Below are positions 1 through 64,000 of a stretch of DNA of 64,000 bases, one piece after another. The stretch spans positions 37,262,001-37,326,000 of the forward strand of contig OZ038378.1 in NCBI GenBank assembly GCA_964036045.1, in the 5' to 3' direction. The DNA comes from Eutreptiella sp. 'Long Island Sound 2002' (taxonomy: Eukaryota > Protista > Euglenida). How positions within the stretch are numbered: the first letter of the stretch is position 1; each line of letters starts with the position of its first letter. Position numbers and translations under genes: made by a program. Under the pieces are notes generated by a model, which saw only the letters and a list, made by a program, of their open reading frames with translations, searched no databases and was not told the DNA's origin.

Positions 1-30
1 CCGGCAGCAGGGCGGGGGCAGAGGGGGGCG

Positions 31-634
31 GTGCACGAATGGGTGGAGGAGCAGCAGCAGATGCAGCGGGCGGGGGCGTGGGAGGCGCGCGCGATCAGCG
101 CGGAGGCCGCCAACCGCGACCTCGAGGCCCGCCTGTCTAGGGCCAATGAGGATAGGCGGGCCGCCGAGTCGCGGTTGGCGGCCGCCACCAAGGAGCGGGA
201 CCGCCTGGTCACCAGGGTGAAATTCCTGGAGCGCGACCTGGGGACGGCGCGCAAGGCCGCGGGGGCACCGGCAAAGCCACCGGCACAGACAGGGGAGGGG
301 GCTGAGGGTGCCGAGGGCCCCCCGGTTGAGAGGGCGGGGGCGGGCGGGGGGCAATGCCGCCGCTGTCCGGTATCTTCTGGCCGGGGCGCAGGCCTGGCAT
401 GCCCAGGCCGAGGCATGCGCCGGCTAGATGTCGGCCGTGTCCACCGGCTTGCGGATGGCCATGATGGCTAGTGGCCAGCAGGCCGACGTGGACACCGTGG
501 CCCCCGACGCCCCCGAAGTGAGTGCCGCATTGGAGGATGTGCGCCGGCAGTACCCCCCCCCCCCCCCCACCGCCTCACATCAGCGGCCATGGATCCCTCC
601 TTCGCTGAGGCGGTTGTTGGAGCATAGCTCCTAG
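31..634 (+). other. GC-rich coiled-coil/Pro-rich coding fragment, possibly ORF1/gag-like part of a retroelement (5' end outside window)
   Basis: ORF 31..471 has an E/A/R-rich heptad-like stretch followed by Pro/Gly-rich sequence; composition resembles 59803-60993. No diagnostic motif. Confidence 0.25.
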
Positions 635-718
635 GGCTCCGCTAGCCGGACCTCTGCTCCACGGGTGGGGGGGTAGCTCACCCTTTGACTTCGGGACCAC
701 CTGTCCCTTCTAACCTAC

Positions 719-2394
719 ATGGATGTTATTTGTACATTTTTATGTATGAATATATGTACAAATCTACTGCCCCTCCCCCTCCTAGTGCTTACCCCAAAAA
801 CAAGAGTGGTAGTGGCCGTCCAGCCTGAGCCCACCATGGAGGAGAGGTTGATTATGGCCGTCTGGCGGATCCGGTCGTTGCACCTCTCTAGGACGGAGTC
901 GTGGTACCTCGTGGGGAGCATAACGTACGGTGTGGTATGGGACCAGGTGTACGGCATGCTTCGGCAGCTAGCGTTACCGGAGTCCCGCGCCTTCACTGCC
1001 TATAATGGATAAGACACGGCCATCCATGGTGCGGCCTGCTACCTCCCCGACAACGTCGGCCACCTATACAAGTGTCGACCACCCCCACCCTCGGACATCA
1101 TGCAGCCCGGGGACCGGCGGCTGCATTGGTTGCCTATTGCGGTGGATGGTACATCGAGGCATGAGGCCTCGTACGTCCATTGCACGCTTGGTGGCACCGC
1201 AGCCCCAACCAACTATCTAGTTGGTGGCTACTGGGGGGCAGTGAAAAGTGGGAGACCCTCTACGCGGCGTCCCAAGAAATCAATTTTGATGACGCGTTGC
1301 GCAACGCCGCAACCGTAAGTTTTAAGGATACGGGAGGGAACGATAGGCAGTCCCTTTTTTTTCTGTGTGCAGACGGGAAAGCACAGGTGCTCATGGCGGG
1401 CTGCCAAAACTACAAGGCACAATCCCCTGGTGCCACCGTGTGTTGGGTCTGCATGTGTAACCGTGCTCTGTGCCTTGCTACCTTTGGCACAGCAAGTGCG
1501 ATAGACGGCAACTGGGAAGGGGCTGTTGCCATAGGTGCTATACATAGGACCATTACGAGTGATAGGCGATTGCCTGATTATGGCCTCCATGGGATCCTTC
1601 GTGTCATGTTGTCTGGCATCAACGGGACACGGGACCTAGTTGTACAATTGACAGGGAAGGCATCGGCCACTGTGGCGCGCACCATGCTGCAACCGGTTCT
1701 AAATGCGGCACGGCTTGCAGCACGAACTTGCACCCGTGCCTCATTAAATAATGACAAGGCAAAGAGCAAGGGGACGGTGAGGATGGAGTGTGCTGCTGCC
1801 AACCATTTCATGCGGAACAGGGGTTGGGAGAAGACAATAGAAGCTTGCCTACAGCAGCCTAGTGTGAGGCAGCATCAAGTAGGAGGAATAAGTTGGGAGT
1901 CGGTGTGCAAAACGTGGTGGGAGAATTTTGCAAGCATGTGTGTATACGCTTGGCGTTCCGCATGGTTCTCCGGGGCCGACCTGGGGCGGCTCCGGAACCA
2001 TAGCATAGCCATGCGCACCGCCCACAATGAGCTCCAGTGGGGCAAACTTCTGCGGACGCATGTTTGGATCGACCACATGTATTATTTTGCAAAGAAGTGG
2101 ATAATCTTGTCAAAGTTCTCCTGCTTTGCCATGGAGGGAAGTCACCGGAGGCCGAAGCGCATGTTGCGCAACAGCGGGGGCCTAAGCCTCTTCCGGGGGA
2201 GACTAGGGGTGCAAGTGGTTGTGGACAATATCCTTTGGTCGCATGGGCCGGATGCGACCAAAAGGGCACAACATGGGCAAGGGTCCATAAGTGTACAAAC
2301 GTATGCAAGCCGTATAAGAAGACGGCTTCTAACCGACATGCAGCACCTTCAGAGTCTACAGGGGCGGTTCCGGTGTTGCAAGAAGCGGACATGA
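719..2394 (+). pseudogene. RAG1/Transib-like DDE transposase, degenerate (one in-frame TAA, one frameshift)
   Basis: Motifs in RAG1-core order: WLPIAVDGT (first D), GGSEKWETL (cf. RAG1 ADESDHETL), FFLCADGK (second D), CWVC, LHGILR, HVWIDH...FAMEGSHR (HxxxxH plus catalytic E). ORFs 719..1012 and 1100..1318 share a frame; a shift into 1180..2394 follows. Confidence 0.7.
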
Positions 2395-2910
2395 CATCAC
2401 CGTCCAAACCCAGACCATTGTTGCCTGTGACCGGGGTGCATGCTGGGGTGCACTAGAGAGCCTAATAGGGGTGTTAGGACAAATCAGGGGGTGCACACCG
2501 GTAACATAAGTGTAAAATCACGTGAATTCACGCCTATGAATCGGCTACATGCTTGCCGGGTTTTGGCACCTCTCGTTTTGGGCGCGGTTTGGGCATGGTG
2601 GATGCTTTTGGGGCGGGACCTTCATTGGATGATGTGTAATGAAGCTGGGGGAAGGATTTTACATTCTCAAATCCCTCAGAATGAACCAAAAATATGGCGT
2701 TTTCCCCCGAAAACCTCAAATTTTGGGTCGATTCACGTGACATTCACGCATTTATTCAAACGGCCACTTGTCCCCCGTTCACGAAGGGTACATACATTGT
2801 CCTACATGAAATCAAGGCACCCCTAGGAGCCTCTCGGTCCCTACCCTGCGGCCAACCCCACCTGCTTTGGCTTTCTATAGGAATTGGTTAGGGCAAAAAT
2901 CAGTATTTAG

Positions 2911-3275
2911 TGGACAGAACCATTGACGTGCAGCACTGTCCAAATCCCTTGCCCCCTGCCTCTGTGCCATTATGTCTGCTTTGTTTTGCTCTGTTCATGT
3001 CACAGTGTGAAAACAAGACAATTGCAAAGGCAATAGGATCTTGCGACGCCCACAATTTTTCTCTTCTCGGGCTTTGCAGCTCGACAATGCTCTGGACATA
3101 ACCATTGACCTGCAGCATTGTCCAAACTCCCTGCCCCCTGCTTTCGTGCCATTATGTCTCCTCTTTTCCGCTCTATTCATTTCATAGGGTGTTAACACGA
3201 CAAATGCACTGGCAATAGGAGCCTGCCACGCCCACACTTCTTCCTTTCTCAGGCTTTGCAGCCGGACAATACTTT
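2911..3275. repeat. Tandem duplication, 2 x ~182 bp
   Basis: accattgac(g/c)tgcagca(c/t)tgtccaaa begins at 2919 and 3101; similarity runs through ...ggctttgcagc. Confidence 0.85.
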
Positions 3276-5850
3276 GGGTCCTGGTCCTACTATACCTTTT
3301 CAAGTGGATTGTGCTGTCACATCTTTTGGCGCCATCATGCAAGTACCACGTGACCGCTGTTGTTACGTTTTTGTGTACAATATGTGGGCTGCTGTCATGG
3401 GCATGCGTGGTGGCGATTGGTACTATGTGGACGTACATGGCTCCCCACAAGCACCTAAAGTGGGCAGACTGTTTGTAAAACAATGATCATGAGAAGATGT
3501 CCGTCAACGGTTATTCATACCTGACGGCCAACAATGCGGTGGTGCTGATTGTGCTGCTCGGCTTTATATCATTACCAGCCCAGAGGCTATCATGGTTGTG
3601 ATCATGCAGGCACACGGTCTTCGGCCCCAGGATGCTGCTGAAATTTGTCATCGCTAGGATGCTTTTTTGGGGTCTCTGCAGTAATGATCGCAGCCCGAAT
3701 TAATCATGGCACGTGGTGGTGTACGTCCGTGGTGTTGTTCTTGTGTTTACACTGCACAACATAGTAGTCGTAGATGCGCAACGGGTTGATACCATGATCT
3801 ATCGCAGGCGCATGGAGGCAACCAAGATGGGCGCGGCAACGTATGGTTGCATTTGCGGTCGCGTTATGCGCATCGAGGCCGTTCCGGTCCACGGATGGTA
3901 TGCACAACATCTTTCAGGAAACAGCCCTCACACAATATTCATGACCACGGGCTTTCAATGGGAGGACAATTACGGGAAAACGACAGCCAAGCAGCAACCA
4001 CCAGCTAAACCGCCCGGCATGTCCAACCGATTCCTGTTGGCAGCAGGGGCTCCGAGTACCACATTTGCAACTGCACGTGTAGCTGCATGTGCATCCGCAT
4101 GTACATCTTCAACACCGATTATTCAGCAACCACCTGCTAGTGGTCTTCCCTCACAAGCAAAAGTAACAAGTCCCATGATGGTCGGACCTAGTTCTCTATC
4201 AGGCAACACGATTTCGGCATCCACACATGGTCAGTGCTCTGTTATACCACAAGAGTGCACGCTGGTCGAGTATTTGCTGGCAAAGCCCTGGCGGTGCACA
4301 GTTATCCGAAGTGTACACTTGGGGTGCGCTCTGCGCGGTGTTGGAGTCGTAAACGTGTTGCACGCAACACAAAAAATGCAGCAGACCAAACACCATGATA
4401 GCAGTATGTCAAATGTTCATCAACACAGGGGTCCAGAATCCAGAAACTCAATTTGGTGGTGCCGTTTACGGCGCCGGCGCCGTAAACTTACTTGTGATTC
4501 ACAAAACAGGAAGGGTTCGGTGAGGTCTGGGGGAAAAATAGAATAGTTGCTACCCCGCCCTCCCCATTTGCATGTTCTTTCCCACAGGAATTACAGAAAT
4601 GTCCGGAGTAGGACTTCACCAAGAGAACATGACAAGAGGCCTGCCTGAGGCAGGCGAGGTGCAAGGGTGCTAGGGTAGCTGAGGGGTAGGGACAAGACAG
4701 GCAAGTAAGGGGGGGGTTTCAAAAGAGGGGACCTGATTCCATGGCTTTACATCAATGGTGTTGAGAAGGGGTTCAAGGGGGTTAGATTTGGGGTTGGGGA
4801 AATCCACGTATCGCGCAGGAGACAGAGGGTGGCTGCTTTGTGGTCAATTTCGTTACACTGGCACCTTGTGGAGGTGTACAATGCCTCGGTGTATTCTGCA
4901 TGATGCTACATGCTGCATGTGTTGTGGTTTACTTGTCATGTAATGTGTTTTGTTTGCCCAAAAAACAAAAAAAGGGGCGGGGCCATGTCCTTCTCCTCAA
5001 AGCCCCACCTGTCGGTTTGGAGTGTGCCCCAATGCAAATAAGGGGGCTAGTTTTTGGCTCTTTTGCATTGCGGACCCCTCCGCAAGCATGCTCCGTCGGG
5101 CGCGTGATTTGGAATGGTGCCCTAGTACGGATAAAGGGGCCGGGCTGCTCTTGGCCCGGCTGATGATCCTGCTTTGGAACGGGGGGTTAAGACTTGACGG
5201 GGTACTGGGCGGTAAGGCTCCACCCGCCCTAGGAGGACTTGAACTAGCCCCTGGGCTCTGCCTGTGTGGCTTTGCCAATCATGGTCCGGCCACCCGGCTT
5301 GCGAGGATCGCGAAAGCTCTTCCCCAGCAGACAGCAATGGGATTTCCCCGCTGGATGCCTACATTACTACGCGCTTTCGGGTTTTGGAGAGTGGGGCTGG
5401 GTTGGTGTCGTGCGGCCACCACCACAGACACGGAACAAACGCACACCGGGGGTGCCCATCTGCCCCGCTGACAGGTGTTAGAGGAGCCAGGGAACGGGGT
5501 AACAGGGATCGCCAACGGGTTGTATGATTTACAATATATTTTGGCAGGGATTGTAGGTCTGGGGCTCTGCACGGAGTGTGGCTTAGCCGGTAACTACATG
5601 AAGCTGCCTAGCTACTTACACTATGATGATGATGATGATGATGCTGATAAGGTCAAGGAAATACCTTTTGGGGATTTTGGCGCTGCCGTTTACGGTGGTA
5701 GCGCCGTAAAATTTCCAATGATGCTGGCTCCGGGATTGTGTCTAAACGGTATTCGTTGAATTTTTGCTTTCGCCCATCACTACTCCACCACTGTGCTGAG
5801 CTACATTTTTTTGTGTAGCCCATGTGCATTATCAAAAGCCCCCTTGTTGC

Positions 5851-8000
5851 TTAAGTTGCACGAGGTCGCTTCGGAATAGGAGCATCAGGAGGGTCTTCGG
5901 CCCTCCACTTAGCTAGTGGTGCAAGGCGTGCGAGCATAGTGTTGTGTACTCCTGTCGTGGGATTAGGTTCTGGTACCATTTGTGGACCAGGCTTGGGTGT
6001 TGGTTTTGGGGTTGGCTTTGGCCTTTGGCGTGTCAACTGGGTTAGCAGGGTTTCAATCCGGTTCAGCAAATGTTGCATGATGTCTCTCATGCGGTTTGCT
6101 TCTCCGGAGGGTTTCGTGCCAAATACTTCTTGGCTATCCTGTGTTACGCGCGCCTCAGGGGTGCCATCTTTGATCACAATATGTGACAGCAGGTTTTTGA
6201 CCATTTTTACTCCTAGTGTTTTTCCCTTTGTGTGATCAAGGTTCTTCCATGGTCTGTCTGGGAAAACATAGTCCGCTTGCCACTTAGCTTGTGGTGCCGC
6301 CTTAGTGAAAGTCACACCCGCAGGTAAAGGCATGAAAGGGAGCGTTGCCTTTTGTATACCATTGATCAATCTCTGTGCCCGGATGACAATTTGGGCTGGA
6401 AAGGTCCTCGGTATGTGTGGGTCCGTATAGTCCTTTGGCTCATTAGGCTTCATGTTAAGGAATCGGTATTGTTTTTGATGATTGTGAATAATGACAATTG
6501 TGGCATCATCTTCCTTAGCCTGCTGCAGTTGACTCACCGTAGCTTCCTATTTCTCCTCACTGAAAGTGGCACCAGGTAGGGCACCCACATAGGGATCCCA
6601 ACGCAGCACCGCCAATAGTAGTGCATCCATGTACTGCTGTTGACCCCCTCTGGGCCGCAGTGCATACAGGAGAACGGTACAGAAGTGTACCACTGCATAG
6701 GCCTCTTTTCCAGACCACGGTGCGTGTCTCCACCAGTGCAAGGTCCGCGGCTGGTAGCCCATGTAGAAGAGTGCGCGAGCATAGTCTCGGAATACTGTAG
6801 TGAGAACACTTAGGTCTTGCAACTTCATGGCGCAACCACCGTAGATTTCTCTTCCGTGCTGGATGTTCAACTTGGCGTCTCGTAGCAGGGGTAGCACTCA
6901 GCCAGCTGCCAAAAATGCTGCTCGCACCATTTGCTCCATCAGGGAGACTGCAATCTGCACCGTTCGAAGTGCCGTAAGAAAATCCGTAAGAAAGGGGTAG
7001 AAATCGCCGATCCTATTCGGTGACACAGGATTTGTATGAATGCCACACACCAAAGAGCATTGGCGTGTGTGCAAAAAAGCTATCTGTAGCCACTGACACA
7101 TACGGTACGCTATATTGCAATTTTAGCATTCTACAATACAAGTCAACGTCATATAGAACCGGACTGGTACTTTTGCCAGTCCTGGTTCTCCGGTCATCCA
7201 CGTTGGAGCAGACTTCCAACAGTCTGTCCGGGGAGGATATGTTGATGGGTAGGACATCATATGTCCACGATGGCGCCGTAGTCACATTGTATCGCCGAAC
7301 ATCTAGCAGCACACACACTTATTTAAATTGGAGGTGCCACGACTGTACTTCGTCAATCTTCCCACGAATGGAAGGAACTGCGTGCCGTAGCACAGTAGGG
7401 AGTTGCCCAATGGCAGACAGTAACTCAGGCACTGTCTTAACCGCCGTGAATCGTGGTACTCCATCGGAGGGGGCGACAGGTAGCATGGCAACACAGGTCG
7501 CATGAATGGAAATGTTCCGTTGCCGAGGAACGTTCCCACTGTGCCGCCACTTATTGTAGTTGTCTATCCAAGGAACCATGGTATTATCTTTGGCTAGCGC
7601 TACAATTTTCTCGGCGTACAGCAGGGACTCCTCTGCAATGTTGGGTTTTAGACCGTTGACAAGTCTTGTTCTAGCATGTAGGGATGCTTGCTCCCTGGGT
7701 AGATTCTCCAAGCCGGCATCCACATGTTGACTCCGAGCACCAATGCACCATTTCCTGAGCGACGGGAAGCAGGTCGACATGCTTTGGGAAATCAGCGTTG
7801 TCCAACGTGGTCCGTTTCTTGTCCCTCTCCGGGGCCAGTCGCTCCGTGGGTCGTGCATTCCTTTGGTGGATCTGGAAGCTACCTGCCTTAAGTTGAGGAA
7901 CCACTGCACAATTGCATAGCGGCCCCACCATGTAGGGCATCCTGTACCATGTCTTCAACAGTTTCCAGGGTTGACATATCACTCAATGCTTGTAGGTACT
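5851..8000 (-). pseudogene. DDE-type transposase (DN..D..GxWH..E pattern, DUF6589-like/RAG-Chapaev-related, family uncertain), frameshifted; paralogue of 22834-24972
   Basis: Fragments WIDNYNKWRH, VLYDVDLY, PMLFGVWHSYK and SEEK*EA align in order with QFDN*YRRRH, LLMDENVF, PMLYGCWHPYK and PEEPLEA of the 22.8-kb ORF. ORF 5851..6537 continues in frame after the TAG at 6547-6549. Confidence 0.6.
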
Positions 8001-8899
8001 TCAGAGACACAGGCCTTACCGTGCCGTCAATGGGACCTGCAAGCCGTCGTTGGGGCTTAAATAAATTTACGGCTCTGGCGCCGCAACTTGCTACAATTCG
8101 CTCTGAAAAAGCACCCTATCACTTGCATTACTCCGAGTTGTCAATAGGTCTTTGAGCAGACATAATGCAAAAAAGCGGTCCTAAGAAAAAATGGGGCATG
8201 TCAGTTTTTGGGCGCAAACACTTACGAGGGGATTTACCCCCGTTTTAGGCTGGTGCGCATTGTTTGTTGTGTTCATACGGCAATTACTGACGGTGGACTG
8301 TGTGAAACCGCGATAAGCCAGAATCTCACATTCACAGTACCATGGCTGTTAGGTGTTGTTTTTTTGGTGTTACTAGTCTTTTGGTTCTTTTTCATTTACA
8401 TTGCTCCACATGGAAATGGCACCGTGGCACCATGTGCTTTTTTTGCGCAATGCGGCAATCCCACCAGGCCTGGAGTTGGGTCCTGTTGTGTGCTCACCTC
8501 GAGACTGGTTTCCATCGCTTGTAGGTCTCCCCTGAGGATAGCATAGGATACGTTTTGGGGTGCCATTTGGGAACGCATCTAGAGGGGGCCCGATGGGGGC
8601 GTCAGGTGCAGCGAACACTGCTGCCAAAAGGCTGGCGTGGGCCTTTTTCTATCTGGTAGGACACAAAGTGTCAACCCACGGCGGGCCCCGGTGCCCTCCA
8701 GCCCTCGCTCCAGAATCGCAGCAACCAGAGGACGAACCAAATGCAATAGACGCCCCCCTCCCCCCCCTTCTGGCTAACACGGAAACTGCCTGCGCGCACG
8801 ACGACTACGACGGGTTCAATAGTGGCCGACATGAGCGAATCAACTTAGCTAGACACATAGCTATGACACAAGCGTTGCGTACAATGCGAAACAACGTTA

Positions 8900-9507
8900 T
8901 TGTTTACTCACCATTTCTTTCTCCTCCGCAGCAGTTCGTTTTATGACCTCGTCACTGGTACCAACCTCCATTATTTTTACTCCACTGGCCAAAATGACCA
9001 CAAACAACATATCCCCATCTAAATGAGGAATGCCGGTAGTGGCAGCTTGTCGCGGCACTGGCCGTGTTCGTAATTGATGTTCCACGCAACGTGGTCCACG
9101 CTCACTTGAAACCCTGCCTTCAAAATCCACCGGTTGAGGTCAGTTCCGAAGGCCTCGTTCACGTGGATTTTCGGATCTGGACTAGTGGTGTCGCCTTTCC
9201 TTTTTTGGCCCCTAGCCTCTTAAAGAGGCTCACCCTCTTTTTGAGACGGGATACCGTACTGCGGAGCAGCTGTCTCCCACAGCCGGTGTCCCTGTGGCCC
9301 CATCATTCCCGTCATGTCAACGTCACCCTCGTTGTTTTTCGTCCCCGTTATCAGTGTCCTCCCCCAGCTGGAGCCCCACGTACTGCGGTACGTACTTTCC
9401 AATGTTTGTATGCGGCCCTGCAGACTGTTCGTCAAGGTCACTGTCATATTTGTAATATGTTGTGCTCCAATTACAAAGAGAAGATCATCTAAACGGAAAA
9501 TATCCAT
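8900..9507 (-). pseudogene. Degenerate coding region of unknown function, divergent from the 9.6-kb gene
   Basis: Protein-like reading across ORFs 9220..9507 and 8897..9130 with a stop/frameshift; ends at a gtgagt donor-like site. No known motif. Confidence 0.25.
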
Positions 9508-9559
9508 AATTTACGGCGCCGCCGCCGTAAAAATTTACGGCGGCGGCGGCGTAAATGAA

Positions 9560-11576
9560 GCACAAACCGTCCTTTTAGGCTGTCATACCTGCCATGTCCT
9601 TCAATATTACTTGAATCCTCTGGATAGGATCCCCGGTGATGCTATGAGGCGATACAATGGAATAGCACTCGTTCTAGCCGCTTCAAGCCACGATCATAAA
9701 TTTGTGGATGCTGTTGGGAGCATCAATATGCGCTACGAGCGTGGTTCCGCGCCCGTCCGGGCTTGTGGTTTAACAGACTACAGTACTAGTCTGCCCAGGG
9801 ACGATGTTCAAGAACTGACACAATAGTTAGTAGATCGGCCTTTGTCTGTGACGGTTTCCAAGTTTAACAACTATCTGAAGTTCCTCAAGTGCCAGAGGAA
9901 CATGATTTGGAACATTTGTCGCCCAAAAAATGACAATGTAGCACCTGAGAATAGTATGTTCCCTGTCATTTTTTGTGTGTCTACTCGTACTCAGTGCAGG
10001 CCATGGCCTTCATTCTGTATGTCCTCACTCTTAGAGACTCTGGTTCTTTGCCATAATTTGGCGGACCAGCTTTATGCGAAGCATGCAGAATAAATCACCC
10101 CTAGGGATGGCCTTTGGGGGAGAGCATACGTTGGGTTGCGCCTTGGCAAGGCAGACTGGCCAGAGGTCCCCACTTGAGAGCCTCGTATGGCCTGACCCGG
10201 CCTTTGCTACCTTGCGTCAGTGGCTGCTCACCCCTCAAAGTGGGACAACAGCAGCAGCAGGACCGAGTACTGGCTCCAAGGACATCATCACCTTCCAAGC
10301 AGAGTTTGGGGACTGGCGGAAGATAGTGATTGGGGGAGGTGATATGGGTACTCTTGCAGCCGGGAGAAACATCCACTGTGTAGTGGTGGAGTGTGAACAG
10401 GATGTTCCATTTCGCTAGGATTTGCTCCGCATCACCAACGGGGGAACCCCCGTCATGCCGGTTGGCAAGGCCACTGTAGTTCAGGACTCGGTCGACCAAA
10501 TTACCGGTGACGGGGCCTCCGAGATGTGTAATTTCGCTGCCAACAATACAATGTACTTGGGGTCACAGGAAGAAAGGCGGCCGTTTCTGCCTAACTCCAA
10601 GGCCACCGGACTGGGAGGCACTCTCAGTCTTATGCTCGTTAGCCGTGAGGCTGCATCCCTGCCATCATACATCGGGAGTAAGCTAGGGCTTCGCCCCAGC
10701 ATTATTGCATTGCTGTTGCTCCGGGTCGGGCTTAAGCCGGACGTGGAGACAGGCAATTTTTTTTGCCTCGCAATGTGGCTGCATCCAAAGCGCAACTGCG
10801 GCTTGGATGTTGTAGCTCAGGTTGCCACTGCTTTTCCCAAGTGGCAGGTCTGTGCGGTTGCTGCAGCCAAGTGTCTCCGGCATTTCTCCAAAGACATGGA
10901 GATTGCCAAGAATGCTAATGCAGCCACTGATGACCATGAGCTTAGCCATGAAATTGGCCTCCTGTGCAAGAGCACTATTATTGACAGCAGCAACGTCCAC
11001 CGTCTGACTGTAGAGCACTTGGCGCAAAGGCGTCGACCGGTTGCTGCCCTTGTCAAGAAGCACAAGGAGACCGAAAGGGAGAGGAAGAAGAATACCAAGG
11101 AGGAAGCAAAGGCAGCTGCAAAACTTGTTGCCAAAGCACCCAAGACTGCGACCGCTGCCCAACAGCATCAGCAACAGGCGCAAGGAGATGCTCCAGGTAG
11201 GCAGCTGGAGAGGGGAGCAGGCCATCCTCCCACTGGGGGACTAGGCAAGGGCATCCTAGCACTTGCCGCCGGCACCCCAGGAAAGAGGGGAAAGGGCGAG
11301 CAGGCTCGACAGAATTCCGAGCATGACAACCTGGACATCCAAAGCGCCAGGGTTGGCGGTGCTACCCCTGCCCGTCTTTCCTCCGGCAACAGCGGAAACA
11401 ACACTCCGGGGGCCAGCCCTGGCAAAAGGAAGCAGACCCGTCACCTTGGGCTGAGGGCCACACGTGCTAAACCCGGTGCTTCAACTTCTGACCTAAAGCC
11501 TCGTGCTGCTGACGCTGAGGTGATGGGGGAGACTGAGCTGTTGTCCCTTTTTGGACGAGCCCAGGATGAGTTCTAG
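9560..11576 (+). pseudogene. Accessory gene A: ParB-like GxH motif(?), DPxF motif, Lys/Glu-rich tail; probable homologue of genes B and C
   Basis: VLLGCHTCH (cf. ILSGQHIAE in gene B); LVWPDPAFATL (cf. MWSDPTYAPL in gene B). ORFs 10074..10418 and 10422..11576 are in frame across a single TAG. Confidence 0.4.
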
Positions 11577-12607
11577 GTGGCAGCCTAGGGATTAATGTTG
11601 TAGTACCCCTGCGTGCCTAACGAAATAGCATTGTAGGCTACCTATACAATCTATACATTACGTGTGAGGAATGGAGACTTAGATGGTGTTTGGTATTCAC
11701 GGCGCTGCCGCCGTACTTTTTAGGGCTCTGGTGCTGTAAACTGTGAATTTGCTATCAAATGAGGTAATGGACCATACTTGTTGTCCAAATTTGTCCAACT
11801 GTGTCCAACGGCCAAGGCAATGTGTGGCTTTTTTCCTCTAAGATATATTTGCATGATGACACAGAGGTTTCTTTTTTTTATTCGGTACTCAAGAGCACAT
11901 CAATGGCCGCTTCTTTTGGTTGGAGTGAGAGAACCTGATGTACTGCATGATTTTTATACTGCATTCTCCGCTTGCTTGGCAACGTTATCTGTGCTATGTC
12001 GCTATGCTTCTGCTGCTGGCTGCTGTTTGGTAATTGTGGGCCATGTCGGAACAGTGGTGTGTGTGGGATTGGGGGGGGCACCTAGGGCCTACTCAGCTTG
12101 TCCTTTGTGTACCCCCCTGGTGCACTCAAAGTATACTTTTGTACGCCCCCCCTTTACAGCCATTACTCTATTTTCGTTTACGGCGCTGGCGCCGTAAAAT
12201 TTAAGGGTGCCCCTCCCTGAAAGCAACGTTCCCGTCGGGGCTAGTATCCCCCCCAAAAAACAGCTGTATCTTTTTCACTTCTGCCCAATAGGGTCGTATT
12301 GTGTCCCATGTCTTTTCCAAGTGTGCCAAATAGTGTACACAAGCTGCCTCCAAGCCATCACTGAAATCAACCAAGAGGTAAAACAGTGTAGAATGGAGGT
12401 GACAATTGCTTCGCTAATTTGTCATTGATTGAAACAATGCAACCACACAAGGTGTCCATCCATGAATGATGTTTTTTTTTAAATATCGGCTTCGACGAAA
12501 GGTGAAAAAGCCAACATCCTGTCCAAATTTTTACGGCAACAGCGCCGTATATTTTCCGAGCGTAAGTGGTTTGATTTCGGGGGGTTATTGGCCGTCGGCT
12601 GGTTTTT

Positions 12608-14785
12608 TTGAAAAGCACTCTTTTTTCGGCGACCCCCTGTTTTTGGGTTTACGGCTGCGAATGTACGTGTAGTGCGTCCCTAGTAACATGTGGTTGGGTT
12701 GCAACAACCTGTGAAGTCCATAACCATGAATGCGGTGGCCATACTAAGAATGGTGATCCTTGCTCACCGTGTGAGGGGCTGGCAACTCATGGGCCACTTC
12801 TGCAGCTTTTGGCACATGGTGCGTCACCCCCAAAGACCATGCACCTCATGTGCCAGGGATTTGGTGCTATGGCAGAGCGATGCCGCACTTTGGCGGAATG
12901 TTTGCAAGAGCGGAAGAAAACCACCCTGAACAGCCTTGGAAGATGTGCTTCCTTGGACAAACAAGTGGCCTTGTACAAGCAAATGATGTCTGCTATTGCC
13001 GACCTCAACGGACTTTGTGCAGTTCCTCACATGCTTGAGCAACTACTCTGGCAGGGTCGTAGTCTGCGTCGTATCGTTGGATTGCTGACCGGTGCAATGA
13101 AGTACAGCCCCATGTTCTCTTCAGAGCAGAAACAGATATGCATACTTTAACTGAAGCTTGGTGGGAATGGGTTGATCTGTGCTGCAAATCAACCCGGCGC
13201 TAGTCTCGCTGCTGATACCGTTGCGCGTGCCATTGCGACAACTCACGTGCCCTTTATCACTGCCGTGACCCAGGAGGATCTTACCACCATTGTCCCTGAG
13301 GATATATCGTATTGTGCTTGGACTATTGCGCCTGATCAAGTTGCCGTGGGCGGTTTGCATTCCGCCACAGTTGCAAGGACCACTTGGATTCTTCCAATTG
13401 TACAGCTTGTATGTTGAATACGACGGTGACGTTCTAGTCGTCCGCACCGAGGGCGATGTGGTTGCAATGCAGGAGCGGTTGCAGATGGGCGAAATACACC
13501 GGGCAACATAGGCTGATGTCATTATCTTGGTCCCCCAAAATGAGAAGTAGTATCATGGCCAACCTATTAGGATGTTTGGCACCCGCAACCACTTCACAGC
13601 AACCTTTATGGCAGGTGTGCTACGTAATATGTGCATCGTTTTGAGCACTGGTCACTATCTCCGTGATCTTCGTCAAATCATGGGTTTGGGCTGTGCTGGG
13701 GACCTTCCGTCGTGCTTTGGCGCATGCCATGGCTGTTACCCTGGAACACCATGTGCCTGTTGTCCTAGGTCAACTGGACGTTGAGTTGCCACTGTGGGGT
13801 GCCATCAATTTTGATCCGCCCCACTTGGTGCAATGTAGCCGGTCCAATCTGTTGAGCAACGTTGTGGAACGCTTCACTGGAAAGAAGATTCATGGGCCCG
13901 TAGTTCGAGTTGTAGTGTGCACCCTGAATGTGGAGCTGAGGGATGCCGCTTAAAAGGTTGCAGATAAGCAGCACGTGCCGTTTGCGCTTGAGGTGCTAAA
14001 GGACATGAACCGCATCGTGGATGACATGGACACAAACTCCAGTGTGCCGAGTACCATGAGGGACATCCTGCTAGATCTCCAAATATTGGGCCGCATCTTC
14101 AATGGCATCATCTATGGCTACTTCGCTTGGGACCTATCCCTAGGAAGCATGGTGCATCGCCTCGTGGTATCGTATGCACTCCTAGTGTACTGCCGCAACG
14201 TGTTGGGACAACAATTCATGGATGCAAGATTGTACACACACTGCAACGAACCTTTTCGAGCGTTCTGAACAAAATGGCTTGGATACAGGAAACCACACCA
14301 AACAGCAAGTTTTATATGTGCTTGCCGGCTTCTTAGGTGGTAGAAAAAGTATTTTGCCTCTTACGCATGTCGGAGCACATCCGGTACTTCGATTGGTTGC
14401 AATTGCATGGCATGATACGCTCACTAGATGCCATACGGGATGTGTTCAACAAGCAGTCCGATCCGAAGAAACAAAACGACGCTACGCCTCTGACCGCTCA
14501 ACACCACAGAGTTACACTAAACATGTCATAGTGATGTCCGTCAATTTGTTGAAGATTTGGCGAACACCCCTTTAGGAAGCCGAGTCCATGTTGGAAGACC
14601 ATGCTTTGCTGCATGGGAAATGCATTGGGATATTTGATCAGCTCTTTGCACACGGTGTGACGTTTCTCAATCCTGAAGCCATCGCTTCACACGCTGCCAC
14701 ACAAGCGGAGCAGGACACATCACTCGACATAATGGAGACCCCTGAATTGAAGACCGGCGCAAAGAGGGCTCTTTGTGACGTTTGA
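12608..14785 (+). pseudogene. P-element/THAP9-like DDE transposase, degenerate
   Basis: Ordered motifs LKLGGNGL, WTIAPDQVAV (D1), MGEIHRA..YHGQPI, GCAGD (D2), NFDPPH (DxxH), DKQHVPFALE, FMDARLY, VEKVFCLLRM (E). Several stops and frameshifts. Confidence 0.6.
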
Positions 14786-14827
14786 GATGCAGCTCTTTGT
14801 GACGTTGTTTCCCTCCCTTCTGCGGAA

Positions 14828-17110
14828 TCACAACCTCTGTATTTTGCTGGCTAGGTATCCAGAGTATTTGCTCTCCCGTGCCTCGTCACGAAAAGCGGGC
14901 GAGCGACATCCTCGGCCACGGTCTCCTCCAGCCCCCGTGGACCTGGGGCTGGTGGGGACGGAGGGGGGGGGTGTCTTCGGCCTCTTGTGTTTGGGAGCTG
15001 GAGGGGTGGGGGGTTGGTGTGGGGACCTCAGCTGACCCGTAGAGATACGTGCAGGCCCTTGCAGGCATGGTCGTTTGTTGGGCAGTTGTGACTGTGCAGT
15101 AAGTGGGCGTTTCCGGCACACTGGCACTGGGGTGCACACTTTATGGTGTCCCCGCTGACAGCAGTGGCGCACTCCCCTTTGCTTGAGTGTACACCTCGGG
15201 CATGGTGGCAAGCCATGCAGTGGGCATAGCTGGAGTTGCGGTCTGCGTGCTATATGCTGGTCAGCGTGATGTCCCAGTGCACAGCATGCTTCAGCTGTGC
15301 GCCGAAGTCTTTTGCAGGTCGTGCACGGGGTAGCAGAATGCTGGGCGCACTTGGACGGATCAGCAGGCGGCGCCGGTTGTGGCGCCCTGTGTGTGTTTGT
15401 GCGCCTGCGTGTCGCGGTGTAGGGGCGCCGTGGGAGCTTCCCAGCCCCTATTACAGGGAAAAAATCAGCTGCAAAGGAGGAGCAACCCCCCCCCCCCTTT
15501 GGCAAAAGTGGTCTGCTCCGAGGACGGAGCCAGTCCTAACTGCAGATTCCCCTGGAGTGCACGCTGCAGTCGATGCTCCTCCACTTCCTGCGCAGTTCTG
15601 CGTGGCCTATGTGTGTACGGACGCAGTTTGTGTGTTCTGTTGAGACCAACCTTGGTGGCCCATGTGCGCTCACAATATGCTGCTAACTGCTGAATGTGTG
15701 TGCTCATGGCACTGCGGCATGTAAAATAGGGGCGGCGGTTTAGGCCGCAAAGTGCTGGCCCCCCCAGAGGAACTAAAGAGCTGCAGCGTGTGACCACCCG
15801 CGCAGGATGCAGGTGGCCTTTGGTGACCAGGCGCTGCGCATTTGCCACTGCCAGTCGTAAGACCCGGCCTCTCTCCTGTAGCGAAAGGGTTATGCCTTTG
15901 AACTTCGCCTGTGGGGAGTGTGGGAGTGTGCGTTGCGCAAACTCCTCAAAGTCCAGTGCGAGTTCCAGGAAAGTTACCGTGCCTGGTTCTGGGGTCCAGT
16001 GCAATTCCCTCAGCCATCGTAGCAGGTCCACCAAAAAGGGCATCTCCCACTGCCATTCCATTCCATGCTCTTGGGGGTGCGTAAAAGGAGTAACCCTTTG
16101 TCTTCTGGTCTGGGGAGGGGTCCCACCAGTTGGTGGTACGGGTATTGCCGAAGCTGCTGTGGGAGGCTCGACCCCCTGAAAAGCATGGGGGATTGTGTGT
16201 CTCGTAACTTGGGGGCCTGCAAAACGGCCACTAACATATTGTGCAGAACTGTCAAGAAGGCGAGCGCTGTCACTGACTTGACGCTGTCGGGGTCCAACTC
16301 TGGGGCTAATCCACAAAGTCGTAAGCATGGGGACCACTGGTCCACGAGGGGGAGGCCTGGGACTTGCGCTGCCGCCGTCCTGATGCCCTGCAGGTGGGTG
16401 TCCCGCACCGCGCTCCATGCTGGACACTGCCAAAAAATGTGCTCCTCGTTTTCCGGAGCATTGCCACAATACGGGCACGTGGATGTGGCTCTCATGCCAC
16501 GTTGATAAGCCCGGAGCGCTGTCTAGGTTGCTCCTGAAAGGATGCCCCGCAGTATGGAGCGTTGTAACTCTGTGGCAAAAGTCGCTATGCTGGGCTGGAC
16601 CAGGCGCCTGCGTGTAGCGTAATGGACCCCTGCAAAGAGTCGGGGTCGGCGCTGGACGAGAGTGTCTAACATTTGTGACCGGAGCGGCTCACGCACCTCG
16701 TGCTTCACTGTGTTTTTGTCTCCATAAAGGAGGAGGGGGTCGTTTCTCCCGGGTCCTGTCCATCCCCAACGTCCCTCTGTGGCCACCCACCCACATTTGT
16801 GTGCTGTATGTATGGCCCGCCTTAAGGGGCCAGACCCTTTGTGGTTTCGGGCCGTTTCCCAGATGGCCTGTGCGGTGATTTGGCCCGCCCCCCTGGTGCG
16901 GCACAGTTGTGCCAGCCAGAGGATTCGGTGATATTTGAGCACCAGGGTTGGCGCAATCCTGTGCCGCTTGCAAAGCAGAGTAAAGAAAATCTCCTTCGCC
17001 CTGCCCGGCCGGGATGGCTGCAAAGTGGAAGACGTCTTCTGTACCTGCGACTCACTTTGAAATGTGAAGTTGGGGCTCATTTGGGCCTAAAACGGCTCAT
17101 TTGGGGCTAA
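14828..17110 (-). mobile_element. 5'-truncated non-LTR retrotransposon ORF2 3' part (zf-RVT CCHC finger and Cys-rich tail), frameshifted
   Basis: LRGILSGA followed by CPYCGNAPENEEHIFWQCPAW (CX2CX7HX4C). Four overlapping minus-strand ORFs (16523..17080, 16010..16495, 15465..16478, 14828..15505) join by frameshifts. RT core absent. Confidence 0.8.
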
Positions 17111-17220
17111 GTGGTGTTTTTCAAGGGGTTTCATGTGAAAACTTGTGGCTTTCAGGGGTGGGTTGGGGTTTTGGAATGTCCCCAAAGGGATCTCAATCCC
17201 TAGTCCAAGAGGATTCGACC

Positions 17221-18118
17221 GGGGGGGGGGGGGTTGTGTCTTTTTCGACGGCTCAGTTTGCTGAGCACCCCGGCTAAGCCGTCACTGAGCCGTCACTGAG
17301 CCGGCTCACTTAGCTCTCACTTAGCTCTCACTTAGCTCTCACTGCGCGCCAAATGGCTCACTGAGCGCTCATTGAGAGCTAATTAGGGGCTCACTCTGGG
17401 CTCTCTCAGATCTGACTCAGGAGTTTCTCCTCCTTTTCGCGCTCTCTTCCCACCCTTGCCGGTCCACACTTCACCCTTTTGGGTGGGTGGGTGCCATTTT
17501 CATGAGGTAACAAGGAACACCCTCCCAAATGGCTAGGTTCATATCCCCGAACCCCAACCCCGTAACCATCTCTCCCTAGCCCTTCACTTCGCATGGTTCA
17601 ATGTGGCCATGTGTTTATGTACACGCAAGATAATTGCACACAAGAATGAATGTAGGTGTCAATTTTCGCATGTGCATGTGTGTGTGGACGTGTGTATGGG
17701 TGTATGTGTGTGTATGTGTTTGGATATTTGTGTCCCTCACGAAGTGTGTGTGTTTGGATTTTTGTGTGTTTGTCGCGGTGGGCACATGTATGCAAGTATG
17801 TATGTGTGCATGCACGCTCAAATCCTTGGAGAAAAGACATGGTGACAACTGCGGACCGGTGTTGGTGTCCACACACACACACCGTGAAGCACAAATAGGG
17901 CACAGAGGACGTTGCTCGCTTTTGTGAGGTTCATCATACCACTATCTTGACCTACACCATGACACATTGCTACGTTCCCCCGCTTCCCTTGTGTGTAGCC
18001 CTTCTCTTCTCTTGCCCCCCGTCCCCTTGTCCTGCCTTTTCTATTTTTTGGCCATGGCATTACATGCATGATGGTGGCAGCAAGGACGATAACCTTTGCA
18101 GGTATGTTTTGCTATTGT
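17221..18118 (+). repeat. Left TIR of element B (resumes at 22241-22260 after the foldback insertion)
   Basis: 17221-17482 matches rc of 30140-30399; 17881-18118 matches rc of about 29420-29705; 17490-17875 matches 29750-30135 in direct orientation. Confidence 0.85.
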
Positions 18119-18388
18119 GTGTGTGTGTGTGTGTGTGAGTGCTTGCGTGCGTGTGTAGTGGTGCCCATGCGCATATGCGCAAGTGTAGATGGTTTGTTCG
18201 TTCTTGGTTTCTCCCATTTAATGTGTTTATATGTCTTCTAGTGTGTGTGTGTGGGGGGGGTTGCTTGGATCGATGCGTGGGTGAAGGTGTCTTTGTGCGT
18301 GAGTCTTTGTGAGTGTGTGACTGCATCCTTTGGTTTCTGGTTGCCTAGGTTCGTATGTGTATGTGGATTCGTGAATGTGTGTACATGC

Positions 18389-18390
<2 letters not shown>

Positions 18391-18457
<67 letters not shown>
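18391..18457. repeat. (GT)n microsatellite, ~33 units
   Basis: Uninterrupted gt run. Confidence 0.95.
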
Positions 18458-18458
<1 letters not shown>

Positions 18459-19429
18459 CACGTGTTGTTTTGGATGTTGTTGTTCGTTTTGGTGTTGTGT
18501 TGCATAGGCTTTGATTGTGTGCCCATAACATTGTGTTTGTGGCTGCAGACACACATATGGTTGTGGTTGTGGTTGTGGCTGTGCTTCTGAGCTTGCGTGA
18601 GGTTGTTGCTCTGGCCGTTGTGGTAGCTCTAGCTGTGGGTGTGGTTTTGGTAGTGGCTGTGGTTGCGGCTTTGGGTGTGGCTGTGGGTGTGGATGTGGGT
18701 GTGGGTGTGGGTGTGGGTGTGCTTTGCAAGCTGTGCTGTGCGTAGATTTGGTTGTGGGTGTGTCAGCGTGTGTGGCCCTGGCTGTGGCGAAGGCTGTAGT
18801 TGCAACTTTCACTGTGGTGGCAGCTGTTCTTTGGGTGCTGGCTGTAGTCGGGGGGGTTAAAGGTTTGCAAAGAGGGGGGCTCAAATTACCATCCACCCCC
18901 TCCCAAAAAAAATCGGACCAAGTTTACCGTGACAGTGTACATTGACAGTGTAGAATGACAGTGTAGAGTGCTAATGTAGAGTCTTGGGCGTTGTGGCGGA
19001 CGTGCTGTGTGTGGGGATACATTCTATGTGACCTTGGGGAGTACAAACTACAGTGTACAATGTACACTGTACAGTGACAATGTACAGTGACAGTGTATGG
19101 TGACAGTGTGCAGTGGCACTGTGCAGTGTGCAGTGATGGCGTACAGTGCCAGAAGGCAATGTACCATGTACAGTGACGGTAGACAGCGACATCATTGACA
19201 TTGTACATGGACAATGTACATTGACGGTGTACAGTGACAGTGTACAGTGACAGTGTACAGTGACAGTGAAACATGAGTGAGCGCTCACTGAGCCATTTGG
19301 CGCGCTCAGTGAGCGTTCACTGCGCCGTTTGGCGCGCTGAGTGAGCGCTCAGTGAGAGCGCGAAAGGGCGCAGTGAGCGCTTTGTGAGAGCGCCAAATGT
19401 CCCAGTGAGCACTCACTGAGCGCCCGAAC

Positions 19430-20925
19430 GCTTGCACTATAGGGTGTGCAGTGTGCATGACACAGTGTGCATTATGCATTACACAGTGTGTACTGTGCAG
19501 TGTACACTGCACACTGCACAGTGTGTACTGCACACTGCGCAGTGTGTACTGCACACTGCGCACTGTAGACGGTGCATTTCAAATTGCACACTGCACACTG
19601 TGTATTGCACACTGCACACTGTGTATTGCACACTACACACCGCACCCTGTGTAATGCACACTTGGTATTGCACACTGCACCCGGTGCACTGTGCAATACC
19701 CAATGTGCAATACATAGGGTGCAGCGCGTAGTGTGCATGACGCAGTGTGCAGTGTGCGTTACACAGTCTACAGTGTGGATTACATCACACACGGCACACT
19801 ACACCCTGTGTAGTGGACACCACACACGGTGTGCAGTGTGCAGTGTGCAATACACAGTGTGCAGTGTGTAGTGTGCAATACGGAGTGTGCAGAGTGTATT
19901 ACACAGTGCATTACAGTGTGCCGTGGGCAATTTGTAACACACCGTGTGCAGGGTGCTGTGTGCAACACGGAGTGTGCACAGTGTATTACACAGTGCATTA
20001 CAGTGTGCAGTGGGCAATTTGTAACACACTGTGTGCAGTGTGCAGTGTGCAATATAGTGTATGCAGTGTGCACTGTGCAATAAACAGTGTGCGGTGTGCA
20101 ATACACAGCGTGCAGTGTGCATTACAGTGTGCAGTGTGCAATTTGTAACACACGGTGTGCAGTGTGCAGAGGGCAATACAAAGCGTGCGGTGTGCATTAC
20201 AGCGTGAAGTGTGCAATTTGTAATGCACAGTGTGCAGTTTGCAGTGTGCATGACACAGTGTGCAGTGTGCATTACAGTGTGGAGTGTGCAATACACAGTG
20301 TGCAGTGTGCAATACACAGTGTGCAATACACTGCATACCACACCCTGTGTATTGCAAGCTACACACAGTGTGCAGTGTGCAGTGTGCAATACACAATGTG
20401 CAATGTGCAGTGTGCATTACACCGTGTGCAGTGTGTATTACAGTGTGCAGTGTGCATTACAGTGTGCAATGTGCAATTTGTAACACACAATGTGCAGTGT
20501 GCAGTGTGCAATACACAGTAAGCAATGTGCAGTGTGCAATGCACATTATGCAGCGTGCAGTGTGCAGTGTGCATTACTGTGTGCAGTGTGCATTACAGCT
20601 GCAGTGTGCAATTTGTAATGCACGTTGTGCAGTGTGCAGTGTGCAATACACAGTGTGCAATGTGCATTACACTGTGAAGTGTGCAATACAGAGTGTCGAG
20701 TGTGCAATACACAGTGTGCAGTGTGCAATACACAGTGTGCAGTGTGCGATACAGAGTGTGCAATGTGCAATACACAGTGTGCACTGTGCAATACAGAGTG
20801 TGCAGTGTGCAATACACCGTGCGCACTGTGCAGTACACAGTGCGCAGGGAGCAGTGTACACTGCACACTACACACCGTGTAATGCACGATGCACAATGTG
20901 GCATGCACACCGCACACCGTACAGT
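19430..20925. repeat. Low-complexity satellite of gtgtgca/gtgtgcaatacaca units
   Basis: Dozens of 7- and 14-bp related units; accounts for the spurious Cys/His/Val ORFs in the track. Confidence 0.9.
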
Positions 20926-22833
20926 GCAAGCGTTCGGGCGCTCATTGAGTGCTCATTGAGCCGTTTGCTGCCTCACAAAGCGCTCATTGCGCTGTTTCGC
21001 GCGCTCACCCAGCGCACACTCAGCGCGCCAGACGGCGAAGCGAGCGCTCACTTAGCGCGCCAAATGGCTCAAGGAGCGCTCAATGAGGGCTCACTCATGG
21101 TTTACTGTCACTGTACACTGTCACTGTACACTGTCCATGTACATTGTCAATGCTGTCACTGTCAGCTGTCACTGTAAATGGTACATTGTATTCTGGCATT
21201 GTACGCTGTCACTGCACACTGCACACCGCCACTGCACACTGTCACTATATAGTGTCACTGCACATTTTCACTGTACACTGTACACTGTACACTGTACCCT
21301 GTACTCTGTACACTGTACTCCACAACGGCCAAGACTCTACACTAGCACTCTACAATGTCACTCTACAATCACTGTATGCTCTCACTGTACACTGTGATTG
21401 TACACTGTCACTGTCCACTGTCACGGTAAACTTGGTCCGATTTTGTTTGGGAGGGGGTGGATGGTAATTTGAGCCCCCCTCTTTGCAAATCTTGAACCCC
21501 CCCCCCCCCCACAACTACAGCCAGCACCCAAAGAACAGCTGCAGCCACAGTGAAAGCTGCAACTACAGCCCTCGCCACAGCCAGGGCCACACACACTGGC
21601 ACAACCACAACTGAATCCACACACAACACAGCTTGCAGAGCACACCCACACCCACACCCACACCCACACCCACACCCACACCGACAGCCACACCCACAAC
21701 CAAAGCCCCAACCACAACACTTACCATAACCACACCCACAACGAGAGCTACCACAACGGCCATAGCAACAACCTCACGCAACCCTAGAACCACAGCCACA
21801 ACCACAAACACAACCATACCTACATCCGCAGCCACAAACACAATGTTATGCACACACAATCAAAGCCGATGCCACGCAACACCAAAACCAACAACAGCAT
21901 CCAAAACAACAGCCGCAAAAGCTGCAAAAGCTGCAATACACACACACGCACACACATTGGTACACGCACACACACACACACCTGCACGTACACACATTCA
22001 GGAATCCACACACGCACAGAAACCTAGGCAACCAAAACCCAACGAGTGCAGTCACACACGCACAGTGACGCACAAGGACACCTTCACCCACACATTGATC
22101 CAAGCAAGCCCCCCCCCCCCCCGACTCGCACACAAACATACATACAAACACACTAAATGAGAGAAACCAAGAGCGAACAAACCATGTACACTTGCGCACA
22201 TGCGCATGGGCGCAAACACACACACACAACCACACACAATCTTAGACGGCCCAAGTTGCCCACCCCGGTAAATCAGCCCAAAACACCCAAAAAGGGCCAT
22301 TTTGGCCGGTGGGAAATTTCATGGCCTGTTTTTTAGTCATTCTGAATTTGACTGTTTGACAGCCTGTTTTTTTGGTTCTCATATCCACGCACACAAAGCC
22401 AGGTGACTGCGCATGGTCAATTTTTACGCTTCAGTGAACAAGTTTTGCTTTGTGCTGTGTTATCTTTGTCCACCTATGTACCTTTCTCTTGGAATTTCGA
22501 AAAGTGTCTAGATCCAGACACTCTTTGAAATTCCACCCCTGTCACAACGAGTTTTTGAGGTTGCAGTGTCTGGTTCCAGACAAACTAAACAATTTTCAAC
22601 TTTTTAGGGGGGGGGTCACCAGGTGTCTGTCCGGAGTGTCATACGTCCTATGTACACCCCCATAACATGGAGAATGTGTCTGGTTCCGGACATTTTGCTG
22701 ACCTTCCGTGATTAAGATCCTCATTTGAGTGAACAGTGTCTGGTTTTAGACACTCTCCACCAATTGTTTGGTCACTGAGCAGGTCTGTTTCGTTGTTGTT
22801 CACTGTTTCGTTTAGTCTGGTTCTGTTCCACTG

Positions 22834-24972
22834 TTGATGAGCCAGGTGACCAGTGCTGCGACAGATCCCTTTGGTCTCCTGCGTGACTTCTTACGTGGAG
22901 CGAAGTATGGTACACCGCTGGAGCTTATGGATGCCGCTTTACGCGATGAGGAACCAGGTGCAGCCCTGCTTGTGGAGGTCTGCGCACAGATGAGGGTCAA
23001 CCGGCGAACCAGATGCAGTATGGCAACGTTGATCAAAGATCATGGGCAAACACCGTGGCCAAGGTGGTATGGAGTGTTTGCACGCAAGGTGTACGCAATG
23101 ATGCAACTGTGTCGGAAGATGGCTCTGCCACAAGAAAAGGCTGTTGGCTCAATGATAAGTGCATCCAGGGGGATGCGGAGACAATTGTCACATGCAGGTC
23201 TTGCCGCGGGCCGGTTACCGCCTTTGGGGCAACAAGCACATGCCAGAACAAACGCCATCTGGAGATCAATGGCAGGGAAGCAGGTGGTGGTGCAGTTTGA
23301 CAACTAGTATCGCAGACGGCACTGTGGTGACCCGGTTCGACCCGATTGCTGTCTGAACGTCAGTGCCATGTCAGTGTTGCATACAACTGCGATTCCTATG
23401 TACCCGGGTGTCCCTACACTTGATGATCTTCTCCAACGCATCCCGCAAACAGCACAGACCATAGTAGCCAGTTTCCGGGAGTTCGCACGAGCGGTGGACG
23501 CTTTGAGGCGAGATTCACCAGAGGCCCAATACGTACGGGTTCCACTAGATGTGCACCGGGACAGCACTCGTTCACTCCAATGGTACCCCGTGATGCTAGC
23601 CGACCTGGTCTCCAGCTCCAATGAGGACTTGCTCCACATCATGGAACAATGCCTAGCCATTCAGGTTCACACACGCCACGTCATGCCCCTTCTGATGGAT
23701 GAAAATGTATTCTACAAAGACGCCAAGTTCATCTACAGTCGCACGTACAACCCCTTTAAGTTGTCTGAGCACTATGCCACTCTCCCAATGCTGTATGGCT
23801 GCTGGCACCCTTATAAGTATGTGTGTACCATCATCCACCGTAAGTTCTTCCCCATATTGGGCTACCTTGGGCAGCAAGTGCCCGCGGTAGATGAAGAGAT
23901 CATGTGCTTCCCGAAGCTGTTGCACATTGAGAAGCAATTTTGTGCCCTACTGTTAGCCACACCCAACGTTGAGGACCGCATTGTACACACGGAGACTTCA
24001 ATTATGCAGTTTCCAGAGGCATCCCGCAAGCTACCACTCGTATGGTTGACTGGACTGAAGAACCTCTTGCACTTCTACATTCCGGCTGCGTTCCTCCTTG
24101 GAAACTTGGTTCGTGACTGCAACTGGGATGGTCGACCAGCAGGGACAGGCGATACGGCCCGCAAAGTATTGGAGTTGAGTTTGGTATTGATTGTAGCCTT
24201 GACAATGGACACTGACTGTAACGTCCCCTACGTACGCACCCTTTGTGTCGCCCTTCGGTTGTGGTTACCCCGGAATGACACCGACCCGGGCCGTTGTTAT
24301 CCCGAGGAGCCCCTGGAGGCCATGTTGAGTCGTCTCTGATCTAGCTGCCGCGCATAACCCTAGATGAAGACTTTTGACCAGACATTGGACCTGTTTTTGA
24401 GCATGGCACCACCAAAGCGCGGGGAAAAGAAGACGCGGGGGCAGATCCGCAGTGGACCGGTTGCGATCATGTCGTCACGGCTACGCAGGTTCCTGTTGGC
24501 CATTACAACGAACCGCATGGTCCATGTTGAATGGAACAGTGGAAAGAAGGTAGCATTCACCGCTGTCCCTCACGAGTTGAAATTCCCATGGCAACCACTG
24601 GACAACGGTGGTGTGGCCCTGTACCAGAGACTGTTGACTAGATCACTCTCCACATTGACAGGCGCAGCGCGTTCGCCTACCAATGAGGTCTCACGGTTGT
24701 TGAGAACCATTGTTCCAGGCAGAGACCCCCGCGAGCATGCAGGCCGAGATGCACAAGCTTAGCGGGTGCGGGACGCAGCAATTGTGGTAGCAGATGATGA
24801 CGATGAGGCCCCGGAAGCTGCAATTGTCTCGGATTCAAGTTCACACCGGTCCGTGGGGGATTTGATAGTGGACGTGGACGCACAGGATGATGAACTACCA
24901 CCTGTTGTCCTACTGCAAGAAATGGAGGAGTATGAGGTTGTGAGTCTGGAGGATGACTCAATGGACTGCTGA
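22834..24972 (+). pseudogene. DDE-type transposase of element B (DN..D..GxWH..E, acidic tail), five in-frame stops, no frameshift
   Basis: ORFs 22834..23307, 23368..24339, 24364..24762 and 24766..24972 are all in one frame. Motifs VVVQFDN, PLLMDENVFYK, LYGCWHPYKY, YPEEPLEAML. Confidence 0.7.
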
Positions 24973-25724
24973 CACCCCGCCGAAGTGGCCTGGGCACGTC
25001 AAAGGTGTGTGTCTGGAACCAGACGCAGGTCTGGAGTCGGTTACCACAGCAGCATCGGGGTACTCCCGCAGGGCCCACTAATGTCAACCAACGCAGTGCT
25101 GGACTGATGAGATGCGCGCGTACGTGCACTGTTGCATTGCTGTACATCCCTATTTCACCGGAAAACCACAGCATGTGACCCTGACCAACTGAATACCCGG
25201 CTTAGGAAGCCACCATGCATGTGTGTCTGGAACCAGACACGAACTGTTTGTACCCCCTCTAGTGCCCAAAGAAGTACCGTAGCCGTCTGGTACCAGACAA
25301 TTAATGATTTTTCACCCATGTCATCTGCTAAAGTCAAGGTGTTGTGTCTGCAACCAGACAGACTGTGTGTTGTGCCCTCCATTGCCTGCAACATCATCTG
25401 CTCTGTTCTGGGAAATGCTAGAATCACATTGGGTAGCAAGCTACCTCGGAATTGGACTGCAAATGTGTCTAGAAACAGCCACTGACTGTTTATGGCCTGT
25501 CAATTGCCAGAACAGTACATAGTTGTGTGGAACGAGACATTAAATTGTTTCACTCCGGTTGCACACTTCAAAAGCAGACTGTTGTGTCTGGAACCAGACA
25601 AACTGTGTGTTTTACACCCCTGTGTATTGCACATGATGTGGTCTGAGTGTGAAAACGGTATGCTCACGTCGGGACCCCTGGAAAGTTAGAATCACATTGC
25701 TAAAAGGCCCGCCTTTGTGTCATT

Positions 25725-28719
25725 TTGCGTCTTGCGCCCCGTTGGTTCCAACGGTCTGATCTTTCACAAGGTAGCATTGATCCCTCTGCAAACCCCTCAA
25801 TTGATCTGGCATCCCAATTCAGTGCCCTGGACGATGCCCCCTCCAAGCACAAGCGGAAACGTGGTGACACAGCAAAGGGGAAAGATGCTCAAGTGAAACT
25901 TGGTGACCATACTAAAGACCTGGAGGTCCCACTGCCCCTCAGCAGACTGCAATGGGACAAACAAAGGGAGCATGGCCAAATCAGAGTGTTGGATGAAGAT
26001 CTTGTCCTGGACAAGTGGACAGAACTACGCAGGAATCCACCAGGTGCAGCCAAAATCCGAATCATAGTGTGGCGTGCCGCAGTGGAGCAGTACTGGATCT
26101 TATCGGGGCAGCATATCGCCGAGGCCTGTCGACGAATCTCACGGGAGTACATGAATGCTCATCTGCAACCGCCAACATGGTCAGTGCAATTTCTTGCTCA
26201 AGTGGTTCGTACGAATGTCTCTCTACACATATGGGAGTCAATCGCTAGCACGTCACAGGTATATCGAATGTGACAGTGCACTGCGACACTGCATGCCCAC
26301 ACCAGTGAAATATCCTGCGCCTGTGACGTGCATCTCGACGTGCCAGTTCTCCTTGGTGACCGGCCGCTTCGTTGGGGGGGGGGATAACTGCTGTGACCAT
26401 CCGTCACATCACAGGCTTTGCAGTCTGCCACGACCCTGCCGAAGCTGTCCACACGGATGCAACTTCTGCGTGTTGAGCTGGACCGCGATTAACGGGAGGA
26501 GAAATCCATACGAGAACACCTGGGAGTGCTGTACGTGAAGGGTGGCTATACACTGAAGGAGGGGACACTGGTATGCCTGGTGTTGCACAGGGTGGCAGTA
26601 CAGGAACTATGTGCACATGCGTCCCTGGCCAGGACAGTTGTCGCATGCAACAACGAAGGCTGTCACAGTTGTCTGGAACCAGACACTTGATGTATTTTTA
26701 TCCGTATCAAAGCCTCTGCCAGGACCTCCATGTCTGGAACCAGACAACATTTCAGTGATGCGGCCTGTCAAGCAGAATTCCTCCTGATAGTGTCTGGAAG
26801 CAGACACAATTTTTTGTATCCCTCTCAAAGCCTGTACCTCGACCACGATGTGTGGAACCAAACAACATTTCACTGATGCGGCTTGTCAAAGCAGAATTCC
26901 TCCCGTTGTGTCTGCTAACACCCCTGTCTGCTCTGCTGGACACTGTCAGAAAAGCCTGGTTTCCGATTGCCGCGTGGGTGCAAGTGATGGGGGATAAGGC
27001 TGTGGCTGCCGTCGATGGATTGGAGAAGCGTGGACTGCCAGTAAAGTTGCACGTTTGGAAGTGCATCGAGGCCCCCATCCCACCAGACCTCGAGGAGGTT
27101 ACGCAGTACATGGGCTCCAGCAATGTGTCACTGCCAATGATTACGAAAAGGGCAAAGCAACTGAACGCTGCACGTCTGTGGGAACATCATCTCTGCCACC
27201 CGGACAACGACCTGGATGACCCCAGTCGCAAAACGCTTGCAGAACGGGCCCGCTGTGAACACAGTCTCTTGTCGAAGACCCATGTCACCTTCAAGGCGTA
27301 CAATTGCAAGTGGTTTGAGAAGAACTGCTAGCCCCCATGGAAGTATGTTGTCACTGCTGCAATGTGGAGTGACCCCACGTATGCTCCCCTCGGTGATGCC
27401 TTGAAACGTCCCCTGGTGAACCCTGAGGTCAAGATCGCTGCTGATGTCAACTTCATCACCGTGAACATCGGGTCTGAGGCCCCAGAGGCGGGGGTGACCG
27501 ACAGCAAGTCCCTGGATGGGGTCATGCATATTACTGGGATGGCATCTGGTACGCCGCTGCACTCTACGGTGGCCAACATGCCGTATTGCCTCATCATTGT
27601 TGAAGTTCCAAAGGGACATATCGAAGGCATTCGTTCCGTTGTCAGCCGCAATTTGGTATCTGGGACGCTTGTTCTCATTGTCGGCTCCGCTTGTGACGTC
27701 CTGGGAGTGCTGGATGGTCTCCGAAAGTTGCAAGACAACGAGGGGTTGACAACAATTTGCGTGGCCTGCTTTATTCTGGGATCTCTCACACAGCAGTAGT
27801 CGATGGGATTCACTGAGCTATGGATTGTTTCCAAAGATCCGCTACCCAAGAAGGTATTGCTGTCTGCTGTTGCTACCTGCTGCCTGCTACCATAGTCACG
27901 TTGGGTGCACCGTTGAATCCTAAAGTTTGTCTGGAACCAGACACGTATGAGGCACAATGCGTCCTCAAAAAGGTAAATTGTGGGAAACTGTCTGGAACGA
28001 GACAACATCAGCCAGTCCAACTGCAGCGGTAGGGGTCTCAGACTCACTGTTCCCTTATACAGGTGCCTCGCTACTTTGCGTTTTCTCGTGGTCCAATGGT
28101 GAACCAGCTGTGTACGGAGGTTGTTGGGTTTATCATGCACCACTCGGCGGATGCAGTACCCTGAGAAGCAAGTACCCTGTGGTTCCTGGTGATCAGTAGT
28201 TCTGTACAGCTGGCCTGCAGTCTGGCAGTGCGCATGCCAGTACCCATCAGTGTGGTTCTGGGTTTGCCCACGGAGCAGGAGTCTATTGCAGACGTTGGTG
28301 CCCTCGTATGCAGCAATTTACGCATTGCTGATGGGCTGAGCCCTATTCCCTGGAATGCAGTGTTTGAAAATTTCGCGGACGGGTGCCCTGTGGACTGCAG
28401 CTGTGTGCCTGAGAAGGCAGAGGGAGAGCAGGAGTCTGAGGAGGAAGTGGAAGAGGTGGGCGCCACCCTAGAGAACGCTGTGTATGGTACACCAAAGCAA
28501 TCACGGGGCCCTGGCAAAAAAGGTGGTCGCACACGCAAAGGAGACGAGAACAGAGCCTCCGGATCACAGTCAAAAGGCAAAGGCAACAAAAAAGCCCGGG
28601 CATCACCTCCTGACGAGTGTGCAGCTGCGGGAACCGATTCTCAGCCGTCTGCTTCCAAGAAGGCCAAGATTGGGTTTCAGGCATGGAAGGAACGGTTCAA
28701 TGGCTCCAAAAAGAATTAA
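25725..28719 (+). pseudogene. Accessory gene B: spliced; N-terminal ParB/Srx-like domain, putative degenerate beta-class DNA methyltransferase-like region, acidic/Lys-rich tail
   Basis: GQIRVLDEDLV..IRIIVW..YWILSGQH resembles the ParB-fold GxH(R) box. MWSDPTY and VANMPY resemble motif IV (DPPY/NPPY). The GT-AG intron 27854-28062 joins KDPLPKK|VPRYFAF in frame; further donors at 26259 and 26571, where exon phases are not fully resolved. Confidence 0.5.
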
Positions 28720-29400
28720 ACTTGCTCTGTTGTAGTTGCTGTTGGTTGCACACTGTTGTTGTAAGCTTGCTCAGTGACCACGATATCTATTCATAAGATA
28801 TAAACGTTGTGGCACCCTGTTGGCGTGCCAGTCTGCGCTCTGGGTCCCAGTGGCCTGTTTTGGCCTTTTTCCCTTCCCGATCACGAGACTGACAGTCCCT
28901 TGTCACTTTTTTATGTCATTCGGGTGCGGACCACAGTTCTTTTTGTGGAATACAACAATTTTTCACCAAGTTACGCGTTCTGTGTCTGGAACCAGGCAAC
29001 TGTTTGCGATTATTGTCCCTGTGCAGCAGGTTTTGGTGAGCTCTGTTTGTTTCCAGACAAACTTCAGTATTTCACTGTCTGCAGAACAAATTTGGATGAA
29101 AATGGTATGTGTCGACGAGTAGTGCCTCCGCTGGTGTAGTGAGATTGAACCGTGCAGATACACACATGCATTCCGTGGGGTTCCTCCTCACAATTTGACT
29201 GTTTTTCCCATAGTTCACAGGGCCCATCCTCAAGTTTGTGTTGTGCGCAAATTGCCAAAAACGTATATGGGGGTAGTCAAAAACGAGCGGAAGAAGACGT
29301 GCGCTACTTGTTGCTAAAAATTCACCACTGTAGGACGCGTTTTTGATGACCATCATCTGCGACATTTTTTTCGGGGGCGCGTTGGGGGGGGGGGGGGGGG

Positions 29401-30399
29401 GGCAACTTGGGCCGTCTAAGACAATAGCACAACATACCTGCAAAGGTCATCGTCATTCCCGCCACCATCATGCACTTGATGCCATCGCCAAAACGTAGGA
29501 AAGGCATGGCTAGGGCAGGGCAAGGGGATGCGACAAGCAAGATAAGAGAAGGGGTTCGCATGGGGTAAGCGGGGGGACGCAGCATGGCAAAAGGGGAGGG
29601 GAGGGGATAAGGACGGAGGGGAATGAGTGTGTCATGGTGTAAGTCAAGATGGTTGTATGATGAACGTCACAAAAGCGAGCAATATCCTCTGTGCCCTATT
29701 TGTGCTGCATGGCGTGCGCGCCCGTGTGTGTGTGTGTGTGGGGGGGGTGCCATTGTCATGAGGCAACAAGGAACACCCTCGCAAATGGCTAGGTTCATAT
29801 CCCCGAACCCCAACCCCGTAACCATCTCTCCCTAGCCCTTCACTTCGCGTGGTTCAATGTGGCCATGTGTTGATAACCATGCAAGATAATTGCACACAAG
29901 AATGAATGTGGTTGTCAATTTGTGCATGTGCATGTGTTGGTGGACGTGTGTATGGGTGTATGTGTGTGTATGTGTTTGGATATTTGTGTCCCTCACGAAG
30001 TGTGTGTGTTTGGATGTTTGTGTGTTTGTCCAATCCCACTCCAAAACCCCAACTGCATGTATGCAAGTATGTATGTGTGCATGCACGCTCAAGTTCTTGG
30101 AGAAAAGACATGGTGACAACTGCGGACCGGTGTTGGTGTGAAAAGGGTGAAGTGTGGGGCGGCAAGGGTGGGAAGAGAGGGCGGAAAGGGGGAGAAACTC
30201 CTGAGTGAGCCCCGAGTGAGCCCTGAGTGAGCCCCTAATTAGCTCTCAGTGAGCGCTCAGTGAGCCATTTGGCGCGCTCAGTGAGAGCCAAGTGAGAGCT
30301 AAGTGAGAGCTAAGTGAGCCGCCTCAGTGACCCCTTACTGACGCCTCGGTCGGGCGCTCACTCAACTGAGCGGTCGCCAAAAAAAGTACCCCCCCCCCC
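29401..30399 (-). repeat. Right TIR of element B
   Basis: ggcaacttgggccgtctaag (29401-29420) is the rc of cttagacggcccaagttgcc (22241-22260); other matches as listed for the left TIR. Confidence 0.85.
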
Positions 30400-30679
30400 T
30401 TGAACCTTGACCAAGTGACTATCTAAAACTTCTAAAAACATTAAATGCACATTACGTAGCATGCAAACAGCACAACAAACAAGCACAAAAACATCGCAAG
30501 GCACACCTGAGCCCCAAATGACCCTCAACTTAACATTTCCATTTAGCCACCAGTGAGCCGCAGCCACATCAAGGAATGGAACTGTTGCGAAGAAGCCCAA
30601 GCATTAGCACTGTTGATGTGCAACTCAGTGGAACTATTGGTAACGGGGTGAATTTTATTTTGTTTTATTTTCTACTTTT

Positions 30680-31010
30680 CCTGCATGTTGATGACAGAAC
30701 TATATGTGACTGCAGCCCATGTATTTGATTTTCTTTCATTTGATGTTGCAATATGGATTGAGGCTACAAAGCAGTGAACGGTGATGTCAACAACCCGCTT
30801 TCTGAATGTGCACATATACTCTGTGCCTAGGCTCGGCCATTGGATCTCCCAAAAATTCCTACATGTTGATGACAGAACTATATGTGATTGTAGCTCATGT
30901 ATTTAATTCCATTCATTTGATGTTGCAATATGCATTGTGATGTCAACAACCCTTTTTGTGAATAAGCACATCCGCCATGCTTTGTGCTTGAGCTCGGCCA
31001 TTGGGTCCCC
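30680..31010. repeat. Tandem duplication, 2 x ~178 bp
   Basis: cct(g/a)catgttgatgacagaactatatgtga starts at 30680 and 30858. Confidence 0.85.
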
Positions 31011-34000
31011 CAAACATGGTGCTCAAAGTGCCCCCCCAAGTTGTTGCCCCAAATTCTTCCAAACATGGGTGGTTTGCACGGTTGAAATCGGTACAAAGAA
31101 AAATTGTCCATTATTTCAGGACCCCACTTAAAGAAATGGCAGAACACAAAAGACGACCCCTGTTTTTGGGCCGCGCCAAAAATTGTGCATACTGAATGGT
31201 CTCCGACTTTTGAGGGTTGCCCCCCCCCCCTCCCTACATTTGCATGGACACCCCGCATACAACGCGGGAAGCCTCTTCTTGAAAAAGTACTGACTCTTGA
31301 ATGGTGTAAGGCCGCATAAAATTGACCTGATCACGACAACCGACCTACCCAGTCGGAATTAGTGTCAAACTCAATGCTCGCGCAAAGAGATCACCGCCCA
31401 TCTTAGAATGGATGGACTGAAAAGAAGGAGCAACCTCAACCGGGGGCCTAGAGGTCGGCCGCCGTACATGTATACAAAGGGGATGACAATGAGAACAAAA
31501 ATGGGTGTTTTTGCCAAAGTTGATGTGAGCGGTTGTCCTCGTGACAATGGAAGGAACCCCATTCAATATTTGGCCGGGAATGCCTTCCCTAATAATGAAA
31601 TGGTGCTCTTCCACGGTTCGGTGGAGGACGATGTATGCTTTTGGGGAAGCACAAACACGTCACAAAAGACCACAATAGAATGGCCGCTCAAACCAAGCGC
31701 TTCAGCCACTTGAGCCACATGCCGGCCGCAATACCTTTTGACATTCGGGCCCCGAGACATGAACGAGCACTCCATGGCCAAGTAAAGGTTAGGTTGTTCA
31801 GGTCCCATCCAAAATTGAAGATGTGCAGTGGAATCCACCTTTCATGCCAACATGTTCCGCGCAGACTTTCACAATGAACAATCAGTGTTCCTTGTGCACA
31901 ACATTTGCATGCTTAATACGGTGATTGAATGTGCACATCCCAATGACGTGAAGAAAACCATTTGCCGCACGAAGAAGATCCATCCTTGTTAGACCACCAT
32001 AAAGCCATTACTGCGGTCACAAGACTGCACTCAACCGCGTGAGTGGTGGCTCCAATCGCTGCGGATGGGCGCATAGGAGGAGACCGGGTTAGTGTCAAAG
32101 AAAGGGTTCACCTACTTGATAACCCGAATGTTGACCCACCTGCCTTGAACCTTACTAAAGCCAATCAGGCCAGAATGGAGTTGGGTGGCGTGCTTTAAGG
32201 CCAGCCTGTCAAACGCGACGTCATTTCACTGCAACAAAAACCGCCATACATGTCTTTTGTTGATGGCCTCACGGAATGGGATATCTCCACCCGTAGGAAG
32301 GAACATCATTATGCGTTCTCACACGAAGAGGAAGGAAAAAACATCCAACCGGCAGATCGCATCCCCGAAGACTTAGTGCCCATCATGGGTTGTTGTCAAC
32401 CTTTCCTCACCGAATACACCTTTGAAGAGAATCGTGAATCAGTGCAGTGATCCCGACTATCCACCGACTATGGAACTCGAGGACCACGTGGAAATTTTTT
32501 ATGGGAAAAGTCGTGGTCATTGTAAAGATGCTCACTATAGTAACCGTGCAACTGACGCTGGACGGCTTTGTTGGCAGTGAAAGACTTACCATCCTCCTTC
32601 AGAGGGCGTCGATGGTACTGCTCACAGGGAAACGTAGTTGGAAACACAAGCTGGGAACGTGTGTGACTGACCTTGACACAATTCAGGGTAATAAAATCAA
32701 GAGCACACACATAGTATCCTCGATTTCCCGTACTGCTCTTGACCTAGATAATCTTGAGGAAGTTGAACTCTTTCCGTTATCTTTTTTTCGCAGAACATGT
32801 TCACACACGTGAACATGTGCCAAGTATCATTTTCACTTTGCTTTCTAACAATAGCCAAATATGTTCTCTGTTGCCCCTTGCCGCACTCAAGCAGTGGGTA
32901 CTTATATACTATGCTATGAGGGCTCATTCTTGCTATTAGCTTGGAGAACATAGTCTAAAATGCTGCCTCCGTTCATGTGACAGAACGTTTTACCACCTTA
33001 GGCGTACCCATGTGCATCAGTGCGTTTCACATTTTGTTTTTGAGAAGACTTGCCCCCCCCAGAATTGGCGCAACACATACGAGAGAGCCTCTTCAATACC
33101 CATGGTTGCTCTCTGCAGCACCACCAAGTCGGAGGGACACCACAACGACGCGGTGGTTTGTTGTTTCCGGGAGGGTGGCACACCCGTTTTAGTGGTCCAA
33201 CAGCGCGTTTCAAAAAAACTACTTGCGATGACGCGCGATTGCTGAATTGGGATCCTGAAAGTTTTCCAAGTTAGTTTCTTTGATGGTGGACACCGATTTC
33301 TTTGACTTGCATTCGATTTTTTATGATATCCTTGCGAATTTTGCTGCGTTTTTCGGAGTTTTGAATGACGGAAGTCGGTAATCAAGAGACAAAGGTTACA
33401 CATTTGTTGAACATTTATTGATTTCATTAGTTTATTTTGTGGTCTTCGACTTTTACTGCCGCTGGCGCAATGCGTAGCGTAATGATCTGTCAGCTTGAAA
33501 GCAAACGTGTTATGTCTAGATTGGGACTGTTCACTTCTTGTGCGATGCATGCCTTCTTGCGTAATGTGGAACAAACAGCCCTCTTTGATGAGGAGAAAGA
33601 AGTTGAAACCGAATGTTTGGTCAATAGTGAAAGAACTGTAATGCTGGGTGATGTGTCGTTACACATATCGGATTTTTTTTTTTAGGATAGGAACGTTTGA
33701 TCTTTGATTTGCAAGTGATGGAGCATGTGCAACTTTTGCAGTCTAGTATTTGTGTGGAGAGAGGCATTCAAGTGGATACAGCTGAACTAGATTTGTTATT
33801 GTTTCAATCTATGGAAGAAATGACGGAGCTGTTGACACAGGCGGACGACGACCTCGGGTTGGACAATGTTGCTGTAGATGAGTGGATATATTTTGTTCGG
33901 TACGAAGCAGATTGGCACGAATTATGGAGGTTGGATCCAATAGGAACAGCACAGATAGTTCACATGAATTGGGACTCATCACAACTATGTCCTACCTGCT

Positions 34001-34409
34001 TTAGTAGGCCACGGTAATATTCTTCTAAGACAAGTGTGTGTGTGCAGGTACACATGGAGGTTATGTTCTCATGTGTGAAACATGTATTGATCAGTGTACG
34101 AGTTATGAAGAAGATCGTGTCTTAGAATGGTTGTGATCGAAAAGGATGGACCATTGTTTAAGAAGTAGAAACAGCAGTGGCAGAGCCATAAAAAAAAGGG
34201 TAAGGGTGCTAATGTTGTGTAGGGTAAGGGGTCTGCGGATATTATGAATTGTAGTTGAGAGTATTTCGATTTAGTGTCTAGTGCGGAGTTGTTGTGTTTG
34301 GAGACGTGTTGTAGTTGGTATTGTTTTTGATACCTTTGCCTTTTTGTTTGGTGTGGATTTTGTACCTTATGCCCTGCAAATTGCTGCTGGGCAATTTTGT
34401 GTTTTTATT

Positions 34410-34705
34410 GCTGATGATGCTCTTGAATGCGTTTTCCCTCCCTTCATTCGGCGCCCAAAGAATGAGAGCGTCATGATGGATGTGGCCAAGAAGGTTGCCT
34501 ACATTGGCGTTGGCGCATATGCGAAGCGGGGTATTTTCTACATCTAGCACGCAATGCACTACCAGTGCAAAGAGTGAGATTGTCCGTGACATGAAGGAGA
34601 AGCTATGCTATAGTGCTCGACCCAGAGATGTTGTTGGCCACATCATCGTCTTCAGTCGAGAACGACTATATATACGAGCTGCCCAACAGCAACTTCATTC
34701 AAGGT
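34410..34705 (+). pseudogene. ACT: Actin pseudogene fragment with a large internal deletion
   Basis: DDALECVFPPFIRRPKNESVMM..AYIG..AKRGI corresponds to actin residues ~24-65. It is followed directly by TTSAKSEIVRDMKEKLCY.ALD..LATSSSSVE..YELP (residues ~200-245), with a stop and frameshifts. Confidence 0.85.
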
Positions 34706-35339
34706 CTGAGCTTCGATGAAGCCAAACCTGTTCGGGTTGCACGCTTGCGGTCCCTTGGTACACGTTTGATCATAAAGGTTGTTCCGGCAAGGACATTCCA
34801 AATGTGAATAGTGTTGGTCCGGAACATTTCCTAGTAGAACACCACGGGAACAAGTTGTAGGGATCAGATAACCCGCTCCGCTGCCATTATTTCCGAATTT
34901 TTCAAATGATGGTATTGGTCCTTTTCTTGCTTGTTGAGTGTGTCTAGGGCCTACATTCGTCAATAGAGGCCTGCTGGTACGTTTCTTAGCATTCTTCGCA
35001 CTCTCCCCTCGTCGTACACATTTCGAAATTTCGTTGTCCGTGTTCAACAGAACTGCTATTTCGCGTGATGATTATCTGTCGTTGCAACACGGGGGCATGG
35101 CCTTACCCAGTATGTTTTCGCCTTGTTGCCGTGTCTAGTGCTCGTTTTTAGTGTTGTTCCTTGGTACAAATGCTGCTAACGTCCATAGATGGCTTCCACT
35201 AGGGCTATGCGTTTCGAATTTGGGTCACCCATGCTCATTTTTTTTTAAATTACCATGCCCGCGGAAAAGACCCGGGTTAGGGAGGAAACCACCCACCTTG
35301 TCCATTTGGCGGGTGCGATGAGCCTTCAAAACGGGGATC

Positions 35340-36026
35340 GTGTATGGGGAGCTTTTGGCGGAATGGACCGTCTCCTCCCCACACGCTCGGCGTCAATTTG
35401 CTGTGGCCGTGCGTTTGGCCCAACCTAGTTGTGTTTGGTTGGTGCAGCAGGAAGCAATCACCAACTACGCCTCCGAGGTCCTTCCCCTGGATGAGCGTTG
35501 CGAACTCATCATAAACCTACGTGTGCCCAGATCAGCATGGTGTATCGTTTCCGATGTGTACACCCTCTTTGGGTTGAAGTACACGGCGGCAACCGGGTTG
35601 CCATTTGCTCGCCCAATGTGCCCCGAGGTGGCTTGCCAGTAGCGCTAGCAGGAGCTGCTGGCCCCGCTTGAGTTGGCACCCGCGGTGAGCACATCCAACC
35701 CGAAGGCCACCGGTGTCGGCTTGCCGTGGGCATCGTGGCTTCGCTACATTGCGAGCCGGTACCCGCTCAGCCGCATGATTGATTGGGCTTTCCCTTGGAC
35801 ATTCATTGTCAGGCGGGATGGCTATCCATGCGCTGTTGGGGAGTGGTCCCAAGTGAGCGTCTCAATTGTCAACATGGGCCTCTCGGGATGCATCCCCGCA
35901 TGCGTATGGGTCATCGGGCTCGCCGTCTGTGGGGACAAGCAAACGGCCACCTTGGCAAACCCTTTGGAAAGCCAACATCGATGTGCGAATTGTGTACCAA
36001 CAAGTGTTTTGGCCACATTCCGGTAA
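35340..36026 (+). pseudogene. N-terminal fragment of a second RAG1/Transib-like transposase
   Basis: WTFIVRRDGYP..VSVSIVNMG..VWVIGLAVCGDKQTATLA parallels the first-D region of the 719-2394 protein; downstream catalytic motifs are missing. Confidence 0.4.
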
Positions 36027-36637
36027 CTTGTTCCGGCAACGCTGCGGCGGTGTTTTGGCCATTTGTTGGAACTCCCATTGGAAACTTTGGTTCCAACAAT
36101 TTCCCTCTTTTTTTTTTCTAGGCAATCCAGCTCGTTGTGGACACCAAATAGGTGGTCTACGACGCCCGTGATATCCCGGCCGATGTTTGGTTGGGTGGCA
36201 ATGTTCTCCAACAACATCGTTGACAGCGTGAAAAGGTTCCTATAGCAGGCGTTTAACGAGCACATTGCCCGGGGCGGTGGCAAGCAAAAGGCAACCGGGC
36301 AACCTGCTTGTGGTCGCCCGCAAGCCTCTATCGACTCAGATGCTTTCAGGCAAGTGCTGCAGTGGGTTTTTCTATATTTTCGCATCCACGTGCACCAACA
36401 TCATGTTGTTCGCCATGTTCCTTGTATTCCCAGGGCTTCCCTGAGTCCGTACCCCATTCTCCGCCCCCCTTCCTTAGCTCACTTTTGTTCTTTGCTCCGC
36501 AACATGGCCGCGCCCGTCAATGGCGATATGCTGTTGATGTCGGCCGCCCTGTGGAGGGCAACACGAAACATGCAGGTGGTGGTGTGTGCATGCATGCTTG
36601 TCAATTTGTGCATCGTGTATCGTGCGCAGCCTGTCAT

Positions 36638-37035
36638 GTGTGCATCATGGCATGCCATGGCCGCGAGTGGCCTTTGCTAGGGGCTAAGGGGTAGGGGCTA
36701 GGGGCTAAGCAAGTGACGTGTGCATCATTGCATGCCATGGCCCCGAGTGGCCTTTGTTAGGGGGTAAGGGGTAGGGGCTAGGGGCTAAGCAAGTGACATG
36801 TGCATCTTTGCATGCCATCGCCACAAGTGGCCTTCGCTATTGGCTAAGGGGTAGGGGCTCGGGGCTGTGGAAGTCGCGTGTGTATCATGGCATGCCATGG
36901 GCGCAAGTGGCCTTTGCTAGGGGCTAAGGGGTAAGTGCCAGGGGTGAAGTACGTCACGTGTGCATCATGGCATGCCATGGCTGTGAGTGGCCTTTGCTAG
37001 GGGCAAAGGGGTAGGGGCCAGGGGCTAAGGAAGGA
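36638..37035. repeat. Tandem minisatellite, 5 x 80 bp, with a G-quadruplex-type motif and a 14-bp palindrome
   Basis: tg(c/t)atc starts at 36641, 36721, 36801, 36881 and 36961. The unit contains catggcatgccatg and ggggctaaggggtaggggctagggg. Confidence 0.95.
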
Positions 37036-40000
37036 GGGGTGGTGGGTGACGGGGTGGTGGGCGGCGACGGCAAAGGAGGGGTGAGTTCTGGGGCGCCCCG
37101 TGCCATGCCAACGACGCAGGAGCAGTAGCCGAGGGACGTACAAAGAGACTAACATCATGTGCCCTTGCCGGCACCCTAACCTACAATGTATTTTTCATTT
37201 ACCCTTTATCGACACTTTGCTTTTTGTGTCGCTTGCCTGTCCGGTTGGTGTTCCGGTAACTTGTTCCGGCGGTGTTCTCGGGGTATTCTGGCAAAAACTG
37301 TTGTTGTCATGTTGTGTTCGCAAAATCAGCCTCATTTGTTTTATTTTGAATGGCGGAGATGTTTGACACACGTTGGGGGTTGATTTGAAGTTTTGTTAAT
37401 GGCAAATATCAAAATTAAAACTGATTGGCTTGTGTAGTATGATCCTTTCATTTCCGTCATGATCTTGTGATTTGTATTGGGAGATATGCGTCTCGTCAAA
37501 GACATTTTGTGTTTGAATGGATGATTGTTTCCCATGCTTGTTATTCCTTTGTGGCGTTTGCTTTTCTTCTTCTGCTCAATTGCCGTCGCGAGCATGTACT
37601 TCTTGTTTTTCTTTGGTTTTTCTTCTATTTACTTGTATCTTTTTGTATAAGCGTTGTGGAGACTGACAGGAGACATCCCCAGCTATGCAGGGAGGAGAGC
37701 CACCCTTTGGAGTGACTTTGCTACTGCAAGTAACATGACTGTGGTTGCATGTAGAGGCCGGAACTCTTTGAGTTAGGCAAACATATCGTCAAATTGGAGT
37801 TCCTAGAACAGGATAGCTGAGGGTGCCTATTGTAATAGTAGGTGATGCAGCAAAACTCCTAGAGCCATGGCTATTGTAAGTCCAACTCTAGAGCTTGTTT
37901 CGTTTTGTTGCCGGAGTATCGTGTGTCGGTTGGTTTGGATTTTGTTGGCGTGTTGGCTGTTTGTTTTTGGTTTGTTTTTGTTTTTTGGGAGTGGTTTTTT
38001 GTTTTAGAGGACCTTTTGAGTTGCCCACCTTACAGGTTCAGTGACTGGTGGGTGAGTTGTATTCTAAGGACAGTGTCAAGTGGTGCAAGTTAGTTTAGTT
38101 CCAAAAGCAGCAAGGTAATCGAATACCAAAAAGGTCCGTCCCCATTATCGATTCCATTAGAGGCTTTGTCCTCAAATCGATTCATAGTGTAGGGGTCAGA
38201 CACAGAACGTTACTAGGCAAACATGAAACCCAAAATAAGTAACCCTATGAGAGTACTTTAGTACTCAAAGAGGGTTATTAACAAGGGATTCCACTTAGCA
38301 TGATGCCTAAGCAGCTTTTTTGCAACTAGTATTGTGTAAATAGAAGTGGAACTAGGCTTGACAGGACCATATTATTACAAAACAAGCAGGTTTTACACCC
38401 CGCTACCTCGCTAGGAAGATACACGCAACTGATGCACCAATGGCAAGGCAGGAAACTACTTCGCCGCCACGACCAAACTTCCCTAGCCGCAGATGGCGAG
38501 GTATATCTTTTGTGTTGCATTTTATGTCACCGCTCCTATGTACATTCTACGGTGTGTGACCTAGATGTCACGATTCGCACCCATGATTCACATGATTTGT
38601 TTTATACCCTCAGTACGGCCCACCCTTAGGAAACCGGCGTTGTCCATAGGTGTGCACATGATGAATGCTCGACGATCCTCCCTGCAACACCCGCAAGCAT
38701 ACATGACACCACGACAAAGTGAGTGAGTACTTCGCAACGAGAATATGCAAGTCTGTGGTATCTACACTGGAGGCACGTGCCCTGCTTGGTGTAACTCTTC
38801 TCCATCACATGACACACTCACCCATATGTACACACACCTGCATCATAGTAGTAATCCGACACATTAATACCACAAAAAATGCATGAATGGGTGCTGGCCC
38901 CATTTCTCTCTATCCACACTAGGCAGACGACATGCGGACATGCAGCTCCAGCCGGAAGATACGCCATGTCATAGCCACGGGCACAATTTGCTTGCCACAA
39001 ATGACGAAGTACGGCTTTGCGTGCTACATGCACCACTACCACATACACAAACAAGACACCACACACCGCCTCCTATCAGGTGGCCAACTTCAGCCGCAAG
39101 GGACCAAGCCCTACCCAATGGTCATGAGCTACTTCAGACCCTCCACCGAATAAATCTCTCTAAGGAGCAGGTACGGACAACAAGCAAGCACGTGAGCATA
39201 CAAAATGGAGACGGGGAAGCACCCCATGCAGCCCCCCCCCCCCCCGCGCCCCACTGCCCCAATTACTCACTCGCCAGAGGACAACGCCACATATGACGCC
39301 CAAAAACAGTGGAACATCCGAATTAAGCCACACAATTTCAACACACAAAGTTTGGAACCATTCATTCATGCCGACCTGCATGAAAGCTGTGATGTCTACT
39401 TTTACCAGGACCTTGCACGTGTCCCCTCGTTGACTTGTAGATGGGGATGGAACAAAAAATAAACAAAGCCCAAAAGCATCTGCTCGGTGCTCCCTACTGG
39501 CGAAGAGGGAGAAGGGCAAGCATCACAACCGAGGCCAACGTGGACCATGCCAACATGTCCGCCCGCAAAAGGCTACGCAGAAGAGGTTGCACGCAACCAC
39601 GCTACAAATCAACCTCCGTGGGTTAGTGGGACAATTGCTGGTGCGAAGGATGTACATGAGTAATGGCTTGTGGTTGAATGTGTGTGGTTCGTTGGCATAG
39701 GAGTCAGTGCCGACGTTTCTTCAACGAGTCTTGGAGGATGTGGCCCACCTGATTGGTGGCTTGGCAATCCAACGAAATGCCGCCAATATTCGAGGCACAC
39801 AACGCTGGATGGGCTCGGAACGACTGCTAGGCTACAATAAGCTGAGAATATGTGATCATCTTGCAACCTCGGCAACTCGTAATGCAACACAATGGGGTCA
39901 ACTATCGACTTGGTTTATGCTATCAAGGGAGTGCAACTGTTGTAATGTGTGCAATTTATGCTAAAATCACTTTTACCCATCTAAATGAGACCCCTCCACC

Positions 40001-42815
40001 ATCAAAACACTCTTGTGCGCAAATTTGTTACCAGATGTTTATTGCGAGCTCACAAATCCTTTCACCTTCAAATGCCATCTCAGGGGGAGTCGTCTGGTAC
40101 CCTATACATTATAGTGCAATAGGAGGCATCGTCTATTGACATATCGGTGGTACTTGCTACGGATGCTAGCAACGGTATGGGATTAGCGTATGTCACTGTA
40201 GTTATTCTGCTTTAAGACTGTGAGGGAAATGCCATTCTGTCTCAAGATATTGTCAATATGTGGAGGCAGGATGGCTTGTCCTTGCCTAGATGCTTCCTTG
40301 CCACCAAACTTTAGTCCTCCTGTGTTGTTGTTGCATTGAGTATTCCCACATATTGTGCATGTGTCAAAACATCTCTTTGTTACAAACAGTGCATTCTTTG
40401 CGGGGAGGCAAGGGGGGGCAGATGGGGGGGGGGGGGGCAATTGTGAAAGGAGAGTCTCATACGTTGGAGTATACATGATACCCAGTCTACATTCCTCTCA
40501 TGCTAAATCACTTGTTTGCGGTTAAAATGCATGTGGCTGGGTCGCAGATACATATATTGATTTAATATCCTATATTTTGGATTTGCAATTTGACAACCAT
40601 CCAACCGTGTGTATTTTAAGAGACCTTATGAAAGGTTGTGAAGTAGCGTCCTGTGAAGTTTGTGGTCATTTGGGTGTTGTACTCTGAATTGTCCCTCCTC
40701 CTACCATACATAGTGACCCAATGGAAAGTGTACATTCCCAACCCATAGGGAGTCAAGCCGGGTGGTGGGTGATCACATACATCATCACAGTACATGGCAC
40801 CATAGGTATGATTTGGGATCTGTACTGATGGAAATCTAATAGGTGTGGCTTGGGATCTGTACTGATGGAAATCTAATACACTTGACACATAAGCTCAACT
40901 AGAATCAAGATTCTATGCAAAGCAAGGCCACATGTTGACACCCGAATGGACTAGTTGTATCCTTGGTGACAATCATGTCCAAGCTGCGCAAAGTACAAAC
41001 GCTACCTTTGGCCCTTGCCACAAAGGATCTTGTAGCTCCCCCCAAGTGCCACCCTAGTCACGCATTGAGTGCCTCTCCATGTTCACTTGCAACCAACCCA
41101 TGATGGATTGAGACTGACTCAAACCCCGTTCCTTTGTTACCTATGTTTGGGACTCGTTTCCATTTTCATGTTTGTGTGCCTTCACATACCTTTCCATTAC
41201 CATCTCTGTCACCAATGACGCACTGGTCCATGCCCGAGATAAGGATACAGGCATGGCTCACAGCAATGCACGGTGTCCACACTGTGTTCTTTGCTAATAC
41301 TATGCGGGACCTGTCCAGCATTAGGTAGTTCCAAAGGAATCGCTCACCTCAGGCCGCCTATGCCTCCTTTTGTCTGGCGTAGAAGCGTGTGCTCCGAGGA
41401 TGGTTGAGCAGGGGACAACCACAGCCTGGTGGGCCCCTGGAGTTGTGTTAAATACTGCAGCAGTCCCACAGAATTGTAGCTGGGGCAAAGCTAAGAGGTG
41501 GCAGCATGGGTTACCGCTTCTTTGCGGGGCTCATGGTGTGCGGCGGGCAATGGCTGGGTCACAATCCTCCTCCTCTTTCTCTTCTTGCGCGTTTGAAAGC
41601 AGATCCCTGACAGTGCACCAGCCACGACCTGTCCAAGCCACACTCCATGTAGGGCCCGTTTGTTTTGGGTGTAGCTATAGGATACACGAGGTGGTAGCTC
41701 CCTGAGCTGGTATTGTAAATCGACTATGGATACCCTGACCGAGTTTGGATGTCTTCATACTCCCCCTCATCACCACCTTGACAGTCCAAGACGCTGTGTG
41801 GTGATGTGACAAACACAAGTGATAGCACTCACCCAGTGCGACAAAGCACCAAGGCAGCACCAGCCACAGGGGGGGCAGGGGTTGAGGCAGAGGCGCAGCC
41901 CCTGGCCCACGTGCTGCTCATCATGGCACGTTCGCACATCCCTGGTGCACATTTTGCATGCCACATTCTACATTTGCATGCCACTTTTCGCCCTGTGTCT
42001 GGTCTGTATTGGGGTGGACAACCCACAGGGAGTGCCAAATGGGAGGCTGAAGGTGCATGTAAGGGGTAAACCACAAGGGCACGGGGGGAAGCCAGGATGT
42101 TCCAAAAGCCCGCCGGCACAGACAGTGTGGACAGACCCTTCGAAATACTGCCATTGTTTAACAAAGCCGTCCACCAAGAGTTGCAGGAACTGATGCACTG
42201 AGAGGCGTGTAACTGTGATGCATTGCCTTTTGCACCTGGCACCCTCCATCGTGCCCACTCAACATGGCACTCCCTACACTAGAACAAAGCATGGCTGTCA
42301 GCCATCTTTCAATTGGGGCAGGGTGAAACGAGCGAAGCGAGGGACACCCATGCTACATTAAGACTTTACCTGCTCTTCCCAATGAGTAAGCCCACAAGTA
42401 CTGGCCACGCAATGCAGTTGGGTATGCTACGCACACGTACGCCCAAGGGGGTAATCCACAAGTATAGAGGGGAAGCAGGTACCTGGTGCCCCTACAAAAA
42501 CGGTTTTAGGTCAGGTTACACATGTCCAGCATTGAGGGTTTGTGTATGTTGTATTTGATCTGGAAGTGGCCCGGGTATCGTGGGTGGAGAGCTGGATTCT
42601 TTTGTGTGATGCACTGCCCCCCTGTGCCATGGCACCTCATGTCAAGGACCACAGCCGCCATGATGGCCAGATTCACACAGCGGAGGAAATGTGAAATCTG
42701 CTGTCTCCTGTATCACCACAAATGTTACCGCATCCCAACACGGGCAGAGATTTCTGTGCTTCAAAAACCCTACCCAGGCCACTTCATACAATCCTGAATG
42801 CCTCTTCATGCACAG

Positions 42816-43287
42816 ATGTGCAATGGTTCAAAGCCAGAGCTCATTGTGGAGCTGCAATCGCCGACGCTCTCTGAGGAGGCCACCGTCTCAGATGACGAGC
42901 GTCGGAGATCCCTGGGCTTCGCCAAGAAATTGCGGCAGTGGTCCCGACGTCGGCGACATCAGCTCCAGTCCGACCACCGGCGTCAAATTGAAGTGTACCG
43001 GGCCACTCAGCGACTGCAGTGGGAAAAGGACGGGGAGCTATACAGAAAGGAGCTAGATGAGCGCCGCTTGAGTTTGGAGCGCCGTGTCGAGAAGCTACAT
43101 GACGAAGCGATGCGGCCGGAGATGCTCATTGCAGACAAAATCTTGGCAGTCCATGCGCGAGCACAGATGGAGGTTAATTCCCAAAACAGCGAAGAAGTTC
43201 TGAGGCTAAAGATAGCAGAGGAAATCACTGCTCGGGTGGACGAGGAAGAGAGGCTGCAGGCAGACAAGCGCCGGATGTCTTCCATCT
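42816..43287 (+). CDS. Probable isolated host exon encoding a coiled-coil segment
   Basis: Stop-free E/R/L-rich frame of about 157 codons, flanked by a cacag acceptor (42815) and a gtgagt donor (43288). Confidence 0.5.
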
Positions 43288-46079
43288 GTGAGTGAGAATC
43301 GATATGTTAGAGCGTGGGCAGGACCTGCTTGTGGAGACGTGGCGTTTCCTGGCATGGCTGCCCTTTACTGCAGTTCACTCCATCACCTGTCAATGAGCAA
43401 TTTTTAGCCCGCAAAGGCGAATAGCAACCAAATGTGAGTCAAATGCCTGTTACAAGTACCAATTGCCATCCGTGCATTTTTCAGGTGTGCACGATATGCA
43501 GCTTGTTTTTTCAGCCGGAGGTTTAAGCCCGGTTGTCTAGATTCGTTGTCTGGGGCTTAGGTTGTGGTGACATGACAGTATCTGCAGACAGCTGTGCTAC
43601 TTGTCATGGTGACCTCCTCCTTGTTGATTGACCTCCTTATGGTGTACCTGTCCTACTTGGGCATGTGAGGCTCATGCGATGAGGTTTCTACTGCTTTAGC
43701 CCTGGGCATTGTCATGCAGTGTTAGGGACTGGCCAGTGAGACAAGACGCTTCCTCAAGGTGGAAGTATCAATCTCAATTCCAATCAGACATGTGCCCCAT
43801 CAGCATCCCCCATCCACCCCTTCTCCTCTCCCAATCCATTTTTCCTGCCTCCATGACCAAAGGTTGTACAAAGGGGTGCACCTTGCATAGTGGTTAATCT
43901 CCCTAGACATTAGTCTCAAGGTCATATTTGAGCCACCCTTTGCAGCACACACGCGTTCAAGGTCACTCTTCGCCTCACACCTCCAGCTGATTTCGAGGTC
44001 ACGTTCTGCGTTTCATCCCAATCATTCTCGCCAGTATCATTCCCCAAAGGCTAGGCTGAGCACAATCTAGTATAATACTGGACTCGAAGAGATGGCGCAC
44101 AAGCAAGCGCGGCGTTTGACGCTAAAGGAAATGAGAAGCACAAGGCAATTCAGAAACTTTCAAAAGTACTTTGCCGAAGTGGGGGTAGCGGCATTCAGAA
44201 AGGGTTACAGCTGAAAGGGGTTGTAGAGGATTCCATGACAGGATATGCTCATACATCCCCTATGCATCAAGCCACAGGTAAGGTTTCCTCAGCGGAGGGA
44301 GTCACCTCCAAGTGCATCCTTTTAAATTCACTCCATTTCTTGTGCACGAGCAAGGCATGGGCTCCAAGATTTAGAGGATTATTATATTTTAGGCAAAGAT
44401 GTCGATGGCAACATTGTTGCATGTTGGCAGCCACCTTTTTTAGCATGAGTGGCAACAAGTGTTGCAGTTGGTGAGGAAGGAGGTACAAATGAGAGAGACA
44501 GTCCCTCGCCAAATTCAACAGAAGCTGACTAAATCTCCAAGAAGTGTGGTATCCTTGTCAACAAGTTCCATACCATGGTGCAGCAACATGTGGTCATTCA
44601 ACGAGGACATGGCAAGGTACGCCATGACATGGGGAGGGATCATGCATGATGAGCCTTCACTACAACCGTACCAGGAGGCCATGAAAGGACGACAAGGCGG
44701 CTTTTGGAGGCATGAGGTGGTCTTTATGGACGAAACCAAGGAGCAGGGATCGCTTCTTGCACATTGCAAGGTCATGCGCTGAATTATGAATTTTCTGAGC
44801 GCTTGATGGGCATTTTTCTGGGCACCATGCTTAACATAGTTCTGGACCTGAGTTTGCGATCGCTGTACTCTCTTTTTCAAATCCTAATCCATATCTCTCT
44901 GGGACCTTGGGTTAGGTGCCAACACGGAGCGTTTTAGGGTGTCGGTGCCATTGCTGCCTCATTTGTGCCTCTTGAGTGCCTTGTGGGGGGGGGGTATGTG
45001 GGGTATATTCGGAAAGCGCTTGAAAAGGGCTATTTGGAACACCCAGGTCTGCATGCTGAACTGATGACATGTTTCAGTATTTCGTCCATTTTGGATGGTG
45101 CCTGTGTTGCTTGCTGCCTCATTTTGTCAACAGGCAGCCACCATGTCCGCATACAAATTTACGCAACGTGCTGTTGCTTCCCCTGATGCACCACAGTAAC
45201 CTTTGGTACAAAAAAGAGCACGCTCTGGGGGTGCAAATTGGGTGAAGGTGACCCGGGAGCCTGCCCGGCAGGCCAAAAAGCCTCGTACAGCCGGTTCGCA
45301 GCAACCTGCCTGCTTCCACAAGGAACACCAGATTCTGTCCACTGCAGAGGCCACTGCCTTTGCATCCCAGTTTTGGGATCGTAAAGAGCACCCCACCAAG
45401 GCTGCACAACATGAGTTTCTGGCAACCTGCATCGACGTATGTTCCTAGTCACAAGCAGGGGGATGTGTGCCCCAATGGAGTCCCGGCCCTTGTGGAAAGG
45501 CGCAACGATGACAATGAATCGGATTCAGAATAATGAGTGATCCTCAGAGCATTGCCTGTGCCCTGTGTGTCCGTCCGTTTACAGCTCTTTGTGCAAAACT
45601 GTGACCACCTACCCCCCCCCCCCCAATGATTGTCCGTGTCACGCAGACAGTGCTTTGCAGTTCGTCCCGTCCCTCGTCCCTGGATGGGGTAAGAGTCGGG
45701 CTGCTTCTACAGGGTTCAGGGCATTGTCGCCTTCGGACTGAGTTTGGGGCGTAGCGTTTGTTGTGTCCCACTTTGGCTCCCACCGTCGCACTGGCATGCT
45801 CGCTTGCGCTGGCCCCTCTCGGCCACACACCTGTGTTTCCGGGTCACCTGGTCGTGGGGGTTGGGGCGGTCAGAGGTCACCCTTGTGGGCCACTGCCACC
45901 GGCCCTGGGCTATTTAGGTCCTTAGGATTTAAAAACCCCAGTGGGTACTGGCTTTTTGGAGGTCAACATACAGCCATACAGAGGGTGGGAAGGCTGGGCG
46001 GCGCCGAGGCGCCTGCATGTGTGGTGTGTGTGTTTGCGTGTGCGGTTGTTCCCTGTGCCAAGTTCCAGCACTTCTCAGA

Positions 46080-46165
46080 AGGCGGCCGCTCAAGTGGCAG
46101 CGCACCCGGCGTTTGCCGTGAAGGAGGTGGTTCGAGTCCCGGGATCGGTGGTCTCCCACCGATCC
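46080..46165 (+). other. Degenerate tRNA-like (A/B-box) segment followed by a perfect hairpin; possible SINE head
   Basis: gctcaagtggcagcgc (A-box-like), ggttcgagtccc (B-box-like), then gggatcggtgg-tctc-ccaccgatccc. The cloverleaf stems do not fully pair. Confidence 0.25.
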
Positions 46166-46530
46166 CTTCGAATACCGGACGGGACCTCCTGTCGACCTGT
46201 TCGAGTACAGGTGGCGGCTCGCACTGCTGCAGGTGTGTGTGGTTCCTGCGTGTCACTTTTTGGGGGTTGGGGCAAAACGGACGAGACCTCCACCCGATCC
46301 ACCGGTACCGGTGGTGGCGCGGGTTGCTGTAGGGGGGGGTGGTTCCCACGACGCCGACTAGAGAGCTCTACGTGCAGGGAACCCAAGAGCACCAGCTCCC
46401 GGGTTCGAACCCCCGCACTGGACGACTGAAGACTACCGCTCTCACTACTGGGCCGTGCCGGTCTCTTGCCCTGGTTGGGGTTTGTGACGCTCTTGGAATC
46501 TGAACCTATGGGGGTGTGGGCTTGCGTGCA

Positions 46531-47905
46531 TTATGGCGTGCCAAACAAAGGGCGGCTGGGGTCCGGTGTTCCACACCGTGAGCCCTCCGTGCTGCACGTG
46601 ATCGTGGAGGCCGTTGCTGGTGATCTGGGTGCCAGCCAGGCCTCATCACAGCTGCCTGGGGGGGAGGGGGGGGCTGACGAGGGGAAGAGTTCCTGCCTGA
46701 CGTCACACATTGGTGTTTGCCGTGGTGAGCGGGAGACCGCCCGCGACCTCCATCCAGAGGCCGGGTCAGTACAGCCTGGTGAGTGGCGTGGTCTCTTGGA
46801 GACTGGGGTGCAGTCCTCGACTTCCAGTAGTGGAGTAACTCCCTGTCTGCGGGGGGTCGGGGGGGGGGGTGTGCCACGAGGAGGCGGGCTGGCCGCCCGC
46901 TCCTCCGGAGAAAACATGGGTTGCTCATCCAGGTCGGACTCGTCTTCCTGATCCTGTGTCTGACCTTCCTGCTGTGGGCGCCGGGCCGAGGTGACATACC
47001 CTCGGAGGAGGGGGGATTTGCGGCGGCCCATGTCAGCTAGTGTGTCCGCGTGTGTGTTCCCTACAATGCCAACGTGTGAGGGGACATGCAGCCAGCGTAC
47101 CGCTGCCCCTGCCTGCTCAATTTCCCCAAGGAGTTGCTCCCACAGGTCCACGTGGCCCACCGGCCCCCGCGAACCTTGCCAGTCATGGCGCCGCCATTTG
47201 CTGGCTTTGCTTGTGGCCCCCATGACCACTAGTTTTGAATCAGAGCAGATCAGTGTGCGCTTGTGCTGTGTCCTATGGCGAATGGCATGTATGGCCGCGA
47301 GGAGCTCTCCCCTGTTATTTGTTTGTTTCTGAGTGATGGGGATGCACTGTGCCGTGTCCCGGTGATCCCCGAAATATACCCCAAACCCTCCCACCATTCC
47401 CGCCTCCGGATGGACCTCCGACGAGCCGTCGGGGTAGATGGCTTCCCATCCCTCCGCTACATACTCATCAATGACTTTCTGATGCGCCTCCGCCATCGCT
47501 GGACCATACATGTCTTTTTTGCGTTTCCTGGGCCGCGGGTTGCGGAGCCTGGGGGGGGATGGGTGGGGCTGGCTGAGCCTGGGGTGCTGCAGGTTTCCTG
47601 TTTCCTTGAGGGATGCGATTGCTCGGTGCATGTCCCCCACTTCGGGCGTGGGGAGGGTTGGAGCTGGGTGCTCGTACCATCGCGCAAGAATGCACAGCCA
47701 CTGTGTGAGGAATATGTCCCATGTTGGGGGGGTGTCTCGGAATTTGACCGCGTTGCGCAGGTTCCAGGATGCCATAACCGCGGTCCACATGATCAGCCCT
47801 AGCGGGCTCTGGAGAGATAGAACTGGCATGTCCCACTGAGATGGCGATGAAGGTCGTGAGGCAGGCGCGGCTGGAGCTAAGTGGCGGGTCCACACCTGAC
47901 CAATT
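46531..47905 (-). mobile_element. 5'-truncated non-LTR retrotransposon ORF2 C-terminus with RNase H1-type domain
   Basis: SWNLRNAVKF (L1-type WxxRN tail), then IYPDGS..GFGVYFG..QTNNRGELLA..ICSDSK..WRRHDW..HVDLW..WLHVPSHVGIVGNTHADTLA, showing all D-E-D-H-D RNase H residues. Cut upstream at a C-run near 47910. Confidence 0.85.
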
Positions 47906-50454
47906 GAGGCCCCCCCCCCCAACCCATACATTTCTGAAACGGCCTTTTCTCACAGATTTCAAAGAGCATACACATACCCCCCCTTACGGAACGAAATTTG
48001 AGTGCATTAGACCATACGAAACGAAATTTTAGTGCATTGGACCAAAACGTGAGAAACCCTGAAAAATTGCAAATTTGCTCCGTGTTGGCACCTAACGGAT
48101 GTCACAGAGAGATATCCAATGTGATCCTTCTGAAGGTTGCATTGCTAACTTTGGCCTTGTTCACTATTTTGGGTGGAAGTCAGATTTTGGCTCATCAGAA
48201 TGGGATCAGCCTTGTTACACTACTTTGTTACAATAACAGCTTCATTCGATTTGTTCTGTTGTTCGTTTTGTACCAAGAGCATGTGTGCATCATGCATTCT
48301 TACTGGTAACAATATGGGTTGGCAAAACAGATGTCTTTCAAGGGCGGGTGATTTTGGATACATTAGCTGGTCTGTCTCAACAAGGTTTGTGCAATGTGTG
48401 CGGAGTGCTGCAGCCCCGCCCCCAAGCTTATTTCAAAGTGCTGCTGCGCCATGGTGGCAGCATGCTTCACAGGATGAGTGCTCCCTCCCTTTGACAGTGT
48501 GACGTGAAGAGGTCAATGCCAAAATGCTCTTGATGACATGCTTAGGTGGCACAGTTGTTGGTCCGTGCAAAAGAATGGGAGACCAGAAGAAAAGAGGGAA
48601 AGGGAGGAAAGACGCTCCAACACCATCTCCAGCACCTCTGCAACCTCCATCTGTTCTTGGGTGCAGAGGCGTGTAGGGAGGTTGAAGGGTTGATACCCAA
48701 AATCTCAGCAGACATGACACAACATATCGTTTCATGTCCACAAATGCAACACATCTGAGAGTGACTGTGCACTTAAGGGAACCCTTGCCCTTTATGGTTT
48801 TTGAACTCGACCTAAAATTTAACAGGAGAAATTGGAGGGGCACACGTGATGATTATCTCCAGCATGAGACCCAGTGTGACGCGGCATACGTCAATTTTGT
48901 GGTGTCCAATTTCATTGAAACTTGCAGATGGCTGCTGCTCAGGCTGCAGCATGTCTTCAATAACCATCAGAGAGGGCTGGTGATGGGGCAAGGGTTGTTG
49001 GGTCATAAAGGCAAGCAGGTGCACAAGTGTGTATGACCCAGCATGAAGCACATGCATTTATGTTGAATTTGATGGATGAGCAAATGAGACAAATAGACAC
49101 AAGTACCCCTCGCTTTGTCCTAACACAGGCTTGGGGGGCGAATGACTCTGATTGTTTTAGTACGGACGTGAGCCAGATGCGAAGAAAGCGTCGCAGGGGG
49201 GGGTAATTAAGAGTAATCCTGAAGGAGCCTAAAGGCCCTGAAAGTGACCTTAAACCCCATCGATGGGGGCATCTCACGGTGCGTTGCTGGACAGCATGGA
49301 CATTGGTGGCGGCACCCAGTGATGGATATAATTTTGGCGCCACTTGGGGGGTCCGGATTCGGGGGGGGGGGGGGGTCATTTTTGTGACTGGTCAAAAAAA
49401 ACATAAAGCGCCATAGTGGGAAAGTGCCAACCCCAAAATTATTGTGACCAAATAAGGTGTCTCCGGCAGAATGGCTCCTGTGCTTGCCTGTACTTGCCAG
49501 ATTTACTACTGTGTCTACTTGCACTGCAAATTTGTTGTGGCTGCTGGTATTTGTACACTGTGTTTGTATTCTGTTGCTCTAGGCCCTTTTGTTCCACACC
49601 GCGCAGGAGGCGTGCCTCACAGAATGTGCGCAAGCCATGTACGGATAAGGGGTGTGTGAGGAAGGACAGGAAGGAAGGACCTGTGTCCGTCGATTATGAT
49701 GATAATCTGGCTGAAATGTCAGATGGAGCGACCTCGTTGTCCTCCTTTGCATCTATTAGTACAGGGTCATCCAGTAGTAGTGGCAGCGATAGTGACTGTG
49801 ATAATGACAGGTCAAGTAGTGGTAGCTGCAGCGACAAAGACAATATTGCCACTGTGAGTGATGACAGTGAATAACATTGAATAACATTGAATGGTGTTGG
49901 CGAGGTTGCCACAGGGCTCTATGCTTGTCATGTGTGTTGTTGCAGCAGCCCCCCCCCCCCCCCCTCCCATGTTCATGTATGGGCTGAGGACTGCCCAAAA
50001 CAGCCGGTCTTAGGTCACTTTTTCTGTGACCAAATATCGTGACCTTTTTTGTGACCAAATGGGGGGGGTGGGGGGGGTTCCTCCAGATATATCCATCACT
50101 GGCGGCGCCTCAGGGCGCCTTGCTGGGCAGCCTGGACAATGTGTCGCGGCTTTGCCGTCTTGAAACATGTCGTACTGTCCAGGATGCCAAAGTGATTCTG
50201 GACGGTAGCGACCATGTTGATTTATGGCCTGGCACAGGCTTGTCCAAACAGCAGCATTACTGCGTTTCCGCACTTTTGGGCCTTTTTTGGAACCATGGTT
50301 TTGCGGTTCCAATCCAATAGAGAATGTGGTTGTAGCTTTCTGCAGGCTGTAGGAAGGGTCAATATTGGTGTCAAAGTGTTGGCATAGCTGTAATTGCATG
50401 TGCTTTTGTGTTCTGGGGTGTATGCTAGCCTGTTTGACACCCTTTGGTAGTGAT

Positions 50455-50620
50455 GAACAAATCTCTTTTTACCGCCGGAGTGCCTGTCACATACCAGCGG
50501 TACACGAACAATGAGTTTGTGCCTGCTTAAGTTTTGGGTCCCTCTGCACAATTTGAGCAGTACATTCGCGTTGTGTATGAGTGCAATGGTCATGAACAAG
50601 AGCATGATGCCCGCCGTGGA
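50455..50620 (+). other. Small SH3/Tudor-like coding module, copy 1
   Basis: LFTAGVPVTYQRYTNNEFVPA*VLGPSAQFEQYIRVVYECNGHEQEHD, similar to the module at 52560. Confidence 0.3.
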
Positions 50621-52559
50621 CTGTGCCACCGTCCCTATATGATCACCTTCACCCTCATGCGGGGAACCCTCACCGCCAACCACATTATTTCCATGTTTCT
50701 TGGTTGGTCACCCCTAACCTCCCTGTTGACGATTTTACAGGAAAGTACTTTGAACTCAACTGCGTGTTTGCAAGGGTGTTGTTGAATCGCTGTCTTAAAG
50801 TAGGAATTTGAAGAATTGCACCATCATGCATGACACCCGAATTGTCACCATTTCCCCCTCACCCCAGCTCCCTTTGCGCAACAACCGCCTTGCACAACGA
50901 CCACCCCTGGTCAAACAGGGTTTCTTCTGACACTATTTCTGAAACCACATTGTTATCCATGACCACCCCCTGGTCAAAGGCGCTCCTTTTACCTCTGAAT
51001 ACTGTCTAGCGACCACATGGTGGTCAAACAGTGAAACATACTGGTCGTTGCGCAAGGGAGAGGGGGGGTCCCAAAGCACGCCCGGAAGGTTTGCCGCCTC
51101 TGGTGGAGACTTTTTTGTCGTTGCAATCCTGTGGCTGTAGTCAAGTCATTGCATGCAAGAGGATGTGGTGTGAACAATTTTTTTTGTGTGGTGTTGTGAG
51201 CAACCCTTGACAAGTGGGTGTTGGAGGATGCGGTGAATGGTAACGAACACAGAACACAAGCAGCACTTTATGATTCAAAGTTGCAAAATGAAACCTGAAA
51301 TCAGCAAATATCGGTGAATTTGCTGACTGCAGCAGAGGAAATGGTGTCAGCACTGAGTGCTTAGCATCCTGCATGTCTTGTGCGTAATGCACTTAGTGTG
51401 GTTTGAATAGAATGTTGCTTGTGCATCGTGCATCTTTTCCCCCACATCTCAAGTGCTACGATGGAACTGTTAAGGACTGTTAGCTGCTGCACCCTGTCAA
51501 CTGCAAACCGCTGCCGGTCATCCCCCAATTGCCGGCAGTCGGGGGCCACCTGGCTGCTGTCGGTCAGTGGCCTGCCCAGTCCTACACTTTCTGCCAAAGC
51601 ATGGGAGATGTTTTTTTTCCCTTGCTAAGGACAGCCTGAAAGGAATATTATTGGGGTTGGTCACTGGAATGAGTGCAGATTTTGGGGTTGGGGGTGGGGA
51701 GCAGTTCGAAGGAGATGCAAGGTCTCCATGCACATTTTCTTTCGTGGCATGGCAGTTGCCTGCTGCATGCAACTGCTTGCCAGGGAAACGCTGATTGCCC
51801 CCGTCAGTGACCTACCGCAGGGTCACGGAAGCATTCATCCCGCATATTCTGGGTTGCCTGTCCAGCACTTGTCTGTACAACACTTTTCGGTGCCTCAACA
51901 CTGGGGTCGTGAGGCACTGTGTACACAATGCGAAGACAGCAAAGAAGGAAAACAGGATGCAAGGAACTATTGCACTGCACTGCTTTGGATAACGTACTTT
52001 CAAGTCTGCAACATGCATTTGAGACAGCCCTCGATCCGACTGTGTTTTGGAACCTTGGCACCACGATCTATTTCTGATGTGGCAGCGTTTTGTAAAAAAA
52101 TCTCAACAGGAACTGCCATCTCGGCCCTGACCTAATTTTCCAATGTTGCATGTCTTTTTCCCCATTCTAATGTGCCAAAGAAGCAACGCATTGCTGTTTT
52201 TGCTGTTTTTCTGTGTGTGTGTGTGTGTGTCTGTCTGTCTTGTCCAGACACAACAGCCATTTTGGCCTGCTCCTTTGGTGTCCAGGTCATCAACACGTGA
52301 GCCGACACACAGGACAATGTACAATTTCAGTCGCTTTGCACACCCGCAGCCCTTGTACCCCCCCCCCCCCCTTGTCGTTCCCCACCCCTTGTCGTTCCCC
52401 GGGGGGGGGGGGGGGCGTCACTTGGTCAACCCAAAATTTTTTGTTGCGGCTCATTGTGTCGTTGTGTGGGTGACTGTGTTGTGGGGCACTGCCACTTGTA
52501 TCCCTTGCACTCATGGCAGGACATTTTGCTCACTTTCGGAACTTGACAACACAACCATA

Positions 52560-52730
52560 ACCATGTTTCCCCCTGGGACAAATGTGATGTTCATCCGCTC
52601 CACAGAGGAACCTGTTTTGGTGCAGGTCGTTGGACATTCAGAGCACGGTGATGCATATCCCGCATCACTTATGACTGTGATGGCAAGACCGTCGTGCACG
52701 ACCGTGCGTCTGTTCGGCGCCTCTCCGTGC
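52560..52730 (+). other. Small SH3/Tudor-like coding module, copy 2 (one frameshift)
   Basis: MFPPGTNVMFIRSTEEPVLVQVVGHSEHGDAY/RITYDCDGKTVVHD. Confidence 0.3.
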
Positions 52731-54559
52731 TGCAGTTTCTGTGCCTGCAAATGTGCGTGTACGGTGGTGGTGCGGTCCCCCAGGGGGGGATGGGGGACCG
52801 TCACTTGGCAACCGTCCCCCAGGGGGTGGTGGGGGACCGTCTTCCCTGGGAACGACAATGGGGGGGGGGGTACTATTGCACCCCATCCTGTGTAATTTGC
52901 CCCTCTTCAGAATGGACATTCCAACCCCCCCCCCTCCCCCTCTGCGGGGGTCGACACGCATGGTTATCCAGCCTGACACTCAAGTGCCGCATGTTTTTTG
53001 TCATTGTCATCTGTTTGCTGCTTTTGTTGAACTTACATTTTCAACAGACGCAGTATTGTATTTCCATGGCATTTTGACAAGATTGGCATTGGATTTGTAT
53101 CAGATTTGCATAGCAGTTGCATTAGATCAGCATTGAATTTATTGTGTTGTTGGGTTTGTTGAGGATGTGCAAAGAATCCCAGGTTGTCTGTATAGCTTTT
53201 TTTCAGCTTGAGATAGCAGATGTATTTGCACATTTCAAATTCAAGAGTCCTTCCTCCCTTCCAAATGTGGCCAACAAAATGTCTCTTTGCATTAGTTTGA
53301 GATTGTGTGCATTCATGCTTCTCATGCATTCTCAATTGGACTGGGCATCGTGCAGTTGTGCCCTCCATGTTACCCATCTCTCACAATAAGGTGTTTTTGA
53401 AGATGTTTATCCATCGGGGGAAAGATTTTCTGCAAGAAGTTACTTCATGTTCTTGCATGTTGCAGCACAAGCCATGGATATTGCATGCAAAGCTGTGAAG
53501 AATTTGGATGTGAGAGCAAGACATCAACAAGATCCACAATAATAGGGTGCATAAATGGGCTTCTTAATGTTTGTGCCTTGCGTTTGGGACCTACTCACAA
53601 ATTTGGACTCTAAAAGAAACGAAAGCAAACCACAGGCAATTTTTGAAAGTTATTGAAAATTTTTGAAAATTGTGTTTGCTTTGCTTTCGTTTATTTTGGC
53701 ATCAAGAACAGCGACTCCGGTGCCGCTTGCAGCGCATCAGCCCCTGGATGTAGATGTGTACACCTGTGCGCACAGTGCTTGATTTCTAGAAAAGAGGTCT
53801 GTAAATGCATCGCAATTCCTGATTTGTACCAGTGTGGCTGCGAGATACATGACCGGAGTTGATTTGTTGGTGTTGTCCCTCTATGCTTATGGCTCTGTGA
53901 TATGGGCCTCTTTCTGGGGCTATTTCTTTGGGCATTTGGAAGGGGAGCAATGTAGAGTATGTTTCAGAGAAGGAATGTTTCAAATGTGCTGCAAAGTGCA
54001 CGTGCAGTGTTAGAACGCCCCCGAAGGTGAAACGCTTTGAACACTTGTTGTGCGTATTTCACCACATTGGGCCATGGGGTGCCAGGCGGTGGGTGTGTCC
54101 CAAGGGATTGGTGTAAGGTAAACGGACCAATAACTAGGCCGATAATGTGCAAATGTAAGAGATGGATGCAATTAATGCTGACAAGCAAAGAATTGGTAGA
54201 TTAGTTGTTGAAATATGAAAGTTTAGAACTGTAAATCCAATTTATGAAAAATCCACATGCTGCAGAAGAATCCGCGTTGAAATCCCGCATCGCAGATTAC
54301 CGCGTCAGACTAAATCCTGAGCCATGCTTCATTGCAGAAAAGGTTTGTGAATACTGCATGATATTGAAAAAAATTTTGACAGAATTGTTATTTGCAAATT
54401 TGGCTACCAATTTATGTATCAGAATGCGTGGCGCAAAAGGAAGGTGCAAATCATGGTCGACGGAGGTTTTGAGCACTGCGCCAAAGGCCAAGCCGAGTAC
54501 AGCCACAGCACCCACAACCCCAAGACCCCCCTCCTGCCCAGTAACTGTCTATCCTTTGC

Positions 54560-56244
54560 CAAAAATGTGTCGCCGTTGGAGCAAGCCGTCGCCGAGAGCT
54601 TGTCTCAACAGAAGACTCAGCGTGCAGCCGCAAGAGATCATGGTGTAAACGGAGTGACCCTCGGAGAGGCATGCAAGCGTGTTCTGTATGTTGCCACGAA
54701 CGCTCGTCGGTTGGAACTCGTTAGGTGTCACTCGCAGTACCACGGAAGCTTCACGAACGCGACGCAAGACGCTTCAGCGACACGACAAGTCCAAGGAACC
54801 CCCCTGTGGTTGGTCTTATTCTTGTTCTAGGAGAGGTGAACCCATCGTCATCAAAAGATGAGTGAAGCCAAGGATCAATGAAGCAGAACTGATGGGTTGG
54901 CTCGACGAACAATGCGACAAGGCAATGAGTCCAAAAAGAAACGAAATCCTCAAGAGAGCGAACGAGATCGCAGCGCCAATGCTGAAGGGAGAGGCAGCAA
55001 CAATCACCAGTTGTCTCATGTGGTGGAGATTGTTCAAGAAACGCAACCTGGCGCTGAAGGAGAGAGCAGCCCAGCTGTGCGAGAGTCAGCGTGCTGATGC
55101 GAAGTTGACAACAGAGGAGTGGACTGGTTGTTTTAATGCTAAATCGCACCCGACCCTGTTACGAGTGAACATGAAAGCACAACACGTGTACAACCAAGAT
55201 GAGAGTGGTGATTTTAGGAGTTTTTTTGTCAAGATTCGGAAGGTCTTGGCGCGCAAGGGCAGGAGGTGGGTCGCAAGGAGGCGTGGGTACGATCGTACCC
55301 ACATAACAGCAATGGTATGCGTGTCAGCAGCAGGAAAAACAGTAACACCGGCCCTGTTGTGGACAGGAAAAAAGGTGCTTGGACGACTTTTTTCAAAACA
55401 GGCGTGCCATGTGTTCATGAAAGCTACGCAAGGTGACAGCAAAAAGAACAACCAAAAAGCAACCTCCAGCAGTGAGAGTAACGCTCAAGACAGCAAGCAG
55501 AGTCAGAACGGGCCAAAGGAGGCTGGTCTTATGCTGCCAGCTTCATGGAGTGGGTGAGAGAAGTGTTCATATCAGAGGCGCACCCAAAACAGAATGAGTA
55601 TGGCTGTGTAGTATTGGTCGTAGACGGCTCAAAAACCCAGATCACCGTGTCAAATATAACTGAATGCAAAGAACTTGGAGTGGAAGTTGTAGTCCTGCCA
55701 GCCCATTTAACTGATGTCATACAGCCACTGGAACGAACAGTTTTCAAAGCCCTGAAACGAGCTTTCACGCTTTTGGAGAGGGAGCCAAAGAGGGAGTGCA
55801 AAGGCAATTCAGCCAATCCTGCCTCATTTGTTGAGTTGTGGACAAAAGCCTTTGTAGAAGCAGTGACACCCCAAAATATACTGCGTGGTTTCAAGTCCTG
55901 TGGCCTCAGCCCTTTGGATCCAGCATATTTTTTTCAGCACCTGCCCCCTGCCCGGTTGAAACCCCCTTGTGGAGTGCCCTGCCAATCCTGTAAGCCTTGC
56001 CAGTTCTCAGACCTCTAGAAGTCCTACCAGTTCTGTCAACGGGTGCAGCAGCCCCATCAGCAGTAGTAGGAGCACCAAAAGTGATGCTTGGGTGCAGTGC
56101 ACAGCGAAAAAGATCAATCAGGCCACCAAGAATGATCCATGGAACCTGCGTGGGTTTGTGACTTCCGAGAGCTTCAAGGAAGCTGCCAGTCAAGCAAAGG
56201 AACCAAAACCAAAACCAAAGGCCGCATACCAAAGGAAACTTTGA
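54560..56244 (+). pseudogene. pogo/Tc5/CENP-B-like (DDE_1) transposase, degenerate
   Basis: psq-type HTH (LEQAVAESL..TQRAAARDHGV), Tc5 HTH (ELMGWL..EILKRA..WWRLFKKRN), VYNQDESG, VLVVDGSKTQ, LPAHLTDVIQPLERTVFKALK. Frameshift near 55540 and a TGA at 54859. Confidence 0.85.
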
Positions 56245-59200
56245 CACCGGATCACTCGAAATGAAGCGGTACCCAGAACCTATGGCCCATGGCCCGAAGG
56301 CCTGTGAGCCGTCACACCCGTGCGGAAGCCGTTGACACCGGCTGTCAGCGGGATATCCCTGTTCTCTACTCCGCGAAATCTGGAATCCGATTTCTAACCA
56401 TTAAATCAATGTAGAATTACCATAAATTTACTGTCTTGGTCGATTTTCAGTTAGAAATTGGTGAAATACCCGATTTCTACCGCGATTTCTAATTGTCGTG
56501 AAATCGCCGCCTGTTGTCGCCTGTTCGCGCGCTTTCGTCGCTTCTCCGTGGCGAGTTTTGTGAGGGATTTTTCTCGAGTACCTTTGAGGTTCTAAGAGAA
56601 CTTAAGGGCTGGATCTAGCGGATTTTTCCTGTACTTTCATCTGGTGTGTTCACCAGAATTTTTCGCCGTTGCGTCTGAGAGAAAATCAGCGCGCAAGCTT
56701 TTCCGTCGATTGCTCGAACTCATGGTTCTCAAGGACCATGAGTTCGGACGGAACCCTACATTCCCCCCCTATGCCTTTCATCCATGCCCCTTTCACATGG
56801 GCATATCACTTTGTATAGGGAAGCGGGCAATAGGGATGTTTTAGGCAGCCTATGGGTTTCGCAAACCCAAGTCGTTTGCGTGCGCAAACGCTAGCTTTGT
56901 GGCCTTGTGAGCATGAACGTGAATAACCGAACACAATGCTCACAAGACCGAAGGCCCTAGGCCATTTTCGTTCTTTGAGCCAACTCAACGATGGCTCCAC
57001 GCAATTGAATGCGTACCAAAACTCGTTTTTTGAGAAAGGGCAAATTTTGGTCGAAAATTAGGCCAAAATGGCCAAACCCTCGAGGCTCGTGCTCGAAGCC
57101 TATGGGGAGTTGAGCCTTGAACCAACGCAATATGTAAAGTAGAGACCACGAAGGACATCGTGGATGGCTTGGCTGACTTTTACAACCTTGTCTCCTATCT
57201 CATATAATGTCGCGTTGTGAGCACGCGTGCCATACTGCCTCTTTGCACACGCGCTCATATGCAAGCACTAATGACACGAGTGGGCGGAGACAATCTAACC
57301 ATAGTGGGCATATTTGAAGGCACCTACCATGGGCCTACTCCAATAATGTTTACTCATATGTTTGCTCCTCAAATTCCCAAAGATATGTTCATGCCAATAT
57401 CGCCGATATATGCACTTTTTCCCATAAATAGTGTGCTTCAAGGATTGAGGTGTTAAAAATGTTTCCATTATGCTTTGAACCTCAACCCTTGTTGCAAAAG
57501 GGAAGCAAAGCTTCGGTTTGCATCCATGCAAAAGCGCGAGGCTCCTTGCTTTTGTGATACGGAGATACGATTTTTCGAGTGACCACTTTTGGGTGAATTT
57601 TGGCCGTTTTGCCCAGAATGGCCACAAACCCCTTCTCCCCCTGATTTCACCCCCGAGGTTGCGTGCGCCACTTGACCAAGGGTAAGGGCGATTCGGAGAG
57701 GGCACATAAACCCGCATCAAATGGGGTGTTTCCCCATGTGGCCTCTCCTCTCGAAGGGAGAGTCGTGAGTCACCCAATTTGGGGTATGTTGCCATTCTGC
57801 CCCATTTGTGTGTCACTTTCCCTCCAATGGGGAAAAATTGCTAGAGGCGACCATGAAGGTTGGCAAGCGGCATATATTGGGACCTAAGTCCCATGTGTCT
57901 ATAGCATCTTTGGTTGGAAGTATCCTCGCCGTGGCAATGGAGATATGGAATCATGAGGGCGGGCCATTTTGGCCAAATTTCGCTGTTTTTGCCATTGTAT
58001 GCCATATTGGAACTACCATATCTCCATGGGGCACGGGATCTAGCCAGGATAAAAGAGCGAATATTGTAGCATATGACCAAGGGTTGAACGCCATTGAGTT
58101 TCCTATTTGCTCCTCTGGCTCATCCGGAGTTATTCAACTTTTGGTGCGATCCATGATCTCCCCCGTTGCACCGCATGCTGCTTTCTGTCCCATCCGCGTG
58201 TTCATCACCTCGATGAACAGCAAGCAGCCAGTGTGACAGCAAGCCATAACCCAGGGCATGGCGCCAAAGGGGATATCAAGGGTTGTGAATCAAGGCTTGG
58301 CGCGTCAATATCGCCAAGGTTTCCTACCCTGGACGGTCGACTGAGACGACCGATTTTGCCATTTTGGCAATTATGGACGCAATTTGGATTGTTACCACGC
58401 CAAGTGGCATGGAGATCTTTGAGAGCCAAGAGTATGGGAGTCTCTGTTGGATTCCCGGTGGATCGGGTGTGGAATGGCTGATCCGATCTCCAAGCCGGCG
58501 TGGAGATATACTATCAGGGGCACCTTCGATTTTGGCTCATTTTGAGCAGCCAAAATGACCCCCTTTTTCGGACCCCAATTTCAGCCCCCCGTGTGGTCAA
58601 TTGGCGGCCCCATATCTCTATGCCCATGGGGAGTCCGGACCTAATTTTACGTCGTGCAGTCAGATATAGGTCTCAGGTCCTGCGTCCTATCCTGTGAGTC
58701 ATTGGCCTCGCCCTGGCCGGGCGAGTCGCGCGTGGGAGTGACGCCAATTTTGGTGACTTTGGCATCATGACCCCACTTGACGAACCCGTGGTGCCCTGAT
58801 GCTGGGACCTCAGAGGGAACCAGGTTGGGTGAGGGCTCCAGGGAGCTTGTACTCGAAGGGCATAGGGTCAGTTGCCTCGTTCCTACTTCTGGCGGGTCCG
58901 GACAAGAGGTCAATTTTGGAGTTGTTCGAGCTATTGTCAGTTTGGGCTGAAACAGCCCATCTTCAGCTACCAACTCCTAGGGGATAATGGCGGGGCCTTA
59001 TCTCTGGCTCAGACAGAAGTTGGGATGTGCAGTCAAGGGAGCATGAGGAGCGAATGTCTGTTGGCTCTGGAGCCACTTGGTTCCCAGGAACTCGCCTGTG
59101 GCTGGACGGGACACCCTCCCCTATTGGCAGGGTTTCAGGGCCCGGACTGGGCAGGGCATGGGTTGTGTTTGAGCCCCCGCCCCTGCCAGCCACTGAGAGG

Positions 59201-59802
59201 GTCGGACCTGGGATTGGGATATCAGTTGGGACTGAGTGTCTATTGCCCTGTGATGCTCTTACCCGAGTCCGGTCCTCACCCCATGTGTACATATCCTGAT
59301 GTGTTGCTGTACATACTTTTGTCCCCTTGTTTCAGAGTGGCAAGGATCCTGAAACGCTTTGTCACATGACACGAGCATGAGGATGCCCTTGTGAGCGCAG
59401 TGCTTTGCCTGCCTGCTTGCTTGTGCGTGTCCGCCGCAGCGTCCCGTGGCCAGGCCCCCCACGGGAACGTGTCAAAAGCGTTTCACCGCCGCGGGGTTAC
59501 CCATCCCTCGCGTGCCACTCGGGGCCACCTGAACCCCCAGTACCACAGGCTTCGCAGCGCCGCCCGGAGCATCACCCCGAGCGTCAACGGAAGCGCCGAT
59601 TCGGTGAAGGAGGTGTGGTGACCGGAACTCCGACGTCAGCGAGTTCCTTCGGCCGACCAGTACTGTCCGCACTCCCAGTTGCATCACCCACCTCCACAAC
59701 CACCATCGGGCGTCTTGGTCCCAGCCCTGTGGACAGAGTGGACCACAGCAAACGCCTCAACAGCCCCCCCGAGGACTAGTCCATCGAGGGGAACGAGCGC
59801 CG

Positions 59803-60993
59803 ATGGTGAATTGGCAGGAGGTGGGCAAGATGTGGCCGTTGCCCCACCCCCATGCGGTGCGCCTACTGCGTGGGTTGGTGTGGGGGCAGCACTACCGCCA
59901 CAGCAACCCCCAGTGCGAAGGCGGCATGCCCGGGAGCTTTGAGCTGCGCGAGGATATGGGCGCCGACCGCCTGCAGGCAGTGGAAGACTGGCTGCGGGTG
60001 GAAGGATATGCCTACCGCTTCCGCCAGAAGCGCTGGAGGGTCTGGACCCGCCTGGACAGACCCGGCAAAGGGCTGCGCCCTGACGGGATTGAGGCGGACG
60101 AGAACCCCAACGAGTACCCGTCGGGCGCCACGATCAACGTCTCTATGTGGGACATGATCGAGGAGAAGTTCCCGGAACAGGGGAACGAGCGCACGCTGCA
60201 GGGCAGCAACAGCAGCGCGTCCCCGGGGAAGGAGAAGCAGTCCGCCGGGGACAAGAAGCGGGACAAGAAATGGCGGGAGTACCAGGAATCCCTGGCCCCC
60301 GAAGCCGCCCAAGCCGCCAAGGGCGGAACCCCAGCCCCCAGCCCCCAACGGGCCAGTGGCGGTCACCACCCCGGCCACACCACCCTTGGCGACTTCCTCG
60401 AAGTCGCCAAGAAGGCTAAGGCCAAGCCCCGTCCGCTGCACCTGAGGAAGTCAGGCCTCAGCAGCGACGTGGAGTCGGCCCACCGTTGGAGGATGCCGGA
60501 CGACCAGGCCAGCTCCAGCAGCAGCGTCGCTCCGGACCAAAGGGACGTGGCCCGCGCCTGCGAGCGCGCCTGTGGGGTGCCCTGCAACCTTCGGGTTGCC
60601 CGGCAACGGGCCACGCAGCAGAACGCTGCCGTGTAGGGCGCCGTCGGCATCGCCCAGGAGGAGGCCACAGATTGGGGCAGAGGCATGGCCTTCCACGCCT
60701 CGACCGTGGCGGCCATTGCGGCCGGACTCACGGCTGCAGCCGCCCAGGAGGCAGCGACTGCCCGGGTCAGGAGTGAGGTGGCGGCAACCGCCCAGGAAGC
60801 CCGCCTGGCCCAGGAGGCCATTGTCCGTAAGGAGGCCGAGGTGAAAGTGCTGGAAGAGGCGCTTGCCCAAGGGAGGCCAAAGAAGGAGGCGGAGGAAAGG
60901 GTCCACGCCGAAGCAACGGCCAAGGCCCAAGCGGACGCCGCCAGGAACTTAGCCCACGCAAACTGCACCCCCTTTTGGAAGAGAAGGACCTAA
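59803..60993 (+). pseudogene. GC-rich ~396-codon ORF with one internal TAG and a C-terminal coiled coil; possible retroelement ORF1
   Basis: ORFs 59803..60636 and 60685..60993 are in the same frame with only the TAG at 60634-60636 between them. No diagnostic motif. Confidence 0.35.
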
Positions 60994-61148
60994 AAAATGA
61001 CCGCCCAAATAACTATTTTTTTTGGACATTTGCAACACACATGGCCCAGATGCCACCGAAAAAATACAATTTTACCCAATTTGCTGCTTTTTTCCACTTT
61101 TTGCTTATCAAAATAAACTATTATTTTGTCTGATTTGAGGGGTGTGTT

Positions 61149-64000
61149 TTACCAATCTTGTCGTTTTTGTATTTCAAAAGCCAACTGGTGCGTGCCTGTT
61201 CGGGAGCTCATTTTCAAAATATGACATTCTGCGGGTCTCCAGTTGCACCTATGTTTGTCCTGCGAAATAAATTGCTTTTTTGTGTACCTGAGTGCGCGAG
61301 GCCTCGCGCACTCAAGGTCATGGAAACAATTGTGTACAGAGGGCAACAAAAACAGGACACGAAGTGCACAACGTACAAACACTGAGATAAAAGCTTGGCA
61401 AAAATGTACAACCCTTTAAGGGCATATAATTGCATTCGCGTCGAAGGCGAGCGCGCGAGCCCTCGCGCACTCATGACTGCAAAAAGAGGCGTAACACTTG
61501 GGTTAATGGTGACTTACTTCTTCTTAGGTCCAGCAACCTTAGCCAACCTGGAACCCAGGCTTCTTGCTGTTGTACTTGTCCCACTTGGAGAGGCAACGGT
61601 ACCTCGAGACGGCAGGGTACCAGAACGCGAGGGCGGCTTGAACTCTGCAGTAGCACTGGCAGCAGTCTTCGCTTTCTTCTTGGACTGTTCCTTACCAGAG
61701 TCGGGGCTGCTTGCATCGAAGTGAGAGGCGGATGCCCGCTTGCGCTTCTGCTGGGTCTCCAGTACTTGCTCCAGATCGTCTTCTTCTGACTCCTCGTCAG
61801 TATCGTCGTCGTCTGATTCCGCGGGCTTGTCCGATTCCTTCTCTTTCCCTTTTGCTTGCTTCTTGGTACTCGAGGGTGTTCCTTTTCCGGCTGCAGTACC
61901 CTGAGTTGGTACAACTTTGGCAGTCTTCTTCATCTTGGCTTGCATTGGCAAGGTAGGTGCAGGCGCACCAGGCTCAGTGTCTTCAGCGGGGGCCTCAGTC
62001 ACGACATCTTGCTGGACGGCTTCTGCAGCATGCACCTGCTGGTGCCCTTCATGCCCTCGTTTGCTGTCCAAAACCCACAGTGGAATGCCACGCTGGAGCC
62101 ACTCTTCTTGAGTATCCCAAGTTGCAGCTGTTGCTCCCTGCTCCGTCTGATCGGCCTCCAGCATGTACCGCATCACGATTGCATGCTGCAGAGCACCTCC
62201 AACGGCATTCCCTAGGTCCTTTTGCTTGATCGTTGACACAGCCAGAAACGCCACTTTAGTTTTGAGGTCAGACATCGCAATCTTTGCGGCCATGGCAGGC
62301 GTGTCGTCCACAACAACCACTGCATCAGGAAGCCCACTGCACAAAACGTATCTGTCCAGGTACCACAGCACGTGAATCAGAGGCATGAAACCGCCGAGGT
62401 TCTTCTCTTGCATCTCTTCGAAATGTCCAGCGGAATACGACACATAGTTCGGCAACTGTAAATGTGATGAATATAGACGAATAACGGAGGCAGCAGTGCG
62501 CGAGGCCTCGCGCACACAACGGCATCGTAACAATCGAAAGAAGCAGATATACCTGCTTATCCCAGCGACTCGTTGTTCCGATCCACATACAGTGCTCGTC
62601 GAACTGATACGTACTGCTGGTCACGGGACCCGATAACCAAGAGTACACCGGCAACCGAACATGGTAGAATGGCACTGTGGTTGGATCCTTGTCCTTCTCC
62701 ATACGCCAGAGCCTCTGCATTTCGCGGCCAATACGGTGCACAACATCAGCCTCGCCATAGAAAATGACGTCTTTCCCCAGCATCATCACATCGAACAGCC
62801 ACTTCGGAACAAATCCTGGAGAGTCGTATTCAATGAAAAGGTCAGCGTTGATGATCCACAACGGGTACTGCAGATCCCGGAAACGGCCTGGCGGTGTCTC
62901 TTCAATATTCTCAATACGGCAGGCTGTCAAAGCGTATTTGATCCCTTGCTCGTCCGACTTGGAGACATTGATCACATCGCCATTACTGAGCTGTGTCTGT
63001 GAAGGTGCCGATGATGGTGCCTCAACCTTCCTTTGCAGTTGTTTCCGCACGGCCAACGTCTGTGGTAATGGAGGTGCGCCCTTGTCCCCAGTGCGCCACA
63101 GAGGTGCAGTGAGCAACGTCTTCCATTTTGGCCAGGGCGACCGAAACTTCGTACTTTTTGCGTCCACCCAATAACCCCAATTTCCAAGCCCAATTTTCAA
63201 TTGCGGCGTGCCCAGTGCTGCGACTTCTGCTCGGATCTTCGCATCGGCAGCTGTACGGATGTGACAAACGTGGTGAAGTGCGCGAGCCCTCGCGCACTGC
63301 AGCTGCGACACTGACGCATACCTGCGGTCTGGTTGACATGCTGCGTATTGTCCGGATGGTCAAGATGGAAAATAACCCATTGTTCCGTAATCTGCGCGTC
63401 AATGTAGTTCTGGGTGGTCTTCAAGGTCGAGTCCTTCAGGTTCATGTGCGCACAGACTTTCTGCAATAGGCTCGGTAGATGCAGCCCCTCCAGCCTCTTG
63501 AAGGCATTCCTTGTAACGTCCTCTTTCTTGCTCTTACTCTCGAGGTTCCTCATACCAGTAACCGCCTCACGGCCGCAGTAATACGCCAGGGAGAAGATGT
63601 CCCTCCAATTCTTGAATGTCGAGTCCTGCGGGGGGAGACAGTGTCATGGAGTGCGCGAGGCCTCGCGCACTGTAACCGTGCGATACACGAATACATACTG
63701 TATGTCCTGCTTCCTCCAAAGCCTCGGGTGCAAGAAACGCAGAGTTGACGGCAGCTTGGACAACAGCAATCTTGAACCTCTCGAAATCTTGTGGCTCTTT
63801 TTCCCGCTTCTGATCCTCAATGTACAACAACATGTTGTCCAGCGCCTCGGACAGCGGAATCCACGTCACAGACTGGCTGCCAGCTTGTTGCAATCCTGCA
63901 ACCTTGGCACGGATCCTCCAAGGCGTTTCGTACTTCAGAATGTCAACGTAGCAAAACTCCTGCCAATCCTCCAATTCTTTGCCTTCTTCGAGACGCTGTT
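61149..64000 (-). CDS. Accessory gene C (5' end outside window), six exons, no internal stops after splicing; homologue of gene B
   Basis: Exons >64000-63699, 63625-63322, 63250-62553, 62455-61518, 61413-61377, 61259-61149; all five GT-AG junctions keep frame. PKWKTLLTAPLW resembles PPWKYVVTAAMW of gene B; ILKYETPWRIRAKVAGLQQ resembles VVRTNVSLHIWESIASTSQ; both have an acidic/Lys-rich tail. Confidence 0.75.
61260..61376 (-). other. GT-AG intron (117 nt, phase 0) containing the perfect 26-bp palindrome C at 61289-61314
   Basis: gtacgt...ttcgcag; frame-preserving, but the flanking frame is also open without splicing. Confidence 0.55.
61414..61517 (-). other. GT-AG intron (104 nt, phase 2) containing palindrome C at 61449-61472
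   Basis: gtaagt...ttaaag; the apparent ORF stop (TAA) lies inside the donor. An alternative acceptor at tttgcag is possible. Confidence 0.6.
62456..62552 (-). other. GT-AG intron (97 nt, phase 0) containing palindrome C at 62496-62515
   Basis: gtatat...ttacag; joins RWDKQ|LPNYVSY. Confidence 0.85.
63251..63321 (-). other. GT-AG intron (71 nt, phase 1) containing palindrome C at 63277-63298
   Basis: gtatgc...gtacag; joins NQTA|AADAKIRA. Confidence 0.85.
63626..63698 (-). other. GT-AG intron (73 nt, phase 0) containing palindrome C at 63650-63671
   Basis: gtatgt...ccgcag; joins EAGHT|DSTFKNW. Confidence 0.85.

Follow-up and report, generated by a model that had tools for sequence, protein, structure and literature searches.

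Does a family of mobile elements carry, beside its transposase, a protein that recognises the family's own DNA through a private palindrome? A 64,000-nucleotide stretch of DNA (the window) raises this question. The original prediction held that three genes with common sequence blocks and charged tails (those of elements A, B and C) each lie amid copies of a different palindrome, protein and site forming a co-evolving pair.

Three members of one transposon group

In a euglenid-like protist, a group of two-gene cut-and-paste DNA transposons comprises several families, and the window contains three of its members: a decayed A, a complete B and a C truncated at the window end (Table 1). All three belong to a single unclassified group with a common anatomy, in which inverted ends starting with CTTAG enclose gene 1 and gene 2 and insertion duplicates 5 bp of the target; the termini CTTAG...CTAAG with 5-bp duplications were observed in six insertions. 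Each family has 5-18 copies per element of its own 18-22-bp palindrome, arrayed near both ends, between the genes, in the introns of gene 2 and in its 3' region. The system had been drawn as extending over 4464-64000, and all palindromes A, B and C do lie there, but about 31 kb of this span (29426-60947) is unrelated to it. Likewise, element B, previously taken as 13 kb long, is 7.18 kb in size; the target duplication ACAAT lies on either side of it (22236-22240 and 29421-25), and the duplications of three copies of its family are ACAAT, ACCCT and TGTTT. Recent mobility was observed, also for a deletion derivative: L012 is a 3.9-kb deletion derivative of C with perfect inverted ends, 7 palindromes, the target duplication CCAGT and 99.8% identity to the window copy.

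Table 1. Features of elements A, B and C in the window
Feature	Position	Strand	Basis or remark
Element A, decayed and old; termini not found	4465..12551	.	span of its 7 palindromes
Palindrome A (TTTACGGCGCnnGCGCCGTAAA)	4465, 5689, 8066, 9510, 9534, 12177, 12530	.	7 matches, <=3 mismatches; none in shuffles
Element A gene 1, fragmented, putative transposase	5851..7909	-	tblastn vs B gene 1, E 2.6e-9; gene 1 alignment
Element A gene 2, part matching B exons 2-4, in-frame stops	9827..11576	+	profile E 0.0015 (9827-10090)
Element B, complete 7,180-bp copy	22241..29420	+	same limits in two other copies (L001, 93% identity; L002, 91%)
Left terminal inverted repeat of B, CTTAGACGGCCCAAGTTGCCC	22241..22261	+	resembles ends of families E and C
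Right terminal inverted repeat of B	29400..29420	-	
Element B gene 1, putative DDE transposase, stop-broken in window copy	22834..24762	+	
Element B gene 2	25725..28719	+	exon 1 (to ~26258), exons 2-3 (~26950-27799), last exon (~28189-28719); splice positions of intron 1 approximate
Palindromes B (GTGTCTGGnnCCAGACAC), 16	22504..28999	.	clusters at about 60-61 bp spacing
Element C, 3' part, remainder past window end	60948..64000	-	99.8% identical copy L012 ends at identical base
Element C terminal repeat, CTTAGCCCACGCAAACTGCACCC	60948-60970	-	
Element C gene 2, truncated by window end	61514..63998	-	GT..AG borders preserve single open frame, 747 aa; profile matches
Element C gene 2 exons	63998-63699, 63625-63322, 63250-62553, 62455-61514	-	
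Element C gene 2 introns	63698-63626, 63321-63251, 62552-62456	-	73, 71, 97 nt, GT..AG
Palindromes C (GTGCGCGAGGCCTCGCGCAC), 5	61292..63670: 63651, 63278, 62496, 61451, 61292	.	first three mid-intron, one in each of the three introns; last two 3' of the stop codon

Gene 1 is intronless (~740 aa) with a D..D..E pattern, and presumably encodes the transposase. Open forms include a 534-aa stretch (P0001) and the full 737-aa protein of family E (L008), and the conserved motifs are [IV]x[FI]DN, PLLxD, GxWHxYK, CNWxGR and SEExxEAxLSR, of which the broken A copy has WIDN, VLYD and MLFGVWHSYK. The predicted paralogy of the GxWH reading frames of A and B was confirmed (tblastn, 25% identity over 244 aa, E 2.6e-9). 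Pfam and PDB sequence searches gave no match for gene 1; an assignment to DUF6589 (PF20231), an Atlas feature lead only (score 0.95, low recognition), was dropped as hmmscan was empty. Membership in EnSpm/CACTA-Plavaka, which has CA..TG-type termini and 2-3-bp target duplications (PMC12730594), is not supported by the termini and the 5-bp duplications of the six insertions. Transib and RAG1-like elements are similar in the 5-bp target duplication and in the D..D..E spacing with a long insert before E, but here too membership found no support, the termini not being CACTATG-like and the RAG1 core not being matched by gene 1 in Pfam or PDB sequence searches.

Family-specific palindromes and their co-variation with the element proteins

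The three palindromes proved to be real and distinct, each confined to its own element (7 A, 16 B and 5 C against 0-0.5 expected from shuffles). No cross-occurrence between elements was found in the ~230 kb surveyed, nor any palindrome A beyond 4465-12551. Similarity is limited to the 18-22 bp, with 25-bp flanks near random (31-37% identity), and the palindromes stand as conserved islands within otherwise unalignable non-coding DNA. Their siting in introns or spacers, as originally described, is seen in B and C, the gene 2 introns of elements A and B being predicted ones. In B, four are near the left end (with a TT centre and in the orientation opposite to the other B sites), seven intergenic, three in intron 1, two in intron 2 and one near the right end, their number varying between 14 and 18 among B copies. 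In recent B copies, conservation of the palindromes does not exceed that of the remaining non-coding sequence (0.861 vs 0.864); this is expected of dead copies but lends no support.

The comparison was extended to seven families (A-C from the window, D-G from fetched loci), among which, as predicted, palindrome similarity tracks protein similarity. An identical palindrome is retained in B subfamilies at 64% and 53% protein identity. Families E and F (46-48%) differ by one mirrored, dyad-preserving change (CTGGCCGAAATTTCGGCCAG vs CTGGGCGAAATTTCGCCCAG), the E form being present in 25/25 E sites, and B and G (36-38%, clade support 83/97) have a common core CTGGnnCCAG. Below 20% protein identity the palindromes are unrelated; D and E/F have a common CGAAATTTCG core at just 20-29%, so that the gradation is imperfect. 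The sites of an element all change in concert, with dyad symmetry kept. An orthologous intron (profile position ~79) holds the family's own, different palindrome in C, E, F and G, and the transposon tips are alike in B, E and C despite unrelated palindromes. By these sequence comparisons the palindromes are selected and family-specific, as follows from their confinement, from the tracking of proteins and from the different palindromes in an orthologous intron while the tips stay similar. The three proteins align by profile methods, A marginally, and motif type follows protein clade; in neither respect was the original prediction contradicted.

Gene 2 and its predicted domains

The gene 2 product (177 relatives at E<=1e-3) starts with a marginally ParB/sulfiredoxin-like part that includes a GQH box, continues through a helical region into an alpha/beta domain resembling a degenerate methyltransferase, and ends in a charged tail; the gene has introns. 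In B, exon 1 encodes the marginally ParB/sulfiredoxin-like part with the GQH box, exons 2-3 the helical part and the alpha/beta domain (with a TAG at 27329 in the window copy), and the last exon the charged tail. Such tails had been predicted and are present. The common sequence blocks were upheld for B and C, which are homologous (BLASTP E 2e-7; profile E 1.5e-6 and 1.8e-5), while A is marginal, with a profile E of 0.0015 and two colinear sub-threshold matches (10035-10415 and 10419-11573), in line with the weaker homology anticipated for it. The A gene carries WPDPAFATL, a VVVECE strand and a charged tail. Its supposed GxH element (GGEH, ~10110 on the plus strand) is probably not the GQH box; the only ParB-profile matches of A are on the opposite strand.

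The description of gene 2 as ParB/MTase-like could be retained only in part. A cross-family profile of the first domain had sulfiredoxin in all six best PDB matches (E 0.04-0.08, 59-61 residues aligned), with SGQHI over GGCHR and the alignment lying on the GxH helix; ParB_N appeared in 11/40 matches by Atlas features (score 0.92), and a PHROG "ParB-like partition protein" matched in the GQH region only (E 0.39). On the other side, Pfam hmmscan of the B and E exons was empty at E<=10, as was NCBIfam, and an AlphaFold model of the domain failed (pLDDT 38). The arginines of the CTP motif GERRxRA were not found, GQH[IV]xxA standing there in families B, E, F and G. These converging marginal matches weakly suggest a ParB/sulfiredoxin-like start. 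Canonical ParB does not read DNA sequence through its N-terminal domain, and no helix-turn-helix was shown in gene 2.

The alpha/beta domain, modelled in part as it is split by an intron (pLDDT 81.6), had a best Foldseek E of 0.018, with precorrin methyltransferase, METTL3 and M1.HpyAVI at E 0.02-0.06. The best VIA match was an Alba-like half domain (Z 8.0), ahead of Trm14 (Z 6.8), MboIIA (Z 5.1) and M.RsrI (Z 4.7), and Atlas listed methyltransferases in 8/10 rows (TM 0.37-0.57 by target, about 0.3 by query). Pfam and PDB sequence searches with this domain were empty. Neither the DPPY-type motif (D/N/S)PP(Y/F/W) nor FxGxG/GxGxG is conserved in 164 relatives, whose strand ends in E-[VLP]-P-x-x-[FY]. 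The model thus indicates only a partial fold resemblance to methyltransferases, and the protective methylation originally proposed for gene 2 is unlikely because these catalytic motifs are absent. A 2OG-dependent oxygenase domain is absent from gene 2 by Pfam and fold searches, and no ParA ATPase is encoded by element B (complete, 7.18 kb) or element E (6.5 kb), each of which has just genes 1 and 2.

Candidate readers of the palindromes

A palindrome that changes in step with the proteins of its element is probably a docking site for family self-recognition. We give an even chance to the reading, drawn from these sequences, that selection maintains the palindromes as DNA sites, that a dimer of an element-encoded protein (most probably that of gene 2) reads them, and that they serve as a private family address. 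That the sites act as DNA, which protein reads them and for what purpose, we infer. A dimer of the gene 2 protein (the favoured reader) would bind the family palindrome and mark or gather the DNA of its own element, and this marking would direct the common transposase type, or regulation or anti-silencing, to that family alone. A more specific version, a ParB/parS-like address code of a whole group of eukaryotic DNA transposons, in which accessory proteins read private palindromes retained even within orthologous introns, "incompatibility groups" decide which elements (deletion derivatives included) are mobilised or protected, and protein and sites switch in concert, is advanced more tentatively. 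The co-evolving pair of the original prediction thus holds insofar as family-specific sites track proteins in seven families, with gene 2 and the transposase both candidate readers. Because one element carries the sites together with both genes, co-divergence by itself cannot single out the reader, and between-family divergence is comparable for the two genes (identity in gene 1 and gene 2, respectively, 33-35% and 24-28% for B vs E, 44-56% and 46-48% for E vs F).

Weighed first among the alternatives, though on balance unlikely, is that the gene 1 transposase itself binds the palindromes as subterminal and internal sites, gene 2 being an accessory factor with another role. Ac hexamers and the 12-bp motifs of En/Spm are precedents. 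Arrays lie within ~500 bp of both ends, the inverted left-end sites of B are typical of subterminal repeats, co-divergence with the sites is as strong for gene 1 as for gene 2, and a deletion derivative with ends and palindromes was mobilised. But B and E have conserved tips and a conserved N-terminal part of gene 1 despite their unrelated palindromes, which fits a transposase reading the tips and a separate reader of the private sites. Moreover, most internal sites cluster around or inside gene 2, not gene 1, and in red algae repeat arrays accompany a ParB-like gene across differing transposase types (10.1101/2025.02.11.637652).

A role of the palindromes as RNA hairpins, located in introns and UTRs of gene 2 and acting for example in splicing, mRNA stability or small-RNA production, is improbable. 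Such a role would suit gene C, with one palindrome mid each short intron and two after the stop codon, the constant presence of a palindrome in the orthologous intron and the mirrored change that preserves dyad symmetry. Against it, many sites form arrays, regularly spaced at 60-70 bp, that precede gene 1 or occupy the far ends, arms with a 0-2 nt spacer make poor hairpins, the introns have ordinary GT..AG borders, and the sequence itself is uniform within a family while a structure-only constraint would need pairing alone. Hardly more credible is a palindrome without any reader, i.e. a self-homogenising mini-satellite or recombination-prone sequence spreading by gene conversion: inversions and deletions between copies have breakpoints near palindromes and site number varies in B, but the palindrome alone is conserved and not any repeat unit, families below 20-30% protein identity still have sites at corresponding positions, for example in the orthologous intron, and dyad symmetry is retained through change. 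Least probable of all is that gene 2 is an active ParB-methyltransferase and protects or marks the element by methylating the palindromes. This would agree with the class-I methyltransferases among the best matches in three structure searches and with the algal transposons carrying ParB-methyltransferase genes (PMC12477816), but it is opposed by the missing motifs and sequence matches, by the Alba-like best structural match and by the palindromes, B having no CpG and the families no base motif in common.

The preferred reading, a private address read by an element-encoded protein, has several partial counterparts. Red-algal Plavaka (EnSpm/CACTA) elements have a ParB-like accessory gene, PAG3, beside tandem inverted repeats, and its protein was proposed to bind its own element (Petroll et al. 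2025, 10.1101/2025.02.11.637652). Common to both are a DNA transposon, an accessory protein with a ParB-like start (here marginally so) and inverted repeat arrays. PAG3 differs in its 2OG-oxygenase domain, and its elements in their size (17-19 kb) and three accessory genes; the present elements have a degenerate methyltransferase-like second domain, an unclassified transposase (CTTAG ends, 5-bp duplication) and sites spread over ends, spacer and introns, with family-by-family turnover documented here. In Ectocarpus, the transposon Sola1-1_Ec32 has a ParB-DNA methyltransferase gene (PMC12477816, where a passage on such accessory genes cites Iyer, Abhiman and Aravind 2011). Both systems place a ParB-like domain followed by a methyltransferase-type domain inside a DNA transposon, the resemblance being marginal and partial, respectively, in gene 2, but Sola1-type proteins have recognisable N6/N4 methyltransferase domains (cognate palindromes are not described there), whereas gene 2 has no Pfam match and lacks the catalytic motifs.

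Bacterial ParB/parS likewise combines several replicon-family-specific palindromes (16-22 bp) with a ParB-fold protein, here marginally ParB-like, on the same element, and private parS sites cause plasmid incompatibility. The present system is without ParA, has GQH[IV] in place of the GERRxRA arginines and no helix-turn-helix shown, and in a eukaryotic nuclear transposon partition is not the expected role. VANC of VANDAL elements is an anti-silencing protein that targets its own family for hypomethylation. With it and with En/Spm TnpA (12-bp subterminal motifs) the present elements have in common a two-protein transposon whose DNA-binding protein (binding here putative) reads repeated family-specific motifs; they differ in having no sequence relation, no CACTA ends, a 5-bp rather than 3-bp duplication and perfect palindromes that are also intronic.

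If the palindromes are private docking sites, the families provide a natural series of matched protein/DNA-site pairs, seven seen, graded from identical to unrelated, from which it can be learned how the self-recognition code of a mobile element changes while its function is retained. A proposal made in 2025 for red and brown algae, in which ParB-like accessory proteins bind the transposon that encodes them, would become directly testable as a binding-assay matrix. If true, such private addresses would also account for the coexistence, in a single very repeat-rich genome, of many related transposon families that do not mobilise each other.

Element boundaries and gene 1

The window (~50% G+C) reads as eukaryotic, since gene C carries short GT..AG introns, and related copies of its elements come from megabase contigs of a single ENA assembly (ERZ25074135), those of family E (fetched loci L007 and L008) included. 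The limits of element B, as set by two fetched copies (L001, 93% identity; L002, 91%), give 7,180 bp with 21-bp inverted ends, and three B copies show 5-bp target duplications (ACAAT, ACCCT and TGTTT). The ~1-kb inverted arms enclosing B together with a 3.9-kb foldback were also considered as its ends; they are missing from other copies, and B, with ends and a target duplication of its own, inserted into an inverted-repeat structure that predates it and is nested there (17269-30354). The foldback is a large near-palindrome, its arms 82-93% complementary, made of 7/14/21-bp GTGTGCA-type and 13-bp satellite repeats.

Family E has ends CTTAGGCGTCACAAGTTGCCCAC and target duplications GGTTA and TATCG. 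Element A is an old copy carrying in-frame stops, and a search for its ends found none. A 3.9-kb deletion derivative of C in another fetched locus, 99.8% identical to the window copy, retains perfect ends and seven palindromes, has its own target duplication (CCAGT) and fuses the beginning of gene 1 with the end of gene 2 exon 2, which indicates that family C moved very recently and that a copy without both intact genes was mobilised. Pairs of family-E and family-F copies differ by inverted gene-2 pieces of 0.6-1.1 kb, inversions that the palindromes may promote, and in one F copy an ORF of 976 aa, weakly matching MULE, is inserted between genes 1 and 2.

The gene-1 ORFs adjoining A and B, described in the original prediction as paralogous GxWH transposases, are indeed paralogous (tblastn E 2.6e-9), the transposase label being drawn from context. 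Aligned with the intact gene 1 of family E (737 aa, L008), they keep the motifs [IV]x[FI]DN, PLLxD, GxWHxYK, CNWxGR and SEExxEAxLSR. These give a D..D..E pattern that includes a long insert; taken with the target duplications and inverted ends, it fits a DDE transposase. Gene 1 had no match in Pfam, PDB or other models, a gene-1 profile retrieved nothing from PDB sequences, and a lead to DUF6589 from the Atlas feature search gained no support from hmmscan. A single family-E gene-1 protein cluster numbers 267 member sequences, which points to a recent burst.

None of the window ORFs belonging to the A-C system had a significant family in Pfam, NCBIfam or PHROG, an Rfam scan of the whole window gave no match, and word-based protein searches returned same-assembly copies alone, without Pfam labels. 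Elsewhere in the window, an RNase H domain (E 3e-24) marks a 466-aa ORF as a probable retroelement fragment, and Pfam gave no match at E<=1 for an ORF originally proposed as RAG1/Transib-like.

Positions of the features in the window and in fetched loci
Feature	Locus	Position (strand)	Description
Palindrome A	window	4465-12551	TTTACGGCGCnnGCGCCGTAAA; 7 sites
Palindrome B	window	22504-28999	GTGTCTGGnnCCAGACAC; 16 sites, in clusters with ~60-61 bp spacing
Palindrome C	window	61292-63670	GTGCGCGAGGCCTCGCGCAC; 5 sites
Element B	window	22241-29420	ends CTTAGACGGCCCAAGTTGCCC
Element C end	window	60948-60970	CTTAGCCCACGCAAACTGCACCC
Gene-2 profile match in A	window	9827-10090
ParB-like-profile matches in A	window	9052-9180, 9433-9483 (-)	strand opposite to rest of gene 2
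Inverted arms	window	17269-18118 / 29421-30354	~1 kb
Foldback	window	18222-22146
RAG1/Transib-like candidate ORF	window	1180-2394 (+)
Tandem repeat	window	36633-37113	80-bp unit, five copies
RNase H ORF	window	46531-47931 (-)
B palindrome-to-palindrome joins	window	25240/26810, 25600/26812, 28998/26806	contigs of public DNA runs
C deletion derivative	L012	8436-12364
Inverted gene-2 piece, family E	L007 vs L008	7786-8863 vs 9026-7949
Inverted gene-2 piece, family F	L010 vs L011	10952-11522 vs 11476-10913
ORF with MULE match, family F	L009	11714-14644

Homology and domains of gene 2

Splicing of gene C at GT..AG borders yields a single open frame of 747 aa to the window end. In B, exons 2-3 form one 304-aa ORF in L002, the window copy having TAG in place of TGG; frame logic alone did not pin down exactly where B intron 1 is spliced. 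The B and C products match by BLASTP (E 2e-7 over 137 residues), the HPDN and WPxWKxxxTAxxW blocks included. Exhaustive HMMER searching from the 304-aa ORF gave 177 representatives at E<=1e-3; a profile built from 164 of them was run over the full set of 1,404 six-frame window ORFs and matched exons 2 and 3 of C (E 1.5e-6 and 1.8e-5, respectively) and one A ORF (E 0.0015), with two more A ORFs colinear at scores under threshold. As judged from these alignments, gene 2 of B and C are clear homologues and that of A is a probable, decayed one, so that the block sharing originally claimed for all three genes holds firmly for B and C and less so for A. The GxH box proposed in A is doubtful: the sole ParB-like-profile matches there lie on the opposite strand, not colinear, and may represent a scrambled copy or chance.

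The first exon resembles the ParB/sulfiredoxin core (LPLSRLQWD...GQIR...IRIIVW...YWILSGQHIAEA), with no match in Pfam. A cross-family profile joining families B, E, F and G had sulfiredoxin for all six of its best PDB sequences (E 0.04-0.08) and placed the gene-2 SGQH over the sulfiredoxin GCHR active-site helix; a B-only ParB-like profile found nothing among PDB sequences. ParB_N appeared in 11 of 40 Atlas feature matches for this exon, and at E 0.39 the same 30 residues matched a PHROG ParB-like model. The domain is without the arginines of the ParB CTP motif, and its AlphaFold model, from a shallow alignment of close copies alone, reached pLDDT 38. Overall, converging lines of evidence, each of them marginal, suggest a ParB/sulfiredoxin-like domain.

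Exons 2-3 were confidently modelled (pLDDT 81.6) as a helical part plus an alpha/beta domain, for which class-I methyltransferases, N6-adenine DNA enzymes included, ranked weakly among the best matches in three structure searches (Foldseek best E 0.018; VIA Z 5-6.8, with Z 8.0 for a higher-ranking Alba-like match; Atlas TM by target reaching 0.57). No DPPY-type or GxGxG motif is conserved among the 164 gene-2 relatives, the exon-2/3 profile retrieved nothing from PDB sequences, and the Atlas feature search gave no usable match for these exons. The alpha/beta domain is best described as worn-out and methyltransferase-like, and active methylation by the gene-2 protein is unlikely.

Palindromes and their putative reader

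The three palindromes recognised in the original prediction are real, as matches to them in shuffled sequence numbered 0 to 0.5, and each type is restricted to its own element over the ~230 kb surveyed (window and fetched loci). The sites of one element resemble each other in the palindrome alone: to either side, 25-bp flanks are near random (31-37% identity), hence the sites did not arise by recent duplication. The same unrelated flanks rule out longer duplicated units seeding introns, against which also stands one intron position common to four families. Public DNA-run contigs join B palindromes pairwise, owing either to variants that are deleted or rearranged or to collapse of the assembly where the site recurs. 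A search for RNA evidence of the introns retrieved runs made up of DNA contigs, and no GT..AG joints occurred in them. Among recent B copies palindromes are no better conserved than other non-coding DNA (0.861 vs 0.864); deeper comparisons were therefore used.

These covered four additional families: D (L003, out of a different metagenome; palindrome GTGGCGAAATTTCGCCAC), E (L007, L008; CTGGCCGAAATTTCGGCCAG), F (L009-L011; CTGGGCGAAATTTCGCCCAG) and G (a second element in L010; GGTGCTGGnnCCAGCACC). Protein identity was taken over the common gene-2 domain, for which A is too diverged to be measured. B subfamilies at 64% and 53% identity have the identical, if decayed, B palindrome. E and F (46-48%) are told apart by a single position together with its mirror, the E form occurring in 25 of 25 E sites. 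B and G (36-38%; clade support 83/97) have CTGGnnCCAG with a 2-nt spacer in common, D and E (26-29%) a CGAAATTTCG centre, and C is unrelated in palindrome to all others (13-20%).

Both genes are linked to the sites on one element, hence both co-diverge with them. We favour gene 2 as the putative reader, because B and E have conserved tips and a conserved N-terminal part of gene 1 in spite of unrelated palindromes, because internal sites cluster in and around gene 2, and because a ParB-type domain is followed there by a helical region. A comparable arrangement, inverted-repeat arrays alongside a ParB-like accessory gene, is described across different transposon types in red algae (10.1101/2025.02.11.637652) and likewise favours gene 2. 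A strong rival is binding by the gene-1 transposase, in line with the subterminal position of the arrays and with the left-end B sites being inverted relative to the rest. RNA hairpins, active methylation of the palindromes by gene 2 and palindromes without a reader fit less well.

Publications of 2025 describe ParB-like accessory genes of algal transposons and propose self-element binding (10.1101/2025.02.11.637652; PMC12477816, which cites Iyer et al. 2011). New here are the tying of the three window families into one group marked by 5-bp duplications and CTTAG ends, the graded palindrome series over seven families with its mirrored change, tips that stay similar while palindromes wholly differ, the freshly mobilised deletion derivative, and an orthologous intron bearing family-specific sites. 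This intron, at profile position ~79, occurs in C, E, F and G (family B is without it) and in each of the four carries that family's own palindrome. It indicates that sites are kept in place and swapped jointly throughout the element while retaining dyad symmetry, a pattern that would mark a dimeric, sequence-specific reader which changes along with its sites.

Follow-up and report, generated by a model that had tools for sequence, protein, structure and literature searches.

A palindrome in introns and other non-coding DNA of a protist transposon family: a putative recognition site for the element's own protein

A repeated mobile unit has an accessory gene, gene C, with a short palindrome in each of its three introns in the window, i.e., the whole 64-kb stretch of DNA analysed. 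Two further copies lie past its stop codon. On balance, we lean towards the explanation that the palindrome is a selected cis-acting DNA site, which belongs to one transposon family and is read by a dimeric protein of the element. Three features point to a site in DNA. The copies are also found outside introns, namely in the 3'UTR, past the mRNA end and, in paralogues, between the element's two genes. Every letter of the palindrome is kept, whereas the intron sequence around it is randomised. Finally, the palindrome differs between transposon families within the same window. Among the options put forward in the original prediction, DNA sites for the element's own protein fit best, as the copies are family-specific and not confined to introns; the binding itself is putative.

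Gene structure and expression

Gene C lies on the minus strand of a repeated unit that ends at 60948 (Table 1). Homology of the unit to the paralogous loci L067 and L068 halts at 60948/60946, and RNA and DNA contigs from other copies of the unit diverge at 60945-60948. The sharp end at 60948 is common to three copies and the read data. The other end of the element is outside the window, and the N-terminal part of gene C lies past position 64000. The host is an estuarine protist.

In L067 and L072, an upstream ORF looks by eye similar to the first gene of element B, an inverted-repeat-bounded element. Profile searches gave no recognised (transposase) domain in the upstream protein, which is thus a putative transposase. 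The sequence CTTAGCCYACG, at L067 4200 and 8240, was considered as a short terminal inverted repeat. It was dropped, since the homology start at 4200 lies within the upstream ORF, where L068 is merely truncated.

The introns and the expression of gene C are observed directly. All three introns in the window are of the GT-AG type, and the frame is intact after their removal. RNA contigs from three runs (X8, X9, X13) provided the splice evidence, and contigs from X5 were used as DNA evidence: introns 1 and 3 are traversed unbroken by its records 13 and 9, respectively. The original prediction placed all five palindromes in short, frame-preserving GT-AG introns and asked for junctions in RNA. This was borne out for the introns of 73, 71 and 97 nt, but not for the last two, around 61451 and 61292. 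Both of these copies are past the stop codon and unspliced in the RNA contigs (X8 is continuous over 60948-62455, X13 over 61399-62455). Below ~61430, the RNA depth drops from 76-95 to 0-5, and adapter sequence adjoins the end of the X13 contig at 61399. The main mRNA ends near 61399-61430, which places the copy at 61451 in the 3'UTR and the copy at 61292 downstream of the mRNA end. Rare spliced isoforms may exist across these two copies, contig evidence being blind to rare forms.

The 232-aa exon of gene C has 68 relatives, nearly all of them exon-sized fragments. No full-length spliced gene C protein was found in protein libraries; the relatives are genomic exon fragments running into introns. 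The C-terminal end of gene C is also present in L069 and L072.

Table 1 Features of gene C, its palindromes and the repeated unit in the window
Feature	Positions	Strand	Details
Exon, gene C	63699..64000	-	Open frame; RNA contigs identical; clipped by window end
Intron 1	63626..63698	-	73 nt, GTATGT...GCAG; joint 63624/63698 in RNA contigs X8, X9, X13
Palindrome copy 1	63651..63670		Intron 1; exact match; 22 bp including A/T flanks, 63650-63671
Exon, gene C	63322..63625	-	Best conserved part versus distant paralogues, 44% identity
Intron 2	63251..63321	-	71 nt, GTATGC...ACAG; joint 63250/63322 in X8, X9, X13
Palindrome copy 2	63278..63297		Intron 2; one mismatch; central GC replaces GG
Exon, gene C	62553..63250	-	232 aa in frame
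Intron 3	62456..62552	-	97 nt, GTATAT...ACAG; joint 62455/62553 in X8, X9, X13
Palindrome copy 3	62496..62515		Intron 3; exact match
Last exon, gene C	61514..62455	-	Includes stop TAA 61514-61516; acidic, lysine-rich tail ...PKKK
3' terminal non-coding part of repeated unit	60948..61513	-	Unit end at 60948
Palindrome copy 4	61451..61470		3'UTR, 44 nt past stop codon, non-intronic; two mismatches
Palindrome copy 5	61289..61314		Perfect 26-bp palindrome, core from 61292; terminal non-coding part of the element, past main mRNA 3' end

Distribution and conservation of the palindrome

The core GTGCGCGAG[G/C]CCTCGCGCAC is found five times (Table 1), against 0.01 copies expected by chance, and has no further copy anywhere else in the 64-kb window. 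The predicted set of five is thus real, with three of its members in RNA-verified introns. A T at 61452 in all four runs restores the consensus in copy 4.

The sites are private to each transposon family in the window. Element B has a private 16-bp palindrome, present at about 19 sites, and no copy of gene C's; the element of gene C has no copy of element B's palindrome. A third palindrome marks 4465-12198.

The sites recur at fixed positions in other copies of the family. Seven paralogous loci, with protein identities of 25-85%, have the 18-bp core TGCGCGAGGCCTCGCGCA at equivalent places in their non-coding DNA. These places are introns 0 to 3, a 3' pair, and a 5' pair with a spacing of 55-58 bp between the upstream gene and the ATG. 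The fuller paralogous copies have about seven to ten cores each. In the subfamily to which gene C of the window belongs, the core is extended to 20-22 bp. Core positions hold 1.4-2.0 bits of information and flanking positions 0-0.6 bits. Between subfamilies, 16-18 of the 18 core bases are identical, and the 25-nt intron flanks are no more similar than shuffled sequence, in line with the dissimilarity that had been noticed for the rest of each intron. Gene conversion among the copies could help to preserve the identity of the sites, with no need for strong selection.

The claim that every intron of gene C contains the palindrome held for the three introns in the window. In L067 and L068, a further upstream intron, intron 0, has no palindrome; its counterpart in gene C lies past position 64000. 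Homologous introns without the palindrome are also found in L069 and L072 (intron 2) and in L068 (intron 1).

Candidate reader and proposed role

The element's own protein is the favoured reader. We infer that the sites act as double-stranded DNA and that their reader is a symmetric dimer encoded by the element, the best candidate being the product of gene C itself. Selection would keep the sites where 18-22 fixed bases spare the element's proteins. Such places would be short introns, the 3'UTR, the gap between the two genes of the element and its terminal non-coding DNA. The location in introns would then reflect available space, and the RNA hairpin would be a by-product. A protein bound at many sites along the element could enable recognition of its own copies. 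Once recognised, the copies might be marked, shielded from silencing, regulated, or folded together for transposition.

The case for gene C as the reader starts from its N-terminus, which lies outside the window. Judging by sequence comparison of a paralogue, this N-terminus is homologous to a gene of element B that is putatively ParB-like. The spliced N-terminus of L072 aligns with the N-terminus of the element B gene with an E-value of 6e-13, and the alignment spans the intron-0 junction. The N-termini alone align: tblastn of gene C exons B to D against the gene of element B gave no similarity. The nearest neighbours of the N-terminal domain of element B in a protein-language-model search (Atlas) are ParB_N and DUF6551 clusters, with scores of 0.92-0.93.

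Other searches gave no matches to known families. This applies to Pfam, NCBIfam and PHROGs on gene C exons, paralogue ORFs and element B ORFs, and to searches of the PDB with the element B N-terminus, by sequence as well as by profile. The Atlas search with the 232-aa exon returned no informative neighbours. For a modifying domain at the C-terminus (2OG oxygenase or DNA methyltransferase), no family match was obtained on any gene C exon. The AlphaFold models were unusable, both for the N-terminal ORF of element B (pLDDT 40) and for the 232-aa exon (pLDDT 50, 20 aligned sequences). Foldseek found nothing significant in the PDB, the best E-value of 0.2 being weak Rossmann-like noise. At the place of the ParB GERR box, SGQH or NGQH is read by eye in the sequence alignment. 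The GQH at this place would make clamp-like CTP chemistry doubtful in the putative ParB-like N-terminus.

Alternative explanations

The palindrome might act instead as an RNA hairpin in the pre-mRNA or 3'UTR, with a role in splicing, mRNA stability or export, or as a source of small RNA. This is unlikely, although several properties of the copies would suit it. A symmetric palindrome is predicted equally well by a hairpin, and each copy is predicted to fold into a GC-rich stem of 9-11 bp. Four of the five copies in the window are transcribed (five of five if a minor isoform is counted). Copies 1, 2 and 3 each lie 1.5 nt off the centre of their short introns. Moreover, L069 and L070 have symmetric changes in the two arms, so that pairing is retained. 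However, exact centring was rejected as a general rule, the offsets in L072 being 5.5 and 8.5 nt. One copy lies past the main mRNA end, and the homologous introns without a palindrome argue against the splicing hairpin that had been suggested originally. The folding energy of whole introns, compared with shuffles, stands out for intron 1 (z -2.8) but not for introns 2 and 3 (z -1.1 and -0.2), and no Rfam family was matched in the whole window. A hairpin also leaves unexplained why one identical sequence is kept at seven places, since pairing alone would suffice, and why the palindrome differs from family to family. In L070, two introns share one variant in which three arm pairs are swapped symmetrically, together with an identical C.C mismatch. 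The mismatch in both copies indicates that the sequence itself is held, beyond mere pairing.

Alternatively, the sites could be read by the product of the upstream gene, as a transposase, rather than by that of gene C, in the manner of the subterminal repeats of CACTA, Mutator and hAT elements. We regard this as improbable too. It would agree with the pair of sites near the 3' end of the unit (345 and 505 bp away from 60948), with the pairs that precede gene C in paralogues, and with three further copies within the upstream gene region of L072. Yet sites also run through the middle of the element, beyond its ends, the transposase role is itself putative, and published parallels assign the reading to the accessory protein.

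A further reading concerns the introns themselves. Their main function would be to house the recognition site, with a palindrome in every ancestral intron. Introns of ~70 nt would have been gained or retained to space protein-binding sites of 18-22 bp every few hundred bases in a coding region of 2.7 kb, and the copies would have spread by directed copying, not chance. This scenario is speculative and has rather little probability. If it were true, intron gain or retention would have been driven by the transposon's need for internal binding sites.

The least probable origin, and a very unlikely one, is the introner-like one first proposed, in which a tiny mobile DNA with the palindrome at its core created or entered the introns. 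In its favour, a perfect palindrome of 18-22 bp would seem beyond the reach of point mutation, so that its copies would have to multiply by duplication or conversion. The copies in intron 3 and at 61292 also agree at ~15 of 20 flanking bases, and intron 0, copy-bearing in the L072 subfamily, is missing from the gene of element B. Against it, the remainder of each intron is unrelated and has no shared ends, introns 1 to 3 are found at unchanged positions in paralogues with a protein identity of about 27-45%, intron lengths are similar (69-74 nt) with and without the site, and no copy occurs outside these elements in the 64-kb window or the seven fetched loci. In metagenome contigs, a scan for the 20-mer gave 66 loci, all of them single matches in bacterial contigs of 60-75% GC and hence chance matches.

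Implications

If the element's own protein reads the sites, they would form part of a compact self-recognition system of a eukaryotic transposon. Such a system would be directly testable, comprising a single 18-bp site, roughly a dozen positions and a gene that is expressed. It would also mean that intronic sites can stay unchanged even when the protein has diverged to about 25-30% identity. Furthermore, an idea proposed for transposons of red and brown algae, and proven in a different way for VANDAL/VANC, would reach another protist lineage. In any case, the palindromes are handy in genome annotation, where they mark these elements and the positions of their introns.

Comparison with known systems

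Introners, known from Micromonas, Aureococcus, dinoflagellates and fungi, are complete introns that recur in nearly identical form in many unrelated genes, and they frequently bear terminal repeats and target-site duplications. The likeness to the present case is a repeated sequence within short spliceosomal introns of a protist. In contrast, only the central 18-22 bp are shared here, and within one transposon family alone.

Bacterial ParB-parS systems have palindromes of ~16 bp clustered in or near a gene, and here an 18-bp core is found in five copies in the window. The shared trait is a palindrome of ~16-18 bp repeated in and around the gene of its presumed dimeric binder. The differences are that the ParB fold is putative here, that GQH stands in place of the GERR CTP-binding box in a by-eye reading, and that no ParA partner was seen. 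The present element is also a nuclear eukaryotic transposon with spliceosomal introns.

Closer parallels come from giant algal transposons. Inverted-repeat arrays are described beside the ParB-like PAG3 genes of Plavaka elements in the red alga Bostrychia (bioRxiv 10.1101/2025.02.11.637652), and a ParB plus DNA methyltransferase gene in Sola1 of Ectocarpus (PMC12477816). There, the authors propose that the ParB-like protein binds and modifies its own element (bioRxiv 10.1101/2025.02.11.637652; PMC12477816). The likeness consists of a putatively ParB-like N-terminus in an accessory gene that adjoins a putative transposase gene, with inverted-repeat arrays alongside. The C-terminal domains in those elements are recognisable as 2OG oxygenase or methyltransferase, whereas none is detectable here. 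Intronic sites or conservation across subfamilies go unmentioned in the text searched. Those hosts are red and brown algae, while the present element belongs to another protist lineage.

VANC21, from the Arabidopsis VANDAL transposons, binds motifs located in introns, between genes and in the terminal non-coding part of the transposon that encodes it (Hosaka et al. 2017, PMC5735166). In these Mutator-like elements, where the protein acts in anti-silencing, a transposon-encoded accessory protein recognises a short motif amassed in the non-coding DNA of its own family, a recognition proven there and proposed here, and related families have different motifs (PMC5735166). The same pattern is found in the window, with a motif limited to the non-coding DNA of its own element, including introns, and differing between families. 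However, VANC shows no sequence relationship, and the motif that it recognises, YAGTATTAY, is non-palindromic and spreads as tandem repeats (PMC5735166). Here, each palindrome-bearing short intron has a single perfect palindrome, with a core whose conservation extends over a much deeper protein divergence. Binding and loss of methylation have been proven for VANC (PMC5735166); for the sites described here, binding is putative. The idea of a transposon that reads its own dispersed sites is not new, its precedents being the ParB-like transposon genes of a red alga with their inverted-repeat arrays and VANC/VANDAL.

Transcript of gene C and position of the palindromes

Gene C is located on the minus strand and extends past the window edge at 64000. 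Four open exon segments join in frame after removal of three GT-AG introns, as had been expected from the sequence. RNA contigs from a culture (X8) and two estuary metatranscriptomes (X9 and X13) and contigs of a DNA run (X5) were aligned to 60501-64000. Exactly the same three splice joints were found in all three RNA runs, judged from assembled contigs rather than reads, a procedure that rare isoforms could escape, and the DNA contigs are continuous across introns 1 and 3. Gene C is therefore expressed and its three introns are real. No difference from the window was found in the coding sequence of the RNA contigs. The X8 contig is identical over 2.2 kb of coding sequence and carries 30 differences in the 580 bp past 61526 (60948-61526), which suggests that the gene expressed in X8 is another or a recombinant copy with a different tail.

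A 20-mer search of the 64 kb (up to 3 mismatches) recovered five palindrome copies, at 61292, 61451, 62496, 63278 and 63651, against an average of 0.01 expected from shuffled sequence, and no further copy in the remainder. Including flanks, the consensus in the window's element copy comprises 22 bp; in the copy at 61289-61314 the symmetry is perfect over 26 bp. The original observation of five copies, none elsewhere in the window, is thus confirmed. It had also placed each copy in a GT-AG intron, which the RNA joints bear out for introns 1-3 and not for the last two, where the contigs are unspliced (X8 unbroken over 60948-62455, X13 over 61399-62455). In the metatranscriptomes, RNA depth is 76-95 down to about 61430 and 0-5 below it; the end of the X13 contig, at 61399, abuts adapter sequence. 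Hence, the copy at 61451 lies in the 3'UTR, and the copy at 61292 lies past the main mRNA end. A minor transcript end was seen at 61133.

A weak second motif, approximately ATTGTTTCGATG, accompanies some of the palindrome copies, 8-20 nt away on their 5' side in the gene sense. On that side, about 15 of 20 flank bases are alike between the intron 3 and 61292 copies; the site may have been copied along with its flank.

Coordinates and placement of the features (L069, L072 and L073 are paralogous loci of gene C; intron 0 is an extra upstream intron known from paralogues)
Feature	Position	Strand	Remarks
Intron 1	63698-63626	-	73 nt, GT-AG; RNA joint in 3/3 RNA runs; DNA contig reads through
Intron 2	63321-63251	-	71 nt, GT-AG; RNA joint in 3/3 RNA runs
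Intron 3	62552-62456	-	97 nt, GT-AG; RNA joint in 3/3 RNA runs; DNA contig reads through
Stop codon of gene C	61514-61516	-	
Weak second motif, ~ATTGTTTCGATG	window 62516-62534 and 61312-61330; L069 5600-5625; L072 4436-4461		
Site pair	between upstream gene's stop and ATG		55-58 bp apart
Site	intron 0		L069/L072/L073 subfamily only
Site	intron 1		
Site	intron 2		gene C subfamily only
Site	intron 3		
Site pair	3' of stop codon		
Element B	17221-30399		long terminal inverted repeats
Third palindrome, TTTACGGCGCCGGCGCCGTAAA	4465-4486, 9510-9555, 12177-12198		adjacent copies at 9510 and 9534

The element and its relatives

A set of 1.8 billion representative proteins contains just 68 relatives of the 232-aa exon of gene C; almost all of these are fragments the size of an exon, with 51-88% identity. 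Contigs of seven were fetched (L067-L073), L070 being from a separate metagenome and the other six sharing a long-contig assembly. At 60948 the homology shared by the window, L067 and L068 breaks off sharply, and RNA and DNA contigs from other element copies diverge there too; this position is thus the end of a repeated, presumably mobile unit. Since an ORF upstream of the gene in L067 and L072 resembles, by eye, the first gene of element B, another transposon in the window, gene C appears to be an accessory gene, the second of the two in an element whose 5' half and far end fall beyond the window. Several of the fetched copies show decay, in the form of stop codons, frameshifts or loss of splice sites. 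In L071, a second, partial copy of the gene's 3' end is present in inverted orientation (912-1515), upstream of the main copy and with its palindrome pair, 159 bp apart; in L073, two copies stand in tandem, about 4.9 kb apart. Immediately outside the end of the element, GC-rich DNA at 60501-60968 reaches a summed depth of up to 622 versus about 20 in the gene (estuary DNA run) and is probably another high-copy repeat.

Element B has about 19 sites of its own 16-bp palindrome, TGTCTGGAACCAGACA (26 strand matches versus 0.11 expected), confined to 22505-29059 in clusters with approximately 60-bp spacing, all between ORFs. Reciprocal searches found gene C's palindrome absent from element B and B's absent from C. 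A third palindrome, TTTACGGCGCCGGCGCCGTAAA, has four copies (0 expected) within 4465-12198. Inside the left part of element B, nested inverted repeats form a large structure at 18300-22150, whose arms reach 259 nt at 88% complementarity; its building blocks are TGTGCAGTG-like and CACTGTACA-like repeats with periods of 7, 13 and 21 nt. At 36633-37113, an 80-bp unit is repeated in tandem about 6 times, the units being 81-88% alike.

Conservation of the core

The same 18-bp core was found at matching places in all seven fuller loci, and the upstream gene region of L072 carries three additional copies. Information content, calculated over 34 good copies, amounts to 1.4-2.0 bits per core position versus 0-0.6 outside. 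For introns 1 and 3, the cores of the window and of paralogues with 25-50% protein identity match at 16-18 of 18 positions, while the adjoining 25 nt on each side resemble each other no better than shuffled sequence does. The core alone is thus under purifying selection or continued homogenisation. Outer pairs vary by subfamily (AG...CT in the window's copy, mostly T...A in L069/L072). In L070, the most distant relative, introns 2 and 3 carry one and the same variant, with the central 12 bp intact, three outer pairs swapped symmetrically and one C.C mismatch identical in both copies. Palindromes are decayed where gene copies are decayed. Introns without a palindrome may contain eroded remnants (L072 4795-4868; L067 5073-5141), for instance GGTGCGCTGCACC in L072 intron 2; if these are true, every intron of the ancestor may once have carried a site.

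The accessory protein

As the N-terminus of gene C falls beyond 64000, it was read via L072. Exons 1 and 2 of this paralogue, joined over the 73-nt GT-AG intron 0, align to the N-terminal ORF of element B's accessory gene (E 6e-13, 27% identity, 126 residues), ungapped at the exon junction; the counterpart in element B is unbroken. The N-terminal domain had no match in Pfam, NCBIfam, PHROGs or PDB sequence searches, and its AlphaFold model, built on a shallow alignment, was unusable (pLDDT 40). The sole positive sign came from protein-language-model features, which place DUF6551 and ParB_N closest among named clusters (0.92-0.93). The accessory protein is likely ParB-like by this measure. For the middle and C-terminal parts, domain searches returned no recognisable domain, and a fold search with their likewise poor model (pLDDT 50) returned no match.

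Possible reader of the palindrome

A sequence-specific reader would account for all facts weighed, and its simplest form would be a symmetric DNA site bound by a dimer. The proposal that the element's own protein binds the palindromes stands as a candidate reading. We lean towards the site being read as DNA rather than RNA because the copy at 61292 is past the main transcript and the 5' pair is intergenic.

An RNA hairpin needed for splicing, which had also been considered, is unlikely. Folding clearly beats shuffled sequence in intron 1 (z -2.8), but not in intron 2 (z -1.1) or intron 3 (z -0.2), and the palindrome is absent from some homologous introns. Its exact centring in the window's copy does not extend to L072 (offsets of 5.5 and 8.5 nt). 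Moreover, a hairpin role would not require the sequence to be identical at seven places or to differ from one transposon family to the next. A hairpin acting as a second layer on top of the DNA site is possible. An introner origin is not supported, as the introns share no more than their centres, intron positions are old, lengths are similar with or without the site (69-74 nt) and no copies occur outside these elements in the window or the fetched loci.

Comparison with known systems

The principle of transposon self-recognition sites has already been published. The short motif bound by VANC21 of Arabidopsis is concentrated in non-coding parts of the copies of its own element, VANDAL21, namely introns, intergenic and terminal regions, and related VANDAL families have different motifs (PMC5735166). 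Plavaka elements of the red alga Bostrychia contain a gene whose N-terminus is ParB-like, beside inverted-repeat tandem arrays, for which self-binding was proposed by the authors (bioRxiv 10.1101/2025.02.11.637652). Self-binding was likewise suggested for a Sola1 family of Ectocarpus, which has a ParB and methyltransferase gene (PMC12477816). Given these precedents, what is added here is the RNA-verified placement of one site per short intron, in another lineage, and a core that is deeply conserved while the set of occupied introns turns over.
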